Translations under genes and position numbers: made by a program | Notes under the pieces: model-generated | Database searches by the model: none | What the model was told of the DNA's origin: nothing | The model's input: the letters and a program-made list of their open reading frames with translations, nothing else | IMG/VR virus record: IMGVR_UViG_3300021419_000005 | Location: 1,380-65,379 of that record | From: a virus | Lineage: Duplodnaviria; Caudoviricetes | DNA length: 64,000 bases | Strand: one strand, 5' to 3' | Shown here: positions 1-64,000 of the stretch, piece by piece | Layout of the letters: every line of letters begins with the position of its first letter | Numbering within the stretch: position 1 is the stretch's first letter

Positions 1-80
1 ATTCAGTGAATCCGGAGAAGGTCCCCAGCTGTCCACGCACGAGGCACGGTCAGCACCAGGCAAAACGTAGGGCCTATTGC

Positions 81-224
81 GGCCAACGCCAAGGTATAGA
101 CGCCGTTGCCGGAAGCCGTAGTGGAGGGCATCGGCAGATTCGTGGAGGCAGCTTGCTGCCGGAGCGAGTCTGACGATTCCCGGAACGCAGGCTGGAGGTT
201 ATGGCGTTTCATGCCCAGTTGGGC
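81..224 (-). repeat. Integron attC-like site 1 (144 bp imperfect palindrome)
   Basis: On the minus strand it begins GCCCAAC (RYYYAAC) and ends GTTGGCC. Internal stems include CAGATTCG/CGAGTCTG, GGCAGC/GCTGCC and GACGCC/GGCGTT. Its ends are nearly identical to those of the element at 1202-1345. Confidence 0.75.
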
Positions 225-301
225 GCCGCTCCCGCCGGGGGTCTGCGACACCCGTCAACGCGGCATCATAACCGTCTGGCCATATAACAGCCCAAATGGC
301 C

Positions 302-1108
302 CTACATCTCGAAGTATAGGCACGAGATTGTCGCTTGCGTCCATTCCGCTGAAAAAAGGACATCAGTCTGGCAGGAATCCCGAACGCCGGACGACCACAT
401 CTTGGTGGGAGTCGATGGGAAACTGGGCAAGTTGGCGAACCCCGACAGGTCAGTCGCATCGATTGTCCATCGGGGACCTGCCCCCCCAGCGGCTCCTGCA
501 GATTCCACGGGCAACGACTGGAGGCAGACAGCGATGCCCTCAGCGTCGGTTCTCGAGAAAGCTCCGGCAATCCCTACGGCCTGCATTTCGTTCAGCGCAT
601 CACGACGGCCAGCAGCTCGATGCCCGGTCCAGTTTGTAGCCACACACCGTTCCGGTGTGGACTGAGTCAGTATGTATCGGCCACAAAGGAGTGCACTGGA
701 ATACGCCACGAACACCGCCCAACCGACATTTCGGCCTCGCAACGGTGACCTGCCTTTCCGCCAGTGAGTGCCAATCGCAACCACGACCACCCCCACCATC
801 ATGAGAATCCACGCGGGGATGAGTCCAGGTTGAACAGCAGGGAACCCAGGAAACTGAAGGAGACAGATCAGCCACCAAAGAATGACGCCACCAACGGCAA
901 GTCGACGGGAACGTCGAGCCTGCGCCGACGCCCCCTGCTGCCACAACAGAGGAATCGCGCCGAGCCAGACCAAAAGGACCATCAGGGTTCGTCCGTCCAC
1001 GACTCCAGTCCACCAGAACACCGAAACCAGACCAGCGGTGAAGACGCTCACGACGAGTGAGGCACGAGGAAGTGCAGGTAGTTCCGGTTCATGTGCCAAC
1101 TGCATCAA
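302..1108 (-). CDS. Multi-pass membrane hypothetical protein, single ORF of a putative integron cassette
   Basis: 268 aa ORF with about 5 hydrophobic segments. It lies between two attC-like sites whose inner ends GTTGGGCGCC (218-227) and GGCGCCCAAC (1199-1208) are perfectly complementary, as expected for one cassette. Confidence 0.6.
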   Translation of the reverse strand: MMQLAHEPELPALPRASLVVSVFTAGLVSVFWWTGVVDGRTLMVLLVWLGAIPLLWQQGASAQARRSRRLAVGGVILWWLICLLQFPGFPAVQPGLIPAWILMMVGVVVVAIGTHWRKGRSPLRGRNVGWAVFVAYSSALLCGRYILTQSTPERCVATNWTGHRAAGRRDALNEMQAVGIAGAFSRTDAEGIAVCLQSLPVESAGAAGGAGPRWTIDATDLSGFANLPSFPSTPTKMWSSGVRDSCQTDVLFSAEWTQATISCLYFEM

Positions 1109-1201
1109 TCCGTCCCGCGCTCATCGCTATTGGCAACCTCGCGAACCAGATCCATAGCGCAAACCCACACGACCCGCCCGAAACCTTGAGGCGGGATTGG
1201 C

Positions 1202-1345
1202 GCCCAACGCCAAGGCATAGACGCCGTTGCCGGAGCCCGGAGCGGACTTGCATCCGCATAGAGGTGGAGGCGCTTGCGCCGGAGCCTCTATGAGGATTCA
1301 AGGGAGCGTAGGGCGGAGGTTATGGCGTTTCATGCCCAGTTATCC
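1202..1345 (-). repeat. Integron attC-like site 2, interrupted by the prophage (forms attL)
   Basis: Same length and ends as site 1. Stems include CATAGAGG/CCTCTATG, GGCGC/GCGCC and GGCAT/ATGCC. The terminal box reads GTTATCC here but GTTAGGC when joined to the right flank at 63885. Confidence 0.75.
1332..1342 (+). repeat. attL core ATGCCCAGTTA
   Basis: Exact 11-bp match to 63874-63884; arm-type motifs lie immediately inside. Confidence 0.85.
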
Positions 1346-1389
1346 GCCAGAACCACAAAGCACCGTCACCACGGGGCTTTCGGGGAAGG

Positions 1390-1456
1390 CTGTACCGACC
1401 GAAGACCCGTGTCAGGCCGTGTCGACACTTCAATGTCGGTACAGTCGTCGGTACAG
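1390..1456. promoter_or_regulatory. Putative integrase arm-type binding sites (left end)
   Basis: CTGTACCGAC at 1390-1399 and GTCGGTACAG at 1435-1444 and 1447-1456. The same motif occurs three times at 63790-63822. Confidence 0.75.
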
Positions 1457-1490
1457 TGGAGGGCGCGCCACCTCCCCCGCCATAGGCCCT

Positions 1491-2579
1491 ATGGGGGCGG
1501 GTGGGGGAGAGTGTGGATTGGAGGTCACGGGGTCGACCAGCCGTGGACACTGGCTGCTCGTCTCGGGACAGCCCGTCGTAGGGGGCAAAGGCATCTGCGG
1601 TACCCACGATGGGGAAACCTGGAGCATCACCTACAACGACCTCGGAGGGATCTGGGAGGTCGTGAACGAGGACATGGAGGTTCGCCCGTTCGCTTCGGAT
1701 GTCGAGGCGGCCGAGTGGCTTGCCAGCTTCAATGGCTGGGAGGAGCCTCGCCAAGGGGAAGTCCCATCTCCCGGTCTCTCGGTTCCGCCTTTCCCCATGC
1801 CCCACACCGGTCTCCTCGTCGCCTTCGAGGGGGTCGACGGGTCCGGCAAGTCCACACAGGCGGATCTGCTGGTTGCAGCCCTCCACGCGCTCGGGGTCCC
1901 GACTGTTCTCACAAGGGAACCGACGGGCGGGCCATGGGGCCGCCGCATCCGAGAGAGCTTCTCGGGCGAGCGGCTGCCTGCGTCGGAGGAGCTGGATGCG
2001 TTCATGCGTGACCGGGAGGAGCACGTCGCATCCGTCATCCGGCCAGCGCTGCTCGCCGGCAAGGTCGTGGTGGTCGACCGCTACTACCTGAGCACCGTGG
2101 CCTACCAAGGGGCTCGCGGACTCGACCCTGATGTGCTGCTCCACCAGAACGAGGCCATCGCTCCCCGGCCGGACATCACACTCCTATTCGACCTTCCGGT
2201 GGGGGAAGCCCTGAACCGCGTCGGTCGGCGAGGGCAGGCCAACAGCTTCGAAGCTCGTGACGCGCTTGAGAAGGTCGCGCAGATCTACGGCTCGGTGTCG
2301 CTTCCCGGGTTGGTCAGCATCGACGCCAACCGGGCTGTGGCACCAGTGTTCCGCCACGTCCTTCGGCTGGTCCTTGAAGCGCTGCAGGCCTCAGTCAAGC
2401 ACAACTGCCACACCTGCAAGTGGTTCCTCTCGGTCAACGAGGGCGCCCTGGAGTGCCAGCTCGACCACCTCCCCGAGGTCCGCGCATGGCAGAAGGCCCA
2501 GACCTTCCAGCTCAACGAGATGCCGGTTGAGGACGCCGAGGGTTGTCCTCCGTGGTCGCCGAAGGGTGGTGCGCCATGA
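1491..2579 (+). CDS. tmk: Thymidylate kinase with N- and C-terminal extensions (start uncertain: 1491 or TTG 1518)
   Basis: LVAFEGVDGSGKSTQ P-loop, TREP, VVVDRYYLSTVAYQG and PDITLLFD motifs. The listed start at 1227 crosses attL and is unlikely. Confidence 0.9.
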   Translation: MGAGGGECGLEVTGSTSRGHWLLVSGQPVVGGKGICGTHDGETWSITYNDLGGIWEVVNEDMEVRPFASDVEAAEWLASFNGWEEPRQGEVPSPGLSVPPFPMPHTGLLVAFEGVDGSGKSTQADLLVAALHALGVPTVLTREPTGGPWGRRIRESFSGERLPASEELDAFMRDREEHVASVIRPALLAGKVVVVDRYYLSTVAYQGARGLDPDVLLHQNEAIAPRPDITLLFDLPVGEALNRVGRRGQANSFEARDALEKVAQIYGSVSLPGLVSIDANRAVAPVFRHVLRLVLEALQASVKHNCHTCKWFLSVNEGALECQLDHLPEVRAWQKAQTFQLNEMPVEDAEGCPPWSPKGGAP

Positions 2580-2686
2580 CCGCCGCCGCCACCCCACCAG
2601 GCCCCGGTCTTGTCGACCTGCCCACCGTCGTCGCCGCTGCTGCATGGCTCGTCATTGTCATCCAGCTCGCCGCCCACCTCTCCTGA
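2576..2686 (+). CDS. Small single-TM hypothetical protein (36 aa)
   Basis: ATGA overlap with the tmk stop; hydrophobic LPTVVAAAAWLVIVIQLAAHL. Confidence 0.4.
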   Translation: MTAAATPPGPGLVDLPTVVAAAAWLVIVIQLAAHLS

Positions 2687-2813
2687 CTCGCTCCCCTCTG
2701 TCGAGCTGAGACCGGTCCTTCCTGCTCGAGCCTGAACTCCCCCGGGGTGATGTATTGCCCCACAAGGTGCGGCTCGGACGGCGGAGGGGAGCACATCCAC
2801 CTGGAGGCCAACG

Positions 2814-4700
2814 ATGTCGGCCCCACTCAACACCATTCGCTCCACCTACACCCACTTCGGGATGTGCGTTGGCCTCGGCGGCATGTCGCTCGGACTGACG
2901 CGGGCCCATGCCCGTGTTGGCCGCTTCGAAGCCCGCTTCCGCTGCCTTGGAGGCATAGACTCTGACCCGGCGGCGTGCCGCGACTTCGAACGCCTCACCG
3001 GCACCAAGGCCACCTGCCGCGACCTCTTCGACCTCGAGGACTTCCGGGCCTACCACGCCCCCTGCAAGACCGCGCGGAAGCGGTGCAAGGCGTGCGGCAA
3101 CACGGGCGAGCCCCCACCCGGCTGGAAGGAGGTGGCCCCGGCCGACGTCCTCGCCGCGGCCGGCGGAGAGTGCCCCGACGTCTTTGCTTGGAGTCCGCCG
3201 TGCAAGGGCAACTCCGGCCTGTTGAACCGGAAGAGTGCCCAGAGCGAACGCTACCAAGCCCTCAACCGCCTCGTCCTCCGGTGCCTGGTCCTCGCGCTGG
3301 AGGCCTTCAAAGACGACCCGCCGGCCTTGGTCATCATGGAGAACGTGCCCCGCATCGTCCAGCGGAGCCGGGACCTCCTCGACGCCGTCACCGGCACCCT
3401 CCGCGCCTACGGCTACCAGGTCGCCGAGACCACACACGACTGCGGCGAGCTCGGCGGGCTCGCCCAGAGCCGCAAGCGCTTCCTCCTGGTGGCCCGCCAT
3501 GCTCGGAAGGTGCTGCCCTTCCTCTACGAGCCCCCGCGCAGGCGACTGCTCGGAGTAGGCGAAGTGCTGTCCACGCTGCCGATGCCTGACGACGAAGAGG
3601 CCGGGTCCATGCACCGACTGCCTCGCCTGCAGTGGCAGACCTGGCTTCGGCTGGCCCTCATCGAGGCCGGCAAGGACTGGCGCTCCCTCAACCGCCTGAA
3701 GATTCGGGACGGGATGGTCGAGGGCCTGCGGCTCGCTCCGGCGACCGCATGGCACCGCGGAGTCCTCGGAGTCTCTAAATGGGGAGAGGCCGCACCGACC
3801 ATCACCGGTCGCGCAGGAGCGACCACCGGGCGGTTCTCCGTCGCAGACCCTCGACCACCTCGCGAGATTGGGCGCTACCAGCCCTACGGTGTCGTTCCCT
3901 GGGAAGGGCATTGCGGCACCATCACCAGCCAAGCCGCACCCGGAGCCGGCAGCTACTCCGTGGCCGACCCGAGGTGTACCACCAGTCGCGGGGGCGCAGG
4001 CAAGCACCGCGTCACGGGCTGGGCTGAGCCCGCTGGATGCGTCATCGGCGCCTCCACGACCGGCCAGGGTGCCACCGCCGTCGCCGACCCCCGCCTCGAT
4101 TGCGACGCCGACAACCGCCAGACCCGCCGCCACAACAACGTGTACCGGGTCATCCGCTGGGATGAGACCAGCACCACGGTGACCGGGGCAGCGGGCAACA
4201 GTCGGCCCAACGTCGCGGACCCTCGCCCGACCTGGTCGAAGACCGAGGGCGGGGACTGGTCCTCGGGCGGGCACTACGGCGTGGTCCAGTGGGACCAGCA
4301 CACCAAGACCGTCGTCGGCAACGCGAAGCACGACCGCGGCGCCTGGTCAGTCGCAGACCCTCGGCCCCTTCCCGCCCCCAAGGAGCAGTGCTGTCCCGTC
4401 ATCATCTCGCTCGACGGCACCCGGCACCGCCCGTTCACCACGCTGGAGCTCGCCGCGCTCCAAGGGTTCCCCACTCGACTGCTCGATGGGTCCCCGCTTC
4501 GGCTGGATGGTCGCTCGGACTCCGACCACCGCATGCGCATCGGCAACGCGGTCCCGCCCCCGGCCTTCGAGGCGGTGGGCAGCGTGATGCTCGAAACCCT
4601 CCTCCGCCAGCAGATCGGTCAGAGCTTCACGCTCTCGGCCCTGCCCGTCTGGGTGCAGCCCCTCGCCGCCGCCCTCTCCGTCGACACCCTCGAGAACTGA
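2814..4700 (+). CDS. DNA (cytosine-5) methyltransferase, large phage type
   Basis: GxGG motif I, catalytic SPPCKG, IMENV, AQSRKRF, ELAALQGFP and RIGNAVPP; GGAGG RBS. Confidence 0.92.
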   Translation: MSAPLNTIRSTYTHFGMCVGLGGMSLGLTRAHARVGRFEARFRCLGGIDSDPAACRDFERLTGTKATCRDLFDLEDFRAYHAPCKTARKRCKACGNTGEPPPGWKEVAPADVLAAAGGECPDVFAWSPPCKGNSGLLNRKSAQSERYQALNRLVLRCLVLALEAFKDDPPALVIMENVPRIVQRSRDLLDAVTGTLRAYGYQVAETTHDCGELGGLAQSRKRFLLVARHARKVLPFLYEPPRRRLLGVGEVLSTLPMPDDEEAGSMHRLPRLQWQTWLRLALIEAGKDWRSLNRLKIRDGMVEGLRLAPATAWHRGVLGVSKWGEAAPTITGRAGATTGRFSVADPRPPREIGRYQPYGVVPWEGHCGTITSQAAPGAGSYSVADPRCTTSRGGAGKHRVTGWAEPAGCVIGASTTGQGATAVADPRLDCDADNRQTRRHNNVYRVIRWDETSTTVTGAAGNSRPNVADPRPTWSKTEGGDWSSGGHYGVVQWDQHTKTVVGNAKHDRGAWSVADPRPLPAPKEQCCPVIISLDGTRHRPFTTLELAALQGFPTRLLDGSPLRLDGRSDSDHRMRIGNAVPPPAFEAVGSVMLETLLRQQIGQSFTLSALPVWVQPLAAALSVDTLEN

Positions 4701-4714
4701 GCCTGGAGACCCAC

Positions 4715-6358
4715 ATGCCTAACATCACCCCCGAAGAGGTCCGTGCTCTCCGCGAGGCCGCCTCCCCCGGCCCACTTCGGCTGGCCCAGATGGACTCAGC
4801 CCTGGACCCGACCGAGCTCTTCCGCGGCTACCTCGAGCGCGGCTCGGGGCCCGTATGGGGAGTCCTCGTGCCCGAGCATCCAGACACCATCGATGGGTGG
4901 GCAGACCGACCCCAGCATGGTGCGGTCTCCTGCTGGACCGGCAACGGGCCGACTTCCGAGGCCAACGCAAGGCTCTACCTCCGGGCGCCCGACATCGCTG
5001 ACGCGTACCTGACCGAGCACGCTCGCGCTGAAGCTGCTGAGACTGCAATCGGTGCCGCCATCGACACCATCTGCGGCGACGCTCGTGACTCCGGCCCTCC
5101 GCTGCTGGTGCAACTGCAGCACGCGGTCGAGGGCCAGACGAAGCAACTGGCAGACGAGATTCAGCGGTACGAGGAGCAGTACGCCCGCGCCGAAGCCCTC
5201 GCCGCCCTCCTGCGCAAAGCCGCCGCCCCCCTCAACCTCGCCGGGGTCCTCCTCGACGACTCCGACGAGTGGAAGGCCGCCGCCGCAGCCGTGGTCGCGC
5301 ACGTGGACGGCGTCGAGCCCAGTGCCGTGCTCGAGGGGTGGGCGCTGCTCGATGCCCGGCGGGGTGGCGGCCTTGAGCCAGTGGAAGTGGACGTGCTCGA
5401 CCCTGACGTCCCGCCGGTCGACGTGAAGCACTTCGAGTGCAGGCGGTGCGAGTGGGTTGGGCCAAAGTCGGCGCTGGAACACCACATGTCTGGCAGCCTG
5501 TGCCCCAAGTGCCGCATCGTGCTGTGGGACAACGGGCTCCCCTCCACTGAGGCGAGGCTGGTGCCGCCGGCCGACGATGAGGTGGGGCGACTGCGGGCTC
5601 GGGTGGCTGAACTGGAGACCAGCCGGGCGCGAATCATGCGGAAGTACCTCGACCTGAACCGCCAACGGCCCAGCCTGCCGCCCCGTGTCGCCGCATCTGA
5701 CGCCCTTGCGGCCATGGTTGCGGCCGTGTCCGAGCCGCTGGACTGCGGACACGGGCTGGACTGCTGGGATGACGAGCGGAATGTCTGCACCCGATGCGAG
5801 GCCGAGCAACTCCGCGAGCGCGTGGCCGAGCTCGAAGCCGCCTGCGAGCTGCAGCAGAACGACACGACCACACTACGGCGCGCGCTCACCGACTCGCTGG
5901 AGGCCGCTGGCTACAGCGAAGACCCCGACATGGACTGGCCGCGGTTGCCGGGAGTGGTGGCTGCAATGCGGGCGCGCGTGGCCGAACTCGAGGCCATCCC
6001 CGGAACAGCAACCATTGAAGCCGCCATGAAGAACATCGAACGGCTGACTGGGATGCTGGAGGTCGAGTGGCGCGAGGGCGTGCCCAGCGCCGAAGACGTC
6101 GAGGCGCACGCGGCTCGGTCTGCAGCATGGTTGATCGAGGACCGCGGGCTGGGTGAGGTCAGTCCCGCCATCCTCAAGGTCGCCGACGGGTACATCTGGA
6201 TGAGAGACGTCAGCGACCTCGCCCCATGGCGGCAGGTCCACGACCAAATCGCCCGCGCAGTCCCGGCCGGGTGGGAATGGCAGCCCGTCCCCTGGCCCGT
6301 GCGCGGCGCCGACGACGGTGCAGCCTCCGGCGCCGAGGAGGTGGCCGATGAAGGTTGA
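4715..6358 (+). CDS. Ead/Ea22-like mosaic coiled-coil phage protein with CxxC motifs
   Basis: N-terminus LREAASPGP...EANARLYLRAP and repeated RARVAELE; RBS GGAG before ATG 4715. Confidence 0.6.
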   Translation: MPNITPEEVRALREAASPGPLRLAQMDSALDPTELFRGYLERGSGPVWGVLVPEHPDTIDGWADRPQHGAVSCWTGNGPTSEANARLYLRAPDIADAYLTEHARAEAAETAIGAAIDTICGDARDSGPPLLVQLQHAVEGQTKQLADEIQRYEEQYARAEALAALLRKAAAPLNLAGVLLDDSDEWKAAAAAVVAHVDGVEPSAVLEGWALLDARRGGGLEPVEVDVLDPDVPPVDVKHFECRRCEWVGPKSALEHHMSGSLCPKCRIVLWDNGLPSTEARLVPPADDEVGRLRARVAELETSRARIMRKYLDLNRQRPSLPPRVAASDALAAMVAAVSEPLDCGHGLDCWDDERNVCTRCEAEQLRERVAELEAACELQQNDTTTLRRALTDSLEAAGYSEDPDMDWPRLPGVVAAMRARVAELEAIPGTATIEAAMKNIERLTGMLEVEWREGVPSAEDVEAHAARSAAWLIEDRGLGEVSPAILKVADGYIWMRDVSDLAPWRQVHDQIARAVPAGWEWQPVPWPVRGADDGAASGAEEVADEG

Positions 6359-6494
6359 ACTCATCTTCGCTTGGTACGACCTGTGGGTCGGCTTCTACTG
6401 GGACCGGAAGAACCGGTGGCTCTACTTCCTGCCTGTGCCGATGTTTGGACTGGTGTTCAAATTTGGCGCCGAGGAGGTGGTCGATGCCCAATGA
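6348..6494 (+). CDS. Small aromatic-rich phage protein (48 aa, below the ORF-track cutoff)
   Basis: MKVELIFAWYDLWVGFYWDRKNRWLYFLPVPMFG...; GAGGAGG RBS; overlaps both neighbours. Confidence 0.7.
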   Translation: MKVELIFAWYDLWVGFYWDRKNRWLYFLPVPMFGLVFKFGAEEVVDAQ

Positions 6495-6762
6495 GTACCG
6501 CCTGCAAGGCTGCGGGCTCCCCTGCACGCTGGACGACTGCCCGCCGGGGCTGTTCATGGCCCTGAACGACGACGGCACCCCGTCTGGGCACGTGGGCCTG
6601 AAGACGCAGTACGGCCTCACCAAGCTCTCGGATGCCGGCAACGGTCGGGTCTACGCCAACGTCTCCAGCGAGACGGAAGCCTTCGTGGCTGCGAGTGGGG
6701 AGTTCTGGGGCGCCGAGGGGCTGGTCGTGCCTCTCAGCGTGGAGGTGGTCGATGCCGAGTGA
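6484..6762 (+). CDS. Hypothetical phage protein
   Basis: MPNEYRLQGCGLPCTLDDCPPGLF...; GGAGG RBS; translationally coupled to its neighbours. Confidence 0.65.
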   Translation: MPNEYRLQGCGLPCTLDDCPPGLFMALNDDGTPSGHVGLKTQYGLTKLSDAGNGRVYANVSSETEAFVAASGEFWGAEGLVVPLSVEVVDAE

Positions 6763-7492
6763 CCTCCACATCTACATCGCCGGCCCCTACACCAAGGGCG
6801 ACACAGCCCGCAACATCCGCGTGATGCTCGACGCCGCTCAGTGGGTGGTGGACATCGGCGCCCACCCGTTCGTCCCGCTGCTCTCCCACTTCTGGGAGAT
6901 GGTCCACCCCAACCCCTACGAAGTGTGGATGCGTTGGTGCCTGTCGTGGGTGCGTCGCTGTGATGCAGTCCTCCGGCTCCCCGGTGAGTCTTCCGGCGCT
7001 GACCGGGAGGTTGCGCTCGCCGAGGAGTTGGGAATCCCGGTGTTCACGGACAGGGCCGCACTCGCGAAGTGGGTCTTCACCAATGGCGGAGAGGTGGCCG
7101 ATGCCGAGAACGCATGGGCCGACCTGAACCGCCGGGCTGCTGCTGTGCCTGGCTTCGACCCGCAACTCGGTGAGCGCCTCGCAGATGGTCGCATCGTGTG
7201 TGACCTGAACGACGACGGCTCCATCTTCACCGCGTTCGGTGATCGGGACCGCCGAGCCCCAATGGGGCCGGACATGGGCAGCGCGGGAACTCGGGGCTTC
7301 CGGCGGGCGGCGCTTGGGAGCCCCGCGCTCAGCTACGAGCACCACCCGGAAATCGGCACGTGGAAGTGTGGGCTGATGCTCCACGGTCGAGGCGTGCACG
7401 ACTTCGTCGGGTACGGCTCCTCGTTGGAAGAGGCCGAGGCCGCCGCACTCGTGGCCCTGGCCGAAGCGCGCCAGCAGTGGGGGCCGGGATGA
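6752..7492 (+). CDS. DUF4406/nucleoside 2-deoxyribosyltransferase-like protein with C-terminal extension
   Basis: IYIAGPY ... CDAVLRLPGESSGADREVALAEELGIPVF signature. Confidence 0.8.
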   Translation: MPSDLHIYIAGPYTKGDTARNIRVMLDAAQWVVDIGAHPFVPLLSHFWEMVHPNPYEVWMRWCLSWVRRCDAVLRLPGESSGADREVALAEELGIPVFTDRAALAKWVFTNGGEVADAENAWADLNRRAAAVPGFDPQLGERLADGRIVCDLNDDGSIFTAFGDRDRRAPMGPDMGSAGTRGFRRAALGSPALSYEHHPEIGTWKCGLMLHGRGVHDFVGYGSSLEEAEAAALVALAEARQQWGPG

Positions 7493-7710
7493 AGCGGCTG
7501 GCCAACTTCCTCAAGCCGACCGCGCTGCACTTCCTGCGAATCGCCGCAGTCCTCCTCTTCTGCAGAACCCTGGCCGCTGTCAACGGTTGGGACCCCACCC
7601 ACGTCATCGCCGTGACCGCGCTGTGCTTCGCGATGACGAACACACCCGAAGACGGATGCACATCTGTGCACGAGCCCAGCCGCGACGACCGCGGGACGGA
7701 GGACGCATGA
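7489..7710 (+). CDS. Small membrane hypothetical protein
   Basis: ATGA overlap; two hydrophobic segments. Confidence 0.5.
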   Translation: MKRLANFLKPTALHFLRIAAVLLFCRTLAAVNGWDPTHVIAVTALCFAMTNTPEDGCTSVHEPSRDDRGTEDA

Positions 7711-7952
7711 CCGAACACCGCTTCTACCCACAAGCCACAGGCGAACTCAAGACGGCGCATGGCGAAGACCCGTTTGATGCGCTGCACAACCTCATCGAAG
7801 CGACACCACCCGGAGAGGCGTTCAAGCTGATCGATGAAGACATCGTGTGGGAGCCCCACGAGAACGCTCCACCTGAACTTTGCATCACGTACCAAGTGGA
7901 ACTCAGGTTTTCCGTGGCCATTTCTGAGAAGCCCAAGGCGGAGACAACATGA
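7707..7952 (+). CDS. Hypothetical protein
   Basis: MTEHRFYPQ...; GGAGG RBS; ATGA overlaps on both sides. Confidence 0.6.
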   Translation: MTEHRFYPQATGELKTAHGEDPFDALHNLIEATPPGEAFKLIDEDIVWEPHENAPPELCITYQVELRFSVAISEKPKAETT

Positions 7953-8455
7953 ACCCGGAATCGTTCACTGTGGAAACCAGCATCAGCGCCGCCTACCAGG
8001 CGAACCGCGATGTCCGAAAGGCACGAGAGGCGCTCGACATCGCCAAAGCGGTGCAGGACGCCACGCGGGACCTCTGCATGGGCTTCGAGGACGAGGTGGC
8101 CACACTCCGCAGACGCATCGCCGAACTGGAGCAGCAAGCCGCCGACCACGAACAGGCCGACGTCAACGACCGCATGAGCGAGCCCGAGTCCATCCCCGTG
8201 GCCGAGCTCGCCGAGGTGCTCGGGTGTGAAGCTGATGCAGGGGCGGTGCGCTCGAGGGTCCAGTGGTTCGCAGGCTACGAGCGGGCCGGCAGTGACATCG
8301 AGGGATGGAGGCGCCTCTGTCGTGCGGTTCGACTGGATGGCGGCGAAGCCAGCCCAGAAGAGGTCGCGGAGGCCGTGGAGGCCATTGCACGGGAGCTTGA
8401 AAGTGCGAAGAAGGCGTTGGAGTCACCGCTCTCCCCTGACAGCACCTCCCAATGA
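7949..8455 (+). CDS. Coiled-coil hypothetical protein
   Basis: 168 aa ORF coupled to the upstream gene, followed by a hairpin. Confidence 0.65.
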   Translation: MNPESFTVETSISAAYQANRDVRKAREALDIAKAVQDATRDLCMGFEDEVATLRRRIAELEQQAADHEQADVNDRMSEPESIPVAELAEVLGCEADAGAVRSRVQWFAGYERAGSDIEGWRRLCRAVRLDGGEASPEEVAEAVEAIARELESAKKALESPLSPDSTSQ

Positions 8456-8474
8456 CAGGACCGACCGTAGCCCC

Positions 8475-8501
8475 AAACCCCGCCGAGTGATCGGCGGGTT
8501 T
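8475..8501 (+). terminator. Probable intrinsic terminator
   Basis: AAACCCCGCCGA-GTGA-TCGGCGGGTTT hairpin at the end of the operon. Confidence 0.6.
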
Positions 8502-8543
8502 CGGCGTTCACGAGGCCACCAACGAATCTCGATTTCACCACAA

Positions 8544-8577
8544 AACTTGTGGCGCAGATATTATCACAAGTTAATAG
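8544..8577 (+). promoter_or_regulatory. AT-rich promoter/operator region
   Basis: Inverted repeat AACTTGTG-N13-CACAAGTT in a locally AT-rich patch upstream of 8652. Confidence 0.5.
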
Positions 8578-8651
8578 GTTGGTGTCGGCGGGGGGAGACC
8601 TCGCCACCCCGGCCCAGCGGGACACTGGGATGCTCCAACTGAGAGCGCCAC

Positions 8652-8960
8652 ATGTTCACCATCTCCCTCCTCATCCCCCAGGCCGACAACGACGGCCGGG
8701 CCTTCTCCGAAGAGGAGGTCGCCGACTTCGAGGCGGACCTCATCGACATCTTCGGTGGCTTCTCCCGCGAGACCGCTCCGGTGGTCGGCGGCTGGGCCCA
8801 CGAGGGTCGCGTCTACCGCGACCTCTCCTTCCGCTACGTCCTCGCCGTCGGGTCCATCGCCGACGGCGCGAAGGTGGCCGAAGCGGTGAAGGTCGCCAAG
8901 GCCCGGTTCGCCCAGGAGGCCATCTTCGTGCAGTACCTCGGGCTCTCCGAGGTCCTGTAG
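8652..8960 (+). CDS. Small alpha/beta protein, DUF3574/PII-fold-like
   Basis: Pattern LIP..DNDG..F....IFGGFS...GGW...RFAQEAIFV; strongly GC3-biased codons. Confidence 0.6.
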   Translation: MFTISLLIPQADNDGRAFSEEEVADFEADLIDIFGGFSRETAPVVGGWAHEGRVYRDLSFRYVLAVGSIADGAKVAEAVKVAKARFAQEAIFVQYLGLSEVL

Positions 8961-8967
8961 GCCACCC

Positions 8968-8985
8968 GGCCCCCTTCGGGGGGCC
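8968..8985 (+). terminator. GC hairpin with UUCG loop
   Basis: GGCCCCC-TTCG-GGGGGCC directly after the stop codon; no U-tract. Confidence 0.45.
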
Positions 8986-9031
8986 TCCATTGCCCCTGCC
9001 GGTTCGCGCCCGCGGGGGCAGCCCTGGAGGC

Positions 9032-9676
9032 ATGATGCGACGCGTCAACGTCCACACCTACCCAGTCCGGTACGCGGCGAACGAGAACCCCGGTGCGCTG
9101 GTAGTCTTCACTCCCGACGCCAACGGCCTGGTCCACCCAAGTGGCTACGGCGCTCGCCCAGCCATCGAGTGGATGACCGACCACGGCCGAGAAATGGCGG
9201 CGTACACGCGCCTGTGGCGGAACCGCTCCTGGGCCAGTCTGACCGACGGCATCAGCGGCGCGGTGATGCGGAACCGCAACGGCTTCCGGGTGGAGGTGAC
9301 CGCCACGCTCCCATCAGCATCCCGGCGCCAGACGGGGTGGGCGGACCAAGCTTCGACGCTCGAGGAGGCACTCCAGATGCTGGAGGCCTACATCGACCGC
9401 GCCCACGTCTGGGTGCGCCGCGGGATGGCCTCTGAGGTGCCTGTCGTCCTCTCCACTGGCCTCCGCTGCTGGCTCGACTCTCGGCACCCGGGCCAGGCCT
9501 TCCGCGGCCTCACGACCAAGCCCGCCGTGTTTCTCGAAGCCGACCCGGGCCGTGGCCATCGCGCAGTCCGCAACCCTTCCGGCCCCCAGGTCGCAGACGC
9601 CGAGCTCGTTGAACTCCGAGAGGCGATGCTCGCCGCTCATCGCACGTCCCAGCTTCCCCTCCCCTTCGCTGCCTGA
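9032..9676 (+). CDS. Hypothetical protein
   Basis: GGAGG RBS then ATGATG; MMRRVNVHTYPVRY... Confidence 0.65.
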   Translation: MMRRVNVHTYPVRYAANENPGALVVFTPDANGLVHPSGYGARPAIEWMTDHGREMAAYTRLWRNRSWASLTDGISGAVMRNRNGFRVEVTATLPSASRRQTGWADQASTLEEALQMLEAYIDRAHVWVRRGMASEVPVVLSTGLRCWLDSRHPGQAFRGLTTKPAVFLEADPGRGHRAVRNPSGPQVADAELVELREAMLAAHRTSQLPLPFAA

Positions 9677-9685
9677 GAGCACACC

Positions 9686-10471
9686 ATGCCCACCGAGATC
9701 TACACCACGGCCCACGGCAAGACGCTTGCCCTCAACCTCTCCGAAAAGGAGGCGGTCTGGCTGGCCAACTTCCGCGTCCGCGCGGCGGACCCGACCGTGT
9801 CCGTCGGCACCGTCACCAACGAGGCCTACGCGGACACGAACCCCCTCCTCGCCCCGTCCCCCATCCCCGGCCGTGGCTGGGTGACCCGTGAGGTCCATGC
9901 TCGGCCGGCCTACCAGGCCCTCCTGGACGTCATCTACCAGAAGACGGTGCAGGAGACCGGCAGCACCGCCGAGGAGCGGTTCACGCTGACGGTGGCCGCG
10001 GCGGCGGCCGAGCTCGGCATCTCGGAGTCCGCTGTGCGGACCGCCATGTACGACGGGCGGCTTCCCAGCATGAAGAAGGGCCGGCGCCTGATGACCTCCC
10101 CCGAGGCGGTCGCTGGCTACCAGGTGAGCAACCGGGGACCGCGGTCGGGCTCAAGGGTGCGCCGTGGCACCACAATCCCGTTGCGGGTGTCGCGCGGCTC
10201 CGCGAACGGCCTGGTCTTCCATGTCGCCCACGATGGGTCGGAGTCGGAGTCCCCCGTCAAAGACCGCGAGGTCCTCGTGTCCGGCTGGTCTTCCGCCTAC
10301 GTCCGGTCCAGTGTGAAGGCCAAGGACTCGCATCGGTACTGGGAGCTGGCCCCGAGCACTCAAGAGGCAGACGTGACCTTGGAGCAGTTTGGCGTGTGGG
10401 GCAGGTTCCAGGTGGTTCGCTCTCTTCGTGGGCGGGAAGCCCTGGAAGCGTGGAAGGCGCGGCCGCGGTAG
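9686..10471 (+). CDS. Protein with central excisionase-like (HTH_17) DNA-binding domain
   Basis: LTVAAAAAELGISESAVRTAMYDGRLPSMKKGRRLM. Confidence 0.75.
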   Translation: MPTEIYTTAHGKTLALNLSEKEAVWLANFRVRAADPTVSVGTVTNEAYADTNPLLAPSPIPGRGWVTREVHARPAYQALLDVIYQKTVQETGSTAEERFTLTVAAAAAELGISESAVRTAMYDGRLPSMKKGRRLMTSPEAVAGYQVSNRGPRSGSRVRRGTTIPLRVSRGSANGLVFHVAHDGSESESPVKDREVLVSGWSSAYVRSSVKAKDSHRYWELAPSTQEADVTLEQFGVWGRFQVVRSLRGREALEAWKARPR

Positions 10472-10753
10472 CCGTCACTTGGCCCGCCCCATCCGCCTGC
10501 TCTGCCAGATCGGGGCTGGGATATTCGTGCGCTACCCACCAGCGGCCCGCCGCGCAAGAATACAGGTACTGTTGCGTACGAAAGATGCGCAAGCTGCGCG
10601 CAACCCAGGGAATCGTGCTGATGTGAGCCTTCTGCGGGCTCCTGTGTATCGGCCCTCGGGCCCAAGTGGGGTACCCACCTTCACCAGAATGCGTGGTTCC
10701 TGGGAAGCTGCTGGCGGCGCCTACCTGTATAGTCCCGCGGCTTGGAGGCTGAA

Positions 10754-11767
10754 GTGGCGAAAAAGGGGTTCGATCGGCGCGGTGTGGGGTTCTTCACAGT
10801 ACGTGCATGGCAGCAGGGCAAGGGCGGGAGCTGGTGCGAAGATCCGCACTGGGGCTTCGTGAGCGTCCTCCGCTCACTGCAGGCAGGAATGGCTCGTCCC
10901 ATCTTGCGGCGACTGAAACCCGATGAGACCGAGCACGACACCCCCAGAGACACGCGCATCACAGGCTACCGCAAGATTCTGGCCGCCGAACACGCTGCAG
11001 GCCACAGCGTATTGTTGTTTCAGGTTGGAAGGTACGACAGGCCATACAATGCGCGCGCCGACATCGAGGAAGAGGTGATTTCGCACGACGAGGACTCTCG
11101 CGCCGATGTGGTGACCGCACATGTTGTCATCGGCCACTCGCCTCTCGCTGATGGCACGTTCCCTGCTCGCATCGAGACCGTCACCGGAGCATCAAGGTCA
11201 GCCATTGAGGCGGGCTTGAACGCGATTCTGTACAGCGCCGAATGCGACTTGAGGCAGGAGGTCGCGGAGCCCGGAGGGCGCAGCTACCTGCTCTGGTGGC
11301 GCATCAAGATTGACCTTGAAACCGAACAGACCGTGGGCGACTTCCTGCGTGACAACGAGGCGCTTGCGACCTTTTCGGTGGTGATTCCCGACACCACCAT
11401 CGACTCCAACTCCGACCGGCAATTCAACGTCACAGTAGAGACCACGCTCTCCACCTCGGAGCTCCGCGGCGATGGAGTCCTGGGGGTGTTCCGCCCCATC
11501 CTCCTTCGACAGTCGAAGTCTCGCGTCAGACTTCGAACCCAGCAGGAGCGGTACGACCTTTCTGCGGACTGCGAGCTGGCGCCCGAATCCGGGTCAGATC
11601 TTGTCGACGTTGATGCCGCGGTGGAGGCGCTTCTCACATCCGCCATGTCGAGGAAGTCGACCATCGTATTCCGACCCGCTCGCCTCCACCAACACGAGGA
11701 AATCGATTACGAAGTGGTAGTCCCCCACCTCGTGGAGCTCCTCTATGCCGAACACCATGCAGGGTGA
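10754..11767 (+). CDS. Hypothetical soluble protein (moron; first gene of a candidate defence pair)
   Basis: GGAGG RBS before GTG 10754; atypical codon usage; overlaps the downstream TM gene. Confidence 0.7.
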   Translation: MAKKGFDRRGVGFFTVRAWQQGKGGSWCEDPHWGFVSVLRSLQAGMARPILRRLKPDETEHDTPRDTRITGYRKILAAEHAAGHSVLLFQVGRYDRPYNARADIEEEVISHDEDSRADVVTAHVVIGHSPLADGTFPARIETVTGASRSAIEAGLNAILYSAECDLRQEVAEPGGRSYLLWWRIKIDLETEQTVGDFLRDNEALATFSVVIPDTTIDSNSDRQFNVTVETTLSTSELRGDGVLGVFRPILLRQSKSRVRLRTQQERYDLSADCELAPESGSDLVDVDAAVEALLTSAMSRKSTIVFRPARLHQHEEIDYEVVVPHLVELLYAEHHAG

Positions 11768-12347
11768 GGGCCCCCCCCGGCGTAGGCATGCAGGCGGGCG
11801 CGAGGCAAGGCTGCTCCGGCTTCTGAGCTACCAGCACACTGCACTCACTGCCCGTCATTGGGCTGCCGTCGCATCCGGTGTGGGATGGGCAGTACTCGAT
11901 ACAGCTTGCTACTGGCTGAGTGGTCGAACTATCCCGTTTTTCGTGGACGGAGCTATCAACGAGCAAATCGTCTCGCTGATGGGCCTCCTGTTCGGCATCT
12001 ACATGGGACTCGCGGGCGTTTTTGCTGCATCGTCCAACGAATGGCTGGACGAGCCTCTCAAGAACAGTCCGACCCTACCTGAACAGCCTACGACTCCCCT
12101 GAAGAGGCGCTCGTTCATTATTGACACGCTGCTATACTGCTCGCTCGTAAGCGCTTTGGTTGTGGCCTACTCTGGAGTCCTCACCCCAGCGCTCCGGCAT
12201 CTGTCTATCGCGCTTCTGGCGATGACAGACGTGTCATGGGCTCGACCCGCAGCATCAGTCGCAGCATCCAGCGTAGTGCTTGCAACGGTCACCCACACAA
12301 TGCTTATGGCGACGCTCATTGTTCGGTACCTGCGGGTTCGACTTTAG
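11745..12347 (+). CDS. 4-TM membrane protein (second gene of the pair)
   Basis: Four hydrophobic segments with a central loop ending LKRRSF; visibly more AT-rich than the phage core. Confidence 0.7.
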   Translation: MPNTMQGEGPPRRRHAGGREARLLRLLSYQHTALTARHWAAVASGVGWAVLDTACYWLSGRTIPFFVDGAINEQIVSLMGLLFGIYMGLAGVFAASSNEWLDEPLKNSPTLPEQPTTPLKRRSFIIDTLLYCSLVSALVVAYSGVLTPALRHLSIALLAMTDVSWARPAASVAASSVVLATVTHTMLMATLIVRYLRVRL

Positions 12348-12365
12348 ACAGCGTCATAGGCTTGC

Positions 12366-12632
12366 CTAGTCAGGCAAAACGGCGGAGCGCTTCCCTGCCC
12401 TCCCTTCCCCGTCCAACCCGCAATCGCACCCATCCTCAATCCCGCCCCCGTACTCCGTCACCACCCGCACGGCGCACCCCTCCCTGTGCCGCACGAATGG
12501 CCGCAACCGCTCCCCTTCCTCGGCGAGCTGGAGCAGGCCTGCGACCTGGACGCGGGTGAGCTTGCGCTGACCAGGCGGCTTGGCGAGCTCGGCGCGGACC
12601 TTGGCGAAGAAGCGGGCGTTGGGCGTGGACAC
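12366..12632 (-). CDS. Small protein with H...C...CxC metal-binding motif
   Basis: AGGAGG RBS before GTG; VRHREGC...GCDCGL. Confidence 0.55.
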   Translation of the reverse strand: MSTPNARFFAKVRAELAKPPGQRKLTRVQVAGLLQLAEEGERLRPFVRHREGCAVRVVTEYGGGIEDGCDCGLDGEGRAGKRSAVLPD

Positions 12633-12695
12633 AGGCACCTCCTGCGCCCGAGATAGACCGGTGGAGCCGCTGGTGGCGGACTGCATCTGACCGGC

Positions 12696-12899
12696 TCACC
12701 GCCCCTTCTTGAAGTGCTCCACCACGATCGCCCGCTCCACCCGGGTGAGCCGCTCCTTCACCAGCTGGAGCCGCGGAGCATCCTCCGCCGCCCACCCGCA
12801 CGAGATGCAGGCCGCTGCGAGCCGCTCTCCGTCAGCGGGCCTGGCGTAGACCGTTGGTCGGCCACAGCCAGGGCAGCGGTAGCGGGGGCGGGCCTTCAC
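12696..12899 (-). CDS. Zinc-ribbon protein
   Basis: CPGC...CISC; GTGA overlap with the upstream gene. Confidence 0.55.
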   Translation of the reverse strand: MKARPRYRCPGCGRPTVYARPADGERLAAACISCGWAAEDAPRLQLVKERLTRVERAIVVEHFKKGR

Positions 12900-13327
12900 T
12901 CGCCGAACTCGGCGCGCAGGTCCCTGAGAAAGGCTTGGTTGTCACCCGGGTCGAAGGTCGAGCACCCGCTGGTGTACCCGTCGAACGCGTAGACGACTCG
13001 CTTGTCCCACTGGTCGAAGCGGCGCCCGCACGCGGGTCCATGGATACGGTGTTTCACTACAACCACCTCGCCCACTTCGACTCCGACGAATGCCTCCTCG
13101 ACTTTGAACCGAGTGCGCTGCGTCCACATCCCCTCATTGCAGCCGGATGGAAGGGTGCCGAGCACGACGCCGAGAAAGACCTGGTCGAAGTCTTTCGCGA
13201 ACTCCACTCCGTTCGCCCCGTGCTCGCACTTGCAGGCCTGTGCCTCCTGCACCGTCGGGGCGCCCGGCCAGGACAAGATCAGGCCCATGCCCAAGGCTCC
13301 AGCGAATCGCCACACCCATCTTCGCAT
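12896..13327 (-). CDS. Secreted TIMP/NTR-like protein
   Basis: Signal peptide ending AQA, then CKC, DQVFLGVV, FKVEEAFVG, ACGRRF and a terminal CS. Confidence 0.7.
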   Translation of the reverse strand: MRRWVWRFAGALGMGLILSWPGAPTVQEAQACKCEHGANGVEFAKDFDQVFLGVVLGTLPSGCNEGMWTQRTRFKVEEAFVGVEVGEVVVVKHRIHGPACGRRFDQWDKRVVYAFDGYTSGCSTFDPGDNQAFLRDLRAEFGE

Positions 13328-13489
13328 CCACCCTCCGAGCGCCCAGCGGTGTCCAGAGTGCCTTCAGCGAGGCTACTCGTCCAGCATGGAGAGAGGCCAG
13401 GACCGAGGCACACGGGCGAGACACATGTCCTGAACGCTCAACCCCCAGGGGGGGGATTCCGTGGAAGGAGGTACAGCCCCGGAGTACAC

Positions 13490-13942
13490 ATGTCCTCAGC
13501 CGCGAACAACGCCGAACGAAGGCTCGCCCGAGACCTCCAGCGCTACGGACTCTCGGAGGGCGGGGGCATCCTGCGGCCGTCGCCTGCAGAGCAAATGCTG
13601 GACTACATCGTCGCGTGGGGAGCGAGCTCCTCGGGCCCGGTCGACCGCCCGTCGACGAGCGACCTGGCGTGGCGGGCGGTCACCTCAAGGCGTGCGCTTG
13701 GCTTCATCGAGGCCCGGAGTAGCGGGCTGAAGTCCACTGGGAGGGTCGCAAACCCGCTGCGAGGTGAGGCGCGCCGGGTCCTTGCACTGCCCTTCGCGCG
13801 GCAGGAAGACGGTTCGCTGGAGATGCGGGTCCTGAAGCTGGTCACCCCGAGCCGGTCGCTCGACCTCCGCCAGGTCAGCGACCTGATGCGGCAGTGGGGG
13901 TGCCACCCCATCGGGTGGGGGGACGAGGCCCTGCCTGCCTGA
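13490..13942 (+). CDS. Hypothetical protein
   Basis: GGAG RBS; MSSAANNAERRLARDL... Confidence 0.55.
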   Translation: MSSAANNAERRLARDLQRYGLSEGGGILRPSPAEQMLDYIVAWGASSSGPVDRPSTSDLAWRAVTSRRALGFIEARSSGLKSTGRVANPLRGEARRVLALPFARQEDGSLEMRVLKLVTPSRSLDLRQVSDLMRQWGCHPIGWGDEALPA

Positions 13943-14547
13943 CGGAGCTGCCCGAGAGGAAAGGCGGAGGCCCCCAATCACCTCGAGGTTGCGAGACCGT
14001 TGGGAGCGAGAGGGGACCTCCTGAGCCAGGAGCGTACCGGAGCGTCTGGTGAGCCCGCCCACCCCTTCGGCGAGGTGCCCGAGGCGTCTCGGGCTCGGGC
14101 GCACCCTGCTCCCTCACGGAGCTCACACGGGTGGATGAACTGGACAGTGGGAATGAGAGGGACGCCTCGCCCGAAAATGGCTTCATGTCGCGTGTCCTCG
14201 GTGACAGGGCGAGGCGCCTCCCATCTCCCTTTCGAACCAGGCGCACGCAGCTGCACATCGCCTCGAGCTCGAAGGACGGAATGCCTCATGGGAGCTTCCG
14301 CACCTGACCCATGCGCGTCAGCCCTCCGCCCTCCAGTGGCGCGCTGAGCCCAAAATCTCCCACGGACAACGATCCCCCCCCCTGTCCGTTCCGACACAGA
14401 CAGGGAGGTGCGCGGCGCGTCACATCACCACCTCACCGGACACGCCAGCCCATCCCCGAATCTCGGGTATCTGCTGGACGCGAGCACCTACGCATATACG
14501 CCCACGGTAGACCCGAAACGGTGGGAGCCGAAGTGCCAGCACGACCC

Positions 14548-14823
14548 ATGGCCAAGGACGAGTGGATTTCCCTCAGGATGGGGTGGAGCGAGACCCTCAG
14601 CATCGCACAGCTGCCGGAGGGTGAGGCTGTAATGCTCGGCGGCACCGAGCTTCAGCCCACCCACGTCCTCCAGCTGTTCAACGGAGGCTACTGGCACGAC
14701 GCTCGGGTTGTGGTCGACGAAGACGGCCAAATCGTCCTGGAGGTCGCGCCCACCTGGCCAGGGAGAGGCCGTCGCCTGCGAGTTGACCGGGCCGGATTCG
14801 GCTTCGCCAGGTGGAAGCAGTAG
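14548..14823 (+). CDS. Small beta-rich hypothetical protein (DUF5348-like pattern)
   Basis: LQPTHVLQLFNGGYWHDARV. Confidence 0.5.
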   Translation: MAKDEWISLRMGWSETLSIAQLPEGEAVMLGGTELQPTHVLQLFNGGYWHDARVVVDEDGQIVLEVAPTWPGRGRRLRVDRAGFGFARWKQ

Positions 14824-15088
14824 CCCCTCCCGTCCTGGGTTCAGCACATGAACCGGGGAGAAAGGGTCGGACGGGAGAGGCCAGCACTCACATTTCGATG
14901 TCCTGAGCGTCAACCTGACCCGAATTCGTCAGGCCGATGTCTGAATCGACCGACTCCCCCTTGCGTTCGAGCCGCAGGACGCATGTCCCCCAACCAGATA
15001 CCCTCCCCCCATCACCGTCCCCCGGAGCGGCGACCGGGCCCACCAGCGCACACCAGCGCTTCGGGGGCCGGTACACCCGAGGGGTGCC

Positions 15089-15394
15089 ATGGACCTGCGA
15101 ACCCGAATCATCGGCCTGGTCTGGCCTCTCCTAGACCTCCACGGCGACCGCGACGCAGAAGACCTGCCCGAGACCTACCGGGGGGACATGCGGGCGCTCT
15201 ACGCGGCGTCGGAGACCTACCTGCAGGCCGAGGTGGCAGCGACGGAAGCGCGGCGGCAGTGCCGGTGGAACGCTTCCGCCACGGTGGCGCTGATGCGGCT
15301 GGCCTGGACGGCGGGGCTCATCGCAGGGGAAGCGCGGGTCAGAAGTGGAAGACGGGCGAAGGCCCCACCCACTCCGTCGGACCTGGAGCCGTAG
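15089..15394 (+). CDS. Hypothetical protein
   Basis: GAGGGG RBS; 101 aa ORF with GC3 bias. Confidence 0.5.
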   Translation: MDLRTRIIGLVWPLLDLHGDRDAEDLPETYRGDMRALYAASETYLQAEVAATEARRQCRWNASATVALMRLAWTAGLIAGEARVRSGRRAKAPPTPSDLEP

Positions 15395-15812
15395 GCGCAT
15401 GCCACATCGCTGGTGCCGCGGTCGGGATGGCCCACGCAGCTCGAAGGATGGGGGCGGTCCGGGTCCACCAAGCCCCGGCCGGCGTGGCGAGGATGGCGGT
15501 GACGAAGCCCGACCCGTTCCGTGCCTGGAGGTGCCGACGGATGGACATCCACTCGGCCACGGTGACCTCCTCGAGCGGGCGACAGGCTGTGTGGTAGGCC
15601 GGGCCCTGGAACGGAACCTCGCAGCCCGTCCACAGCCGAAGACGGCCCGAAGGCATCAAGTCGATGCCGCTGTCGGGGATGCGGCTACCCATGCGTCCAC
15701 CCTCCATCCAAGCAGAGTGTCCCACTCGTGTCCCACTGGCCCTCTTCGGCCGGCTGTAGCTTCAGGTGGCCCATCCGGGCTCCCAACCGCTCATCCACCT
15801 CGGAGAGACACC

Positions 15813-15989
15813 ATGAAGAACGAGAAGAACCAGCCCCGCAGCCGTCGCAGCCTGAAGGTCCAGGACCTCGAGACCACGGGGGTTGAGGTGAAGGGCGGCT
15901 CGGACCCCGGCATGGAGATCAAGGAAAGCAACCACACAGGCTGCCAAGGCATGATCATGAACCCCCATGACGGCGTCGAGCGCCAGTAG
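15813..15989 (+). CDS. 58-aa peptide with double-glycine-type leader
   Basis: GGAGAG RBS; MKNEKNQPRSRRSLKVQDLETTGVEVKGG|SDPGMEIKESNHTGCQGMIMNPHDGVERQ. Confidence 0.65.
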   Translation: MKNEKNQPRSRRSLKVQDLETTGVEVKGGSDPGMEIKESNHTGCQGMIMNPHDGVERQ

Positions 15990-16134
15990 CCGCCCAGCAC
16001 GAGGTCAGTGCTCCGTCCCCCGGAGCCCAGTCGCCGGCTGCACCTCACAAGCCTCCCTCGCCTCCTCACCCGGGGCGAGGCTCGCCACTCCAGCAGCGAG
16101 CACGGCAGCAACAGCATCCAGCCGCCGGCGCTTC

Positions 16135-16665
16135 TCAGGCTTCAATCGCGCGCCGCACGTCGTCGTGGATGCGCGAGAGCTGGCCGGCGACGCTCTCCCG
16201 GTGCTGGTCGAGGTCGCGCTGGAGGTCTTGCTTGAGGCCATCATGGTCTCTCCGGAGGGACTTGGCCTGCTCCTCCACCGTGGCCAGGCGTTCGCCGAGC
16301 TCCTTCGGCAGCTCGGGCAGAACCGGGACTTGGGTGGATTCGTTGTCCTGTGCTTCGAGCCCGGCGACGCGGTCTCGAAGGGCCTGGACCTCGGACGCGG
16401 GGACCACGGGGGCAGCCTGGAGGGTCGCCAGCGCCGTCTCAGCCTTCTCCAGGCGCTCCAACATCTTCAACCACTGGTGCCGCAGGAGGAGCCCCGCACC
16501 GACCGTGCTGGCCCCGCCAGCGCCGCCGACACCCATCACCCACGAGGCGAGGGTGTTGAGAGCGGTGGCGACGTCGTCGGGGGTGGCGGGGTTCAACGAC
16601 CCGCCGCCTCCCGTGGACTCCTGGGCGAGCGTCAGGCCCGTCCATGCCAGCAGGGCCAGCCACAT
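16135..16665 (-). CDS. Membrane-anchored coiled-coil protein, candidate lysis accessory (holin/spanin-like)
   Basis: Signal/TM segments then a coiled coil; lies downstream of the endolysin with a TGATG overlap. Confidence 0.55.
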   Translation of the reverse strand: MWLALLAWTGLTLAQESTGGGGSLNPATPDDVATALNTLASWVMGVGGAGGASTVGAGLLLRHQWLKMLERLEKAETALATLQAAPVVPASEVQALRDRVAGLEAQDNESTQVPVLPELPKELGERLATVEEQAKSLRRDHDGLKQDLQRDLDQHRESVAGQLSRIHDDVRRAIEA

Positions 16666-16958
16666 CACGCGGCGGCCTTGAGCTCTTCGCGGGCCTGCTC
16701 GACGGCGAACCAGAGAGCGTGCTCGGCCGCATCGCGGTCCCACAGCTCGAGGTGCTCACCGATGACCGGGAAGTCGGAGAAGTCGTACTTCTCGTCGAAG
16801 GCTTCGGCCTTGCTGCGCACCCAGGCGCCCATGACGTCGTCGTCGTTGAGGCGCTCCAGGGTCTCCTTGCGGAGCTCGGCGAGGGCGGCCTTGCGGATGG
16901 GATTGAGGAAGCGTGCGACGGCACGGAGGAAGCGGGCGGGCTTGCGGGACATGGACAC
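16665..16958 (-). CDS. Hypothetical protein in the lysis module
   Basis: Tightly packed behind the amidase. Confidence 0.65.
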   Translation of the reverse strand: MSMSRKPARFLRAVARFLNPIRKAALAELRKETLERLNDDDVMGAWVRSKAEAFDEKYDFSDFPVIGEHLELWDRDAAEHALWFAVEQAREELKAAA

Positions 16959-16961
16959 CTC

Positions 16962-17492
16962 TCAGCGGGCTCGCAGGAACGCGAGGGCGACGCGAACAGC
17001 GCCGCGGATGTGGTCGATGGGGATGCGGCCGGGGCAGACGGTGGCCGTCGTGCCCACGTCGCGGTGGGGGTGGATGTCGTCGGCGCTCAGGCCGTGCTCG
17101 AGGCACCAGGCGAGGCACTGGCCGACCAGCATGGCCACGGCCGCCCTGTCGGGGTCGGCGTGCTCGTAGTTGCCGGCGAGGGCCACACCGAGGCTCCCGG
17201 TGTTGGCTCCGCCAGCGTGGGCGCCGAGGGATTCGTCGTCGCGCCCGTCGCCGATGACCCAGTCCCCGCCACGCGCCCGGTGCACGAGGGCGTGGTACCC
17301 GATGCCGCCGAACTTCCGCTTGTGCATGCGGTTGATGGCGAGCGGGTCGTCGTACGCCGAGCTGGCGGTGTGGTGGACGATGATGCGCCGGATGGTCCCG
17401 ATGCGAGGCATGCGTGAGGCTCCTTCAGCTCGAGGGTCCCGAGCCGGCCGCGGGGCCTTCTGCCCCCGGAAGTGGTGGTAGAGGCTGGTCAA
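16962..17492 (-). CDS. Endolysin, N-acetylmuramoyl-L-alanine amidase (Amidase_2)
   Basis: IIVHHTA, IGYHALV, GAHAGGANTGSLGV and HRDVGTTATVCPG. Confidence 0.92.
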   Translation of the reverse strand: MTSLYHHFRGQKAPRPARDPRAEGASRMPRIGTIRRIIVHHTASSAYDDPLAINRMHKRKFGGIGYHALVHRARGGDWVIGDGRDDESLGAHAGGANTGSLGVALAGNYEHADPDRAAVAMLVGQCLAWCLEHGLSADDIHPHRDVGTTATVCPGRIPIDHIRGAVRVALAFLRAR

Positions 17493-17788
17493 CAGGGCGC
17501 GTCCTCGATGGGGGCGCCCTCGCCGGACCAGGTGTCGATGGGCTCGCGGAGCCCGGAGTCGTCGAGCAGCGAGGCGAGCACTCGGCCGCCACTGTCTGCG
17601 ATGGCCTGGCGCCGAGCCTCGGTGAGCTTCGCGCCGTCGACCTTCATCACGACGAACACGTCCTCGCCGCAGCGCATGGCGGCGACCTGGTGCTCGCCGT
17701 CGGCGGTCGACGCAATCTTGAGTTCGTCGATGCGGCGTCCAGTGTCGACGTCGGTGCCGTCCTGGAGGTAGCGAAGAGAGAGCGGCAC
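17489..17788 (-). CDS. Hypothetical protein
   Basis: Overlaps both neighbours in the late operon. Confidence 0.55.
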   Translation of the reverse strand: MPLSLRYLQDGTDVDTGRRIDELKIASTADGEHQVAAMRCGEDVFVVMKVDGAKLTEARRQAIADSGGRVLASLLDDSGLREPIDTWSGEGAPIEDAPC

Positions 17789-18870
17789 TACTGCCTCCGT
17801 GTGACGCGCAGGCCAGTGATTGCGTAGGTGGTGCGCCCCGTCCTCGCGGCGATGGCGTAGGCGTTGGCGACGTAGTTGGGAGTGGCGTCCAGCCGGTTGA
17901 CCTGGTCGGAGCCGACGACGTAGGTGTTGGCGCCCCGGGGGACCGGAGTGGGCGCTGTGGACCCGGTGGTGTCCATGACCTCGACGAGCTCGCCAGCCGT
18001 CAGGATGAGCGTGACCACGCGCTCGGTGACCTTCGCCCGGGTGTTGATGGCGTCGGTGCCGGTGCCCGTTCGGGTCTTCCGGTCCTCTTGGGCGCTGTCA
18101 CCAGCATTCTCGGTGACCATCAGCGAGCGAGCGTCCCCCGAGTTGTGGGTGGTGTCGCGAGAGAGGCCACAGATGAAGCCCTCGCCCGACCCGCCGAAGG
18201 AGATGGCGGTGATGTAGAGCTCGACGACGACGATGCCGTGAGCGGCGAACTCGCCGTCCCAGGTCGACGCGAGCCGAGCCACCCAGTCAAAGGCCGCCGC
18301 GGTGGTGGAGGTGCCGCCCACGGTGCCGGACCACACCAGGCCGACGTTCTCGGTCGGGGTGAGCGTGCCGTTGTTGCCCGAGAAGGACGCCACGGTGACC
18401 GTGATGTCGCCCTGCGCCGTCGTGATGACGTGGGCGCCGGACGTGATGCCGGCGCCGGTGGCGACCGTGGTGAAGTCGAACCACAGCAGCTCGACATCGG
18501 AGGCAGCCCCGGCGGGGGCGTCCCGGTCGTAGCCGTAGGTGGCCGTGGCGAGGGTGTTGCCGCCGGAGTCCAGCGCGGCGAGCTGCAGGAAGCCACGGTC
18601 GCCGTCGGCCTGGGTGGTGACCGGGTAGGGCCCGAGGCCGTCCCCCGTGCTCACCCCGAACACAGCCCCGCCGCGCACCTGAGTGTTGAGCAGCTGGTAC
18701 GACGCGATGCGGCCGTCGGGGTCCTCGAAGGCCCCGAAGGTGATGGCGGTGAGCGCCTGGCCCGCCGACTTCGTCTGGGACGCGGGGTCGGGGGCGACGA
18801 CGGCGGCGAGGGTGGCCACCGCCGCAGCGCCGACACCCACCCAGGCGCCCTGGCTGCTCCAGTTGCTCAC
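17788..18870 (-). CDS. Probable virion-associated beta-rich protein (Ig-like N-terminus)
   Basis: Thr/Gly/Ala-rich 360 aa; PASQTKSAGQ...FEDPDG pattern; late operon position. Confidence 0.55.
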   Translation of the reverse strand: MSNWSSQGAWVGVGAAAVATLAAVVAPDPASQTKSAGQALTAITFGAFEDPDGRIASYQLLNTQVRGGAVFGVSTGDGLGPYPVTTQADGDRGFLQLAALDSGGNTLATATYGYDRDAPAGAASDVELLWFDFTTVATGAGITSGAHVITTAQGDITVTVASFSGNNGTLTPTENVGLVWSGTVGGTSTTAAAFDWVARLASTWDGEFAAHGIVVVELYITAISFGGSGEGFICGLSRDTTHNSGDARSLMVTENAGDSAQEDRKTRTGTGTDAINTRAKVTERVVTLILTAGELVEVMDTTGSTAPTPVPRGANTYVVGSDQVNRLDATPNYVANAYAIAARTGRTTYAITGLRVTRRQ

Positions 18871-19253
18871 TCGTCGTGCCCCTCAACCCAGGCGACGCGG
18901 GTCTTGATGGTGCCGGCGGTGTTGTCGGGGTTGCTCCGGCCGTAGATGAAGCCGTCGCGGGCAACGATGTGGACCCGGTCTTGGATGCGGACCGAAGCGC
19001 CCGGCGAGGAGTTGTCCACCAGGTGGTCGATGCCGGTGGTGGCCCACCCACTCGCCACGCCGGTCTCGGGATCGATGGTGGTGGCCGAGCCCGCGGTCTC
19101 GAGCACGCAGTGGAGCAGCGTGAGCGTCGCGAACTTGTGGATGGGGAGCTGCCACTCGTCGCTCGGACCGGTGCCGGTCTCGGTGATGTCGTAGGACACG
19201 TGCCGACGGCCGCCGATGTCCTTGTAGATGGGGTCGGAGTAGTCAACAGGCAT
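18867..19253 (-). CDS. Hypothetical (probable structural) protein
   Basis: GGAG RBS; GTGA overlap with the next gene. Confidence 0.65.
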   Translation of the reverse strand: MPVDYSDPIYKDIGGRRHVSYDITETGTGPSDEWQLPIHKFATLTLLHCVLETAGSATTIDPETGVASGWATTGIDHLVDNSSPGASVRIQDRVHIVARDGFIYGRSNPDNTAGTIKTRVAWVEGHDE

Positions 19254-19481
19254 GAAGTCTCCAGCCGCCCGCGCAACCGGGCGGCCCTACGGCGGGTGAG
19301 CCCAGAGGTGGTCGGGGGATGGAGAAGCGAGGTGGTGGACGGGGTTAGGCGGCTCGCCCTCTCGACGGCGAGCGGCCTGGGCCCCTCGAGATTTCACGTT
19401 CCAGGAAGTCGAGCAGGGTCGCGAGTCGGAGTACTCATCGACAGGATGCGAACGCGCGCATCATCCAGCTGAGGAGGAGCC

Positions 19482-19784
19482 ATGTTCGGTCGAGCATTCT
19501 CGTTGTGTCTGATTGCAGGCTGTGTCCAGCCGAAGGCCATGTCCGATGAGGCCGGAGAGCTTCGGTCCTTCGGCGAGCCCGTCGCTGAGATGGAGATCGA
19601 GCAGGGGTACGTCCAGTTCGTCGACCACGACGGAGTCCCCAACACCGTCCGGCACCTGCGCGGCGACATGACCGTCACGGTGTACGAGCAGTGGATCGCG
19701 GTCCGCATTCCGGAGGACCAGTCCTGGCACCTGATTCCTCGAGAGCGTGTGACCTACGCCGGAACCTGGGACATGGGGCCGTGA
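19482..19784 (+). CDS. Lipoprotein (moron)
   Basis: GAGGAGGAG RBS; lipobox IAGC. Confidence 0.7.
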   Translation: MFGRAFSLCLIAGCVQPKAMSDEAGELRSFGEPVAEMEIEQGYVQFVDHDGVPNTVRHLRGDMTVTVYEQWIAVRIPEDQSWHLIPRERVTYAGTWDMGP

Positions 19785-19892
19785 CGGCTCGCACCCGCTA
19801 CGATGGGGTGACCGGGGGCATGTCCTGAGCATCGCGGGACTGCATCAGCGCCCCGACGGCGTGGCCACAGCCTGATTGCTCTGGAGGGGCGC

Positions 19893-20654
19893 ATGTCCGA
19901 CGACGAGGGACTGTTCGAGTGGTGGATGCTTGGAGCACCCATCGGCGCCCTGGTCGCTCTGTACGGCGCCTTCGCTGTCTTGGTGGGGCTTGAAGTCGTC
20001 GAGAGCCCGTTCCTCGTGGATCCGGCCACCCCAAGGAAGGTTGCCGACCAAGCCAACTCCGAGGAAGACTTCCAAGCAAGCGTCGACGAGGCCTACAACG
20101 CGCTCCACGACGAGTACCGTCAGACCGTGACCGACATCGTCTCGGCCTACAGTTGCCGCGAGGACCGGGTCGAGCAGGCGACCTTCTGCTCACCTTCTGG
20201 AGCCCCCAAGTACACGAACTCGAAGACATCCATCTACAGCTACTTCAGCATCAAGGGCGACCTGGCGGGGGACGTCGACAACCTCCAGGTCTGGCCCGTC
20301 CTGCAGGTTCAGCGCGCGGGCTCAGACTGGGTGTTCTGGGAGAAACTCGTGGTCCGGGCTGGCGACCGGAAGAACGTGTGGGTCCCGCCTGCGCCCCCAC
20401 TACGCGATGTTGGGGGCCAAGTGGCAGAGTGGGTGACTGTTTCGAGTCCAGACCACATCCTGCTCCTGGCCACCATGCTGAGCCGAAGCGATGACGAACC
20501 CGCACCATTGGTCCGCTTCTCAGGAACGAGGGCCGAGGACCTCGAGCTGAGCCCGTGGGAAGAAGCGTCGATCAAAGCCGCATTCACCATTCTGATGACC
20601 GCTCGAAGCCGGTCCGATGTCGAGAAGGACATGCGGAAGGCACGCCGTCGTTGA
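19893..20654 (+). CDS. N-terminally membrane-anchored hypothetical protein (moron)
   Basis: GGAGG RBS; single TM then a soluble domain. Confidence 0.7.
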   Translation: MSDDEGLFEWWMLGAPIGALVALYGAFAVLVGLEVVESPFLVDPATPRKVADQANSEEDFQASVDEAYNALHDEYRQTVTDIVSAYSCREDRVEQATFCSPSGAPKYTNSKTSIYSYFSIKGDLAGDVDNLQVWPVLQVQRAGSDWVFWEKLVVRAGDRKNVWVPPAPPLRDVGGQVAEWVTVSSPDHILLLATMLSRSDDEPAPLVRFSGTRAEDLELSPWEEASIKAAFTILMTARSRSDVEKDMRKARRR

Positions 20655-20740
20655 ACGGTCGCTCCCCGTGCAATAGCCCACCCCCATTGGTCGGAACGTC
20701 TGAGGGGGATTTCTCCCGCTCATCCGTCCAGGAGGTTTGC

Positions 20741-21067
20741 ATGAGGGCACTGGTTGGCGTGGTTCTGGTGGGGATGGTGGGGTGCTCCGAGAACGCCTTC
20801 ATTCACGACCACGAATGCGGCGTGAAGGACGAAGGAATCGAGATTCTCGAAGGCGGGAACCTCAAGTCGGCCGACTACAAGTGGACAGCCGCAGACCTGC
20901 CACGAGACGCTGACGAGCGCGAAGCTCAAGGCTGGTTCACGAACCTGGAGATGGGCGAGGACGAGCTCCCGAGAGCGTGGGAAGCGACCGAGGCCAAGTA
21001 CACGGACGACGGCATCCCCTTCGTCAAGTGCCAACCGAACTTCAGAGTCATGCTCGTCATTCAGTAG
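20741..21067 (+). CDS. Lipoprotein (moron)
   Basis: AGGAGG RBS; MRALVGVVLVGMVGC lipobox. Confidence 0.7.
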   Translation: MRALVGVVLVGMVGCSENAFIHDHECGVKDEGIEILEGGNLKSADYKWTAADLPRDADEREAQGWFTNLEMGEDELPRAWEATEAKYTDDGIPFVKCQPNFRVMLVIQ

Positions 21068-21068
21068 G

Positions 21069-22820
21069 TCACCACTGCATCGCAACAACCGTCGGGAAGC
21101 CGGCCACGGGGGTCCCCGCGCCGACGCCGTTCACAGGCTGGACATGCGCCCACGCGGCCACGTTGGTCGGAGACCCTGTGGCCGCCATCCACACATCGAC
21201 GACCGCCTGACCGCTGCTGTTGGTGTCGACGTACAGCGCATAGCGATGGAAGGCCGACCCGGTCGGCCTCCATGTCCCGGTGAAGCCAGTCACCGTGCCA
21301 GGACTCGCCAGAGACCCCGTCACAACCGAAGGCCGGAACATGTGGACTGAACCCGACTGGGTGAAGATGTCGTGGTCCGGGGCGTTTGCCGTCGCATCGC
21401 TTCCGGGAACGACATCCTCGTAGGTCCCTCCGCCCGGCATGCCGTCCAGCTCCATCACGAAGCGAAGACGGCGGACCCCAGCGAGAGCGTTTCCATCAGC
21501 GTCGACGACCTGAATGGTGGCCCGCTGCGTCCCACTTGAGGGGGTTGAGACCGTTACCTGCGGAATGGCCAGATTGAAGCTCAGCTTCGCCTGGGTGATG
21601 GCGGTGTCCAGCACCTTGGAGGTCCCCACCGCATTCGTCGCGAGGTGGGGGTTCGTCACCGACCCGTTCGCCAGCTCGGTGCCAGTGACCGAGTTCGGTG
21701 CCATCTCAGTCGACGTCACGGCACCCGCGGCAATCTTCGAACCGTCGACCGCGTTGGGCTTGATCTTGTCGCCGGAGACCGCGTTGTCGCGGAGCTGCCC
21801 CTCGCCGATGTACTCGCCGATCTCACGCGTGTCGGTGATGTCGCCCGTGCCGATGGCAGTCGCAGCGGCACCCACGAAGATGTCGGCCAGGCCATACTCA
21901 TCGGCCGCCAGCGAGGGCGCCACAGGGAGCGACGGAGCCGGCGTCCCGTGCTTGATGCCCACCGCGCCGGCCGAGTCGATGTAGACCGTGGCGATGCGCT
22001 GGTTCGTCGCATCGGGGGTCGCTGACAGCAGCTCGGCAATCGGGTGGGTGACGCGGACGCCATCGACGACGGCGTCGCCGGGGGCCACCGAAAGGTCGAG
22101 CGTGCCGGTCGAGGTGACGATGAGCTCGCCGTTCGACCGAGCCGACGCAGACGGGATGACGTGGTCCATCCCCCAGGCCTCGCCAGGCCCCGGGTGCCAT
22201 CCCTGCCCAAGCGTGAGCAGCGGCCGGGCATCCTCGACCAGGACGGTGCCAGTGGACGCGGGAACCCGCACGTAGGCCACGGGAACATGCCCGGTGGGCG
22301 TGGGCGGGCGGACCGGGCTAACCGACGGAGTGCCCTTGGTGACGACCCGGGTGAAGCCCCAGCGCCGCCGCAAGGTCGACGACGTGGTGGAGATGATGCC
22401 CGAGGAGACGTCCTTCACGGTCACGGTCCCCGGCTCATCGGCCTCGACCAGCGGAGCGAGCGACACCAGGTCGTACCGAACCTGGGAGTCGTGCGCGTCG
22501 ACGGAGAAGGTGTCGGCGGCGTCCACCACGATGGGCTTGTAGTGGGGCTCGAACTCGTCGGTCTCGGCCGTGTCGTGCATCAAGCCGACACCGGGGGCGA
22601 GGACCACCTCGAGGTCGGTCGCACCGTTGTCGAGCTGGCACGCGCTCCCGGGGAAGCCAGAGCGCGGTGCATCGGCGACCTCGTCCCACAGCAACTCGGC
22701 CAGGACGTGGAGGAGCTGCTGGGACCCGATGCTGCCGATGTTGTCGATGGCCTCTTCGGTGGCGAGCTCGCCCGAGGTGAAGTTCCGGCGCTTGCCGATG
22801 CGGTCACGAGTGGTGGACAT
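21069..22820 (-). CDS. Tail fibre protein
   Basis: Follows the baseplate genes; 10-aa repeats (NAVxxxKIAx) typical of fibre shafts; AT-richer C-terminal region. Confidence 0.8.
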   Translation of the reverse strand: MSTTRDRIGKRRNFTSGELATEEAIDNIGSIGSQQLLHVLAELLWDEVADAPRSGFPGSACQLDNGATDLEVVLAPGVGLMHDTAETDEFEPHYKPIVVDAADTFSVDAHDSQVRYDLVSLAPLVEADEPGTVTVKDVSSGIISTTSSTLRRRWGFTRVVTKGTPSVSPVRPPTPTGHVPVAYVRVPASTGTVLVEDARPLLTLGQGWHPGPGEAWGMDHVIPSASARSNGELIVTSTGTLDLSVAPGDAVVDGVRVTHPIAELLSATPDATNQRIATVYIDSAGAVGIKHGTPAPSLPVAPSLAADEYGLADIFVGAAATAIGTGDITDTREIGEYIGEGQLRDNAVSGDKIKPNAVDGSKIAAGAVTSTEMAPNSVTGTELANGSVTNPHLATNAVGTSKVLDTAITQAKLSFNLAIPQVTVSTPSSGTQRATIQVVDADGNALAGVRRLRFVMELDGMPGGGTYEDVVPGSDATANAPDHDIFTQSGSVHMFRPSVVTGSLASPGTVTGFTGTWRPTGSAFHRYALYVDTNSSGQAVVDVWMAATGSPTNVAAWAHVQPVNGVGAGTPVAGFPTVVAMQW

Positions 22821-22826
22821 GGGCTC

Positions 22827-23435
22827 TCACAGGCTGGAGTCGATGGCGACGTAGGCGCGGACGCCACACGCCTTGATGCGGTCGACCTCGGTGGCGATGA
22901 GCTCGTAGACGGGATGCTCGTGCACGCCGAGGTACATGTCGTAGTCGAGGTAGGTGGCGCCCAGGAATGCGGCGCCGCCCGGCATCTCGCCGACGAGGGG
23001 GATGAGGAGCAGGAAGCTGTGGGGGCCGCCCGAGATGCGCCCATGGTCGAGGTACCAGTCGTACCCGATGTACGAGGTGGTCTCCCACCACTGGACCATC
23101 TGGGCCTGCTTCGTCGTGTACGCCGACAGGATGGCGTTCACGCGGTCGAGGATGGCGGCCTTGGTGAGCTGGCGCTCGGGGAAACGAACCCGCTCACGGA
23201 GCTGGGCGTCGGTCTCGTTGGTCGCCCGGCGGAGTCCGTACCCACGAGCGAGAAGCGTGAGCCAGCGCCCCGCCGAAGCGCCGACGGTGGCCGAGTCGCG
23301 CATCCCGTCGCGGGAGGCCTCCACCCGAGCCATGACCGCAGCGACACCCGCAAGCAGGGGCCGCAGGCTCTCGCGGTCTTCGGGGGAGACGAACCGCTCG
23401 GCCTGGGCGAGGAGTTGGTCGGTGGTCCGGCCCAT
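22827..23435 (-). CDS. Baseplate wedge protein (gpI-like)
   Basis: ASAGRWLTLLARGYGLRRATNETDAQLRERV; directly after baseplate J. Confidence 0.75.
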   Translation of the reverse strand: MGRTTDQLLAQAERFVSPEDRESLRPLLAGVAAVMARVEASRDGMRDSATVGASAGRWLTLLARGYGLRRATNETDAQLRERVRFPERQLTKAAILDRVNAILSAYTTKQAQMVQWWETTSYIGYDWYLDHGRISGGPHSFLLLIPLVGEMPGGAAFLGATYLDYDMYLGVHEHPVYELIATEVDRIKACGVRAYVAIDSSL

Positions 23436-24556
23436 CAGCTGACCTCGGCGAAGGTGACCTCGAGGCGGGTTGTCGGCACCCGGAGGGCATGGCCAACCGA
23501 GCTCGGAGCGACGTCGGCCGTCGGTGTGGTCACGCGGGCGTAGCGAACATCGCGGTGGGCCCGGATGGCAGCCGAGGAGACGCGCTCGACGATGAGGGAG
23601 TCGCCGGCTTCGCGCTGGCCGTCGAGGTCGGACAGGGCGGCCAGGACCGCGGCCCGGAGGGTGTCCTTGTCGGCCCCGCGCTCCACGAACACGGTGAGCG
23701 CGAGGTCGGTCTCCTCGCGGGTGGCGGCGTAGACCTCGAAGCGCATGCCTGCTGAAAACCACTCGAGCAGTTCGGTCTCCACCAGGCCGACGAGGGTGCT
23801 GTTCGCCCGCCCGTCGATGTCGCCGACGTAGACGCGAACCAGACCCCCATCGGCAGGGTGGGCGAGGGACTCGTCGACGGTCGCGAAGTGGACGCCGGCG
23901 ACTGCGGAGGCTCCCCGGTCCACCGCGCTCCTCGTGCCGCGCCGCAGGGTGGTGTAGTGCTGGCGGGCCTTGTCGCGTAGCGACGCGTCGCTCTCGGCCG
24001 GAGCACCACCCACGAAGCGCTCGGGGATGGACACCGTTGCCGTGGCATCGTCGGCGAGGGCGGAAGCGAATTCGGCCGTCGCCGTCGTCGCGAAATTGCC
24101 CTCGCGGCCTGCCACCGATGCCGTGGCTTCGACGTCGGCGAACGTCTCCGAGGACGGGATGATGGAGTCGGCGTTGACCGTCGCAGCGATGACGCCATCG
24201 TCGGTGTTGACGTGGACGACGGAGCCCGCGGGGATGTTCACCACCGACGGGATCACACTGGAGCCACGGGTCACCCGGAACCGACCGACCGAGAATGTGG
24301 CCGGGTCACGCGAGACCTCCCCGCCGTACCGGTCGAGCACCAGCGCATCGAGGTCGGCTTCGTCGGCGGTGTCGATGAAGAGCGCCGCGAAGTCGTGGGT
24401 GGTGCCGGCCATGACCTCGTCGCCGAGCATGGCCGCGCCGCCCCCAAGGGCATCGAGCCCCGAGCCGTCCTCCCAGTCGGAGAGGTTGGACTGGCGGGCC
24501 TGGACCTCGGTCTTGAACGCCTCGTAGAAGTCGCTGAACGTGGGCCGGGTCGCCAT
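23435..24556 (-). CDS. Baseplate J/gp47 family protein
   Basis: FIDTADEADLD, IPAGSVV, AGREGN and GGAPAESDASLR motifs. Confidence 0.9.
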   Translation of the reverse strand: MATRPTFSDFYEAFKTEVQARQSNLSDWEDGSGLDALGGGAAMLGDEVMAGTTHDFAALFIDTADEADLDALVLDRYGGEVSRDPATFSVGRFRVTRGSSVIPSVVNIPAGSVVHVNTDDGVIAATVNADSIIPSSETFADVEATASVAGREGNFATTATAEFASALADDATATVSIPERFVGGAPAESDASLRDKARQHYTTLRRGTRSAVDRGASAVAGVHFATVDESLAHPADGGLVRVYVGDIDGRANSTLVGLVETELLEWFSAGMRFEVYAATREETDLALTVFVERGADKDTLRAAVLAALSDLDGQREAGDSLIVERVSSAAIRAHRDVRYARVTTPTADVAPSSVGHALRVPTTRLEVTFAEVS

Positions 24557-24558
24557 CG

Positions 24559-24975
24559 CTACTCCGTCACGGCGAGCGTGAGGGTCTGGGTGGAATCGTC
24601 GGGCGACCGAGCGATCTGGTAGTTCATGTCGACGGTCACGCCGTCGGCGAAGGGCTCGTCGGCGACGCCAGCGGACACCGCGACCGCGACGTCGGAGACG
24701 CGTGGGTCCTGGTTCGCCTGCAGGCGGATGCGGGCCGCCAGCTCAGCTCGAGCACCAGGCGAGGAGGACCGCTCGATGTCGGCCGGGAGGCCCGCACCGA
24801 AGTCAGGGCGATGCACGAGCGAGCCGGGGACGGTCATCGTCCGACGTCGCATGGCCTGCGCCACGGACGCCTCTCCGGTCACCAGCTGGAGGTCTCCCGA
24901 GGCGGTCACAGGCAGCGCGGCGCCCCCACCAGGCACACGGATGTCGGTGCCCAGGTTGCGGGACCAGGTGGCCAT
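24559..24975 (-). CDS. GPW/gp25 family baseplate protein
   Basis: GDLQLVTG...TVPGSLVHRPDFGAGL...DPRV. Confidence 0.88.
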   Translation of the reverse strand: MATWSRNLGTDIRVPGGGAALPVTASGDLQLVTGEASVAQAMRRRTMTVPGSLVHRPDFGAGLPADIERSSSPGARAELAARIRLQANQDPRVSDVAVAVSAGVADEPFADGVTVDMNYQIARSPDDSTQTLTLAVTE

Positions 24976-25523
24976 CAGGCCTCCTCGGTGCGGACGATGC
25001 CGCGGTAGCTGGTGCTGATGGCGGCGAGCAGGGAGTCGGTCTGGGGGAGGGACGCCACGCCAAGCCCGAGCAGGGCCGCGCGCATCTCCGAGAGGCTGGA
25101 CTCCAGGTCGCCGAGCAGGCTCGCGGTCACAGTCGGCACGGTGGTGGTGCCCTCAGCGGTCCGGACATCGAGGCCATCGCGGTCCACGATCTGGCGACTG
25201 TCGCCGAGCCACCCTGCCGGGGGCTTCGAGGCTCCGGAGACCGCGCTGGCGATGGCCACGGCGCGGTTGCGGTCGCCGCCGGGCAGGAGGATGAGCACCT
25301 CGGTGTCGACCTCGAGGCGGCCGAAGTCGCCTTCGCCGGGTTGGCCTCCCATCCGGAGCATCGGGCGGGCGAGCAGCTGCTCCCCGGAGGGCACGAGCTG
25401 GCACTCCAGCATCACGCCCACATTGGTGTCGGCCTCCACCTTCGTGACGACCGCCAGCTCCACCCAGGAACGACCGTTCCGGGCGAGCTCGCGGAGGAGG
25501 GTCTCGAGCGCATCGCGGCTCAC
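24975..25523 (-). CDS. Baseplate spike (gpV-like) protein
   Basis: GTG start overlapping the hub stop; EVLILLPGGDRNRAV OB-fold pattern; synteny. Confidence 0.7.
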   Translation of the reverse strand: MSRDALETLLRELARNGRSWVELAVVTKVEADTNVGVMLECQLVPSGEQLLARPMLRMGGQPGEGDFGRLEVDTEVLILLPGGDRNRAVAIASAVSGASKPPAGWLGDSRQIVDRDGLDVRTAEGTTTVPTVTASLLGDLESSLSEMRAALLGLGVASLPQTDSLLAAISTSYRGIVRTEEA

Positions 25524-26803
25524 AGTGCACCCCCACCGCCCACGAGGTTGATGAACTCGACGGTCAGCTGGTAGCCGTCGTCGCGGGTCCACCGATGGCG
25601 GGCGGTGCGGACGTAGAACTCGACGGCGAGGTCGGCGGCCTGCCGGTACTGGGAGACCAGCACCTCGGCGACGTGCCGGGGAAGGCCCGCGACAGCAACG
25701 AGCCGGTCGACGGCCTGGCCCTCGGGCATCCCGTGGATCACAGCGACGAGGTCTTGGGCCCACTCCACAACGATGCGGTGGCCGTTGGCGAGCTGCGGAA
25801 GCACCCCGCCTTCGAAGCTGGCCATCTCGCGGGTCTCCAGCTCTCCCTCGAGCTGCTGGCGGGCCGCGTTCCGGTAGATGCGCTCGGCCAGCTCCGAGAT
25901 CTGCGCCTGGCTGTAGGTCCCCTCCACGTAGAAGGGCGTCACCGGGGCCGTGTCGGTCGACACCTTGCCCTTCGTTGAGATGCGCTTGCGGAGGACGATG
26001 GACTGCTCGGGGTACTTCGCCGTCCGGACCTTCCGGGCAAGCGGGTTCCAGCAGCGGACCTCCACCTGGGTGGTACGCATCTCCTGGTAGTCGCGGGAGA
26101 CCGTGAGGCGGGAGACGTCCCTGCCCCACGCGAAGCTGACCCGCTGGTCGCCGACTTCGCCGGCGGGAACGATGCGGAGGGTGTCGAGCTCGACGACGGC
26201 GACGAGACCAGCACGGCCGACCAGGTCGACCAGCACGGTCCAGGTGTCGTCGTTGGTCTGGGGGACGAAGAGGCGCCGCCCGATGATGCTCTTGAGCACC
26301 ACGCTGCCTGCGCCGCCGACGAACTCGGTGCGCATCTCCTCGGCGCCCGGGGTTGCCTGCAGGATGGCGTCCACAACCTGCGAGAGCGGCACCGAGATGT
26401 CGATGGCGCCGTCGCTCCATCGGCGGTCGAGGAAGAGGGCGGTGTAGTCACGCCCGGCGAGGTCAAGGACCTCGGAGCCCTCGTCGAGCTTCAGCTTGGG
26501 CTGGTCGACGTACCCCATGATGACCGCGTTGGAGCGGTCGTAGGTGAGTGTGCCGGCGGCGCTTCCGACGTCGGCGACAGCAGCCGTGACGAGGATGGAG
26601 CGCGCGGACCGAGGGTCGATGGGCAGGTCTCGCCAGTCGACACCGACACGGAAGGTGTCAGCCTCGCGGGCGTGGTTCCGCACCCACTCCAGCTCGCGCG
26701 GGACCACCTCGACGGTGAGGGTGTCGCTGCCGGAGCCGTCGGCCCAGTCCTCGAGCAGGACGGTGAGCACCACCGAAGCTCGGGGGTAGTAGGCCACGGT
26801 CAT
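25520..26803 (-). CDS. Baseplate hub (gpD/gp27-like) protein
   Basis: LDLAGRDYTALFLD and FYVRTARHRWTRDDGYQLTVE; synteny. Confidence 0.78.
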   Translation of the reverse strand: MTVAYYPRASVVLTVLLEDWADGSGSDTLTVEVVPRELEWVRNHAREADTFRVGVDWRDLPIDPRSARSILVTAAVADVGSAAGTLTYDRSNAVIMGYVDQPKLKLDEGSEVLDLAGRDYTALFLDRRWSDGAIDISVPLSQVVDAILQATPGAEEMRTEFVGGAGSVVLKSIIGRRLFVPQTNDDTWTVLVDLVGRAGLVAVVELDTLRIVPAGEVGDQRVSFAWGRDVSRLTVSRDYQEMRTTQVEVRCWNPLARKVRTAKYPEQSIVLRKRISTKGKVSTDTAPVTPFYVEGTYSQAQISELAERIYRNAARQQLEGELETREMASFEGGVLPQLANGHRIVVEWAQDLVAVIHGMPEGQAVDRLVAVAGLPRHVAEVLVSQYRQAADLAVEFYVRTARHRWTRDDGYQLTVEFINLVGGGGAL

Positions 26804-27300
26804 CTCCGAGCGGGAATCACCAGGACGGTGCCGGCCGCGGGCTGCCCCGGGGACAGACCGTTGGCGTCGGCGAGGTACCGCCACTGCTGCCAGTCACCGA
26901 GGCGCAGTGCGGCGATGGACTGGAGCGTCTCGCCGGAGCGGACGACGTGGACAGCGTGGTCGACGCCGAGCTCCAAGGCTTCTGCGGTCTGGTCGGCTTC
27001 GGCCGCCTGCCTTGCGACCAGGCCGAGGGCTTGGCGGACCCGGGCGAGCCAGATCCAAAGCCGCACGGTGTCGGCGGCGTCGGTGCCGGCGAGCAGGTCG
27101 TCGACGTCGAGCGGGTCGATGATGGCCCGCAGGTCGGCACGGTCCGAGAGCACGCCCGACAGGGTCGCCCGGATGTGGCGGAGGTCCTGGGCGGTGTGCG
27201 TGCCCTCGCGAAGGGACGTCGACAGCCGGGACGCCAAGGCGCCGAGCGTGGTGCCGATGTCGGTCGCGGCGTCGTTGATGGTGTGGACGGTCGTGGTCAT
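26800..27300 (-). CDS. LysM-domain tail protein (gpX-like)
   Basis: HVVRSGETLQSIAALRLGDWQQWRYLADANGL...GTVLVIP. Confidence 0.85.
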   Translation of the reverse strand: MTTTVHTINDAATDIGTTLGALASRLSTSLREGTHTAQDLRHIRATLSGVLSDRADLRAIIDPLDVDDLLAGTDAADTVRLWIWLARVRQALGLVARQAAEADQTAEALELGVDHAVHVVRSGETLQSIAALRLGDWQQWRYLADANGLSPGQPAAGTVLVIPARR

Positions 27301-27902
27301 CCGAGCACCGCCCGAGCGCTGTTGGACAACGCGGTGGCCGCGAGCAGTTCATCATCCAGTGAGCCCAGCAGGTCGAGTATGGAGGCCATGGACGACGACG
27401 ACGGCGTCGACGGCATCGCCCGAGAAGCGACGGTGTCGGCCTCGGACTCGACCACCAGGAAGCGGGCCCGCCACCGAAGCTCGGCCTCGGTCTCCCACTC
27501 CGGAGAGAACTCCTCGAGGAGACCGCGAACCACGAGGGCGTCTCCCCAGGTCAGCTCGACGATGTTCTGGGCCCGGACCAGCGCTTCGAACTGGGCGGCG
27601 AGCTCGCGCGCCCCGCCCCCACGGCCGAGGTGCTGGTCGCGCCACTCCCCCGACATCTCGATGGGCTGGTCTTCGGTCCCCATGACCTGGAGAGAGCCCT
27701 TGGAGGCGCCTGGATAGCGGCTCACACTGGCCCGCTGGCGGACACCAGCCCGTAGCCCCCTCTCGGGGAGGGCCGCTCCCTCGAGCACAACGGAGAGGCC
27801 GGAGGAGAGGTCTCGGAGCACCATGGGCTGGTCGAAGCGGACCGGCGACGCCGACGCCTCCGACTCGATGGACGTGAGAGTGCGCGACAGGTCAAAGGAC
27901 AT
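27297..27902 (-). CDS. Tail tube initiator (gpU-like)
   Basis: Position after the tape measure; LQVMG...IEMSGEW and VELTWG pattern. Confidence 0.65.
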   Translation of the reverse strand: MSFDLSRTLTSIESEASASPVRFDQPMVLRDLSSGLSVVLEGAALPERGLRAGVRQRASVSRYPGASKGSLQVMGTEDQPIEMSGEWRDQHLGRGGGARELAAQFEALVRAQNIVELTWGDALVVRGLLEEFSPEWETEAELRWRARFLVVESEADTVASRAMPSTPSSSSMASILDLLGSLDDELLAATALSNSARAVLG

Positions 27903-27911
27903 GCAGCGCTC

Positions 27912-29705
27912 CTACGCGGTGGAGAACGGCTGGCGTCGGGGGGCCGTCGGGTGGGCTCGAATCTGGGAGAGGACCGTCTCGAAGGACATCGCGGCACGAG
28001 CGGGGTCGTCGACCCTGTCGGCCTTCACGGTGACCGAGATGGGGCCGTTGATGTTCGTCACCTGCTTCTCAGCAGGGGCATCAGCTGCCGCCATCGGCGG
28101 GTGCCAGCCGGCCTCCTGGTCAGCCGAAGCGAGCATGGGGGGCGGCGGGCCGAAGATGGCCTCCTGACCACCGGGAGAGGTCGGGGACCTTCCGAAGACG
28201 ATGTCGCCGAGCTGCTCCTTCGCCTCCCTGAAGATGGGCTTCAGCCGTGCCGTCTCTTCCTTGTTGATGTCCTGGATGGACTCTCCGGTGATGGGACTGG
28301 CCAGCACACGCCCGAGGGCCCTGACGAAGACGCCGAAGTAGCGGATGAGAAAGCCCACGACCGTCACCGCCGCCGAACCGGCCCGCACCACCCAGGAAAG
28401 ACCACGCGCAAGCCCCCCGAGGATGCCAATCACGGCAGCCCCCACGAGGTTCAGCGCAGATCCATGGCCCGTCATCATGGCGAAAGAGTCGCCCAGCTGA
28501 ACGATGGAGGCCCACAGCTGCCTGCCGCCTTCCATCGCCCACTCGGCAGCACCAGCATACTCGCGAGCGGCACCGGCGACCCCAGCCACCACAGCGGAGA
28601 AGAGGGCGACTGGACCGGCGGCTCGGGTGGCAACTCGCCCGAGGGTCGCGACCCCGGTTCGAATCACCGCCCATGAGCCCCCGAGGAGGCCTCCCCCAGA
28701 CAGGAAGGCCGTGCCGGCTGCACCAGCTGCCGAGAAGGCCCCTGCTCGACCGCGTCGCGCCATCCCGGAGACACCGCCCCCGGGTGCTGCCATCTGGGCC
28801 AGCGAGGCGCCGGCGACGATGGTGGCGTAGGTCTTGGCCTGGCCGATGAGGGTGTCCCACATCTCGATGAGTCGGGGCCCCCACTGCGACGCGATGTCTT
28901 CGAGGGTGCCCTCGTTCTGCTCGAGGAAGTCGTTGGCGCTCCGGAGGTGCTCCGACCACCGCTCGAACAGGGGGCGCGTGACGATGCGGGCCAGGCGCCG
29001 GAGGTGGTCGAACAGCGTTGCCGTCTGCGCACTCCACGAACGTCCCATCAGCTCCACGCCTGGCGCGAAGGCTTGGAACGCGCGGTTGAGGGCGTTCACC
29101 CGCTCTTCGGGTGCGAGCTTCCGGAACGACTCCGCGGTCTGCCCGGACGCACGAAGTGCCTGCATCACGATGGGCGTGGTGCGGTCACCCACCTGGCCGC
29201 CGAGGGCCTGGGCTACGTCCATCGGCGCCAGAGAGAGCCCCTCCTGACCACGAAGGGCGAACCCAGCGCCCAAAGCGTTGCGGTTCAGCTCTCGCAGCTG
29301 GTCGATGCTCGCGCCCAGGCCGAGGCCTGGTCCAAGCATGCGCTGGAGACCCTGGAGGTAGTTGTCGAGCTCGCCGGCACCACTCGCTGCGTCCGCCGTG
29401 AGGTTCTGGACGAGCGTGCGGGCGGTGCCCAGCGTCTGGTTGATGCCCATGCCCATGTTCGCGGACAGGAGCGTCGCGAGGCCGGACTCAGCCTCCTCGA
29501 TGCCTGTGTGGAGCCCGATGAGGCCGCGGGTGATGCGCCCAAGGCCGGCAGCGCCAGCCAAGCCAGCGAACACCCGCCCGAGCGAGGACCCGACCGACAA
29601 CCCCCGGCGCTCGACCGCGGCGAGTCGTCGTTCAGCCGAAGAGGCCCCACCGTTGGTCTCGTCGTCGGCCACGATGCGGGCACTGATGACGTAGTCGACT
29701 GCCAT
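27912..29705 (-). CDS. Tape measure protein
   Basis: 597 aa, Ala/Gly-rich and helical; follows the chaperone and precedes the baseplate genes. Confidence 0.85.
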   Translation of the reverse strand: MAVDYVISARIVADDETNGGASSAERRLAAVERRGLSVGSSLGRVFAGLAGAAGLGRITRGLIGLHTGIEEAESGLATLLSANMGMGINQTLGTARTLVQNLTADAASGAGELDNYLQGLQRMLGPGLGLGASIDQLRELNRNALGAGFALRGQEGLSLAPMDVAQALGGQVGDRTTPIVMQALRASGQTAESFRKLAPEERVNALNRAFQAFAPGVELMGRSWSAQTATLFDHLRRLARIVTRPLFERWSEHLRSANDFLEQNEGTLEDIASQWGPRLIEMWDTLIGQAKTYATIVAGASLAQMAAPGGGVSGMARRGRAGAFSAAGAAGTAFLSGGGLLGGSWAVIRTGVATLGRVATRAAGPVALFSAVVAGVAGAAREYAGAAEWAMEGGRQLWASIVQLGDSFAMMTGHGSALNLVGAAVIGILGGLARGLSWVVRAGSAAVTVVGFLIRYFGVFVRALGRVLASPITGESIQDINKEETARLKPIFREAKEQLGDIVFGRSPTSPGGQEAIFGPPPPMLASADQEAGWHPPMAAADAPAEKQVTNINGPISVTVKADRVDDPARAAMSFETVLSQIRAHPTAPRRQPFSTA

Positions 29706-29876
29706 CTACGACTCCGAGCCCGAGGCATCGTTTTCGCGCGTCATCAGGCGGATGAGCGCCAAGTAGAAGGACCGGAGTTGGGACCGCGGCCAGCCGAGCA
29801 TCTCGTCGACCGACTGCCGTCCGTAGCGAGCGCAGTAGACGAGCTGGTCCCAGTGCTCGTCTACGCGGCGTTTCCC
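29706..29876 (-). CDS. -1 frameshift extension of the tail assembly chaperone (gpGT-like)
   Basis: G GGA AAC slippery heptamer at 29876-29870. The -1 frame is open to a TAG at 29708-29706, abutting the tape measure ATG. Confidence 0.8.
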   Translation of the reverse strand, partial: GKRRVDEHWDQLVYCARYGRQSVDEMLGWPRSQLRSFYLALIRLMTRENDASGSES

Positions 29877-30520
29877 ACCTTCGGAGCCTCGCCGGCGCCG
29901 GTGGCTTCACCGAAGAGCAGGCCGAGCAGGACCGTGTCCACAGCCGAGAAGCAGCGGTCCCACTTTCCGCCGGAGAGCGCGCCTTCGGCCACCGGTTCAC
30001 CGTCGATGGACACGATGTGGCGACGGCCGGCGTCCATGGAGCCGGCGATGTTGCTGCGCCCGTGTTCCGCTGCCGTGAGGGCTTCCCGGACGGTCGACTC
30101 GTGGGGCTCGCGCATGGCGACCACGCGTCCGTCCGGGAGCTTGCCCGACCAGACCTCGCCGGTGGCGGTGTCGACCACCGAGATGGACTCCCGGAAGGCC
30201 TCCTCCTGGTCCTGCGTCGGCGCGTGCAGGCTGGACCACACCCGACCGAGCTGGAGGCGGTGGCGAGTGCGGGGGATGTGGTCCTCGAGCTTCTCGCCGA
30301 CGACGTCCATGTAGGAGAGGTCGGTCTCGCCCACCTTGCGGATGGACCGGCGGGCACCCTCGCCGTTCAGGTCGAGGTTCATCACACCGACGGCGGCACC
30401 CTTCGATGAGGTCTGGACGAACCGTTCGACCTTTGCGAGCTCGGAGGCGGTGAGGATGACGAGGACCACGGCAGGTCCACGGGGAAGCTGAACCAGCTTC
30501 GCTTCACGGGGGGAGGACAT
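29861..30520 (-). CDS. Tail assembly chaperone (gpG-like)
   Basis: Between tube and tape measure; ends at a slippery site. Confidence 0.78.
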   Translation of the reverse strand: MSSPREAKLVQLPRGPAVVLVILTASELAKVERFVQTSSKGAAVGVMNLDLNGEGARRSIRKVGETDLSYMDVVGEKLEDHIPRTRHRLQLGRVWSSLHAPTQDQEEAFRESISVVDTATGEVWSGKLPDGRVVAMREPHESTVREALTAAEHGRSNIAGSMDAGRRHIVSIDGEPVAEGALSGGKWDRCFSAVDTVLLGLLFGEATGAGEAPKVGNAA

Positions 30521-30548
30521 GGGGGCTCTCCAGTCCGGGGGTGATGGC

Positions 30549-30980
30549 TCAGACTGCGATGCGGGCCTCGCCCGTCTTCAGCGTGAGCCGGATGTTGTTC
30601 TTCTCGCCGCGGGACGCGCTCTTCTCGAAGGCGGTCCGCGTGCAGTTCCGGTAGAGGAACGACTTCGACGACGAGCCGGTGTACCGGGTGGTCACGACGA
30701 CGCTCAGCTCGACAGGCTGACGGGCGACCGCCGCCGCATCGAGCGCGTCCTCCAGCTCCTCGGCAGCTGCGCTGTTCTCGTGGACCTCCATCTCCAGCTC
30801 CCACCCATCGGGGGTCGCGTCGTACTTGGTGGAGGTGGTCCCGAGAGGACGCGTGGTGGTCTCCTGGACGAGCTTGCGCGCCCGGAACCGCACGAGGTCG
30901 TAGATGTTGACCGGGGCGCCGTCCACCAGCACCTGCACGGTCTGGTCGACACCCTCGGAGGCGTGGTCCTTGCTGCCCAT
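30549..30980 (-). CDS. Tail tube protein
   Basis: 143 aa beta-rich protein immediately after the sheath; AGGAG RBS. Confidence 0.78.
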   Translation of the reverse strand: MGSKDHASEGVDQTVQVLVDGAPVNIYDLVRFRARKLVQETTTRPLGTTSTKYDATPDGWELEMEVHENSAAAEELEDALDAAAVARQPVELSVVVTTRYTGSSSKSFLYRNCTRTAFEKSASRGEKNNIRLTLKTGEARIAV

Positions 30981-31032
30981 GGCAACTCCTGGCGGGCGAG
31001 CCCGCTGTCAGATGGTGAGGTGGTGGCCGACC

Positions 31033-32532
31033 TCAGAGGGAGACCGTGGTACCGACCTGCTGCTGGAGAGTGAGCTCGTCGAGCGTGCCCCAGAGGGCGA
31101 CCTGGACGATGATGATCGCCCGGTTGGCAGCCAGGTCGGCGGCCGTGTTGGCGCTGTAGGGGTCAATGCCGAAGTCGCGAACACCGCGGTCGCCAGCGCC
31201 GACCTCACCCTTCAGCCACGCAGCCATGGCACCCACCAGGGAGCGAACGTTGGGCCCAAGCTCTTCGTTCGTCAGGTCGATGTCGAGCTGGGTCTCGGTG
31301 TACTGCGCGGCAAAGCGTGCAAGGGCGTTCTGGATGCGGTCCTTGAGGCGCCGGTCCCGCAGCTTCTTCGGGCCAGTGGTGGTCAGCTCCGTCGCCACAC
31401 CCTTCCGGATGATGGCTCCACCGAGCTCGGCCGCCATCATCCACGGAGCAATGCCCGCAGCGTTCATGGCGTCGAGGGTGGAGCGGCTGGCGCTCTCGTC
31501 CTCAAGGCCAACGATGCCGGAGAGGTACGGGGCACCCGGGGAACCACCGGCGCTCTCCCACTGCTCGACGTTGGCCCAAGCGAATGCGGCGAAAGCGTTC
31601 CCGTCAACCTCGATGACGCCGGCGTCGGAGGCGAAGAAGTTGGTCGTCTTCACCATCGGCCAGGGGTACTGCACCCGGTCGGACCGGTAGCTGGCGACGT
31701 CGGTGATGGCGTCGGCGGAGGCCTGGTCGTCGACCGTGCACAGGACGGCGATGCCCTTGTCCGTGTCGTCGCACCACGCCTTGAGACCGGCGTTGACGCC
31801 CGCCTTGAGCGCTTCGGGGACCTGTGCAGCGAAGAGCACGTCGCACTGGACACCCACGCCGTAGAACTGGCGGATGCCCACCGAGCTGCTCGAGCTGCCC
31901 ACGAAGTCGGCGGCGACCGCGGTGCCGTCGCTGCCGCTGGTCAGGGCAGTCGCGGAGCCCGTGGCGGGCATGGCCGTCGGGCTGCTCACCGAAATGTCGA
32001 CGTAGGGGTCGGAGATGCTGGCGAGGTCGCCCGTGGCGAGGTCCTCGTAGGTCTTCGAGTACCCGGTGCCGATGGCGATGGTGAGGTTCCGCTCGGCAGC
32101 GTCGCCACCGGTGGCCGCGGCCCAGGTGTAGGTGATGCTGTTGCCGAGGACGCCTGGGTACTTGGCGTCGATGGTGACCGTGCCGGTTCCGGCGGTGATG
32201 GCCCCCGAGGAGGCCTTGGCCTGGCTGGTCGCGGCGATGCGGCAGACCTTCGCGCCGCCCGCGGGGATGCGCTTGTTGAGCATCGCCAGGATGGCCGGGT
32301 AGGCCGTGAAGTCCTTCGTGCTGGCGAAGGCGTTCGGGTAGAACGCGGCCCAGTACTCGCCCATCTGGGTGATGGTCGTGGGGGTGTTGACCGGGCCCCA
32401 GGGGAGGTCTGCGACGATGCCGACCACGTTGGCGGCGGTGCCCGAGACCTGCCGCGGTGCCGGCACTTCGAGGATGTTGGTGCCGTAGCCAGCCTGGCTC
32501 GGGCCGGTGATGGTGCGGACGAGGCTGCCCAT
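31033..32532 (-). CDS. Tail sheath protein
   Basis: VGIVADLPWGPVNTP, AKYPGVLGNSI and LTSGSDG; 499 aa. Confidence 0.9.
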   Translation of the reverse strand: MGSLVRTITGPSQAGYGTNILEVPAPRQVSGTAANVVGIVADLPWGPVNTPTTITQMGEYWAAFYPNAFASTKDFTAYPAILAMLNKRIPAGGAKVCRIAATSQAKASSGAITAGTGTVTIDAKYPGVLGNSITYTWAAATGGDAAERNLTIAIGTGYSKTYEDLATGDLASISDPYVDISVSSPTAMPATGSATALTSGSDGTAVAADFVGSSSSSVGIRQFYGVGVQCDVLFAAQVPEALKAGVNAGLKAWCDDTDKGIAVLCTVDDQASADAITDVASYRSDRVQYPWPMVKTTNFFASDAGVIEVDGNAFAAFAWANVEQWESAGGSPGAPYLSGIVGLEDESASRSTLDAMNAAGIAPWMMAAELGGAIIRKGVATELTTTGPKKLRDRRLKDRIQNALARFAAQYTETQLDIDLTNEELGPNVRSLVGAMAAWLKGEVGAGDRGVRDFGIDPYSANTAADLAANRAIIIVQVALWGTLDELTLQQQVGTTVSL

Positions 32533-32541
32533 GGGTGCTCC

Positions 32542-33147
32542 TCAGCTCGTGGAGACAAGAATGGTCGTCTCCGAGCCCTCGACCGCACCGGAGAAGGTGG
32601 TCGTGGCGTCGAGACGTTGGATGGTCGGGGTGGTGACCCGGCGGACACGGCTGCACGTGGCTCGCAGGTCCACGCGGGCGCGCCAGGTTCCCCGGGGCGC
32701 GGCGTCGGAGTCCTGGTCGACGGCTTGGCCGACGGTCCGGAACCGGACGGTGAGGTCGTGGTAGTCGGCCTGGACGAGTTCCAGACCGCTCGAAGCGGGG
32801 GTGAGGTTGTCGAGGGCCTCGGTGAGCGCCTCGAGCATGGGGCCAAGGTGGGCCTTGTACGGGACCCAGAGGTCGACCTGGACCGCCCACTCGAGCAGCG
32901 CGGTCCTCCAGACGGTGACGCCCGTGTCGTGGCTCAAGGCCACGGGGCTCACGGGGGTGACGTCGGGGTTGCCAGCGGTGAGCGAGATGAGCGGGTTGGC
33001 CGCATCCGCCACCGTCCCCCACTCGGGCCACCCGTCCAACACGGTGAGCGTGTTGTGGTCGCTGGGGATGTCGCCGGGGACGACGATGGTGGCCTCGAGG
33101 TGGGCCCGGAGGGCTTCCATCGCGCTGACGACGGGGTCGGTGGCCAT
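32542..33147 (-). CDS. Probable tail terminator/completion protein
   Basis: Synteny directly upstream of the sheath. Confidence 0.6.
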   Translation of the reverse strand: MATDPVVSAMEALRAHLEATIVVPGDIPSDHNTLTVLDGWPEWGTVADAANPLISLTAGNPDVTPVSPVALSHDTGVTVWRTALLEWAVQVDLWVPYKAHLGPMLEALTEALDNLTPASSGLELVQADYHDLTVRFRTVGQAVDQDSDAAPRGTWRARVDLRATCSRVRRVTTPTIQRLDATTTFSGAVEGSETTILVSTS

Positions 33148-33150
33148 GGA

Positions 33151-33666
33151 CTACCTCTGGCTCTTCCTCCGGAGGCGCCGGCGGGCCTCTCGGCGGAACC
33201 AGCGAGCGATGCGCGGTTCCAGCCCCTTGAGGAGGAGGTGCGGCTTGCTGCCGCGGATGTGGATGGCGTTCCGGATGGCCCAGGCGGCCTGGTCGATGTC
33301 CGCCTCGGTGGGCGGGGACCCGTCTGGCCCAGTGACCTTGCCTTCGGGGACCAGCTTGCGAGCCACCCACTCGCGAATGGGGGCGAACGGAGGTCCGGGG
33401 CGACCTGGACGTCGGCCGTGCTCCAGGGTGGACGCGTGGGGGGCCGTGTTGCCCACCTCCGCACCCTTCGGGATGGAGCGATGCACCCAGGAGGCCTTGA
33501 ACTGGCCTTGGTCGACGAGCCCCGAGTTGTTGGTCGCTCGGACAGCGGCACCCTCGGCCTTGAGCGCCACCTCGAGGGCGACGGCTCGGACGAGCTCGGT
33601 GTCCTCTCGCAGGCGCCGACGGAGACGGTCACCCAGGTCGTTCGCGCGGATGTATTGCTCGGCCAT
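33151..33666 (-). CDS. Neck protein, HK97 gp10-like
   Basis: VDQGQFKASW, VGNTAPHASTLEHG and RGSKPHLLL. Confidence 0.78.
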   Translation of the reverse strand: MAEQYIRANDLGDRLRRRLREDTELVRAVALEVALKAEGAAVRATNNSGLVDQGQFKASWVHRSIPKGAEVGNTAPHASTLEHGRRPGRPGPPFAPIREWVARKLVPEGKVTGPDGSPPTEADIDQAAWAIRNAIHIRGSKPHLLLKGLEPRIARWFRREARRRLRRKSQR

Positions 33667-33669
33667 GGC

Positions 33670-34074
33670 CTATCCTCGGGCCTTCCGGCGGAGGGTGACC
33701 TCCCAGGCCAGGTTCTTCTCGGTCGGCTCGCCGATGAGCGTGTACTCGTCGGCGTCGATGAGCCAGACACGCTCCTGGTTGGCGGCAAGCGCACCACCGA
33801 GCTGGTCGGCGGTGTAGGTGGCCGAGATGCGGTCGACGACGCGGTCGCCGTCCTTGAAGCGGCCGGGGGCGAGGGCCAGGCGGCGGGAGGAGATGCCGCG
33901 GACCTTCGGGGGCGGGGAGAGCACGAGCTCCACGACGCTCTTCGAACCGAGGCCGGGCTTGGCGCCTGACCAGGTCGTGGTTCGAACCGTCACGGCGTGG
34001 CGGCGGAATCCGAGGTCGTTGATGAGGCCACGGGCCTCGTCGACCACGGGGATGAGGTCGTCGCGGAGCGTCAC
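33670..34074 (-). CDS. Probable head-closure protein
   Basis: Size and synteny. Confidence 0.55.
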   Translation of the reverse strand: MTLRDDLIPVVDEARGLINDLGFRRHAVTVRTTTWSGAKPGLGSKSVVELVLSPPPKVRGISSRRLALAPGRFKDGDRVVDRISATYTADQLGGALAANQERVWLIDADEYTLIGEPTEKNLAWEVTLRRKARG

Positions 34075-34077
34075 GGG

Positions 34078-34548
34078 TCACCCCTTCTTCGGGTACGCCT
34101 CGCACAAGTCGGCGTGGTGCTTCTGGAGCCAGCGGGCCATCTCGCCGGAGTACACGTCCCGGAAGGACAGGCGGAGCCGGCGGCCATCGGGCCCCTTCAC
34201 CACCTGGTTGCCGGTGAGGCGGACGGTGGGATGGACAACCGGCTTGGGTTCGACCGGCTTGGGTGCCTTCGGGGTGGACGCCTTGCGGGTCCGCCGGCGG
34301 GGCTTCGGCTTGGGGGCGGGCTCGGCCTTGGCAGGCTCGGGGGCGGGCTCGGCGGGCTTGCCCTCCCCTTCCGCGGTGTCGGGGTCGGGGTCGGGGTCGT
34401 CGTCGCCATCGTCGGCGGCGGTCTCACCACCGTCGTCCGCGGCGGCGCGGAACGCCTTGACCTCTTCGACGGTGACGCCAGCCATCTCGGCGACCTTCTC
34501 GTCGGGAACAGTGCCGATGACGGCGGAGTACTTCTCGAGCGACATCAT
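34078..34548 (-). CDS. Hypothetical protein with acidic and Pro/Lys-rich linker
   Basis: Coupled ORF; IGTVPDEKVAEMAGVT HTH-like start. Confidence 0.65.
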   Translation of the reverse strand: MMSLEKYSAVIGTVPDEKVAEMAGVTVEEVKAFRAAADDGGETAADDGDDDPDPDPDTAEGEGKPAEPAPEPAKAEPAPKPKPRRRTRKASTPKAPKPVEPKPVVHPTVRLTGNQVVKGPDGRRLRLSFRDVYSGEMARWLQKHHADLCEAYPKKG

Positions 34549-34910
34549 GCGCCTCGCATTGCGATGCCGGAGCCCCCCGAGCCGCTCGAGAAGACATCAC
34601 GGAGGACCGAGACGCCGAGCGTGGACGCGATGAGGTTGGCGAGCCGGCGGCCTTCCATCCGGAGGGCCTGGATTTCCTGGGGGCCAGCAAGGACGACGTC
34701 CTCGGCCTTGATGACCTTCTGGCGGCTCCAGGAGGACTGGAGCTGCGTGTCGATGGTGTCGAGCTGGGAGAGGGCGTCGGTGACGCGGCTCTCGCCGAAC
34801 GTCGACAAGGAGGTCAGGCCGCTCTCCAGATCAGGGAACGAGGACCGGAACCCGTCGGGGTACCCGAGCCAGTACCGGACCTTGCTCTTCTGGTCGTCGG
34901 TGAGGGCCAT
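34545..34910 (-). CDS. Probable head-tail adaptor
   Basis: MALTDDQKSKVRYWLGYP; helical protein of about 120 aa after the capsid genes. Confidence 0.65.
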   Translation of the reverse strand: MALTDDQKSKVRYWLGYPDGFRSSFPDLESGLTSLSTFGESRVTDALSQLDTIDTQLQSSWSRQKVIKAEDVVLAGPQEIQALRMEGRRLANLIASTLGVSVLRDVFSSGSGGSGIAMRGA

Positions 34911-34915
34911 GGGAC

Positions 34916-35446
34916 TCAGGGGGCGACGAGGTTGACCATCTCGGGGGCGGTGTAGGTCTGGCGGGGCACGCCACACGGAACACCTTCGGGGATGCCGTCG
35001 TGGATGGTGCCCTGAGCCGCTAGGCCGCCGCCGGCGTCGAAGTCGCAGGACGGACCCGCGACGAAGACGCCGATGATGCCCTTGGTCTCCACGAGGTCGG
35101 GCAACAGCGCGAGCGCCAGGGCCTCGGTGGTGGCGTCGGTGCCAGCGGCGACCGAGGCGGCTCCGGAGCCGTCCAGGTAGAGCCAGTAGGCGCGGTAGCT
35201 GGAGGCGTCGGTGTCGGTCTCGCCGGAGAGGTCCCAGAGGTCGTCGGTGGACGCCTTGGTCTTGTCGACGCCGGCCACCCGGTAGGTCGAGCTCGCCGTG
35301 GTCCGGAGGTTGCCGGCGGTGGTGCCGTCACCGATGGAGCCGATGGCGGTGGCACCGAAGGCGAGGAGCATGAGGAGGGAGTTGTGGCGGGCCCACAGAG
35401 CGTCCAGCTCCGAGCGACCGCCGGTCTTGCGGATGTTGGTGGTCAT
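34916..35446 (-). CDS. Probable capsid decoration protein
   Basis: Directly follows the major capsid gene; Thr/Ala/Gly-rich. Confidence 0.55.
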   Translation of the reverse strand: MTTNIRKTGGRSELDALWARHNSLLMLLAFGATAIGSIGDGTTAGNLRTTASSTYRVAGVDKTKASTDDLWDLSGETDTDASSYRAYWLYLDGSGAASVAAGTDATTEALALALLPDLVETKGIIGVFVAGPSCDFDAGGGLAAQGTIHDGIPEGVPCGVPRQTYTAPEMVNLVAP

Positions 35447-35479
35447 CGCGTCTCCGTGGGGATGGAGAGGGGCAAGAGC

Positions 35480-35515
35480 GCCACGAGGCCACCCGGAAGG
35501 GGATGGCCTCGTGGC
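35480..35515 (-). terminator. Strong hairpin after the major capsid gene
   Basis: GCCACGAGGCCA-N12-TGGCCTCGTGGC. Confidence 0.55.
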
Positions 35516-35545
35516 TCAGTCAGGCGCGGGTGAGCGGAGTGCTGC

Positions 35546-36631
35546 TCAGCTGAGGACCAGCTTGGCGTGGCTGTTCCGGCGCTTCCAAGCGAGCTGGAGG
35601 TAGCAGAAGACCATCGCCTTCATCGAGTCGCCGCCGGAGCTGAGAAGCTTGATGTAGGGCACGAGCTGCTCGCCACCGTACAGGTTGCGGAGGGCCTGCT
35701 CGACCTCGTTGAGGGGGATGGCCACTCCCGTGAGGTTGATGATGGCTTGGCGGACTTCCCCGGGGGAGACCGAGGAGTTCGCGGCCGGCATCTGGTGAAT
35801 CTCGACGTCGCGAGCCGACCAGGCGTAGAAGGTGCTTGCGCTTGCGTGGCGGTCTTCGATGTACGGCACGCCATCGATGCGGATGGCCGTGGAACCCATG
35901 GTCTTCTCGATGTCCACCATGCCGTTTGCACCGCGGACCATCGTGGTGATGGCATCGCTGCGTTCGGCAACGATGTCACGGAGCTGGTCGAACAGCGCAC
36001 CACTGCAGGTCACGAAGTCGGGGTTGTGCCCGGTCGCGTTCTTGATGGGCCGGTGGAGAAGCTCGCGGAGCTTCGCCTCCGAGAGCTGTTCCGCGGGAAG
36101 GGTCTCCTCGGAAGCGAGCCACTCGGAGTACGTGCCGCTCGCGAGGTTCGCGAAAGTGCCAGCGGTACCGTCGATGGCGACAGCGGCGCCAGCAAGCTCG
36201 ACGGGGCTCGCGGTGGGGTCACCCGAGTAGCAGTCGACGGAGATGTCGACCGCAAGCTCGTGGGTGGCGTCGAGGACCTCTTCGAGGAAGACGTCGGTGA
36301 GGTCGCCACCACCGGTGCCGCCGGAAGCAGCCGCCACAGCCTGGGCCAGGCCGCTGACCTTCGCGCCCTTGCGGTACTGCGCCCAGTTGAGCGAGGCCGG
36401 GGCGCGAGAGTGCGCGTCGAAGTCGCCGTCGGACATATCGGCGCCTTCGGCGTAGGCACCGCCAGCACTACGGCCGCTGAACTTCGCGTTCCAAGTGCAG
36501 GTGGCGTTTCGACCACGCCGGACACCCAAAAGGTTGGGCAGGACCACGTCGCGCCGGAACTGCACGACCGTGCGGTCCTGGAAGATGAGGGAGAGAGCCG
36601 CCGAGATTGCGGCCAGGGACAGGGTCGCCAT
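35546..36631 (-). CDS. Major capsid protein
   Basis: 361 aa after the scaffold; AYAEGAD and IDGVPYIEDRH (HK97-fold pattern). Confidence 0.85.
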   Translation of the reverse strand: MATLSLAAISAALSLIFQDRTVVQFRRDVVLPNLLGVRRGRNATCTWNAKFSGRSAGGAYAEGADMSDGDFDAHSRAPASLNWAQYRKGAKVSGLAQAVAAASGGTGGGDLTDVFLEEVLDATHELAVDISVDCYSGDPTASPVELAGAAVAIDGTAGTFANLASGTYSEWLASEETLPAEQLSEAKLRELLHRPIKNATGHNPDFVTCSGALFDQLRDIVAERSDAITTMVRGANGMVDIEKTMGSTAIRIDGVPYIEDRHASASTFYAWSARDVEIHQMPAANSSVSPGEVRQAIINLTGVAIPLNEVEQALRNLYGGEQLVPYIKLLSSGGDSMKAMVFCYLQLAWKRRNSHAKLVLS

Positions 36632-36713
36632 GGATGGCTCCTGGTCTGGTGGCGGCTACCCGCCGCTTGGTCGTTGGATGCCCAGAAGGGCGCTTGGGAG
36701 AGAGGGGCCGGAG

Positions 36714-37460
36714 CTACTGAGCGAGGCTGCCCATCCGGAGGCCACCGCGGACGAGGCCACCAAAGTCGATGGATCCGTCGGCCTTGCGGGGGACGTTGCC
36801 GCTACCGCCACCGGTGTTCTTGCCGCCGTTGCCGTCGCCCGTGCCGGTCGCGCCGGTCGCCGGGAGGTAGAGCTTGCCGGTGTCCGTTCCCACCCAGTCC
36901 TTGATGCCGTCGGCCAGGGAGCGGGTGTCGACGTAGCCCTTGCGCTGCTGAAGGAAGGTGGGCTCACCGGCGTCGTTGAGGCCAACCACGGCCTTGCCGT
37001 CTTCGAGCTTCAGGGTGCGCAGGAAGGCGATGGCCGGGCCTTGGGCCTGGGCGGGCACGCCTGCCGTTCCAAGGTGCTCGCGGAGCGCACCGTCGAGACG
37101 CTGCTCGCGGGCCTTCTGCTCGGCAGCCTCGCGGGCCTCCTGGGCCTCGCGGTTCTGCTTTTCCATGGCTTCCAGCTTCTCTTCGAGCTTGGCGACCGCG
37201 GGGTCGGGGTCGGTCTTGCCGCCCTTGTTCTTGCTGCCGTCGTCGTCGCCCTTGCCCTTCGCCCCAGCGAGCTTCTCGCCGAGCGCCTCGAGCTTCGAGT
37301 CCAGGTTGAGGGCTTCGAAAGCCTTCGTGGTGCCCTGCTCCACCATCTTGGTGGCGGCGTCGGCGGTGACGAACTTCTTGTCGAGCTCGCCTCCGAAGGA
37401 CTTCAGGCTGCTAGCGATGGATTCGGCGATGAACTTCTTGTCGGCGTCGTCGAGGGGCAT
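36714..37460 (-). CDS. Capsid scaffolding protein
   Basis: Charged coiled coil with a Gly-rich C-terminal GTG motif, upstream of the capsid gene. Confidence 0.78.
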   Translation of the reverse strand: MPLDDADKKFIAESIASSLKSFGGELDKKFVTADAATKMVEQGTTKAFEALNLDSKLEALGEKLAGAKGKGDDDGSKNKGGKTDPDPAVAKLEEKLEAMEKQNREAQEAREAAEQKAREQRLDGALREHLGTAGVPAQAQGPAIAFLRTLKLEDGKAVVGLNDAGEPTFLQQRKGYVDTRSLADGIKDWVGTDTGKLYLPATGATGTGDGNGGKNTGGGSGNVPRKADGSIDFGGLVRGGLRMGSLAQ

Positions 37461-37467
37461 GGGGCTC

Positions 37468-38427
37468 TCATGCTGGAGGGGAAGGGGTGGATTCGGCGCC
37501 CGGGTCACCCCAGGACGCGCGCCAGGCGGTCTGGCGACCGCGGTCGTTGAAGTGGGCTGGGTAGTGGGCGCCCACGAAGCTGGAGCCCCGTCGCTCCCAC
37601 ACCACGCCCCGGGCGGAGCGCTTCATGGCGCGGGCCCACGCGTTCACGGCGGCGATGGGCACGGACATGGGGTCGGCGACGGGGAAGGTCCGGCCGTGGA
37701 GCGCACGGCTCAGCGGGTGGTTCCGGGAGTCCATGAACTCGTCGGCCCGACGGAGGAGCGGGTCCTTCCGGTCGGGGGTGTCGAGGACGCCGGCAGCCTC
37801 TTCGAGGGAGGCCTGGTGGATGCGGTTGTAGGCCTCGCCCATCTCCATTCGGACGATGAGCTGGGCACGACCCCGGCCCTTCGCGAGGACGCCCTGGACG
37901 CCGGCGACCCGCTCCGCCATCTCGCGGTAGCTGGCCCCCCGAGCCACCCCGATGGTCAGCATGCGCTGGACGCGGTCGATGGTGTCGATGGTGTACCGCT
38001 CCAGGCTTCGGCGGTGGAGCAGGAGGGCGCCGGGCTCGCTGAGACGCTGGAGGGCACGCACTTCGATGGCGGGGCCGGCGTCGAGGAAGTCGACCTCGCC
38101 GAGCTCCACCTGCTTGAGGACCTGCTCGACAGCGAGCTCGCCCTGGGTGCGGCCGAAGTCGACGAACACCGTGTCGAGGCGCTGGCCAAGCCGACGGACA
38201 CCAGCCTCGGTCTGCCCGAGCATCACCCGCATCCGCTGGGCGGTGAACGGGATGTCGTGGGCACGTCCGGAGGCCTCGAGCTGCAGCAGCTCCTCTCGAA
38301 GCTCTCGCCGGGCCGCGTCGTAGGCGATGACCACCTGACGGGCTTGCCGGTTGGACAGGCGGTCGAGGGAGCGGCCCTGGGCTTCGAGGAGGCGCTGGAT
38401 GCGGGACTGCGACGGGGGCATGGTCAC
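37468..38427 (-). CDS. Head morphogenesis protein (SPP1 gp7/Mu gpF-like)
   Basis: RAQLIVRMEMGEAYN and YPAHFNDRG; follows the portal. Confidence 0.82.
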   Translation of the reverse strand: MTMPPSQSRIQRLLEAQGRSLDRLSNRQARQVVIAYDAARRELREELLQLEASGRAHDIPFTAQRMRVMLGQTEAGVRRLGQRLDTVFVDFGRTQGELAVEQVLKQVELGEVDFLDAGPAIEVRALQRLSEPGALLLHRRSLERYTIDTIDRVQRMLTIGVARGASYREMAERVAGVQGVLAKGRGRAQLIVRMEMGEAYNRIHQASLEEAAGVLDTPDRKDPLLRRADEFMDSRNHPLSRALHGRTFPVADPMSVPIAAVNAWARAMKRSARGVVWERRGSSFVGAHYPAHFNDRGRQTAWRASWGDPGAESTPSPPA

Positions 38428-39911
38428 TCCCCGGCGTGGTCACCGGTGTCCGCGTCGTCGTCGGGAACCGTGGTCTCAGCGAAGAGCGGCCCGGTCTCGA
38501 CGTCGGCCTCCTCGATTTCCTTGTGGATGGCCTCCATCTGCTCGGACGAGGCATCCGGGAGGACGCGCTCGGCTTGGCGGCGGGCGACCACACGGCGGAA
38601 CGTCGGAGAGAGCTGGTGGGCCTCGGTGGCCAGCGCAGCGGACTCCAGCCAGGCCATGATGTCTTCCTGGTGCCAGCCGTCGAGGCCGCTCACCTGGATG
38701 TCGCCGGGGTCCCCGCGGAGGCCCGCGATGAGGCGCAGCACGTCGCGCATGGCGTCGAGGACGAGGCCAGCGAACGCCGCGAGCATCACCTCGGCAGCCC
38801 GCCAGTCCGCGTTCTTCGACTCGCCGGACATCCGTGCGCGGGTGGAGTCGCTCGAGGCGGCCTGTGCCATCTGGGAGACCACACGGTGGAGGTCGTCGCG
38901 GAGGCGCTCGACCTGCTTCTCCAGGTGCTCGAAGGCGACTCCGGAGGGAGCGACGAAGTAGACCTCGTCCCGGCCGTTCTTGTCTCGCTCGGTCTTCATG
39001 AAGTGGCCGTGGCCGAGGGCACCGATGCCCTTCTCCGCCCACTTCGAAGCGACAACCAGCAGCTCGTTGGCCGCCTGGTGCAGCGCCCAGTGGAGGTCGT
39101 TCTCGGAGCGGGTGAGCGCGATGGCCGGGTCTTCGAGGCGGCCCATGGGCCACAGCAGGATGGGCAGCTCCAGCCGGAAGACCGGGAGGGAGCCCATGTT
39201 GTGCGGCGCCTTGAGGACCTCGGTAGCCTCGTCGTCTCGGCCGGGCTCCGACTTCTGCTCCGTGGCCGTCCACTCCCAACGCTGGATGAGCGTGCCGGTC
39301 ACGTAGGTCCACCGGAACACCTTCTTCCGGGCCTCACCCACCCCACCGCGCTTGCTCACGACGTCGTGGATGACCACCCAGGCGAGTCGGCCGGAGTCAT
39401 CCTCACCCCAGTCGATGACCTGGTCGCCCGAGAGGCCGACGAGGAACGCATCGAGGAAGCCGCCGGTCAGCTCAGCCTGGAGGTTGCCTGGCTTCTGGAC
39501 CTCTTCGCCTTCCTTCGCCACGGGGCGACGGGGGAGGTTCACCCACACCCAGGACTTCCGCTGGACGAGCGCGTCGAGGAAGCGGGCGCGCCAGAACTCA
39601 GCCCAGGACGAGCCCTGCCGGTCGACGTCCTCGAAGAAGCGAGTGTAGAACTCGCCTTCGAGACCGGCGACGCTCGGTGCCTCCGAGAAGAGCATCGAGG
39701 CCATCGACCCGATGATGTTGCCCGTGTAGTTGATGTAGTGGGCCAGCTCGAGGCGCTCTTGGCGTACGTCCGAAGGCTCCATCTTCCGCATGGGGAACCA
39801 GCTGGCTTTCAGGCCGTCCCACGCGGCCCCACCATCGTGGAGGGCCTGCATCCGGGCGAGTCGCTCGCCGTCGTAGGACGGGTGGCGCTGGTTCAGGACT
39901 CCGACCCTCAC
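38424..39911 (-). CDS. Portal protein
   Basis: 495 aa after TerL; ERLELAHYINYT, QVIDW, HNMGSLPV and SGESK. Confidence 0.85.
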   Translation of the reverse strand: MRVGVLNQRHPSYDGERLARMQALHDGGAAWDGLKASWFPMRKMEPSDVRQERLELAHYINYTGNIIGSMASMLFSEAPSVAGLEGEFYTRFFEDVDRQGSSWAEFWRARFLDALVQRKSWVWVNLPRRPVAKEGEEVQKPGNLQAELTGGFLDAFLVGLSGDQVIDWGEDDSGRLAWVVIHDVVSKRGGVGEARKKVFRWTYVTGTLIQRWEWTATEQKSEPGRDDEATEVLKAPHNMGSLPVFRLELPILLWPMGRLEDPAIALTRSENDLHWALHQAANELLVVASKWAEKGIGALGHGHFMKTERDKNGRDEVYFVAPSGVAFEHLEKQVERLRDDLHRVVSQMAQAASSDSTRARMSGESKNADWRAAEVMLAAFAGLVLDAMRDVLRLIAGLRGDPGDIQVSGLDGWHQEDIMAWLESAALATEAHQLSPTFRRVVARRQAERVLPDASSEQMEAIHKEIEEADVETGPLFAETTVPDDDADTGDHAGE

Positions 39912-41581
39912 CGAACACCTTCCTGGTTGACCATGTGGGGCCCACGGCCACCGATGCGAGCGACGCCACCTTCGACGGCGTCGGGGCCGTCGTCGTGGTC
40001 GCCGTTGGGGAAGTCGTCGAATTGCGCCAGGACCGGCTGGGGGATGGCGCTGTTGAAGAGGAGCCAGCCGTTCGCCGCCGACACCTCGAGGCCGGCGATG
40101 CGGTCCTCCTTGTTGGTCGTCGACGGGTCCAGCTCGAGGGCCAGCTGGAAGAACCGGCCCTCGGCCTCACGCTTGGCGCGCTGGCGCCGGAACTCGTTGT
40201 CGAGGAGCTTCTGGAAGCCGTTGCTCTCCAGGCTGCCGCGCTGGATGCCGAAGCGCTCGGCCTCGGCCCACACAGCTGCGAGCTGGCCCGTCGGGCGGGC
40301 TCGCCGCATCCAGACCGCGAGCACGTAGGTGTACCCGAGCCGGTCGCGGGCCACGCAGGCGACCGCGGCGTAGTCGGAGCCACTGCCCCCCATCGAGGGG
40401 TCCCACCGCAGGTACCGGCGGGTCTCCGAGAGCTTGACCTCTCGGCGCCGTCCCTGTTCGTCCGCGACGGTGACGATGACGAGCTCGCCATGTCGCTCGA
40501 CGAGGTCGAAGCGGCGGAATCGTTCCGAGACGAAGAGCTGGTCGTCCGGGTTCCGCGGGTCGTTCTGTCGCTCCCGCATGAAGGAGCGCAGGCCGTTCGA
40601 CCAGATCTCCAGGTACAGATTGAACAGTGGGGCTGCGACCTCGTCGAGGACTTCCGCCCCCGCGTCCATCTCCTCGCGGTTGGCCTCGTAGAAGGCGCGG
40701 ACGCAGGCTCGGCGGACAGGCTCGTCGCCGAGCTCGAGGTCCAGGTAGATTCGACGGGCTCGGTCCCACAGGTCGGTGCGGTCAGGCCAGCTGACGATGG
40801 CCTGGTACTTCTTGCCCACCCAGGCCGCGGCCTTGAGCAGACGGGCCAGGACCGCATCCGAGTGGAGGACGGTCCCGTTCCAGTCGAGCACCAGCTGGGG
40901 CTTGTTCGGCCCCGCCTTGATGATGTCGTCCTGGAGGAAGCGGTGCCACAGGTTCCGCTGGTCCGCGCTCCGGACTCGGTCGGGGCGCTCGCCGTCGTCC
41001 ACCACCATGCGGGTGGGGCGGATGGCGTCGATGTTGCAGCCGCGGACCTGGCTGTTGAAGCTTTTCGCGATGAGACCGAAGAGCGGGAGCCCCGGACCGG
41101 CACCCTGCCACTGCTTCACGCCGCCTCTCACCTCGAAGGGCCCGAAGAGGCGCCAAAGCTCGCCGGTCTCGTCGTCAAACCAGGACCGGATGTGCTTCGA
41201 GATGGACTCCGCAAGGCCCTGTTCAGCTGAGACGACCAACGCGACGCGGTCCAGCCCGTAGACGAGGGCGTGGGCGACGATGGCCTTGGCGGTCGTGGTC
41301 TTCGCGATGCCCCGGGGAGCGGCGGTCACCCGGAAGGTGTTGGCCGTCCGCTCATGCCAGGGAGGGTCGACCCTGCCCAGGACGTCCCGGTGGAACGCAT
41401 TCCATGGCAGCCCGAACACATCCGGCCAGCACCACTTGGCGAAGAAGCCGATGTCGTAGCGGCCTCGCGCACGGATGAGGTCATCCTTCAGCTGCGGATC
41501 CGCTTCCATCCAGAGCCGCTCGAACTCGGTCGGAGGCAGATCCCGAACGCGGGCCGCCTGCTGCTCCCATGCTGTCGCCAT
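39908..41581 (-). CDS. terL: Terminase large subunit
   Basis: Walker A APRGIAKTT, Walker B MVVDD, and nuclease motifs WDPS, ESNGFQ and HDDGPDA. Confidence 0.93.
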   Translation of the reverse strand: MATAWEQQAARVRDLPPTEFERLWMEADPQLKDDLIRARGRYDIGFFAKWCWPDVFGLPWNAFHRDVLGRVDPPWHERTANTFRVTAAPRGIAKTTTAKAIVAHALVYGLDRVALVVSAEQGLAESISKHIRSWFDDETGELWRLFGPFEVRGGVKQWQGAGPGLPLFGLIAKSFNSQVRGCNIDAIRPTRMVVDDGERPDRVRSADQRNLWHRFLQDDIIKAGPNKPQLVLDWNGTVLHSDAVLARLLKAAAWVGKKYQAIVSWPDRTDLWDRARRIYLDLELGDEPVRRACVRAFYEANREEMDAGAEVLDEVAAPLFNLYLEIWSNGLRSFMRERQNDPRNPDDQLFVSERFRRFDLVERHGELVIVTVADEQGRRREVKLSETRRYLRWDPSMGGSGSDYAAVACVARDRLGYTYVLAVWMRRARPTGQLAAVWAEAERFGIQRGSLESNGFQKLLDNEFRRQRAKREAEGRFFQLALELDPSTTNKEDRIAGLEVSAANGWLLFNSAIPQPVLAQFDDFPNGDHDDGPDAVEGGVARIGGRGPHMVNQEGVR

Positions 41582-42164
41582 TGATCTTGTCCTCGAAGGC
41601 CAGGATGTCGGGGCACTTGTCGATGAGGATGCCCAGGGCGACCGAGGCCTCCTTGGCGCCTCGTGGGGACCAGTGGAGCAGCCTCAGGGCCTTGATGATG
41701 TCGATGCGCTCACCCTCGCCGAAGTCGCTGGCGAGGACCAGCTCCTCCAGGGTCACCATCGGTTCGTCGAGGTCACCGGAGAGGTAGGCGAGGAGCCGGT
41801 TCACTGATCGGCGGAGCATCGTCCGGGCTTCGACGTCCATCGACGACGCGGAGAGGACGGCTCGGGAGCCGCTCGGGACGAAGCGCGGAACCACTGGTTC
41901 TTTGGGTCGCACCCCCGCATCTGGCGAGGGGGGTGCACCCCGTTCGGATGCCGCGGGCGTGGTGGTCTTGGTGGGGTGCACCCCACCCGGAGCCAGGGGG
42001 GTGCACCCCATGGCTTCCGCGGCCTGTTTGGCGCGGCGCTTCCAGGCCTTGACCGTGTTGACCTTCAGGTCGAAGTGCTTCGCCGCGGCTCGGTAGCCTC
42101 GGCCGTGCTCCTCCATCCACGCAAGGACTTCCTGTCGAGAGGCTTGGACGGGCTTGGTCGCCAT
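41481..42164 (-). CDS. terS: Probable terminase small subunit
   Basis: N-terminal HTH (GYRAAAKHFDLKVNTVKAWKRR), GILIDK motif and GAGGA RBS; directly upstream of TerL. Confidence 0.75.
   Translation of the reverse strand: MATKPVQASRQEVLAWMEEHGRGYRAAAKHFDLKVNTVKAWKRRAKQAAEAMGCTPLAPGGVHPTKTTTPAASERGAPPSPDAGVRPKEPVVPRFVPSGSRAVLSASSMDVEARTMLRRSVNRLLAYLSGDLDEPMVTLEELVLASDFGEGERIDIIKALRLLHWSPRGAKEASVALGILIDKCPDILAFEDKINGDSMGAAGGPRSGSASDRVRAALDGSGSAAEG
41930..42009. repeat. Three copies of the palindrome GGGGTGCACCCC within terS (candidate pac region)
   Basis: Copies at 41930-41941, 41973-41984 and 41998-42009. Confidence 0.7.
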
Positions 42165-42204
42165 GGTCCTCCTCTCAGCACCTCCGGAGCTGCCCGCAGA
42201 GCAG

Positions 42205-42231
42205 AAAAGCCCGCGGGGATGCCGCGGGCTT
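42205..42231 (-). terminator. Intrinsic terminator upstream of terS
   Basis: AAGCCCGCGG-N5-CCGCGGGCTT running into TTTT on the minus strand. Confidence 0.65.
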
Positions 42232-42273
42232 CACGTTGGAGGGCGCTTCTCTCGCACCCCTCCACCTGCCAAT

Positions 42274-42302
42274 TCACTACCTGGTTCTTGCGCAAACCGC
42301 AA
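42274..42302 (-). promoter_or_regulatory. Candidate sigma70-type late promoter
   Basis: TTGCGG-N17-TAGTGA on the minus strand, upstream of the terminator and terS. Confidence 0.4.
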
Positions 42303-42379
42303 CACGGATTCCGAAGTTTCCCTGTGGGTCAGTTCAGAACAACCACGGCATGGACATCCTCGTGCTCCTCCAGAATCAC

Positions 42380-43672
42380 CTATCGGCTGCAGCTCGGCCC
42401 AGCGCCAGGAGTTCCGAAATCAGCCAACTGGCTTGTGGTTCCGTAGTTCCGCATGTAGTACGCGTACCCAGGACTGCTCGTTGTGCTGCACCAGTTGTAG
42501 CCCGAGTCGTTGTCGGAGCTGGTGTGCCGGGTAGCATCGAGCTCGATGCTCCAGCCGTAGTAGGAGAGGTTGACAGATGGCCACCCACCGGAGCCGTTGT
42601 AGTAGGTCGTCGAGTCAACAGACACCCCTGACGCGGCCAGCGACAGCGTTCCGGAATCCGCCAACCTCAGGCTGCTGTTGAATGTCGAGCCCAAGGCAGA
42701 GGTGCTGTTTACATCGCTGCCGTAGACGTAGTCACAGTCGCTCCCAACGTACAGGTCGCTGAAACAGAAGACGAAGCGGTCACCGGATGCCACGGAGACT
42801 GCGTCGGGCGCCACGTAGAAGCCCGCCCCCCCGAAGTCGACGAGGAATCCGTCGAGATAGGCAACGCTCCCCGACGCGTTGAACACCTCAAACCACTCGC
42901 CATCGGGCTCATGCTCGCCATGGTAGTGGATCTCGGAAAGCACGAGAGCGCCAGGTACCAGGAGGTGTTCATCCCGCACTTCGTCACAGTCATTGTCGAT
43001 CCCGTCAGCCACCTCCGATTCACCAGGATTGACGTTGGAAGCTCCATCGTCACAGTCTGTTCCGTCCGCGACGTACATTGACGGCGGAGAGCATGCCTGA
43101 ACAGTGGTGGTCGTCGTACCGTAGCCGTCACCGTCGGAATCGAGGTACCAAGTCACCACGTCCGCGGCATCGCTTTCGTCGACTGTCCCGTCACAGTCGT
43201 TGTCAGCCTCATCGCACACCTCTGTTGCATCGGGATGAACGTTGGCATCAGCATCGTCACAGTCCTCGGGTGCAGCAAACCCGTCCGAGTCTCCGTCGGC
43301 CAACGATCCGCCCGAGTCCTCCGTCAGTCCGGAGTCATCGTCCACGAGGCTTCCATCCGATTCGGAGTCGGAGTCGGTTCCGTCGGCGTTCCCGGTGTTG
43401 CCGTCGCCGCTTGAAGCTGCATCCTCCCTGCACTGGTACACACACCAGACTTCATCCACATCGGAATACTGGGCGTGCCCGCCCGACCAGCCAGCCTGCA
43501 TCTCCAGTGCTTCGTTGTGCGTCTCTGACGCCCCCACCTCGGACACTTCACCTTCACCGCAGGTTTGCACCGCGAGTTCCGTGCATGCCTCAATCTTGTC
43601 GTTGCGGCACCCTTGGAGCAAAAGGACAGCCAACGGGGCTGCCCACAATCGGAACGCTTGGTTGTCGGTCAT
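42380..43672 (-). CDS. Lipoprotein with acidic Cys-rich putative metal-binding repeats and a lamin-tail-like domain (cargo)
   Basis: Lipobox LQGC; DCDD...HPDATEVCDEADNDCDG repeats; LVLSEIHY...GEWFEVFN. Confidence 0.85.
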   Translation of the reverse strand: MTDNQAFRLWAAPLAVLLLQGCRNDKIEACTELAVQTCGEGEVSEVGASETHNEALEMQAGWSGGHAQYSDVDEVWCVYQCREDAASSGDGNTGNADGTDSDSESDGSLVDDDSGLTEDSGGSLADGDSDGFAAPEDCDDADANVHPDATEVCDEADNDCDGTVDESDAADVVTWYLDSDGDGYGTTTTTVQACSPPSMYVADGTDCDDGASNVNPGESEVADGIDNDCDEVRDEHLLVPGALVLSEIHYHGEHEPDGEWFEVFNASGSVAYLDGFLVDFGGAGFYVAPDAVSVASGDRFVFCFSDLYVGSDCDYVYGSDVNSTSALGSTFNSSLRLADSGTLSLAASGVSVDSTTYYNGSGGWPSVNLSYYGWSIELDATRHTSSDNDSGYNWCSTTSSPGYAYYMRNYGTTSQLADFGTPGAGPSCSR

Positions 43673-43953
43673 CTATCCCCTCTCTCAGCAGCTCGGCGGA
43701 GTTGCGAATCGAACAGGGTTTCCGACGGAGGGGAATAAATCTCATTCGATGAAAAATCGCGGAATTTCGCTGCCGATCTGGCCGGACGGCCTGCACACCC
43801 CTTGAACCAGCTGCTCCTCAGCACTCTTGGCCGCAACTCGCGAGGTCTGCCAACAGAGGTTCGTACTGCCACTCTTCTGGCGCTGGGAGCGCACCCAGCA
43901 GGTGACCGAGAAACCGATTGATTCCCAGGAAGCACACGTGCCAGAGTCAGTTC

Positions 43954-44307
43954 ATGGCGAACCACCTTCAGCTGGTCTCATCGGCGGCAACGCACCTTGC
44001 TCAACCGGACGATGCTCAGGGCCCACCCCTCGGCCCGCGGGACGAGTACAGCTACAGGATGGGCCGCATTCTATTGGGTGCATTTAGTGTCGTGGTGGGC
44101 GCTTCGGCAGCAGTTGCCGCTGGACTCGTCTACGCCACTGCCACCATCGCGGCGGCTATTGGACCTGTGGGACAGACCACAGCAGTGGGGATGATGATGT
44201 GGGGGTTCAGCATCGCAACGGGCGTACTCCTATTTGGTGTGACTGTCGGGGGTATGACTTGCCTTTCACTCTTCTACTTTGTGCGGCAGACATACACGGG
44301 TGAGTAG
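43954..44307 (+). CDS. Two-TM membrane protein (cargo)
   Basis: Two long hydrophobic segments; AT-richer; on the opposite strand to its neighbours. Confidence 0.55.
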   Translation: MANHLQLVSSAATHLAQPDDAQGPPLGPRDEYSYRMGRILLGAFSVVVGASAAVAAGLVYATATIAAAIGPVGQTTAVGMMMWGFSIATGVLLFGVTVGGMTCLSLFYFVRQTYTGE

Positions 44308-44370
44308 ACCCACCAAACGGTCAAGTCTCATCGACCCCCAGCATCAACCAGAGCAGACTTCGCCAGCCCA

Positions 44371-44838
44371 TCAGCGAAGCACCCCACTCCCACGCAGGAA
44401 CCCAACGAGGAACATCTCGCCCTCGTGCACGAAGCGGCTCACCTTCGTGGTGCTCACCTTCATTTCGGTGCCGAGACGTTCCAACCCGATGCCGTCTCGA
44501 TGCCGGCGAACGACCGCGTGGTGCATGTGGCTGTCCCAGGTTTTCAGCTGCCCCAGGGCCTGCCCAATGGACACGATGGTGGCCAGTGTGTCGTCCATGT
44601 CGCCACCCGGACCGCCATCCACCCGAACCACGACCTCTTCGCCGCTCGCGGTCCGCTGAGAGCGTGGGTGGAGCCCCTCGGGCGAACTCATCTTCTCGCG
44701 AGCGAGGAAGTACCAAGCGAGCGCTCGCTTGATGCTGGACCAGGACTTGCCGCTGGTGGAGTGACGCAGCTGCGCTCGGTCTGCCGCTGCAACGAGCGCA
44801 TCGACATCAACGTCGGAGGAGGATCGGCGGGGCTTCAT
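44371..44838 (-). CDS. Probable late-gene regulator (antiterminator Q/sigma region-4-like HTH)
   Basis: C-terminal GIGLERLGTEMKVSTTKVSRFVHEGEMFLVGFL; last gene of the replication operon. Confidence 0.65.
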   Translation of the reverse strand: MKPRRSSSDVDVDALVAAADRAQLRHSTSGKSWSSIKRALAWYFLAREKMSSPEGLHPRSQRTASGEEVVVRVDGGPGGDMDDTLATIVSIGQALGQLKTWDSHMHHAVVRRHRDGIGLERLGTEMKVSTTKVSRFVHEGEMFLVGFLRGSGVLR

Positions 44839-44848
44839 AGTGGGAGTC

Positions 44849-45466
44849 TCAGCGGGCATCGGGGCCCTCCTCCGGCTCCAACGAGCCGACGGGGATGGTG
44901 GTGAGGATGTGGGCGGGACCGCCGCACCCTCGGGAGTGTTGGCAAGCCGCAGCGAGGGCGACCTGGACAGCGTTGCGGGCATCGGCAGCGCCGAGCCACG
45001 GAAGTGCTCGAGGGGACAGGCGGTCGGCGTAGAGGGCCCCCATCGCGACCTCGGCACCCGAGCCGCCCGCGGTGTAGTCCTCCTGGACCGGGTCGCACCA
45101 TCCGGAGCCGTCGACACGCCAGATGGCCCCCGGCATCGCGACGATGAGGGCGGAGTTGAGGGTCCAGCCATTCGCGTCGGTGGTCCCCTCACCCGCCTCT
45201 CGCATCGAGGTGGCCCAGTGGGACGCGACTCCGCGGAGCCAGGCCTCGTTCTTTACGGGGTCGGCGCCGGGCAGCTCGGTGGTCCTGCACGCGAGCTCGA
45301 CGAACTTCAACACGACCCGGCGGATGCCAAAGCCGCTGATGATGGCGCTACCGACCTGGTGGAGCTTCCCTGGGGACCGAAGGCGGAGGTAGCCCACCTC
45401 GGTCTCGTTGTCGGCGCCGATTGTGACGGACCCATCGACGGCCCGAGCTGCTGCGATGACCGTCAT
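44849..45466 (-). CDS. HslV/proteasome-beta-like Ntn peptidase
   Basis: Starts M-T-V-I-A (N-terminal Thr), IGAD, a downstream Lys (GKL), YTAGGSGAEVAMGAL and CGGP. Confidence 0.75.
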   Translation of the reverse strand: MTVIAAARAVDGSVTIGADNETEVGYLRLRSPGKLHQVGSAIISGFGIRRVVLKFVELACRTTELPGADPVKNEAWLRGVASHWATSMREAGEGTTDANGWTLNSALIVAMPGAIWRVDGSGWCDPVQEDYTAGGSGAEVAMGALYADRLSPRALPWLGAADARNAVQVALAAACQHSRGCGGPAHILTTIPVGSLEPEEGPDAR

Positions 45467-45702
45467 GCGACCGCCTTCGGGCAGCATCCGAGCCACCACG
45501 ACATCTGGTCCGACCACATCGCCCACCCGAGGCCACCGCCACCGAGTGGCGTGCACTGGCCCAGCTTGGTGTCGGGGTCGGCGTCGCCGTCGAGGTCCAT
45601 CACCGTGAAGTGGATGGGCCCGACCTGGCCGAGCTGGCCAGCGGCTCCGCGACGGACGTAGGTAGCCCCGAGCGAGATGACCGCATGGCGAGGGGCACCC
45701 AT
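45463..45702 (-). CDS. Hypothetical protein
   Basis: Overlaps both neighbours. Confidence 0.5.
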   Translation of the reverse strand: MGAPRHAVISLGATYVRRGAAGQLGQVGPIHFTVMDLDGDADPDTKLGQCTPLGGGGLGWAMWSDQMSWWLGCCPKAVA

Positions 45703-46058
45703 CAGGACACCCACCCGTTCTCGACGGCACACTCGCGGCGCCCGGTCTCGCGGCCCATCTCGAAGCCGGCTTCCATGCCTTCGTCGTAGGCCTCGCCCGC
45801 GGTCTTCAGGCGCCCCTGCTTGAACCCGACGCTGTGGGCGAAGTCCAGCCCCGCGTAGGCACATGCAGCAACCACCGCGAGGATGGCGACTGGCAAGGCC
45901 AGGTCCCGAACCAGCGAGGGAGTGGCCCGACCGACAGCCTTCCAGTCGGTCGAGCCGGGGGTCGCCTTTCCGCCCACCTCCCTGCATGGTTCAACCGGCA
46001 AAGCGGCCGGCGCGCTGGGGCACTTGCCCCGGGGAACGATGTGTCGGGGTGCGCTCAC
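45702..46058 (-). CDS. Single-TM hypothetical protein
   Basis: TM segment followed by GxxxG repeats. Confidence 0.6.
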   Translation of the reverse strand: MSAPRHIVPRGKCPSAPAALPVEPCREVGGKATPGSTDWKAVGRATPSLVRDLALPVAILAVVAACAYAGLDFAHSVGFKQGRLKTAGEAYDEGMEAGFEMGRETGRRECAVENGWVS

Positions 46059-46696
46059 GAGGCCCCCCGCGTCAGCCAGTCAACGAGCTTCGCCGGAGCC
46101 TTCACCTTGGGCCCGAGGTCGGTGTCGCTGGGCTGCGTTTCGGTCTTGTGAGAGCGGAGGACGATGACCTTGCCCTCGCGTTGGCCCGCCGCCCGGTACT
46201 CGCGGCACACCCTCTCAAGCACGAGGTGGGAGGGGGTCCCGTCGCTGAACCAGCCCTCGCTGGACACTCGGTCGGCGAGCTCGTCGCATGCCGCCTGCGA
46301 CACCACTGGGCCGGTGAACTGGAGCACCTGCGCGCCCACCCGAGATGTGGATGAGGGTGCAGCAGGCAGGTGGCGAGAGAGGTCCGAGGTCTTCGGCCAG
46401 CGGTGCCCACGCTCACTCACCAGGTGGGCGGAGACGGCCGCTTCGAAGTGGCCGGTGCCTCGGCTGCCGAGGAGCTGCCGCCACCGAGACACCTCCGCCC
46501 GCAGCCAGCCGTTCCAGGCGTCGAAGGCCTTCTGGGCAGCCTCGACCTCACGCTCCGGCCGGCCAGCCTGCTCGAGGGCGCTGGGCTTCGCGGTGGGTCG
46601 GTCGGGGGCGTGGTCGGGGAGGTAGACCCCGTCGTCGAGCAGCAGGCGCAAGGCCTTGTGCTCGTCCTGGGTGAACCGGAAGGTGGATGCGCTCAT
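46055..46696 (-). CDS. Hypothetical protein downstream of the replication initiator
   Basis: ATGA overlap; [10 protein letters not shown]... Confidence 0.6.
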   Translation of the reverse strand: MSASTFRFTQDEHKALRLLLDDGVYLPDHAPDRPTAKPSALEQAGRPEREVEAAQKAFDAWNGWLRAEVSRWRQLLGSRGTGHFEAAVSAHLVSERGHRWPKTSDLSRHLPAAPSSTSRVGAQVLQFTGPVVSQAACDELADRVSSEGWFSDGTPSHLVLERVCREYRAAGQREGKVIVLRSHKTETQPSDTDLGPKVKAPAKLVDWLTRGAS

Positions 46697-47898
46697 CCTG
46701 CTCTCCGTGCGTCGTCGTCGAGGGAGGGGAGGAGGTCGAGCGTGCTCAGACCTCCGGACTGGCGGGAGCGCCGACGGCTCCGACCGGATGGGTTGGGTGT
46801 CCGGGTGGGCTTGCCGGCTCGCACCCAGGCGCGGGTCATGTCGCTGTTGCGGCGGCGCTGGCGTCCGAGGAGCACCGAGGGGCGCAGGCAGCGCGCCGCG
46901 TGCTGCCTCCAGCCGGCGACGATGTGGTCGTCGTCGGGGCCGTTGAAGGCGAAGTCCAGAACCTCGATGCAATGCTCGGCGCCCAGCTCGCGAACGGCGT
47001 CGGTGATGGTCTCCAGCTCACCGCCTTCGAGCGCTACCGGCGTGCTCACCGCTTCGACGTCCACAGTGAACGCTCGCCACCGCTCCCAGACGTCCAGGGA
47101 CTCGCTGCCGAGCCAGTCCACGCGGCATCGAAGGTCCGGAGCGGGAAGCCCACGACGGGTCCACTCGGCCTCGGGGGCGGAGACCGCGGCGTTGGCCCCG
47201 CGACGGCGTCGCCGGCGGATGGGCGGAGGAGCATCCGGAATCGGTGCTGGGGTCCGCTCAGGCGGAGCCTGGTCCGACACGGGCCCCCCTCGGGGGGGGC
47301 TTTGGGGGGGAACTGCGGAAGGTTCTTTCGGAGGGTTCTCTTCGGAGGGTTCTTTGAGAGGGTTCGTGTCCGATGATGGGACACGCCCTGTCCGACTGTC
47401 GGACACCCCCGTGTCCGATGATGGGACACGCCCTGTCCGACTGTCGGACACCCCCTCCCCTGTCCGATGGTCGGACACCCATGTCCGCCCTTCGGTCGAG
47501 GGTGCACCACCATCGGTCGACCCCGACGCATTGTCGGATGACCCCGCATCACCGTCGGTCGACCCCCACCGTTCTTCGCGGGTGGGTGTCCGTCGCTTCA
47601 CCTTCCTCGCGGCGAAGCACGCCAGCGCCTCGAAGTCGATGCGCAGGTGTGGCGTCCCACCCTTCGGAGTGCCAGCGTCGACCAGCACACCTGCGTCCAT
47701 GAGCGCGGTCCGCTGCCGAATCACCGTGCTTCTGGTGGTGCCTGCGTACCGCGCCAACGTCTTCGGGCCTGGCCACGAGACACCCTGTTCGACCGCCACG
47801 CCGGACGGCATGTGGCGCATGTACCCAAGGAGGATGGCCACCTGAACCGCAGTCGTGTTCGAGTCGAGGATGGCGTCCATGGCTTCGCCGCGGTTCAT
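46693..47898 (-). CDS. Replication initiator (lambda O-like, N-terminal winged HTH)
   Basis: [32 protein letters not shown]; internal iterons; C-terminal LRPSVLL. Confidence 0.8.
47366..47477. repeat. Iterons / putative replication origin
   Basis: Perfect 45-bp tandem duplication (47366-47410, 47411-47455); five TGTCCGA-N3-TSGGACA palindromic units. Confidence 0.8.
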
Positions 47899-48410
47899 CT
47901 CGCCACGTCCGTCGAGCCGAAGCCCCCCGAGCCACGCTCGGTTGCGTTGAGGGTCACCTTCGGGGCGAGCTCGGCACGAGCGATGGGGGCCACGACAAGC
48001 TGGGCGATGCGGTCGCCAGGCCGGATTGCCACCGGGAGGGTGCCGTGGTTGATGAGGATGACACCGACCACGCCGCGGTAGTCCGCGTCGATGGTGCCGG
48101 GGCTGTTGAGGACCGTGAGCCCCTTCCGGAGGGCCAGACCGGAGCGCGGTCTCACCTGCGCCTCGAGCGAGGGCGGCAGCTGCAGACGCAATCCAGTCGG
48201 CACGAGAAGGCGCTCGCCCGGGAAGAGGCGGAGCGGCTTGTGCGTGTTGTAGGTTGTGACCAGGACCTCGACCTCGTTGACCACCTTCCAAGGGTTGGCC
48301 ACGGTGGGCATCGCCGCCTTGAGGTCCATCCCGGCCGACTGGGCGGTCTCATACTCGGGGAGGCCTTGGCACTCCGGCGTGATGGAGCATGGAACGGTGA
48401 AGACGTACAT
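47895..48410 (-). CDS. dut: dUTPase (trimeric)
   Basis: [29 protein letters not shown] and RGSGGFGST. Confidence 0.96.
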
Positions 48411-49063
48411 CAGAGTCTCCTGAGGGCCTGCAGCCCCTTGAGTGTTGGAAGTCGTGCGCGACTCGGGATGACGGTCCCGGCGTCGACGAGGTCCTTGAAG
48501 GCGCGGCGCCAGGTCCGCAGCTCACGGCCGGCCTTGGTCGCGCCCCCAGTCAGCTCCAGGAGCAACGCGTAGGGCACGCCAGTGGGCTCCTGGGCGAGCG
48601 CCTCGACGATGAGGCGGCGGAACCGTTCCCGCTTCGGGGGCTCCGTCACGGTCCGCCCGACAATCCAGCCGTCGTCCACGACGTGCTCGACGTGGCGGAA
48701 CCGTTCCCACCCGCCATCCAGGAAGAGAGCGAGCTCGGCGGGGTCGAGCCGGGGGTTGCCGGCAGGCTGGACATGGCCCTCAAGGGTGAGCTTGCCGAGG
48801 GCGGAGGTCACCTTCTTCGGCGTGTTGACCCGGATGTCCCGCCACGCGCGGTAGTCGGCCGCGGAGGTGAAGGGCTCGTTGTGCCGCGGGGTGAGCTTGT
48901 CGGCGACCTCCTGGGCGGTCATGCCGACCGGCGACCGAGAGAGCACCTCGACCACACGCCACTTGAACGGCGTTTCGGCAGGTAGGGAGGTGGGTGCCGG
49001 AGTCGTCCCTCCGCTCCTCTCTTCAGGACGGTCCGGCACCCGGGAAGCTGCGGCAGCCGTCAT
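48410..49063 (-). CDS. Winged-helix-like hypothetical protein
   Basis: [11 protein letters not shown]; GGAGG RBS; coupled to its neighbours. Confidence 0.6.
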
Positions 49064-49395
49064 GCCGCACCTCCGAAGATGCGCAACTGGGGCGGGCCGT
49101 GGGCGCGCCTCCGCTTGCGCTTCGACGCAGTCTTCTGCCGCTCCAACTGCTTCTCGATGGCGATGCGGGCGGGGTGCATCTTCGGGCGGATGACCACCTC
49201 GACGCCCTTGGCATCCACCACGCGGGCCTTGTGACCCTGCGTCCGGAGGCTCGCGGCAATGGTCAGGGCCAGCTCGCGGTCCATCTTGGAGCCGTTGCCG
49301 TAGGCCCACTCGCCCCGCCGGATGCCGGCCAGCTTGCGCTTGGTCCGGCGGCCCTTGCGGTGCCCCGACCAGATGACGAAGACACGATGGCTCAT
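49060..49395 (-). CDS. Basic hypothetical protein
   Basis: ATGA overlaps on both sides. Confidence 0.6.
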   Translation of the reverse strand: MSHRVFVIWSGHRKGRRTKRKLAGIRRGEWAYGNGSKMDRELALTIAASLRTQGHKARVVDAKGVEVVIRPKMHPARIAIEKQLERQKTASKRKRRRAHGPPQLRIFGGAA

Positions 49396-50108
49396 CGGCG
49401 CCCCCGAGCTGCTCGAGCACGGCGTCGGCGGGCGGCGGCCGTGGTCGTGGAGGCCGGGGCGCGCTTCGGGCACTTCAGCGCTTCAGCAGGGATGCGGGCC
49501 CCGTGCTTTCGCAGGAGGAAGCAGCCGGCAGCCGAGATGAGCATCGCTTCGGCCGCATCCAACAGGCGTTTCTGTGCGGCCGTCAGCGAGTCCTCGTGGA
49601 CGGCACCGAAGGCGGCGCCGGCGTGCTCGAAGAAGGCGCGAGCGCCCACGATGAGGTTGGACGCCTCGCGGACCCGGAGTCCCGCGTCTGCCTTCGACTT
49701 CGCCGTAGCGATGCGGCCGAGGTGGGTGTGGGTGGCGCGCACCCACTTGGCCTGGTCGATGTCGTGGACCTCGAGCCCGGAGGCCAGCAAGGCACCTACA
49801 CCGAGGCCCCGCCACTCTCCGAGTCCCCGCCAGGCGTCATGCCCGCGCTTCACGCCGGGGCCCAGCGAGCCATCGCGGAAGGTCTTCGGGACCGCCTCGA
49901 CGAAGGCCGGGAGGTCCCTGCCGGTGATGTCGACCACGTGGGACTGGAGACGGCTCGCCGAGTCCATCGCCCGTTGCCACCAGAGGTGGCGGGGGCCGTG
50001 AATCATGGCGGCGACCACGAGCTCAGGGCGGAGCCCGTCGAGCTTGCAGACAGCCATGCCGGTGGAATTCCCCGGGTCCTGCCCGAGGCATGCGAGGACG
50101 TCGCTCAT
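49392..50108 (-). CDS. RuvC-like Holliday junction resolvase
   Basis: LGQDPGNSTGMAV, AFVE and DAAEAMLI. Confidence 0.7.
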   Translation of the reverse strand: MSDVLACLGQDPGNSTGMAVCKLDGLRPELVVAAMIHGPRHLWWQRAMDSASRLQSHVVDITGRDLPAFVEAVPKTFRDGSLGPGVKRGHDAWRGLGEWRGLGVGALLASGLEVHDIDQAKWVRATHTHLGRIATAKSKADAGLRVREASNLIVGARAFFEHAGAAFGAVHEDSLTAAQKRLLDAAEAMLISAAGCFLLRKHGARIPAEALKCPKRAPASTTTAAARRRRARAARGRR

Positions 50109-50650
50109 GCCGCCTCCGGAACTTCGTCACCCCAGGCATCCCAACCGGGGCGGCGAGAGCGGGCGAACATCTCGAGGTAGGGGCCTTCGCTCCGACGCTC
50201 GACCATCTCAAAGGCCGTGAGGGGCTTCTGGCTGTGTCGGCCTCGGGGGGCCTCGATGACCGAGGCGATGTTCTTCGCCGCGGTACGGACCCGCGTGCCC
50301 TTGCCCCGGGTGGCCAACAGCAGGTGCTCGTGCCTCATCCGGAAGTACTGGCCCAGACCGGCGTGGGGCTTCACCCAGACGGCATTGGTGACGTACCGGA
50401 AGCCAAGCGACTCGATGAGCCACAGAGCGCCAGGCAGGTGGTTGGCCGTGGCCCACATGAAGAGGATGCAGTCGTCGGCGGGCCGCCAGACCGGGGCGCG
50501 CAGGATGACCCGCGGCATGTCTCGCGTGTGGAGCAGCTGGTAGTGCCGGTCGGCACCCCGCTTGCTCTTCCCGCCACCCCGCTCCATCCACGGGGGGTCG
50601 ATGACGATGGTGCGGTACCGGGTATCGGCACCTACAGTGTCGGTGGTCAT
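50105..50650 (-). CDS. MT-A70 family adenine methyltransferase
   Basis: IVIDPPW, LFMWAT, WVK, GLGQYFR, HSQKP, LEMFAR and GWDAWGDE. Confidence 0.93.
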   Translation of the reverse strand: MTTDTVGADTRYRTIVIDPPWMERGGGKSKRGADRHYQLLHTRDMPRVILRAPVWRPADDCILFMWATANHLPGALWLIESLGFRYVTNAVWVKPHAGLGQYFRMRHEHLLLATRGKGTRVRTAAKNIASVIEAPRGRHSQKPLTAFEMVERRSEGPYLEMFARSRRPGWDAWGDEVPEAA

Positions 50651-50799
50651 CGTTCTGCCGTTGTCTTGGGACAAAGAGAAGCCGTGCCCACACACCACGA
50701 AGTGGAGGGGCTTGGGTGGTGTGGTGTGTGGACACGGCTGGGAGAAGCGCTCCGCCCCTCGGACCGTCCGCAGTGACGCGGGGGCCGGAGCGTGGAGGA

Positions 50800-51606
50800 C
50801 TACGAGGCGACCAGGCAGACGTTGGGACGGCCGCCCAGGGCAGCGAGCAGGGACGCGATGGACACGGTGGCGTGGCCCTCGGTGGCTAGGCGCCAGAGGT
50901 CGGCTTCGAGCTCGGCGAGCGTGAGGTCCTCGGGCACGGGGACGACGTCGGCGCCCGTTGGGACGGCCAGGTCATCGACCGCCGAGGCAGCAGGCTCCGG
51001 GGCGACAACTTCCGGCGCGGGAACAGGCTGCACCGCGGGGAGCGGCAGCTCGGGCGTCTCGGCGCTCCGGAACCACTTCACCAGCTGCGTCGTCGTCACC
51101 CGCCGGGCACCCTCGTCGAGGGGAGGCGAACCGCCGGCCTCGAGCACCCGGGCGCGGTGGGTAGCAGCCAGTCGGCCGTACCCCATGCCCGTGTTGGTCG
51201 AGATGCAGGGCTCACCCTTCCGGGCGTGGCACTTCGGGCACTCCACTTCCTGGATGGCCGTGGAGATGTTCGACCAGGTGCCCTCGGTGTCGATGTGGTA
51301 CCGGTCGGTCTTGAAGCCCAGCACCACGTTGTCGAAGACGACGGGCTCGTGGGTGGTGTGGACCCGGCCGTCCCAGCCCTCGGGAGGGGGCGAGAGGTCG
51401 AGGGTATCGACCACCCAGAGCACCGCGGAGTCGAGGTCGACCAAGTTGAGGCAAGCCTTCGGGGTCGAGTCGTCGGTGCGGCGGACGGTGGCCTCCCAGA
51501 AGGGGCCCCGGGCCGCACGCGTGATCTGGAAGGACTTGGCGCCCCAGCGGCCCACATGGGTGGTGCTGCTTGAGCGGAAGCACAGGTTGAAGAGCCAGTG
51601 GGTCAC
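50800..51606 (-). CDS. Hypothetical protein with zinc-finger motif
   Basis: VECPKCHARKGEPC...HRAR; GGAGG RBS. Confidence 0.65.
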   Translation of the reverse strand: MTHWLFNLCFRSSSTTHVGRWGAKSFQITRAARGPFWEATVRRTDDSTPKACLNLVDLDSAVLWVVDTLDLSPPPEGWDGRVHTTHEPVVFDNVVLGFKTDRYHIDTEGTWSNISTAIQEVECPKCHARKGEPCISTNTGMGYGRLAATHRARVLEAGGSPPLDEGARRVTTTQLVKWFRSAETPELPLPAVQPVPAPEVVAPEPAASAVDDLAVPTGADVVPVPEDLTLAELEADLWRLATEGHATVSIASLLAALGGRPNVCLVAS

Positions 51607-51732
51607 GCGGCCTCCCCGACCGGGATGGGTAGCGGATTCCCGCAGGTGGCAACCACGAGATCACTGGGGGTAGAGACACCACCACTGCAAACAGGGGCGG
51701 AAGCATCGCCCCTGGCAGTGGTGGAGAGTAGA

Positions 51733-52284
51733 ATGAAGCACAACATCAGGAATCTTGAGCCAGAGAGGCGTCTGAGCCGGTTCGACCTCGAACACGTCAA
51801 GGCCCACGAGTGGATCACGTGGCGCGGTTGGGCAACGCGAGGCGACGTGGAAGAACGCCTACAACGATGGGCCGAGGAGCAGACCAAAGACCTGCCCGTG
51901 ACAGCATTTTCGCGAGCCCTGTTGACGGATGTGCTCGTCGACGAATGGCTTCCAGAAGATGGGCTCTTCGGCGTCTTCACCCCGACCACATCCGAAGCAG
52001 CATCAGCGCTACTTGGTCCAATGTGGGACCTCACGCTTTCCGAGGACCGCACCGATGTTCGAGACGGGTACGGCCAGACTGTGGTGACGCTTCGGCCAAC
52101 GGAACGCGGAACGAATCCGGAGAGATTCCAGTCTCCACCCAAAACGCTCATCGGGCCGCCAGGGGTGCCGCTGGAGCTGTGCATTGCCGATATCGTCCGA
52201 CACGGCTCGAGGATTGGTGGGCCAACCGGCAAGTGGCTCGCAGTGGTCAGCATCGCCGTTCGTCCTCATCAGGCCGAGAAATAG
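51733..52284 (+). CDS. Hypothetical protein (moron, antisense to the operon)
   Basis: GGAGAG RBS before ATG 51733; atypical codon usage. Confidence 0.55.
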   Translation: MKHNIRNLEPERRLSRFDLEHVKAHEWITWRGWATRGDVEERLQRWAEEQTKDLPVTAFSRALLTDVLVDEWLPEDGLFGVFTPTTSEAASALLGPMWDLTLSEDRTDVRDGYGQTVVTLRPTERGTNPERFQSPPKTLIGPPGVPLELCIADIVRHGSRIGGPTGKWLAVVSIAVRPHQAEK

Positions 52285-52528
52285 GACCAAAGGTGCGCGA
52301 TGCCTCCGCGACGGGTTGTGGTGGCTTCGCACGCGCCACAGCCAGCCAGTCTGCCGCCGACTTTCGCTTCGCAGGAAGCGTGCCGTTCAGGCTCTCTACG
52401 GCCTCGCCATGAAGCGCCCGCAGGAGAGGGAGAACCGACACACTGGGGGAGCCGGACTCTGCGATGCGTTGGGCCTCGTCTTGGAGCCAGTAGAGGACCG
52501 CGATGGCGTCTGGTCGTTCGGTGCTCAC
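52247..52528 (-). CDS. Hypothetical protein downstream of the cro-like gene
   Basis: GTGA overlap; GGAGG RBS. Confidence 0.5.
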   Translation of the reverse strand: MSTERPDAIAVLYWLQDEAQRIAESGSPSVSVLPLLRALHGEAVESLNGTLPAKRKSAADWLAVARAKPPQPVAEASRTFGPISRPDEDERRC

Positions 52529-52797
52529 GCCGCCTCCACAACTTCAGTGCAAGACTCCTGAGTGGGAGCCGGTAGAGGCGCGGCGTCTGCACCCAGCACC
52601 AACTCGCCAGCAACGGCTTCAGGGGGGCGGCCGAGTGGAACCGCCAACGCCACAGCCACACGGCCAAGGGCTGCTCGACTGAACGATGAAATCCCACGCT
52701 CGACATCAGAAATGGTGGTCTGGGAGAGGCTGGCTGCTGCTGCCAGCTGTTCCTGGGTCAGGCCCGACTGCTGCCTCAGGCGTCGGAGAGTCGACAT
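52525..52797 (-). CDS. Cro-like XRE-family HTH regulator
   Basis: LRRLRQQSGLTQEQLAAAASLSQTTISDVERG; AGGAG RBS; heads the replication operon. Confidence 0.85.
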   Translation of the reverse strand: MSTLRRLRQQSGLTQEQLAAAASLSQTTISDVERGISSFSRAALGRVAVALAVPLGRPPEAVAGELVLGADAAPLPAPTQESCTEVVEAA

Positions 52798-52872
52798 GAA
52801 TGCTCCTACCGTTGCCACCGATATAGCTGACAACGGTATCCGGGCGCAACCCCTTCTCGGTAATCTCCGTCC
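52798..52872. promoter_or_regulatory. Divergent promoter/operator region (genetic switch)
   Basis: TACCGTTG (52807-14) and CAACGGTA (52831-38) inverted repeat enclosing CACCGATAT. Confidence 0.65.
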
Positions 52873-53214
52873 ATGAGTTCACCGTTCCACGAAGAATTCC
52901 GGGCGCTCCGGAAGTCCCGACGCGTCACCCAGGTCCAGCTCGCCGAGCAATCTGGCGTGGCCCAGAGCACCATCTCCGATCTGGAGAGAGGGAAGGACGG
53001 GGCAACACTCCGAACTCTGAACAGCCTGCTCGAGGCGCTTGAGGGGCACCTCGAGGTGCGGGGTGACGAGGACAAGGGACTGGGAATCGATGCCCTTCCC
53101 CCTCGCATTGCAAGCATCGTCACGCGCTTGGTTCAGGCCCACCCCCATCTGAGCGACGACACCTTGTACCTCCTGGAGGCGATGTTGAAGCGGGCAGAGA
53201 GGCAGCAGCAGTAG
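52873..53214 (+). CDS. CI-like XRE-family repressor (no S24 peptidase domain)
   Basis: FRALRKSRRVTQVQLAEQSGVAQSTISDLERG; divergent from the cro-like gene. Confidence 0.85.
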   Translation: MSSPFHEEFRALRKSRRVTQVQLAEQSGVAQSTISDLERGKDGATLRTLNSLLEALEGHLEVRGDEDKGLGIDALPPRIASIVTRLVQAHPHLSDDTLYLLEAMLKRAERQQQ

Positions 53215-53367
53215 GCCACTTCTCGCCTCCGAAGATGCGGAGCACCACCGCCAGCGCGAGCAGAGTCCATCGCGAGCGACGAACAAGATCTACGCAGCAG
53301 TAGGCGAGGATTTCGTCGTGCTCGTTCATTTCGAAGTCCAGGTCTGCTCTGGGGTGATCTTTCTTGA

Positions 53368-53425
53368 ATATCGGTGTGGACGATATTGGTGGGTGGCGGT
53401 AGTCTACCGGTGACACCGATATCGG
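53368..53425. promoter_or_regulatory. Second operator cluster ahead of the rightward early operon
   Basis: ATATCGGTG (53368), ATATTGGTG (53383) and CACCGATAT (53414): the same motif as at 52816. Confidence 0.6.
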
Positions 53426-53435
53426 AGCCGCCACA

Positions 53436-54194
53436 GTGGTCTCATCCCCCCTCGAAATCGCCGCGACCTCTCGGGGACGCACTGAACATACAGGCGTTTC
53501 CGGGTGCGTGGGCGACAACTCCGGACAGTTTTCGTCCAGAGAGCCGGACGCGATTGACACGTCCAGCGATGAAATTGGCTGTATCCGGGAGCCTCAGGGC
53601 CTCTCCGCAGGTGTCCGTTCTGTCGATGGCCAGGACAGGAAATCTGCGCCCCGTCACGAGATCAAGCGGAACCGCCACACCCCAGGCCTGGACTGGGCCG
53701 AGGCCCGCCGGCAGAACCGCGAGTACCTCGCCCGCGAAGAGGCGCTCGTCGCCGCAAACTGCCTGAGCATCGTCAAGATGTGCCGTGAGCAGGACTCTCG
53801 ACGGCACTCCTCCAAGCCCCTGACCGAGGCCCAGCGCGAGCAGCTCGGCGCCGCCCAGTGGCACGAGGGCGCGGCCTACCGGCTGCGTCGCCAGGGTCGG
53901 TCCGCCGAGGCCGACGAGCACACCGCCAAGGCGTTGGCGCTCAGGGCAGGTGTGGATGTGGCCGAGCGCCTGGGCTGCACGCCTGAGCAGTGGGCGGCCC
54001 GTGTGCTGGCTGAGGCAGCCGAAGCGCCTGCGGCGGGTGGCAGCCCGGAAGAGGCCATCGAGTCCCACATCTACGAGCGTTGGGCTGAGGCTGGCTTCTT
54101 CGCCTGCCTGGCGGAAGCCGTCGCCAACGCAACCCAAGGCGCGGTCGTGCTCGTGCGCGAAGTCGAGCCCCAACTTGACCCGAAGCCCTTCTGA
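53436..54194 (+). CDS. Hypothetical protein (true start probably further downstream)
   Basis: Strong GC3 bias from about 53650 onward. Confidence 0.55.
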   Translation: MVSSPLEIAATSRGRTEHTGVSGCVGDNSGQFSSREPDAIDTSSDEIGCIREPQGLSAGVRSVDGQDRKSAPRHEIKRNRHTPGLDWAEARRQNREYLAREEALVAANCLSIVKMCREQDSRRHSSKPLTEAQREQLGAAQWHEGAAYRLRRQGRSAEADEHTAKALALRAGVDVAERLGCTPEQWAARVLAEAAEAPAAGGSPEEAIESHIYERWAEAGFFACLAEAVANATQGAVVLVREVEPQLDPKPF

Positions 54195-54252
54195 GGGCGC
54201 CCCCACCTACGACCCCGGAAAGGCGCGAAGCCGCGGGGCGAGGAGCAACACG

Positions 54253-55209
54253 ATGGTAGCCAGCTGGAAGACCCGTACCCGCAAGGCCGAGAAGAAGAAC
54301 CTGAAGGGCCGCGTGGCCATCTATGGGCCGAGCGGCTCTGGGAAGACCTACACCGCCCTTCGGTTGGCCACCGGAATGTGCCAGGAACAGCCCTTCGACG
54401 GCCGCATCCTCTTCATCGACACCGAGTTCCGGTCCTCCGAGCTCTACTCCGACACCTTCGACTTCGACATCCTCGAGATGAACCCCGGTGGCGACTTCCC
54501 TCCGACCATCGAGAACGTCTCCAAGGTTCTCGCCGAGGCACCGGCCGAGGGGTACTCCCAGATCATCATCGACAGCATCTCCCACACCTGGAAGGAGCTG
54601 CTGGCCGAGATTGACAAGCTCGCCAACACGCAGCGGTACCGTGGCAACTCCCACCGCGCTTGGGCCGTCGGCACCCCGAAGCAGGAGTCGTTCATTCGGG
54701 CCCTCAAGCTGTGCGACGCGGACGTCATCGTCTGCATGCGCTCGGCCACCGAGTGGGACATCCAGAAGAACGACAGGGGCAAGACCGAAGTGGTCCGGGT
54801 CGGCACCAAGCCCGTGCAGGGCAAGGGGCTGGAGTACGAGTTCGACATGCTGCTCGGAGTCAACACCGAGCACTGGGTGACGGTCGAGAAGGACCGCACC
54901 GGCAAGTTCCAAGACCAGTGCTACGAGAAGCCGGGCGAGGAGTGGGGCCGCGACATCTGGCGGTGGCTCAACAGCGGCCGGGCCGACGTCGTCGACGGCC
55001 AGTGGGACGCCGAGAAAGACAAGCTTGAGCAGTCCCTCGGCGACCTGGGCATCACCCTCGCCGACGCTGACGCGTGGCACCGGAAGTCCTTCGGCAAAGG
55101 CCTCGCCTACACCAACCGCCAGGGCCGTGTGGCTGCGTTCCGCAAGCTCCGCGAGAACCCCGACCTCGCCAAGGACTTCATCCAGAACAACGGGCAGGGC
55201 GAAGAGTGA
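54253..55209 (+). CDS. AAA_24/Sak4-like recombination ATPase
   Basis: GPSGSGKTYTAL, IDTE, IIIDSISHTW and GLEYEFD; AGGAG RBS. Confidence 0.88.
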   Translation: MVASWKTRTRKAEKKNLKGRVAIYGPSGSGKTYTALRLATGMCQEQPFDGRILFIDTEFRSSELYSDTFDFDILEMNPGGDFPPTIENVSKVLAEAPAEGYSQIIIDSISHTWKELLAEIDKLANTQRYRGNSHRAWAVGTPKQESFIRALKLCDADVIVCMRSATEWDIQKNDRGKTEVVRVGTKPVQGKGLEYEFDMLLGVNTEHWVTVEKDRTGKFQDQCYEKPGEEWGRDIWRWLNSGRADVVDGQWDAEKDKLEQSLGDLGITLADADAWHRKSFGKGLAYTNRQGRVAAFRKLRENPDLAKDFIQNNGQGEE

Positions 55210-55895
55210 CCTCCTACGAGCGCTGGCGTGAGGACGTGGCCGACCTCGCGCTCGACAGCGCGCCGCTGGCCATCTTCGACACCGAGACCACCGGCTTCCA
55301 CTTCTACGGTGCATCCCGGGACCGGGTGATTTCGCTGTGCGTGCTGCACGCAAGCATCGCAGACGATGAGCCCGTGGTGGCCTTCAACGAGTACATCCAC
55401 CCTGGCAGGACCATCCCCGAGTCCTCGACCCGCATCCACGGCATCAGCACCAAGCAGATGGATGTGGCCCTCGAGCTGGGCCAGGCGTTCCCTTTCCGGT
55501 TCGTTGCTGGCGATGTCCTTGCCGCCTTCAAGGGTCGCATCCAGATTGCTCACAACCTCGACTTCGACGCCAAGGCCCTCCGGAACGAGTTCCGCAAGCC
55601 CAAGCCAGGCCCCGGCTGGGTCCCCCGGGGCGTTTGCACGGTCGCACTGAGCTGGGCCGCCTGGCCCCACGCGGAGAACCACAAGCTGGGGACGCTCTGC
55701 GAGCTCATCGGCTTCGAGCTCGACAATGCGCACGAGGCACAGGCCGACTCTGTCGCTTGCTTCCGGGTGCTCCGCGCAGCAGTCGCCGAGCTCCGACTCA
55801 AGGGGGCGCTGGAGACCGTGGGCGACCTCATCGCGGCCCAGGAACAGGGCGCTGCCATCCGCCGGCGTGACCGGCAGTTCCATGGGGGGCGCTGA
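55206..55895 (+). CDS. DEDDh 3'-5' exonuclease (DnaQ-like)
   Basis: FDTETTG, IHGI, AHNLDFD and AHEAQAD. Confidence 0.92.
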   Translation: MTSYERWREDVADLALDSAPLAIFDTETTGFHFYGASRDRVISLCVLHASIADDEPVVAFNEYIHPGRTIPESSTRIHGISTKQMDVALELGQAFPFRFVAGDVLAAFKGRIQIAHNLDFDAKALRNEFRKPKPGPGWVPRGVCTVALSWAAWPHAENHKLGTLCELIGFELDNAHEAQADSVACFRVLRAAVAELRLKGALETVGDLIAAQEQGAAIRRRDRQFHGGR

Positions 55896-56431
55896 TGATT
55901 CCGGTCCACAGGCACGCATTCGAGTTCCTCCGGCGCGTCCACCAGCATCCTGGTCTCTGCTCGCATGAACTCGGCCTCCAAGCTTCGGCGCGAACATTCC
56001 GCCGGTACACACACCGCCTTCAAGATGTTGGACTACTCCAGCGGGTCGGCCCCTCCGCCGGCCACCCGGTCATCAGTGAGTTGGGTGGCCGCGTAGTCGT
56101 CGCCCGTCAAGCTGGGATGCCCCTCCTTCCAAGCGGTCTCCAACGGGGGATGGGTGTTCCACAGTGGGAGGTCATCGCGGCAGTCGCGCTCGACCCAGAG
56201 CACCCGGTGGGCAGGCACCCTCGCCTCTTCGCGACAGGGAGTGGCCACTACCAGCGGGCAGCCCGCATCGCCCAAGCTCACGGCTTTCTCGAGGTGTACT
56301 ACCGCCCGTGGCGTAGGCACCGTCGCACCCTCTTCGCCCGCACAACAACGCTCGGGCGGGACTGGATTGCGTGGTGGCGGTCAGAGCACTCGCGGACCTG
56401 CTTCGACACCGGACTGGCTGCACTCAAGTAG
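55895..56431 (+). CDS. Hypothetical protein, possible tandem winged helix
   Basis: TGATG overlap. Confidence 0.55.
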   Translation: MIPVHRHAFEFLRRVHQHPGLCSHELGLQASARTFRRYTHRLQDVGLLQRVGPSAGHPVISELGGRVVVARQAGMPLLPSGLQRGMGVPQWEVIAAVALDPEHPVGRHPRLFATGSGHYQRAARIAQAHGFLEVYYRPWRRHRRTLFARTTTLGRDWIAWWRSEHSRTCFDTGLAALK

Positions 56432-56479
56432 CCAACACATCTACCGGACGCTGCCCCCGGTTCCATTGGGTAGCAACAC

Positions 56480-56674
56480 ATGGAGGATGCCGTGGACTGG
56501 CTCCTGGAACGTATTGCCGAAGTGGTGTTCGAGTCCTTCACCATGATGGTGTGGATTGTGGGCCTGCTCGGACTGTGGCGTTGGCAAAGTGGCCGCCCCC
56601 TGAGCGTGCTGTTGAAGCACCTGGTCAAAGTGCTGGTTCCGGCCGGCCCCCCTTGCCTCCAGCCTGCGAACTGA
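56480..56674 (+). CDS. Small membrane hypothetical protein
   Basis: One hydrophobic segment. Confidence 0.4.
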   Translation: MEDAVDWLLERIAEVVFESFTMMVWIVGLLGLWRWQSGRPLSVLLKHLVKVLVPAGPPCLQPAN

Positions 56675-56683
56675 GGGGGGACG

Positions 56684-56992
56684 GTGGAACTCACGATTCA
56701 CGACGCGGCGGAAGCCCTCGCCCAGGTGGAGCAGACCGCCGACGACGCCATGCGGTACTTCGACGAAGCAGCCGGGCTCAGGGCCGAGAACGCTCAGCTG
56801 CGCGCCGAAAACAGGGCTCTCCGCGACGCTGGGTGCCCTGTGCTCGAGGAGTACGAGCGCTGCGACACCCGCGGTGTGCCGTCCCGCCTCGCAACCCTCA
56901 TTCGCGCGATGGACCGGGTGTTCATCGGGCCCGCTGCCGAGCTCCTCAGCGAGGCCACCACGCTTGGGGCGATTGAGGTGGTCCATGGCTGA
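56684..56992 (+). CDS. Coiled-coil hypothetical protein
   Basis: GAGGGGG RBS; LRAEN repeats. Confidence 0.6.
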   Translation: MELTIHDAAEALAQVEQTADDAMRYFDEAAGLRAENAQLRAENRALRDAGCPVLEEYERCDTRGVPSRLATLIRAMDRVFIGPAAELLSEATTLGAIEVVHG

Positions 56993-57320
56993 GCCTGTCA
57001 TCGGCTCGGATGGTGTCCGCACCGGGCGTTGGGTGGATGCCCAAGTCAACGCCGCCCCCATCACCTCCCGAGCCAAGCACAAGTTCCCCTCCATCGTGCT
57101 GCGCATCGCCGTCTCGCGCGATGACTGCTCCCACGGCGGAGAGGGGAGCCCCAAGCCCCAGGTGGCCCGAAGACTGAAGTGGGCCCCCTGCACCCTCAAC
57201 GACCCTGCCGTCCGCCGCGTTCTCGTTGATGCGTTGGACGGGAACGATTTCCAAGAAGCAGCCAGCGAGCTGCGCAGCCACCCCGACGCAGAGGCGATTC
57301 GGGCTCTCCTGGAGGACTGA
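56985..57320 (+). CDS. Hypothetical protein
   Basis: GAGG RBS; coupled to its neighbours. Confidence 0.6.
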   Translation: MAEPVIGSDGVRTGRWVDAQVNAAPITSRAKHKFPSIVLRIAVSRDDCSHGGEGSPKPQVARRLKWAPCTLNDPAVRRVLVDALDGNDFQEAASELRSHPDAEAIRALLED

Positions 57321-58096
57321 TGTCCGAGCAACAGGCAACACAAGGCGCTTTCGCCACCCTCGTCCAATCCGCCCTTGATGGCGCAGTGACCCCTGACCGG
57401 GTGCGTACCAAGGTTGAGGAGCACGTCGAGAATCTAGTGGACGAGACTATCGCCGATGCAATGCGGTCGTGGTCGAAGACCGGACAGTCCATCAAGGAGG
57501 TGGTCACAAGCTCCCTGCGAGTCGGCGACCGACTCAACATCCCCAGCTACGGCCATGTCGTCTGCCAGATTCTGGAGCGGCAGATCCAGGCACGCGTCGC
57601 GGATGTGGTCGCTGCTCGTCTCCAGAAGGACATGGACGACCTGCTCAAGCTGGCGCCGAAGCGGGTGAAGCTCTCGGAGCTGATTGCCGAGCTGCTGGGC
57701 GATGCCAACGACGACCCCTGCGGCTGCGACGGGCCCAGCAGCATCTACATGAGGCTTGAGTGGGGCGAGTACTCGTCCTGCTGGCTCCACATCCACAAGG
57801 AAGGGGAACCCAAGAGCAAGTGGGACTCAGACATTCGCGTGCTCATCAGCCTCCCAAAGAAGGCCGACGACTACGAGTTTGGCGAGACCCCCGAGGGGAC
57901 CATCTGCTCCGGGCAGGTGAAGGGCTCCGACCTGAAGAAGGACATCCGCTTCGGGTGGGGCACGGAGCACAAGCGCCAACCCACCGAGTTCGGTCGCTGG
58001 TTCGGCTTCGAACAGAAGTGGCTCGCCATGTACGCCGTGGGGACCATCATCGAACTCGACGAGGACAACTGCGTCCTCAACAAGTGGGACTACTGA
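57320..58096 (+). CDS. Hypothetical phage protein
   Basis: 258 aa; TGATG overlaps on both sides; GGAGG RBS. Confidence 0.75.
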   Translation: MSEQQATQGAFATLVQSALDGAVTPDRVRTKVEEHVENLVDETIADAMRSWSKTGQSIKEVVTSSLRVGDRLNIPSYGHVVCQILERQIQARVADVVAARLQKDMDDLLKLAPKRVKLSELIAELLGDANDDPCGCDGPSSIYMRLEWGEYSSCWLHIHKEGEPKSKWDSDIRVLISLPKKADDYEFGETPEGTICSGQVKGSDLKKDIRFGWGTEHKRQPTEFGRWFGFEQKWLAMYAVGTIIELDEDNCVLNKWDY

Positions 58097-58620
58097 TGGA
58101 CGCCTCCACCCACGACCTGGACGCCATCCAGGATTCCCTCGGTGCCCACGGCAACCCCATCGAGGTCGCCGTCTGCTGGCTCCTGTCCGTGCTCGACCAC
58201 GCCGAGGAGTACCCCGCGTCCATCGAAAACGATGCTGGACACCTCCAGCAACTGCGAGACCGGCTGGCGCTGCACTCCTTGGGCGACGACATCCCGGACG
58301 ATGGCTGGATTCAGTTCGGCTTCGTCAACCAGATCATGGGTCGCCCGCCACCCGAGTCGAACAGCATCACTCTGCTCCAAGCCCTCCAGGCCAAGGCACG
58401 GGCAGAGGCCCAAAACCGCCGCAATGTGAAGCCCGGCGAGATGCACACCGTCCACACGACGGCAGCCGACCGGCTCATCGCAGCCGCCATCACGGCCCGT
58501 GACCACGAAGGCGAGAACCCTACCAACCCCGACCCCATCGTCATCATCGGCGACGGCCCCGACTACTGCAAGGCGGTGTTCGTCCTGCGATTCCCAATGC
58601 CGGTGGTGTCCGATGCCTGA
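58096..58620 (+). CDS. Hypothetical protein
   Basis: TGATG overlap. Confidence 0.65.
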   Translation: MDASTHDLDAIQDSLGAHGNPIEVAVCWLLSVLDHAEEYPASIENDAGHLQQLRDRLALHSLGDDIPDDGWIQFGFVNQIMGRPPPESNSITLLQALQAKARAEAQNRRNVKPGEMHTVHTTAADRLIAAAITARDHEGENPTNPDPIVIIGDGPDYCKAVFVLRFPMPVVSDA

Positions 58621-59587
58621 CACCACCACCATCGAATGGACCGCCACCCGCCTCGAGGACGGCACCGTCCTGCCAGGCTTCACCTTCAATCCGTGGACCG
58701 GCTGCACCAAGGTCTCTCCGGCCTGCCGCAACTGCTACGCGGAGGGCTTCGCTCGCCGCAACAGCAAGGTGTTCGGGCAGTGGGGGCCGGGCTCGAACCG
58801 GAAGCGCACCAGCGACGCGAACTGGCGCAAGCCCCTCAAGTGGAACCGTGAGGCCGAGGCCAGCGGCATCCGCCGGAAGGTCTTCTGTGCCTCCATGGCT
58901 GACGTGTTTGAGCCCCGGCCCGAGGTCGACGCGTGGCGCCTGGACCTCTGGAGGCTCATCAAACAGACACCGCACCTGGACTGGTTGCTGCTCACGAAGC
59001 GGCCGGACGTCATGGCGTTGTGGGGAACACTGCAAGGCTGGCCAGTAAACGCGTGGGCCGGGACCACGGTCGAGGACCAGCAGCGGGCGGACGAGCGCAT
59101 CCCGCTATTGTTCCAGGTTCCAGCCCGGATTCGGTTCCTGTCGTGTGAGCCGCTGCTGGGGCCGGTGAACTTGCTTGGCGTAGACACCGTCGCCGCCCGG
59201 TCACTGGGGCCGCACTCCCTTTTGTGGCCGGCCGACCTGATCGACTGGGTCATAGCCGGCGGTGAGTCGGGACCAAACGCTCGACCGAGCCACCCAAGCT
59301 GGTTTCGTTCGCTGCAGACCCAGTGTGCAGAAGCGGACACCGCCTTCTTTTTCAAGCAGTGGGGGGCATGGTGCCCCCGCTCCACCGGCCACTGTCTCGA
59401 CGACTCTGCATCTCGGGTCAAGCTCGACGAGACCGGCCGCAACACAGCCACCGACGAGGTCGTTGCCGGTGTCCCCGGATGCGGGACGGGTCGCGAGCCC
59501 GTGTGGATGAACCGAGTCGGCAAGAAGCGAGCCGGCCGCCAACTCGACGGACGCACCTGGGACCAGGTGCCGGAGGCGACCCCATGA
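58613..59587 (+). CDS. DUF5131 / phage Gp37-Gp68 family radical-SAM-like protein
   Basis: TIEWT, FNPWTGCTKVSPACRNCYA, VFCASMADVF, LLTKRP, SCEPLLG, WVIAGGESG and FFFKQWG. Confidence 0.92.
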   Translation: MPDTTTIEWTATRLEDGTVLPGFTFNPWTGCTKVSPACRNCYAEGFARRNSKVFGQWGPGSNRKRTSDANWRKPLKWNREAEASGIRRKVFCASMADVFEPRPEVDAWRLDLWRLIKQTPHLDWLLLTKRPDVMALWGTLQGWPVNAWAGTTVEDQQRADERIPLLFQVPARIRFLSCEPLLGPVNLLGVDTVAARSLGPHSLLWPADLIDWVIAGGESGPNARPSHPSWFRSLQTQCAEADTAFFFKQWGAWCPRSTGHCLDDSASRVKLDETGRNTATDEVVAGVPGCGTGREPVWMNRVGKKRAGRQLDGRTWDQVPEATP

Positions 59588-60303
59588 CCGACGCCATGCG
59601 AACGGACCCGTTCATGGTCCGCTGCCTTGAGCTCACCGACGAGCAGTGCTGGACCGGTGCGACGCTCGACGCCACTCTCGGGCAGCTCATCGAACATGCC
59701 GTGGACGTGGTGGACCGCGGTGACCGCGACCCCGGCGTCTTCGACATCGAGGTCTTCTCCAACGTCCAGGTCTGCCCCGGGCCAGCTGCGGGCAACGACC
59801 CGGACACTTGCCCATGCGGTGAGACCCACCACGAGGAGCACGAGGAGCTCATCTTCGAACGGTACCCGCGACACGCGGTCTGGCCGGTACGGGTCTACAT
59901 CGGGCAGGCCGCCGGCGAGGACTTCGAGACGACGCTCTGGTCGTTCCGGACCTGGACGGAGGACGACGTCGAGGCCACCCGGGAGCACATCACTACCGAC
60001 AAGGGACTCCGCGTCGTCGACGGCTGGCGCCACCGTCAGTGCGACTGGCTTGCTGTGAGCAAGCGCCCCCTCTACGGCCGGTTCACGGTCACCCATCTGC
60101 CTTCCGGCGGCTTCCTCCTTGGACCTTCCAAGGGAGCGCCCCATCCGGAGTCTTGCTCCACTCGCGACGAGGCCCTCGACCTCCTCGTCTTCCTCTCCCA
60201 CCAGAAGTGGCTCCGGGACCTGACGATTCCTGCAGGTCCCGAAGCCGCTGACCGCCTCAACGCCCTTGTCGACCAATGGAGGGGCACATGCCCTGGCAGC
60301 TGA
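59584..60303 (+). CDS. Hypothetical protein
   Basis: ATGA overlap; GGAGG RBS. Confidence 0.65.
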   Translation: MTDAMRTDPFMVRCLELTDEQCWTGATLDATLGQLIEHAVDVVDRGDRDPGVFDIEVFSNVQVCPGPAAGNDPDTCPCGETHHEEHEELIFERYPRHAVWPVRVYIGQAAGEDFETTLWSFRTWTEDDVEATREHITTDKGLRVVDGWRHRQCDWLAVSKRPLYGRFTVTHLPSGGFLLGPSKGAPHPESCSTRDEALDLLVFLSHQKWLRDLTIPAGPEAADRLNALVDQWRGTCPGS

Positions 60304-60617
60304 CCATCATCCACGAGCAGCCTGGCGATGACCGTGAGCGAGTCTGCGTGCTCCGTCTCGCGGGCCCTGGCCCCGACGTCGTCCTCTCGCACGCGGCTCG
60401 CCACCTCACCATCACCGGACGCCGCGTGCCCCGGGGAGGCCTCGTCGGCCCCTACGGCTTCGACTTGGTTTCCCTCGCCACCCGTGGTCCCCAAGCCGCA
60501 TGCAACGAGCTGCTGGGCCGCACATCGACGGCCGCAGAACGGGGTTGGTTGATGGACCTGGTGGTTCGGTTCTCGCGGGCGTGGCTCGACCTCGACGAAC
60601 GGCGAGGTGCAGCATGA
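60288..60617 (+). CDS. Hypothetical protein
   Basis: GGAGG RBS; coupled to its neighbours. Confidence 0.6.
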   Translation: MPWQLTIIHEQPGDDRERVCVLRLAGPGPDVVLSHAARHLTITGRRVPRGGLVGPYGFDLVSLATRGPQAACNELLGRTSTAAERGWLMDLVVRFSRAWLDLDERRGAA

Positions 60618-61171
60618 AGACGGCGACGAACGAGCAACTGGCCGCGCTGACTGTGCCGGCGACGTTGCCGGGGGTGGCGCGACACACCACGCCGACGGTC
60701 GTCACCGACTGCGTGCGCAGTGCTGGCCGGATGCTCTGGCCCGGTGAGCGCGGTGTTGTCTTCGGTCCAACAACGTTCCAAGACGACCGACCATGTGTGT
60801 GGCTCGTCCTGCCGCCGTCTGTCGACGAAGAGCCCGACGTGGGACAGGTTCCGCTGTTGTCCCTTGGGGTCGACCTCACCCACGCAACTGGGCGGGCCCA
60901 TGTGGCTTGGGCCATTGGGCGCAACCAGGGCCTCCACCCGGAGTCCAGCCCACTTGAGCTGGTACAGCTGCCGATGATTGAGCCAGACGAACACCTCCCA
61001 GAGCCACACATCAGCATTGGGCCACACTCAGACCTGTCCCTTGGCGGCAAGGTCTGGGAACAGCTGGAACAGCTTGATGGGGAGGACGAGACACGCCTTC
61101 CGGACGGCTCTCGGTGGGTGGACGCTGAAGCGCTCCGCATCATCGCCCTCCACATCCTCGGAGATGCCTGA
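60614..61171 (+). CDS. Hypothetical protein
   Basis: ATGA overlap; C-terminal RLPDGSRWVDAEAL. Confidence 0.65.
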   Translation: MKTATNEQLAALTVPATLPGVARHTTPTVVTDCVRSAGRMLWPGERGVVFGPTTFQDDRPCVWLVLPPSVDEEPDVGQVPLLSLGVDLTHATGRAHVAWAIGRNQGLHPESSPLELVQLPMIEPDEHLPEPHISIGPHSDLSLGGKVWEQLEQLDGEDETRLPDGSRWVDAEALRIIALHILGDA

Positions 61172-61491
61172 TGGCCCGCATCCTGATTCGAGTCCGCTCC
61201 GGCATCCGCACTGGCCCCTCCACTCGCTGGGGCACCCGCAAGGCACTGTTCGCCAACCCCCACTGGCTGCGACCTGGCTGGTCCGTCGAGCAGGTTGGGG
61301 TGTGGGGAGTCGTCGCCACCGGTCCCGAACCCAAGACCATCGACGAGCTCGTCAACGCCACCGAGGAGATGCCTCCCTTGGTGTTCCGCGTGGTCGGTAA
61401 GCACGAGCGCATCAACCTCCGCGGAGAGCCCCACATTCGCAACACGGTCGAGAACGGCCGCATCACACGGTCTGTGGAGGTGTTCGAGTGA
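61171..61491 (+). CDS. Hypothetical protein
   Basis: TGATG overlap. Confidence 0.6.
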   Translation: MARILIRVRSGIRTGPSTRWGTRKALFANPHWLRPGWSVEQVGVWGVVATGPEPKTIDELVNATEEMPPLVFRVVGKHERINLRGEPHIRNTVENGRITRSVEVFE

Positions 61492-62051
61492 CCACTTCAC
61501 CCCAGCCCGAGCCCCGCCGCGGTCGTCCGCCCATCAGCGTCCTCGAGCACTGGCGCCGCGAGATGGTCTCCCGCAGGGTGACCATCACCGATGTCGCGAA
61601 GTACTTCGGTGTCGGTCCTCGCAGGGTCCACCAGTGGTGGCGGGACACCGGCCTGACCGAGAAGTGGCCCTACGCGGGCCGCGGACAGGCCATGGTGCCA
61701 GGCGCGCTCAGCAGTACGAGTGGCCCCTCCACTCCACAGGTGCGCGAGTTCCGCCGGAAGCGTCTCCGAGAGCTGCTCAAGGAGGTGCCCGACGCGTCGG
61801 ACCCGTGGCTCACCAACAAGCTCCGTAGCGAGGGAGTCCCCACTTCTGACCATGCGGTCCGCCAGGACCGCCGGGTGATGTGCATCCCTCCCCTGCAGGA
61901 ACGCCGAGAAGCGGAAATCGCCGACATTCGGAAGCACTACCCGAGTCTGGGTGTGGCCGACGTCTGGGACATCCTCCACGCCGACGGCTGGCAGATCAGC
62001 GAAAGGCAGGTCGCCACCATCTTCGGCTCCAAGGCATTGGAGGCGGCATGA
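61488..62051 (+). CDS. Multi-HTH hypothetical regulator
   Basis: TITDVAKYFGVGPRRVHQW and further HTH-like segments. Confidence 0.6.
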   Translation: MTTSPQPEPRRGRPPISVLEHWRREMVSRRVTITDVAKYFGVGPRRVHQWWRDTGLTEKWPYAGRGQAMVPGALSSTSGPSTPQVREFRRKRLRELLKEVPDASDPWLTNKLRSEGVPTSDHAVRQDRRVMCIPPLQERREAEIADIRKHYPSLGVADVWDILHADGWQISERQVATIFGSKALEAA

Positions 62052-62404
62052 GTCGCATCCTGGAAGCACTGGCGACGCTTGCCAGCGAGGCGACGCGCAT
62101 CCGCAAGGCGGTCGAGAAGATCGCAGCACGCGCCGATGTCGGCGACCTCATGACAGTGCCGCAAGCAACCAAGTTCCTCGGCATCGACTCCACAGTCGCT
62201 CGCCGCTGGATGGCCGAGCGCAACCTCATCCACGAGCTGCACATTGAAGGGCGAGAACGACCGGTGCGGCGAGTCGACAGGCAGGAACTCCTCCGCGCGG
62301 TGAAGCGGGACGGCAGGCCTGAGCCAAGGCCCAGCACTCGGACCCGACGAACGCCGGGACGAGGTCTGTCGGCGCTGGCAAACGCGGCGAAGAAGGCCTC
62401 GTGA
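62048..62404 (+). CDS. Excisionase-like HTH protein
   Basis: LMTVPQATKFLGIDSTVARRW; overlaps the integrase start. Confidence 0.7.
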   Translation: MSRILEALATLASEATRIRKAVEKIAARADVGDLMTVPQATKFLGIDSTVARRWMAERNLIHELHIEGRERPVRRVDRQELLRAVKRDGRPEPRPSTRTRRTPGRGLSALANAAKKAS

Positions 62405-63576
62405 AACCGCCGAGCAAGGTAGGCTCCGGAGCGGAGTCCACCATGCCCACCCGCAAGCCAAGGCGACCGAAGCCGGTGCATATGGGAGACGTGCGCGCGA
62501 GAGCGAAGCGTGCTCCCAAGTCTTCGGACCCGACGCGTTGGTACTGGCAGGCGGTGATTCGACGAGACGGCAAGGACGTCACCGTCGTCTCGGGTTGGTT
62601 TACGCGCAAGGAGATTTCCAAGGAGCTCGCCAAGCGGGTCGCGGAAGATGACCTCGACCGTCCTCGCGAGACCGGGACCATTGCTGGACTGGTGGATGCC
62701 TGGGCCGAACACGCCGCTACGGTTGCGCGCACATCCAAGAAGACCAAGGCAGCCCAGGTTCACGCGGGCAAGCGAATCGTCACGCACATGGGGGCTGTGT
62801 TGGTCGACCGAGTGCGTAAGGACACCATCGAATCGTTCCAAACGGCGTTGCTCGACGCAAACTACAGCCCCGCGACCATCCGCCTGACCCTCGTGTACCT
62901 GGGCCAAGCTTGGAACTATGGGCGTGAGCGTGGCCTGGTGCCCGACCGTTCGCTTCCGAAGGTTCGGCCACCGGTCCCGAGGCGGGTTCAGAACGACTAC
63001 GTCCCGACTGCCTCAGAGGCACGCCGTGTCCTGGAGCAGCTCGAGGAAGACAACTGGCAGCGCCGGGCGTTGGAGCTCATCCACGCTACCGGGTGCCGAG
63101 TCAACGAGGTTCTCCAACTCACGTGGGACGACTTCCGGCTGGAAGGACCGCGGACGAACGTCACAGTGCGGGGCAAGCGAACAAGCCGCACAGACGGAGT
63201 CCGCATCGTGGCGCTGGCTCCTTCGACGGTCGAGTACCTCCTCGCGATGCGAGAGGTCCAGCCCTCGACCAATGTACCGTTTCACGGCTACGCCAAAGCC
63301 AATGACCGCACCCTACTCCGGAACCTGAAGGCGTCGTGCCGGAAGGCCGGGGTGCCCGAGTTTCGGACCCATGCATTGCGAGCGCTGGCCATGACGCAAG
63401 CAATGCAGGCCAAGATTCCCCCGCACGTTGCCGCCGCCCACTTCGGGGTCACAGTCCCCGTGATGCTCACCCACTATGCACAGGTGGATGCCACCGATGC
63501 AGCCGAGACCGCCGCGGCGATTGGTCGTGCGGCACCCGAGCGCGGCAAGTTGCTCCCATTCCGCCGAAAGGGGTAG
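62401..63576 (+). CDS. int: Tyrosine recombinase / phage integrase (start may be ATG 62443)
   Basis: ATGCRVNEVLQLTWDD, VRGK, THALR and THY; N-terminal arm-binding-like and core-binding regions. Confidence 0.93.
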   Translation: MKPPSKVGSGAESTMPTRKPRRPKPVHMGDVRARAKRAPKSSDPTRWYWQAVIRRDGKDVTVVSGWFTRKEISKELAKRVAEDDLDRPRETGTIAGLVDAWAEHAATVARTSKKTKAAQVHAGKRIVTHMGAVLVDRVRKDTIESFQTALLDANYSPATIRLTLVYLGQAWNYGRERGLVPDRSLPKVRPPVPRRVQNDYVPTASEARRVLEQLEEDNWQRRALELIHATGCRVNEVLQLTWDDFRLEGPRTNVTVRGKRTSRTDGVRIVALAPSTVEYLLAMREVQPSTNVPFHGYAKANDRTLLRNLKASCRKAGVPEFRTHALRALAMTQAMQAKIPPHVAAAHFGVTVPVMLTHYAQVDATDAAETAAAIGRAAPERGKLLPFRRKG

Positions 63577-63625
63577 ACGGTACCGGATACGTATGCTAAT
63601 CCGTATCCACCAAGCAGGGGCAGTC

Positions 63626-63865
63626 GTGAGCCAAGAGACATGCACAATCGCCGCACGCGGCGTGCCGGTGAAGCTCCGAGAGGCGGCAGACACCCGCGCC
63701 GCAGCGCTCGGTATGTCGCGGTCTCGCTATCTCGAGCACCTCGTAGCGACCGATTGTGCACGTGTTGGACTTTGGCTTCCGGTGCCGGAGTCGGTACAAT
63801 CCGTCGGTACACCTGTACCGACAGCCGCCGAGAACAGCCGTCAGCAGGGAGGTACCAGCGAATGA
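63626..63865 (+). CDS. Ribbon-helix-helix (CopG-like) protein
   Basis: TIAARGVPVKLREAADTRAAALGMSRSRYLEHLV; upstream inverted repeat GGATACG/CGTATCC at 63585-63608. Confidence 0.6.
   Translation: MSQETCTIAARGVPVKLREAADTRAAALGMSRSRYLEHLVATDCARVGLWLPVPESVQSVGTPVPTAAENSRQQGGTSE
63790..63822. promoter_or_regulatory. Putative integrase arm-type binding sites (right end)
   Basis: GTCGGTACA at 63790 and 63803; inverted CTGTACCGAC at 63813-63822. Confidence 0.75.
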
Positions 63866-63873
63866 CGGAGAGA

Positions 63874-63884
63874 ATGCCCAGTTA
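63874..63884 (+). repeat. attR core ATGCCCAGTTA
   Basis: Exact match to 1332-1342, about 300 bp downstream of the integrase, followed by GGC to give GTTAGGC. Confidence 0.85.
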
Positions 63885-64000
63885 GGCGACGTTGGCCTGA
63901 CCTGCCACCACATCACGACTCGGCTCCTGCCGGATTCGACCCATCAAGTGGTTCGGAACGTGGAGGGATGTAGGGAGTGACGGTCCCCCTCCCCTCCGAC

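Follow-up and report, generated by a model that had tools for sequence, protein, structure and literature searches.

A tailed prophage lodged in an attC-like cassette recombination site of an uncultured marine bacterium

Our analysis of a 64,000-nt stretch of DNA (hereafter, the window) revealed a 62,542-bp prophage of a tailed, myovirus-like phage (1343-63884, with one core copy counted) in the genome of an uncultured marine bacterium, inserted precisely into a recombination site of a gene-cassette array. We consider it very probable that conservative site-specific recombination joined the attP of this temperate, contractile-tailed phage to an 11-bp core in the host cassette site, most likely through the phage's own integrase. 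Under this model, attP would have the core (ATGCCCAGTTA) at its centre and three TCGGTACA arm sites to the left and right of it, the host attB would be an attC-like hairpin site in an integron-like array, and the catalyst would be the phage's own heterobivalent (lambda-type) tyrosine integrase. The core coincides with the most conserved block of the site, at its R''-L'' end, with the array's recombinase exchanging cassettes at the other end.

The prophage body (1343-63873, no strand assigned) was delimited by profile matches and by comparison with the excised junction. Its genes encode a thymidylate kinase domain, a C5 methylase, tail fibre, baseplate, sheath, major head, portal and large terminase proteins, and an AAA_24 protein; profile matches include the terminase (phrog_38, 6e-63), portal (9e-30), sheath (2e-16) and baseplate (2e-26). 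Phage genes are absent past 63884, in line with the original prediction, and the prophage carries no cassette genes or host genes. The host DNA that starts on the right (63885-64000, no strand assigned) corresponds to the end of a cassette, 'S0', the owner of the occupied site (c2, below), as judged by the contiguity of the two in empty-site contigs.

The core occurs exactly twice in the window, both times on the plus strand, at 1332-1342 (left copy, the attL crossover region; exact match and site alignment) and at 63874-63884 (right copy, attR; exact match), the latter beside the integrase gene as had been claimed, and two matches were reached in none of 100 dinucleotide shuffles. An imperfect palindrome of 144 nt (1202-1345, plus strand) has the left copy at its end, consistent with the predicted location in the terminal arm of an attC-like hairpin. 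In the lysogen, this site (c2, i.e., attL) has an intact hairpin, with the outer box changed from GTTAGGC to GTTATCC, and copies 98.7-100% identical to it are found in L044 and L041. After excision in silico, GTTATCC became GTTAGGC (read as GCCTAAC on the complementary strand), opposite GTTGGGC at the far end of the hairpin, exactly as proposed earlier. The insertion interrupts no gene, keeps the hairpin whole and leaves the site unchanged except for the outer four bases of a single box, and the prophage sits between a cassette's coding part and that cassette's recombination site. On the cassette top strand (the minus strand of the window), the left core reads TAAC-TG-GGCAT, representing the end of the R'' box, a 2-nt spacer and the L'' box; the core thus sits ORF-proximally, at the R''-L'' end, some 130 nt away from where cassettes recombine, which corrects the original prediction on this point.

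The target is a genuine cassette recombination site, based on a covarying hairpin, co-oriented arrays and boundary complementarity. The 144-nt palindrome has two further copies in the record, one upstream of the window (contig C1:176-319) and one within it, the neighbouring attC-like site c1 (81-224, plus strand; 144 nt with GGCCAAC ... GTTGGGC ends; the first row of our alignment A1), which shows 10 of the 11 core bases (ATGCCCAGTTG). Between c1 and c2 lies a single-gene cassette (225-1201, minus strand) with complementary ends (GTTGGGCGCC.. and ..GGCGCCCAAC), the longest ORF of which (302-1108, minus strand, 268 aa) matches no Pfam family. AAC and GTT are invariant in 41/41 aligned sites and the four outer bases vary, mostly fitting R/Y (RYYYAAC ... 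GTTRRRY). The hairpin formed by these 41 sites has 35 consensus pairs, 17 of them with compensatory (both-side) changes. About two thirds of the sites have a bulged C ahead of ATGCC and the others lack it; the unpaired spacer is asymmetric (5 nt vs. 2 nt). Site lengths in relatives are 64-74, 142-148 and ~235 nt, and the arrays are co-oriented, with up to 8 sites per contig and mostly unique spacers. Boundary complementarity of the integron type was seen: 31 of the 34 unique adjacent site pairs matched 4/4, compared to a mean of 3.8/34 for shuffled partners, and the mean boundary score was 8.71/10 for adjacent pairs vs. 5.12 for shuffled partners. An Rfam scan returned no match for the sites, Rfam having no attC model, and no group II intron anywhere in the window.

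Removal of 1343-63884 in silico produced a junction identical to metagenome contig L041 over 255 of 255 comparable bases (139 on the left and 116 on the right). All nine metagenome loci fetched with the attR/attB pattern represent empty sites, so that the empty attB anticipated by the original prediction is present in public metagenomes, as are the anticipated cassettes on both sides (empty-site contigs have up to 8 sites). The attP junction, another item that the original prediction proposed to look for, was not recovered, in that neither it nor a circular form had a match in viral_contigs, and contigs of four runs contained no interpretable attP or circular joint, absence from contigs being weak evidence. 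It could also be argued that the whole arrangement is an assembly artefact, i.e., a phage genome joined to a cassette array via a short shared word, given that the record is a metagenome contig and the repeats are very abundant (word depth of ~1500-3000 in site bins vs. 7-20 in unique sequence). We give this explanation practically no credence, since assemblers are not misled by words as short as 11 bp, the two junctions together yield a single exact empty site, a separate Logan contig of 8,819 nt, from a run that is possibly the source sample, crosses attL from 1315, and the depth of phage and flank is alike in X1 (19.8 vs. 17).

The phage tyrosine integrase (62401-63576, plus strand; 391 aa) matches PF00589 (49 bits) and phrog_1 (5e-40), and its gene ends 298 nt before the right core. 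The catalytic residues read from its sequence are R (GCRVNE), K (RGKR), HxxR (HALR), and H and Y (THY); about 100 aa lie ahead of the core-binding part, and the integron-integrase model is absent from its NCBIfam matches. A motif search found six TCGGTACA motifs in the window vs. 0.63 expected (a count of six was reached in 0/100 shuffles), all of them 49-113 bp inside the two ends: three in the P' arm (1391-1455; 1391-1398 on the minus strand, 1436-1443 and 1448-1455 on the plus strand) and three in the P arm (63791-63821; 63791-63798 and 63804-63811 on the plus strand, 63814-63821 on the minus strand). Just upstream of the integrase gene, a 118-aa ORF (62048-62404, plus strand) is a candidate directionality factor based on a weak match to the excisionase-type HTH_17 (PF12728; 21.3 bits, under the 27-bit cut-off), and the ORF at 63617-63865 had no family match. 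The locus shows the hallmarks of lambda-type integration, namely a recombinase with its catalytic residues near att, the same core at both junctions with an exact empty site, and repeats on both arms. It was most likely the phage integrase, not the array's recombinase, that carried out the integration, presumably acting on duplex DNA.

The arrays of three related genomes (G070:C23, G099:C51 and G001:C65) are linked to a recombinase of 274-294 aa that is IntI-like, with 152-238 bits on TIGR02249 (cut-off of 265; no match above the cut-off in genome G001), and that lacks the 41-residue insertion found in the true IntI of related genomes. The recombinase gene points away from the array (divergent), the last cassette ends at AAC without a hairpin 170-235 bp from this gene, and the boundary rule holds 4/4 in G070:C23. 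None of eight IntI-positive relatives has this attC-like site family. The I2 helix constitutes the IntI-specific additional domain, with a role as described in PMC7790495. The cassette-site nature of the target was borne out, whereas no classical intI, which the original prediction gave as a possibility, was found and the platform is not a classical integron; we refer to it as 'integron-like' because the array recombinase lacks the IntI-specific insertion. The orientation evidence from the three genomes favors the window minus strand as the cassette strand, in agreement with the earlier claim, whereas one cassette that retains the same right-hand site in 2/2 contigs and one pair that agrees in the left spacer and in most of its site speak against this orientation; ORF direction is weak on this issue (19 vs. 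12 of 35).

Alternatively, the array's IntI-like recombinase might have inserted the phage by attC x attC-like recombination, with the phage integrase being irrelevant here. The core does have GTT, the triplet cut by integron integrases, the phage side beside the core (ATCCGCCAG) is loosely like the consensus of cassette starts, and Qi et al. (PMC9892861) suggest that IntI was active on a Vibrio prophage that has attC sites on its flanks. However, the phage junction is at the non-exchanged end of the site, given the orientation set by the three genomes, and the identity spans 11 bp, not a triplet. Further, six arm-type repeats are present in attP, which does not form an attC-like hairpin (the 144-nt stretch centred on it has a branched fold, z of -1.6 to -1.95, without a terminal-arm hairpin), and a complete phage integrase gene is located 298 nt away. 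Therefore, we find this scenario very improbable and favor integration by the phage integrase.

It might also be that the phage is not adapted to the repeat, i.e., that the core occurs there by chance and the site is a secondary or accidental one, with the usual attB being elsewhere. Usual phage attachment sites are tRNA genes or single-copy genes. A single lysogen junction pair was seen, with no second lysogen or other junction among the loci examined, and close integrase relatives are without genomic placement; the nearest relatives outside the integrase's own cluster (P0001-P0004) share at most 36% identity, and their sites are uninformative on attC targeting. On the other hand, the 11-bp identity is perfect, whereas attP core and secondary sites usually differ, and no block of the repeat is more conserved than the one it covers (conservation of the core bases ATGCCCAGTT is 90% or more at each position across the 41 sites of A1). 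The core, all 11 bases, and its upstream context recur in 19 of the 43 unique sites collected, a count from a biased set because nine loci were fetched by a core-containing pattern, and no tRNA or other usual phage target is present in the 64-kb window. This explanation is unlikely in our view, although less so than the two above. Rather, the phage appears to be adapted to the repeat on account of the repeat's conservation, multiple copies and non-essential nature, and the one lysogen junction suggests that the integrase is 'specialised for the conserved end' of cassette repeats, as the original prediction put it.

The heterobivalent integrases of lambda/P4/P22-type phages target conserved structured genes (tRNA, tmRNA). 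The prophage described here resembles these phages in that its own tyrosine integrase is encoded by att, the core is short and identical, both attP arms bear repeats, and the target shows conservation across strains and is restored or left functional, but this target is the recombination site of another mobile-DNA system with many near-identical copies per genome, not a gene. CTX-phi and other IMEXs integrate at dif via host XerCD with no integrase of their own; they share the landing in a host recombination site, whereas the present phage has its own integrase. The host arrays share with classical integrons and CALINs the co-oriented hairpin sites with AAC...GTT ends, one per mostly single-gene cassette, the boundary complementarity, the hairpin-less attI-like junction and the divergent recombinase gene, and differ in an array recombinase without the 41-residue IntI insertion and below the TIGR02249 cut-off. 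IS1111-attC insertion sequences and group IIC-attC introns also home to cassette attC sites (PMC3001079, PMC11187229), but these are elements of 1-2 kb that rely on a guide-RNA-directed DEDD transposase or on a retrohoming ribozyme, as opposed to a 62.5-kb phage with a tyrosine integrase. According to the original prediction, no well-described tailed prophage is known to target attC sites; phage landing sites of this kind have scarcely been described, and there is partial precedent in print: the Vibrio anguillarum prophage Va_90-11-286_p16 (Qi et al. 2023, PMC9892861) is flanked by attC sites with a shared repeat that comprises 68 bp of attC, for which IntI/SOS activity and integron-segment capture are suggested by the authors. 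Its deposited record includes thrS, infC, L35, L20, two integrases and ~13 kb of cassettes. The two cases are alike in the presence of a prophage at attC sites; in contrast, the core here is 11 bp, no cassette or host gene is carried, and attP has its own arm sites.

It is possible, albeit rather doubtful as a complete package, that the primary attB of the phage is the conserved ORF-proximal end of cassette sites (i.e., tens of landing sites per host genome), that the prophage forms part of a ~63.6-kb 'cassette', and that the host platform is an undescribed integron relative run by an IntI-like recombinase without the I2/additional domain. Being lodged between a cassette gene and its site, the prophage would therefore belong to a 'cassette' open to excision, movement or deletion by the array's recombinase. 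If the phage homes to cassette-array sites, it would find numerous equivalent targets in a region that is dispensable and yet conserved between strains; a position of insertion that varies, polylysogeny and the ready uptake of adjacent cassettes are therefore predicted. The insertion also couples two mobile-DNA systems, splitting the array and separating its upstream cassettes from the downstream ones by 62 kb; anti-phage genes are reported to be stored in cassette arrays (bioRxiv 10.1101/2024.07.02.601686). The attB/attP pair is short and well defined. Finally, hairpin-site arrays with, at their head, an IntI-like enzyme that lacks the domain believed to recognize folded attC would bear on the evolution of single-strand cassette recombination.

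The window carries exactly two copies of ATGCCCAGTTA, at 1332-1342 and 63874-63884 (two matches in 0/100 shuffles), and the interval between them is filled by the genes of a contractile-tailed phage according to PHROGs and Pfam: a large terminase (39908-41581; phrog_38, 6e-63), a portal (9e-30), a major head protein (2e-8), a tail sheath (2e-16), a baseplate wedge (2e-26), a tail fibre (5e-12) and a tyrosine integrase (62401-63576; PF00589, 49 bits; phrog_1, 5e-40), with no PHROGs family for 2 of the 10 proteins searched. The left copy closes an imperfect palindrome of 144 nt, of which it forms the last 11 nt; further copies of the palindrome lie at 81-224 and at contig positions 176-319, the latter upstream of the window. 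The core repeat and its terminal position in a hairpin are as originally described. The IMG/VR record is linear (65,379 nt, of which the window is bases 1380-65379; CheckV completeness 79), and host DNA flanking the element amounts to just 2.7 kb on the left and 116 nt on the right. GC content ranges from 61 to 70% along the window, and no tRNA genes were found in it. Accessory genes of the phage include a thymidylate kinase domain gene directly behind attL (1227-2579), a C5 cytosine methylase (2814-4700) and a protein with MopE metal-binding repeats and a lamin-tail domain (42380-43672).

Deleting 1343-63884 in silico, which had been predicted to restore an empty site, gave a junction identical to a metagenome locus (L041) at 255/255 comparable bases. 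Therefore, the element is 62,542 bp long, counting one core copy, and phage DNA stops at 63884, with no phage genes continuing past that position. Further, a metagenome search with a 22-nt pattern compatible with attR as well as with an empty attB recovered nine loci, and in all nine the sequence left of the core was an attC-like body and not phage DNA, as the prediction of an attC-like attB implied.

To characterize the target, we used a 21-nt pattern from the conserved end of the repeat, which matched five contigs of one metagenome-assembled genome (G001), where at least 20 site copies are found on small contigs and no homologue of the phage integrase was detected. The full-length sites obtained from G001 and the metagenome loci, 43 unique ones in all, are 142-148 nt long. 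When 41 of these were aligned, the terminal AAC and GTT proved invariant, and RNAalifold predicted 35 pairs, 17 of them with compensatory double changes. The sites form arrays in which all copies share one orientation at a spacing of 0.9-3 kb, and the majority of spacers were found in one contig only. The bases following GTT are the reverse complement of those preceding the next AAC, with 4/4 bases agreeing in 31 of 34 unique neighbouring pairs; over ten bases the complementarity averages 8.71 matches vs. 5.12 for shuffled partners (maximum 5.94). Such boundary complementarity is a diagnostic signature of cassettes, and it is present in these arrays. It reaches at least 12 nt past GTT/AAC (e.g., 225-236 vs. 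1190-1201), with one systematic exception at position 8 in about 30 of the 34 pairs, and also in two other array-carrying genomes (G070 and G099), where the cassette start has G and the cassette end predicts A; therefore, a G-T wobble forms on one strand only.

Several other properties of the sites and of their host are worth recording. In four seawater runs containing the phage, word depth was about 1500-3000 in the site bins vs. 7-20 in the unique flank and the phage, values that pool all organisms and do not give copy numbers. Short forms of this site family (64-74 nt) occur beside 144-nt forms in one array (L087 9307-9374 and 11191-11254; L047 about 5411-5545), a length variation of the central part like that of attC families. 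Some sites in G001 are truncated near model positions 34-58 and adjoin a repeat at least 0.8 kb long, whose copies in two contigs are 99% identical (L036 1-914, L039 1-912, and the contig ends of L033 and L032, the contigs breaking inside the repeat). The repeat matched neither Pfam nor Rfam families, and it probably represents a second mobile element, with the middle of the sites as its target. G001 itself has a size of 7.7 Mb and, in those parts that were read, a GC content of about 60%; its title, 'uncultured Enterobacterales', looks doubtful, the nearest Atlas clusters of the one protein tested (L038 14544-15968) being, weakly, Myxococcota.

With regard to site orientation, our first reading equated the cassette top strand with the window plus strand, in which case the core of the phage would lie at the crossover end. 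In favor of it, the right-hand site of the cassette right of attR is constant in 2/2 contigs, and the left spacer is common to one pair of sites. Against it, pairs of sites with at least 96% identity had only the right spacer in common in 4 cases and only the left in 1 (neither in 51, both in 3, unscorable 31), ORF direction favors the minus strand (19 vs. 12, of 35), and a trio of loci (L043/L045/L047) is explained more simply that way. Most importantly, in three genomes (contigs G001:C65, G070:C23 and G099:C51) a junction lacking a hairpin and a divergent recombinase gene lie on the window-right side of the array. This layout means that the cassette top strand is the window minus strand, as originally assumed, and that the exchanged end is the window-left end of each site; hence, the plus-strand reading was given up. 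Two arguments were dropped, namely arm length in comparison with canonical attC sites, and strand stability as a guide to orientation. The window plus-sense strand folds more stably than its complement in 41/41 sites (mean 5.6 kcal/mol) because of invariant G-T pairs, whereas the canonical Vibrio attC sites in MK672802 have the more stable bottom strand in just 3 of 11 and, hence, show no such bias.

The recombinase at the head of the arrays distinguishes this platform from a classical integron. In G001, where no integron integrase exceeded the NCBIfam cut-off, contig C65 (L031; array with its recombinase ORF, 4542-10090) has a last cassette that stops at AAC and is followed by no hairpin, and an ORF directed away from the array begins 170 bp beyond this junction. 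The ORF (L031 4542-5210, minus strand, 222 aa) joins an IntI/Xer-type N-terminal domain (residues 10-90) in frame to the C-terminal ~110 residues of an IS66 transposase, so that the recombinase gene of this array is destroyed in G001. Full-length homologues are 274-294 aa long, combine PF13495 with PF00589, and score 152-238 bits on the integron-integrase model (cut-off 265), and the array-linked recombinases are without the 41-residue insertion found in the true IntI of related genomes. Intact examples are found on G070:C23 (L107 492-6640), where four 74-nt sites of the same family obey the boundary rule (4/4) and an AAC junction (5648-5650) precedes the recombinase (5819-6640), and on G099:C51 (L109 222-4531), which has a site of about 235 nt, a 3-kb cassette and an AAC junction some 235 bp ahead of the recombinase. 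No other copy of the attI-like stretch of C65 was found among 61 genomes. True IntI is present in 8 of 41 relatives of G001, and the site family in 5 of 151 but in 0/8 of the IntI-positive ones, with no arrays of similar kind at the IntI-proximal loci of relatives; thus, the platform is integron-like, with hairpin-site arrays headed by an IntI-like tyrosine recombinase that is missing the IntI-specific insertion. One such relative has five tandem 114-nt repeats (L070, contig G009:C122, 304-923) about 0.9 kb from its true IntI gene.

As for the phage's own machinery, TCGGTACA occurs six times in the window (0.63 expected), all on the phage side of the cores and in mirror-like order, three at 1391-1455 and three at 63791-63821. 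Arm-type sites to which lambda-family integrases bind show this kind of arrangement. The integrase sequence contains the catalytic R, K, HxxR, H and Y residues and about 100 residues N-terminal to the core-binding part; its NCBIfam matches are weak and Xer-type, and the integron-integrase model is not among them. The 144-nt stretch centred on attP has a branched fold (z -1.6 to -1.95) and no site-like hairpin. Read along the cassette top strand, the core is TAAC-TG-GGCAT and comprises the R'' box end, a spacer of 2 nt and the L'' box; the exchanged end of the site lies about 130 nt away. Cleavage at the core by the array's own recombinase would be unexpected, from which we infer that insertion was most likely the work of the phage integrase, with duplex DNA as its substrate. 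The sole excisionase candidate is an ORF with a weak HTH_17 match upstream of the integrase gene. An 82-aa ORF between this gene and attR (63617-63865), which overlaps three P-arm motifs, partly resembles a ribbon-helix-helix protein by eye and matched no Pfam family. The attP junction, also predicted, was found neither in viral_contigs nor among the contigs of the four runs.

Specialisation of the phage for the conserved end of the repeat had been proposed as well. Each of the ten bases ATGCCCAGTT shows a conservation of at least 90% in the 41 aligned sites, and all 11 core bases are present in 19 of the 43 collected sites, a set biased by nine loci fetched with a core-containing pattern. For the one lysogen observed, this conservation fits adaptation of the phage to a target that is conserved and present in many copies. 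No second phage junction was present among the loci searched. Integrase relatives were absent from viral_contigs, a homologous-protein search returned the integrase's own cluster only, and no homologue above 36% identity was found in 151 relatives of G001 and 182 genomes of its class. Ten loci carry distant integrase homologues, with tRNAs near one; a weak R1 match (15.8 bits) beside one such homologue was not counted as attC, and a second viral_contigs pattern gave six loci, none with an R1 match.

Our literature searches found no paper describing a phage integrase with attC as its attB. The nearest case found is a Vibrio anguillarum prophage (Qi et al. 2023; PMC9892861) whose ends are flanked by two attC sites with a common 68-bp repeat, for which the authors invoke the activity of IntI and the capture of part of an integron. 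Host housekeeping genes, two integrases and some 13 kb of cassettes are present in the deposited Vibrio record, so its situation is unlike that of the present prophage. In that record (L074; MK672802, Vibrio phage Va_90-11-286_p16, 'complete genome'), thrS, infC, rpmI and rplT lie between a phage integrase and an integron integrase (23843-28053), and some of the deposited sequence may be host DNA adjoining the prophage. IS1111-attC elements and group IIC-attC introns have their target class in common with the present phage but differ in mechanism. The observation behind the original prediction is confirmed and its interpretation is supported with two corrections, i.e., that the core lies at the non-exchanged end and that the platform is integron-like and not a classical integron. 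The prophage represents site-specific integration into a new class of target.
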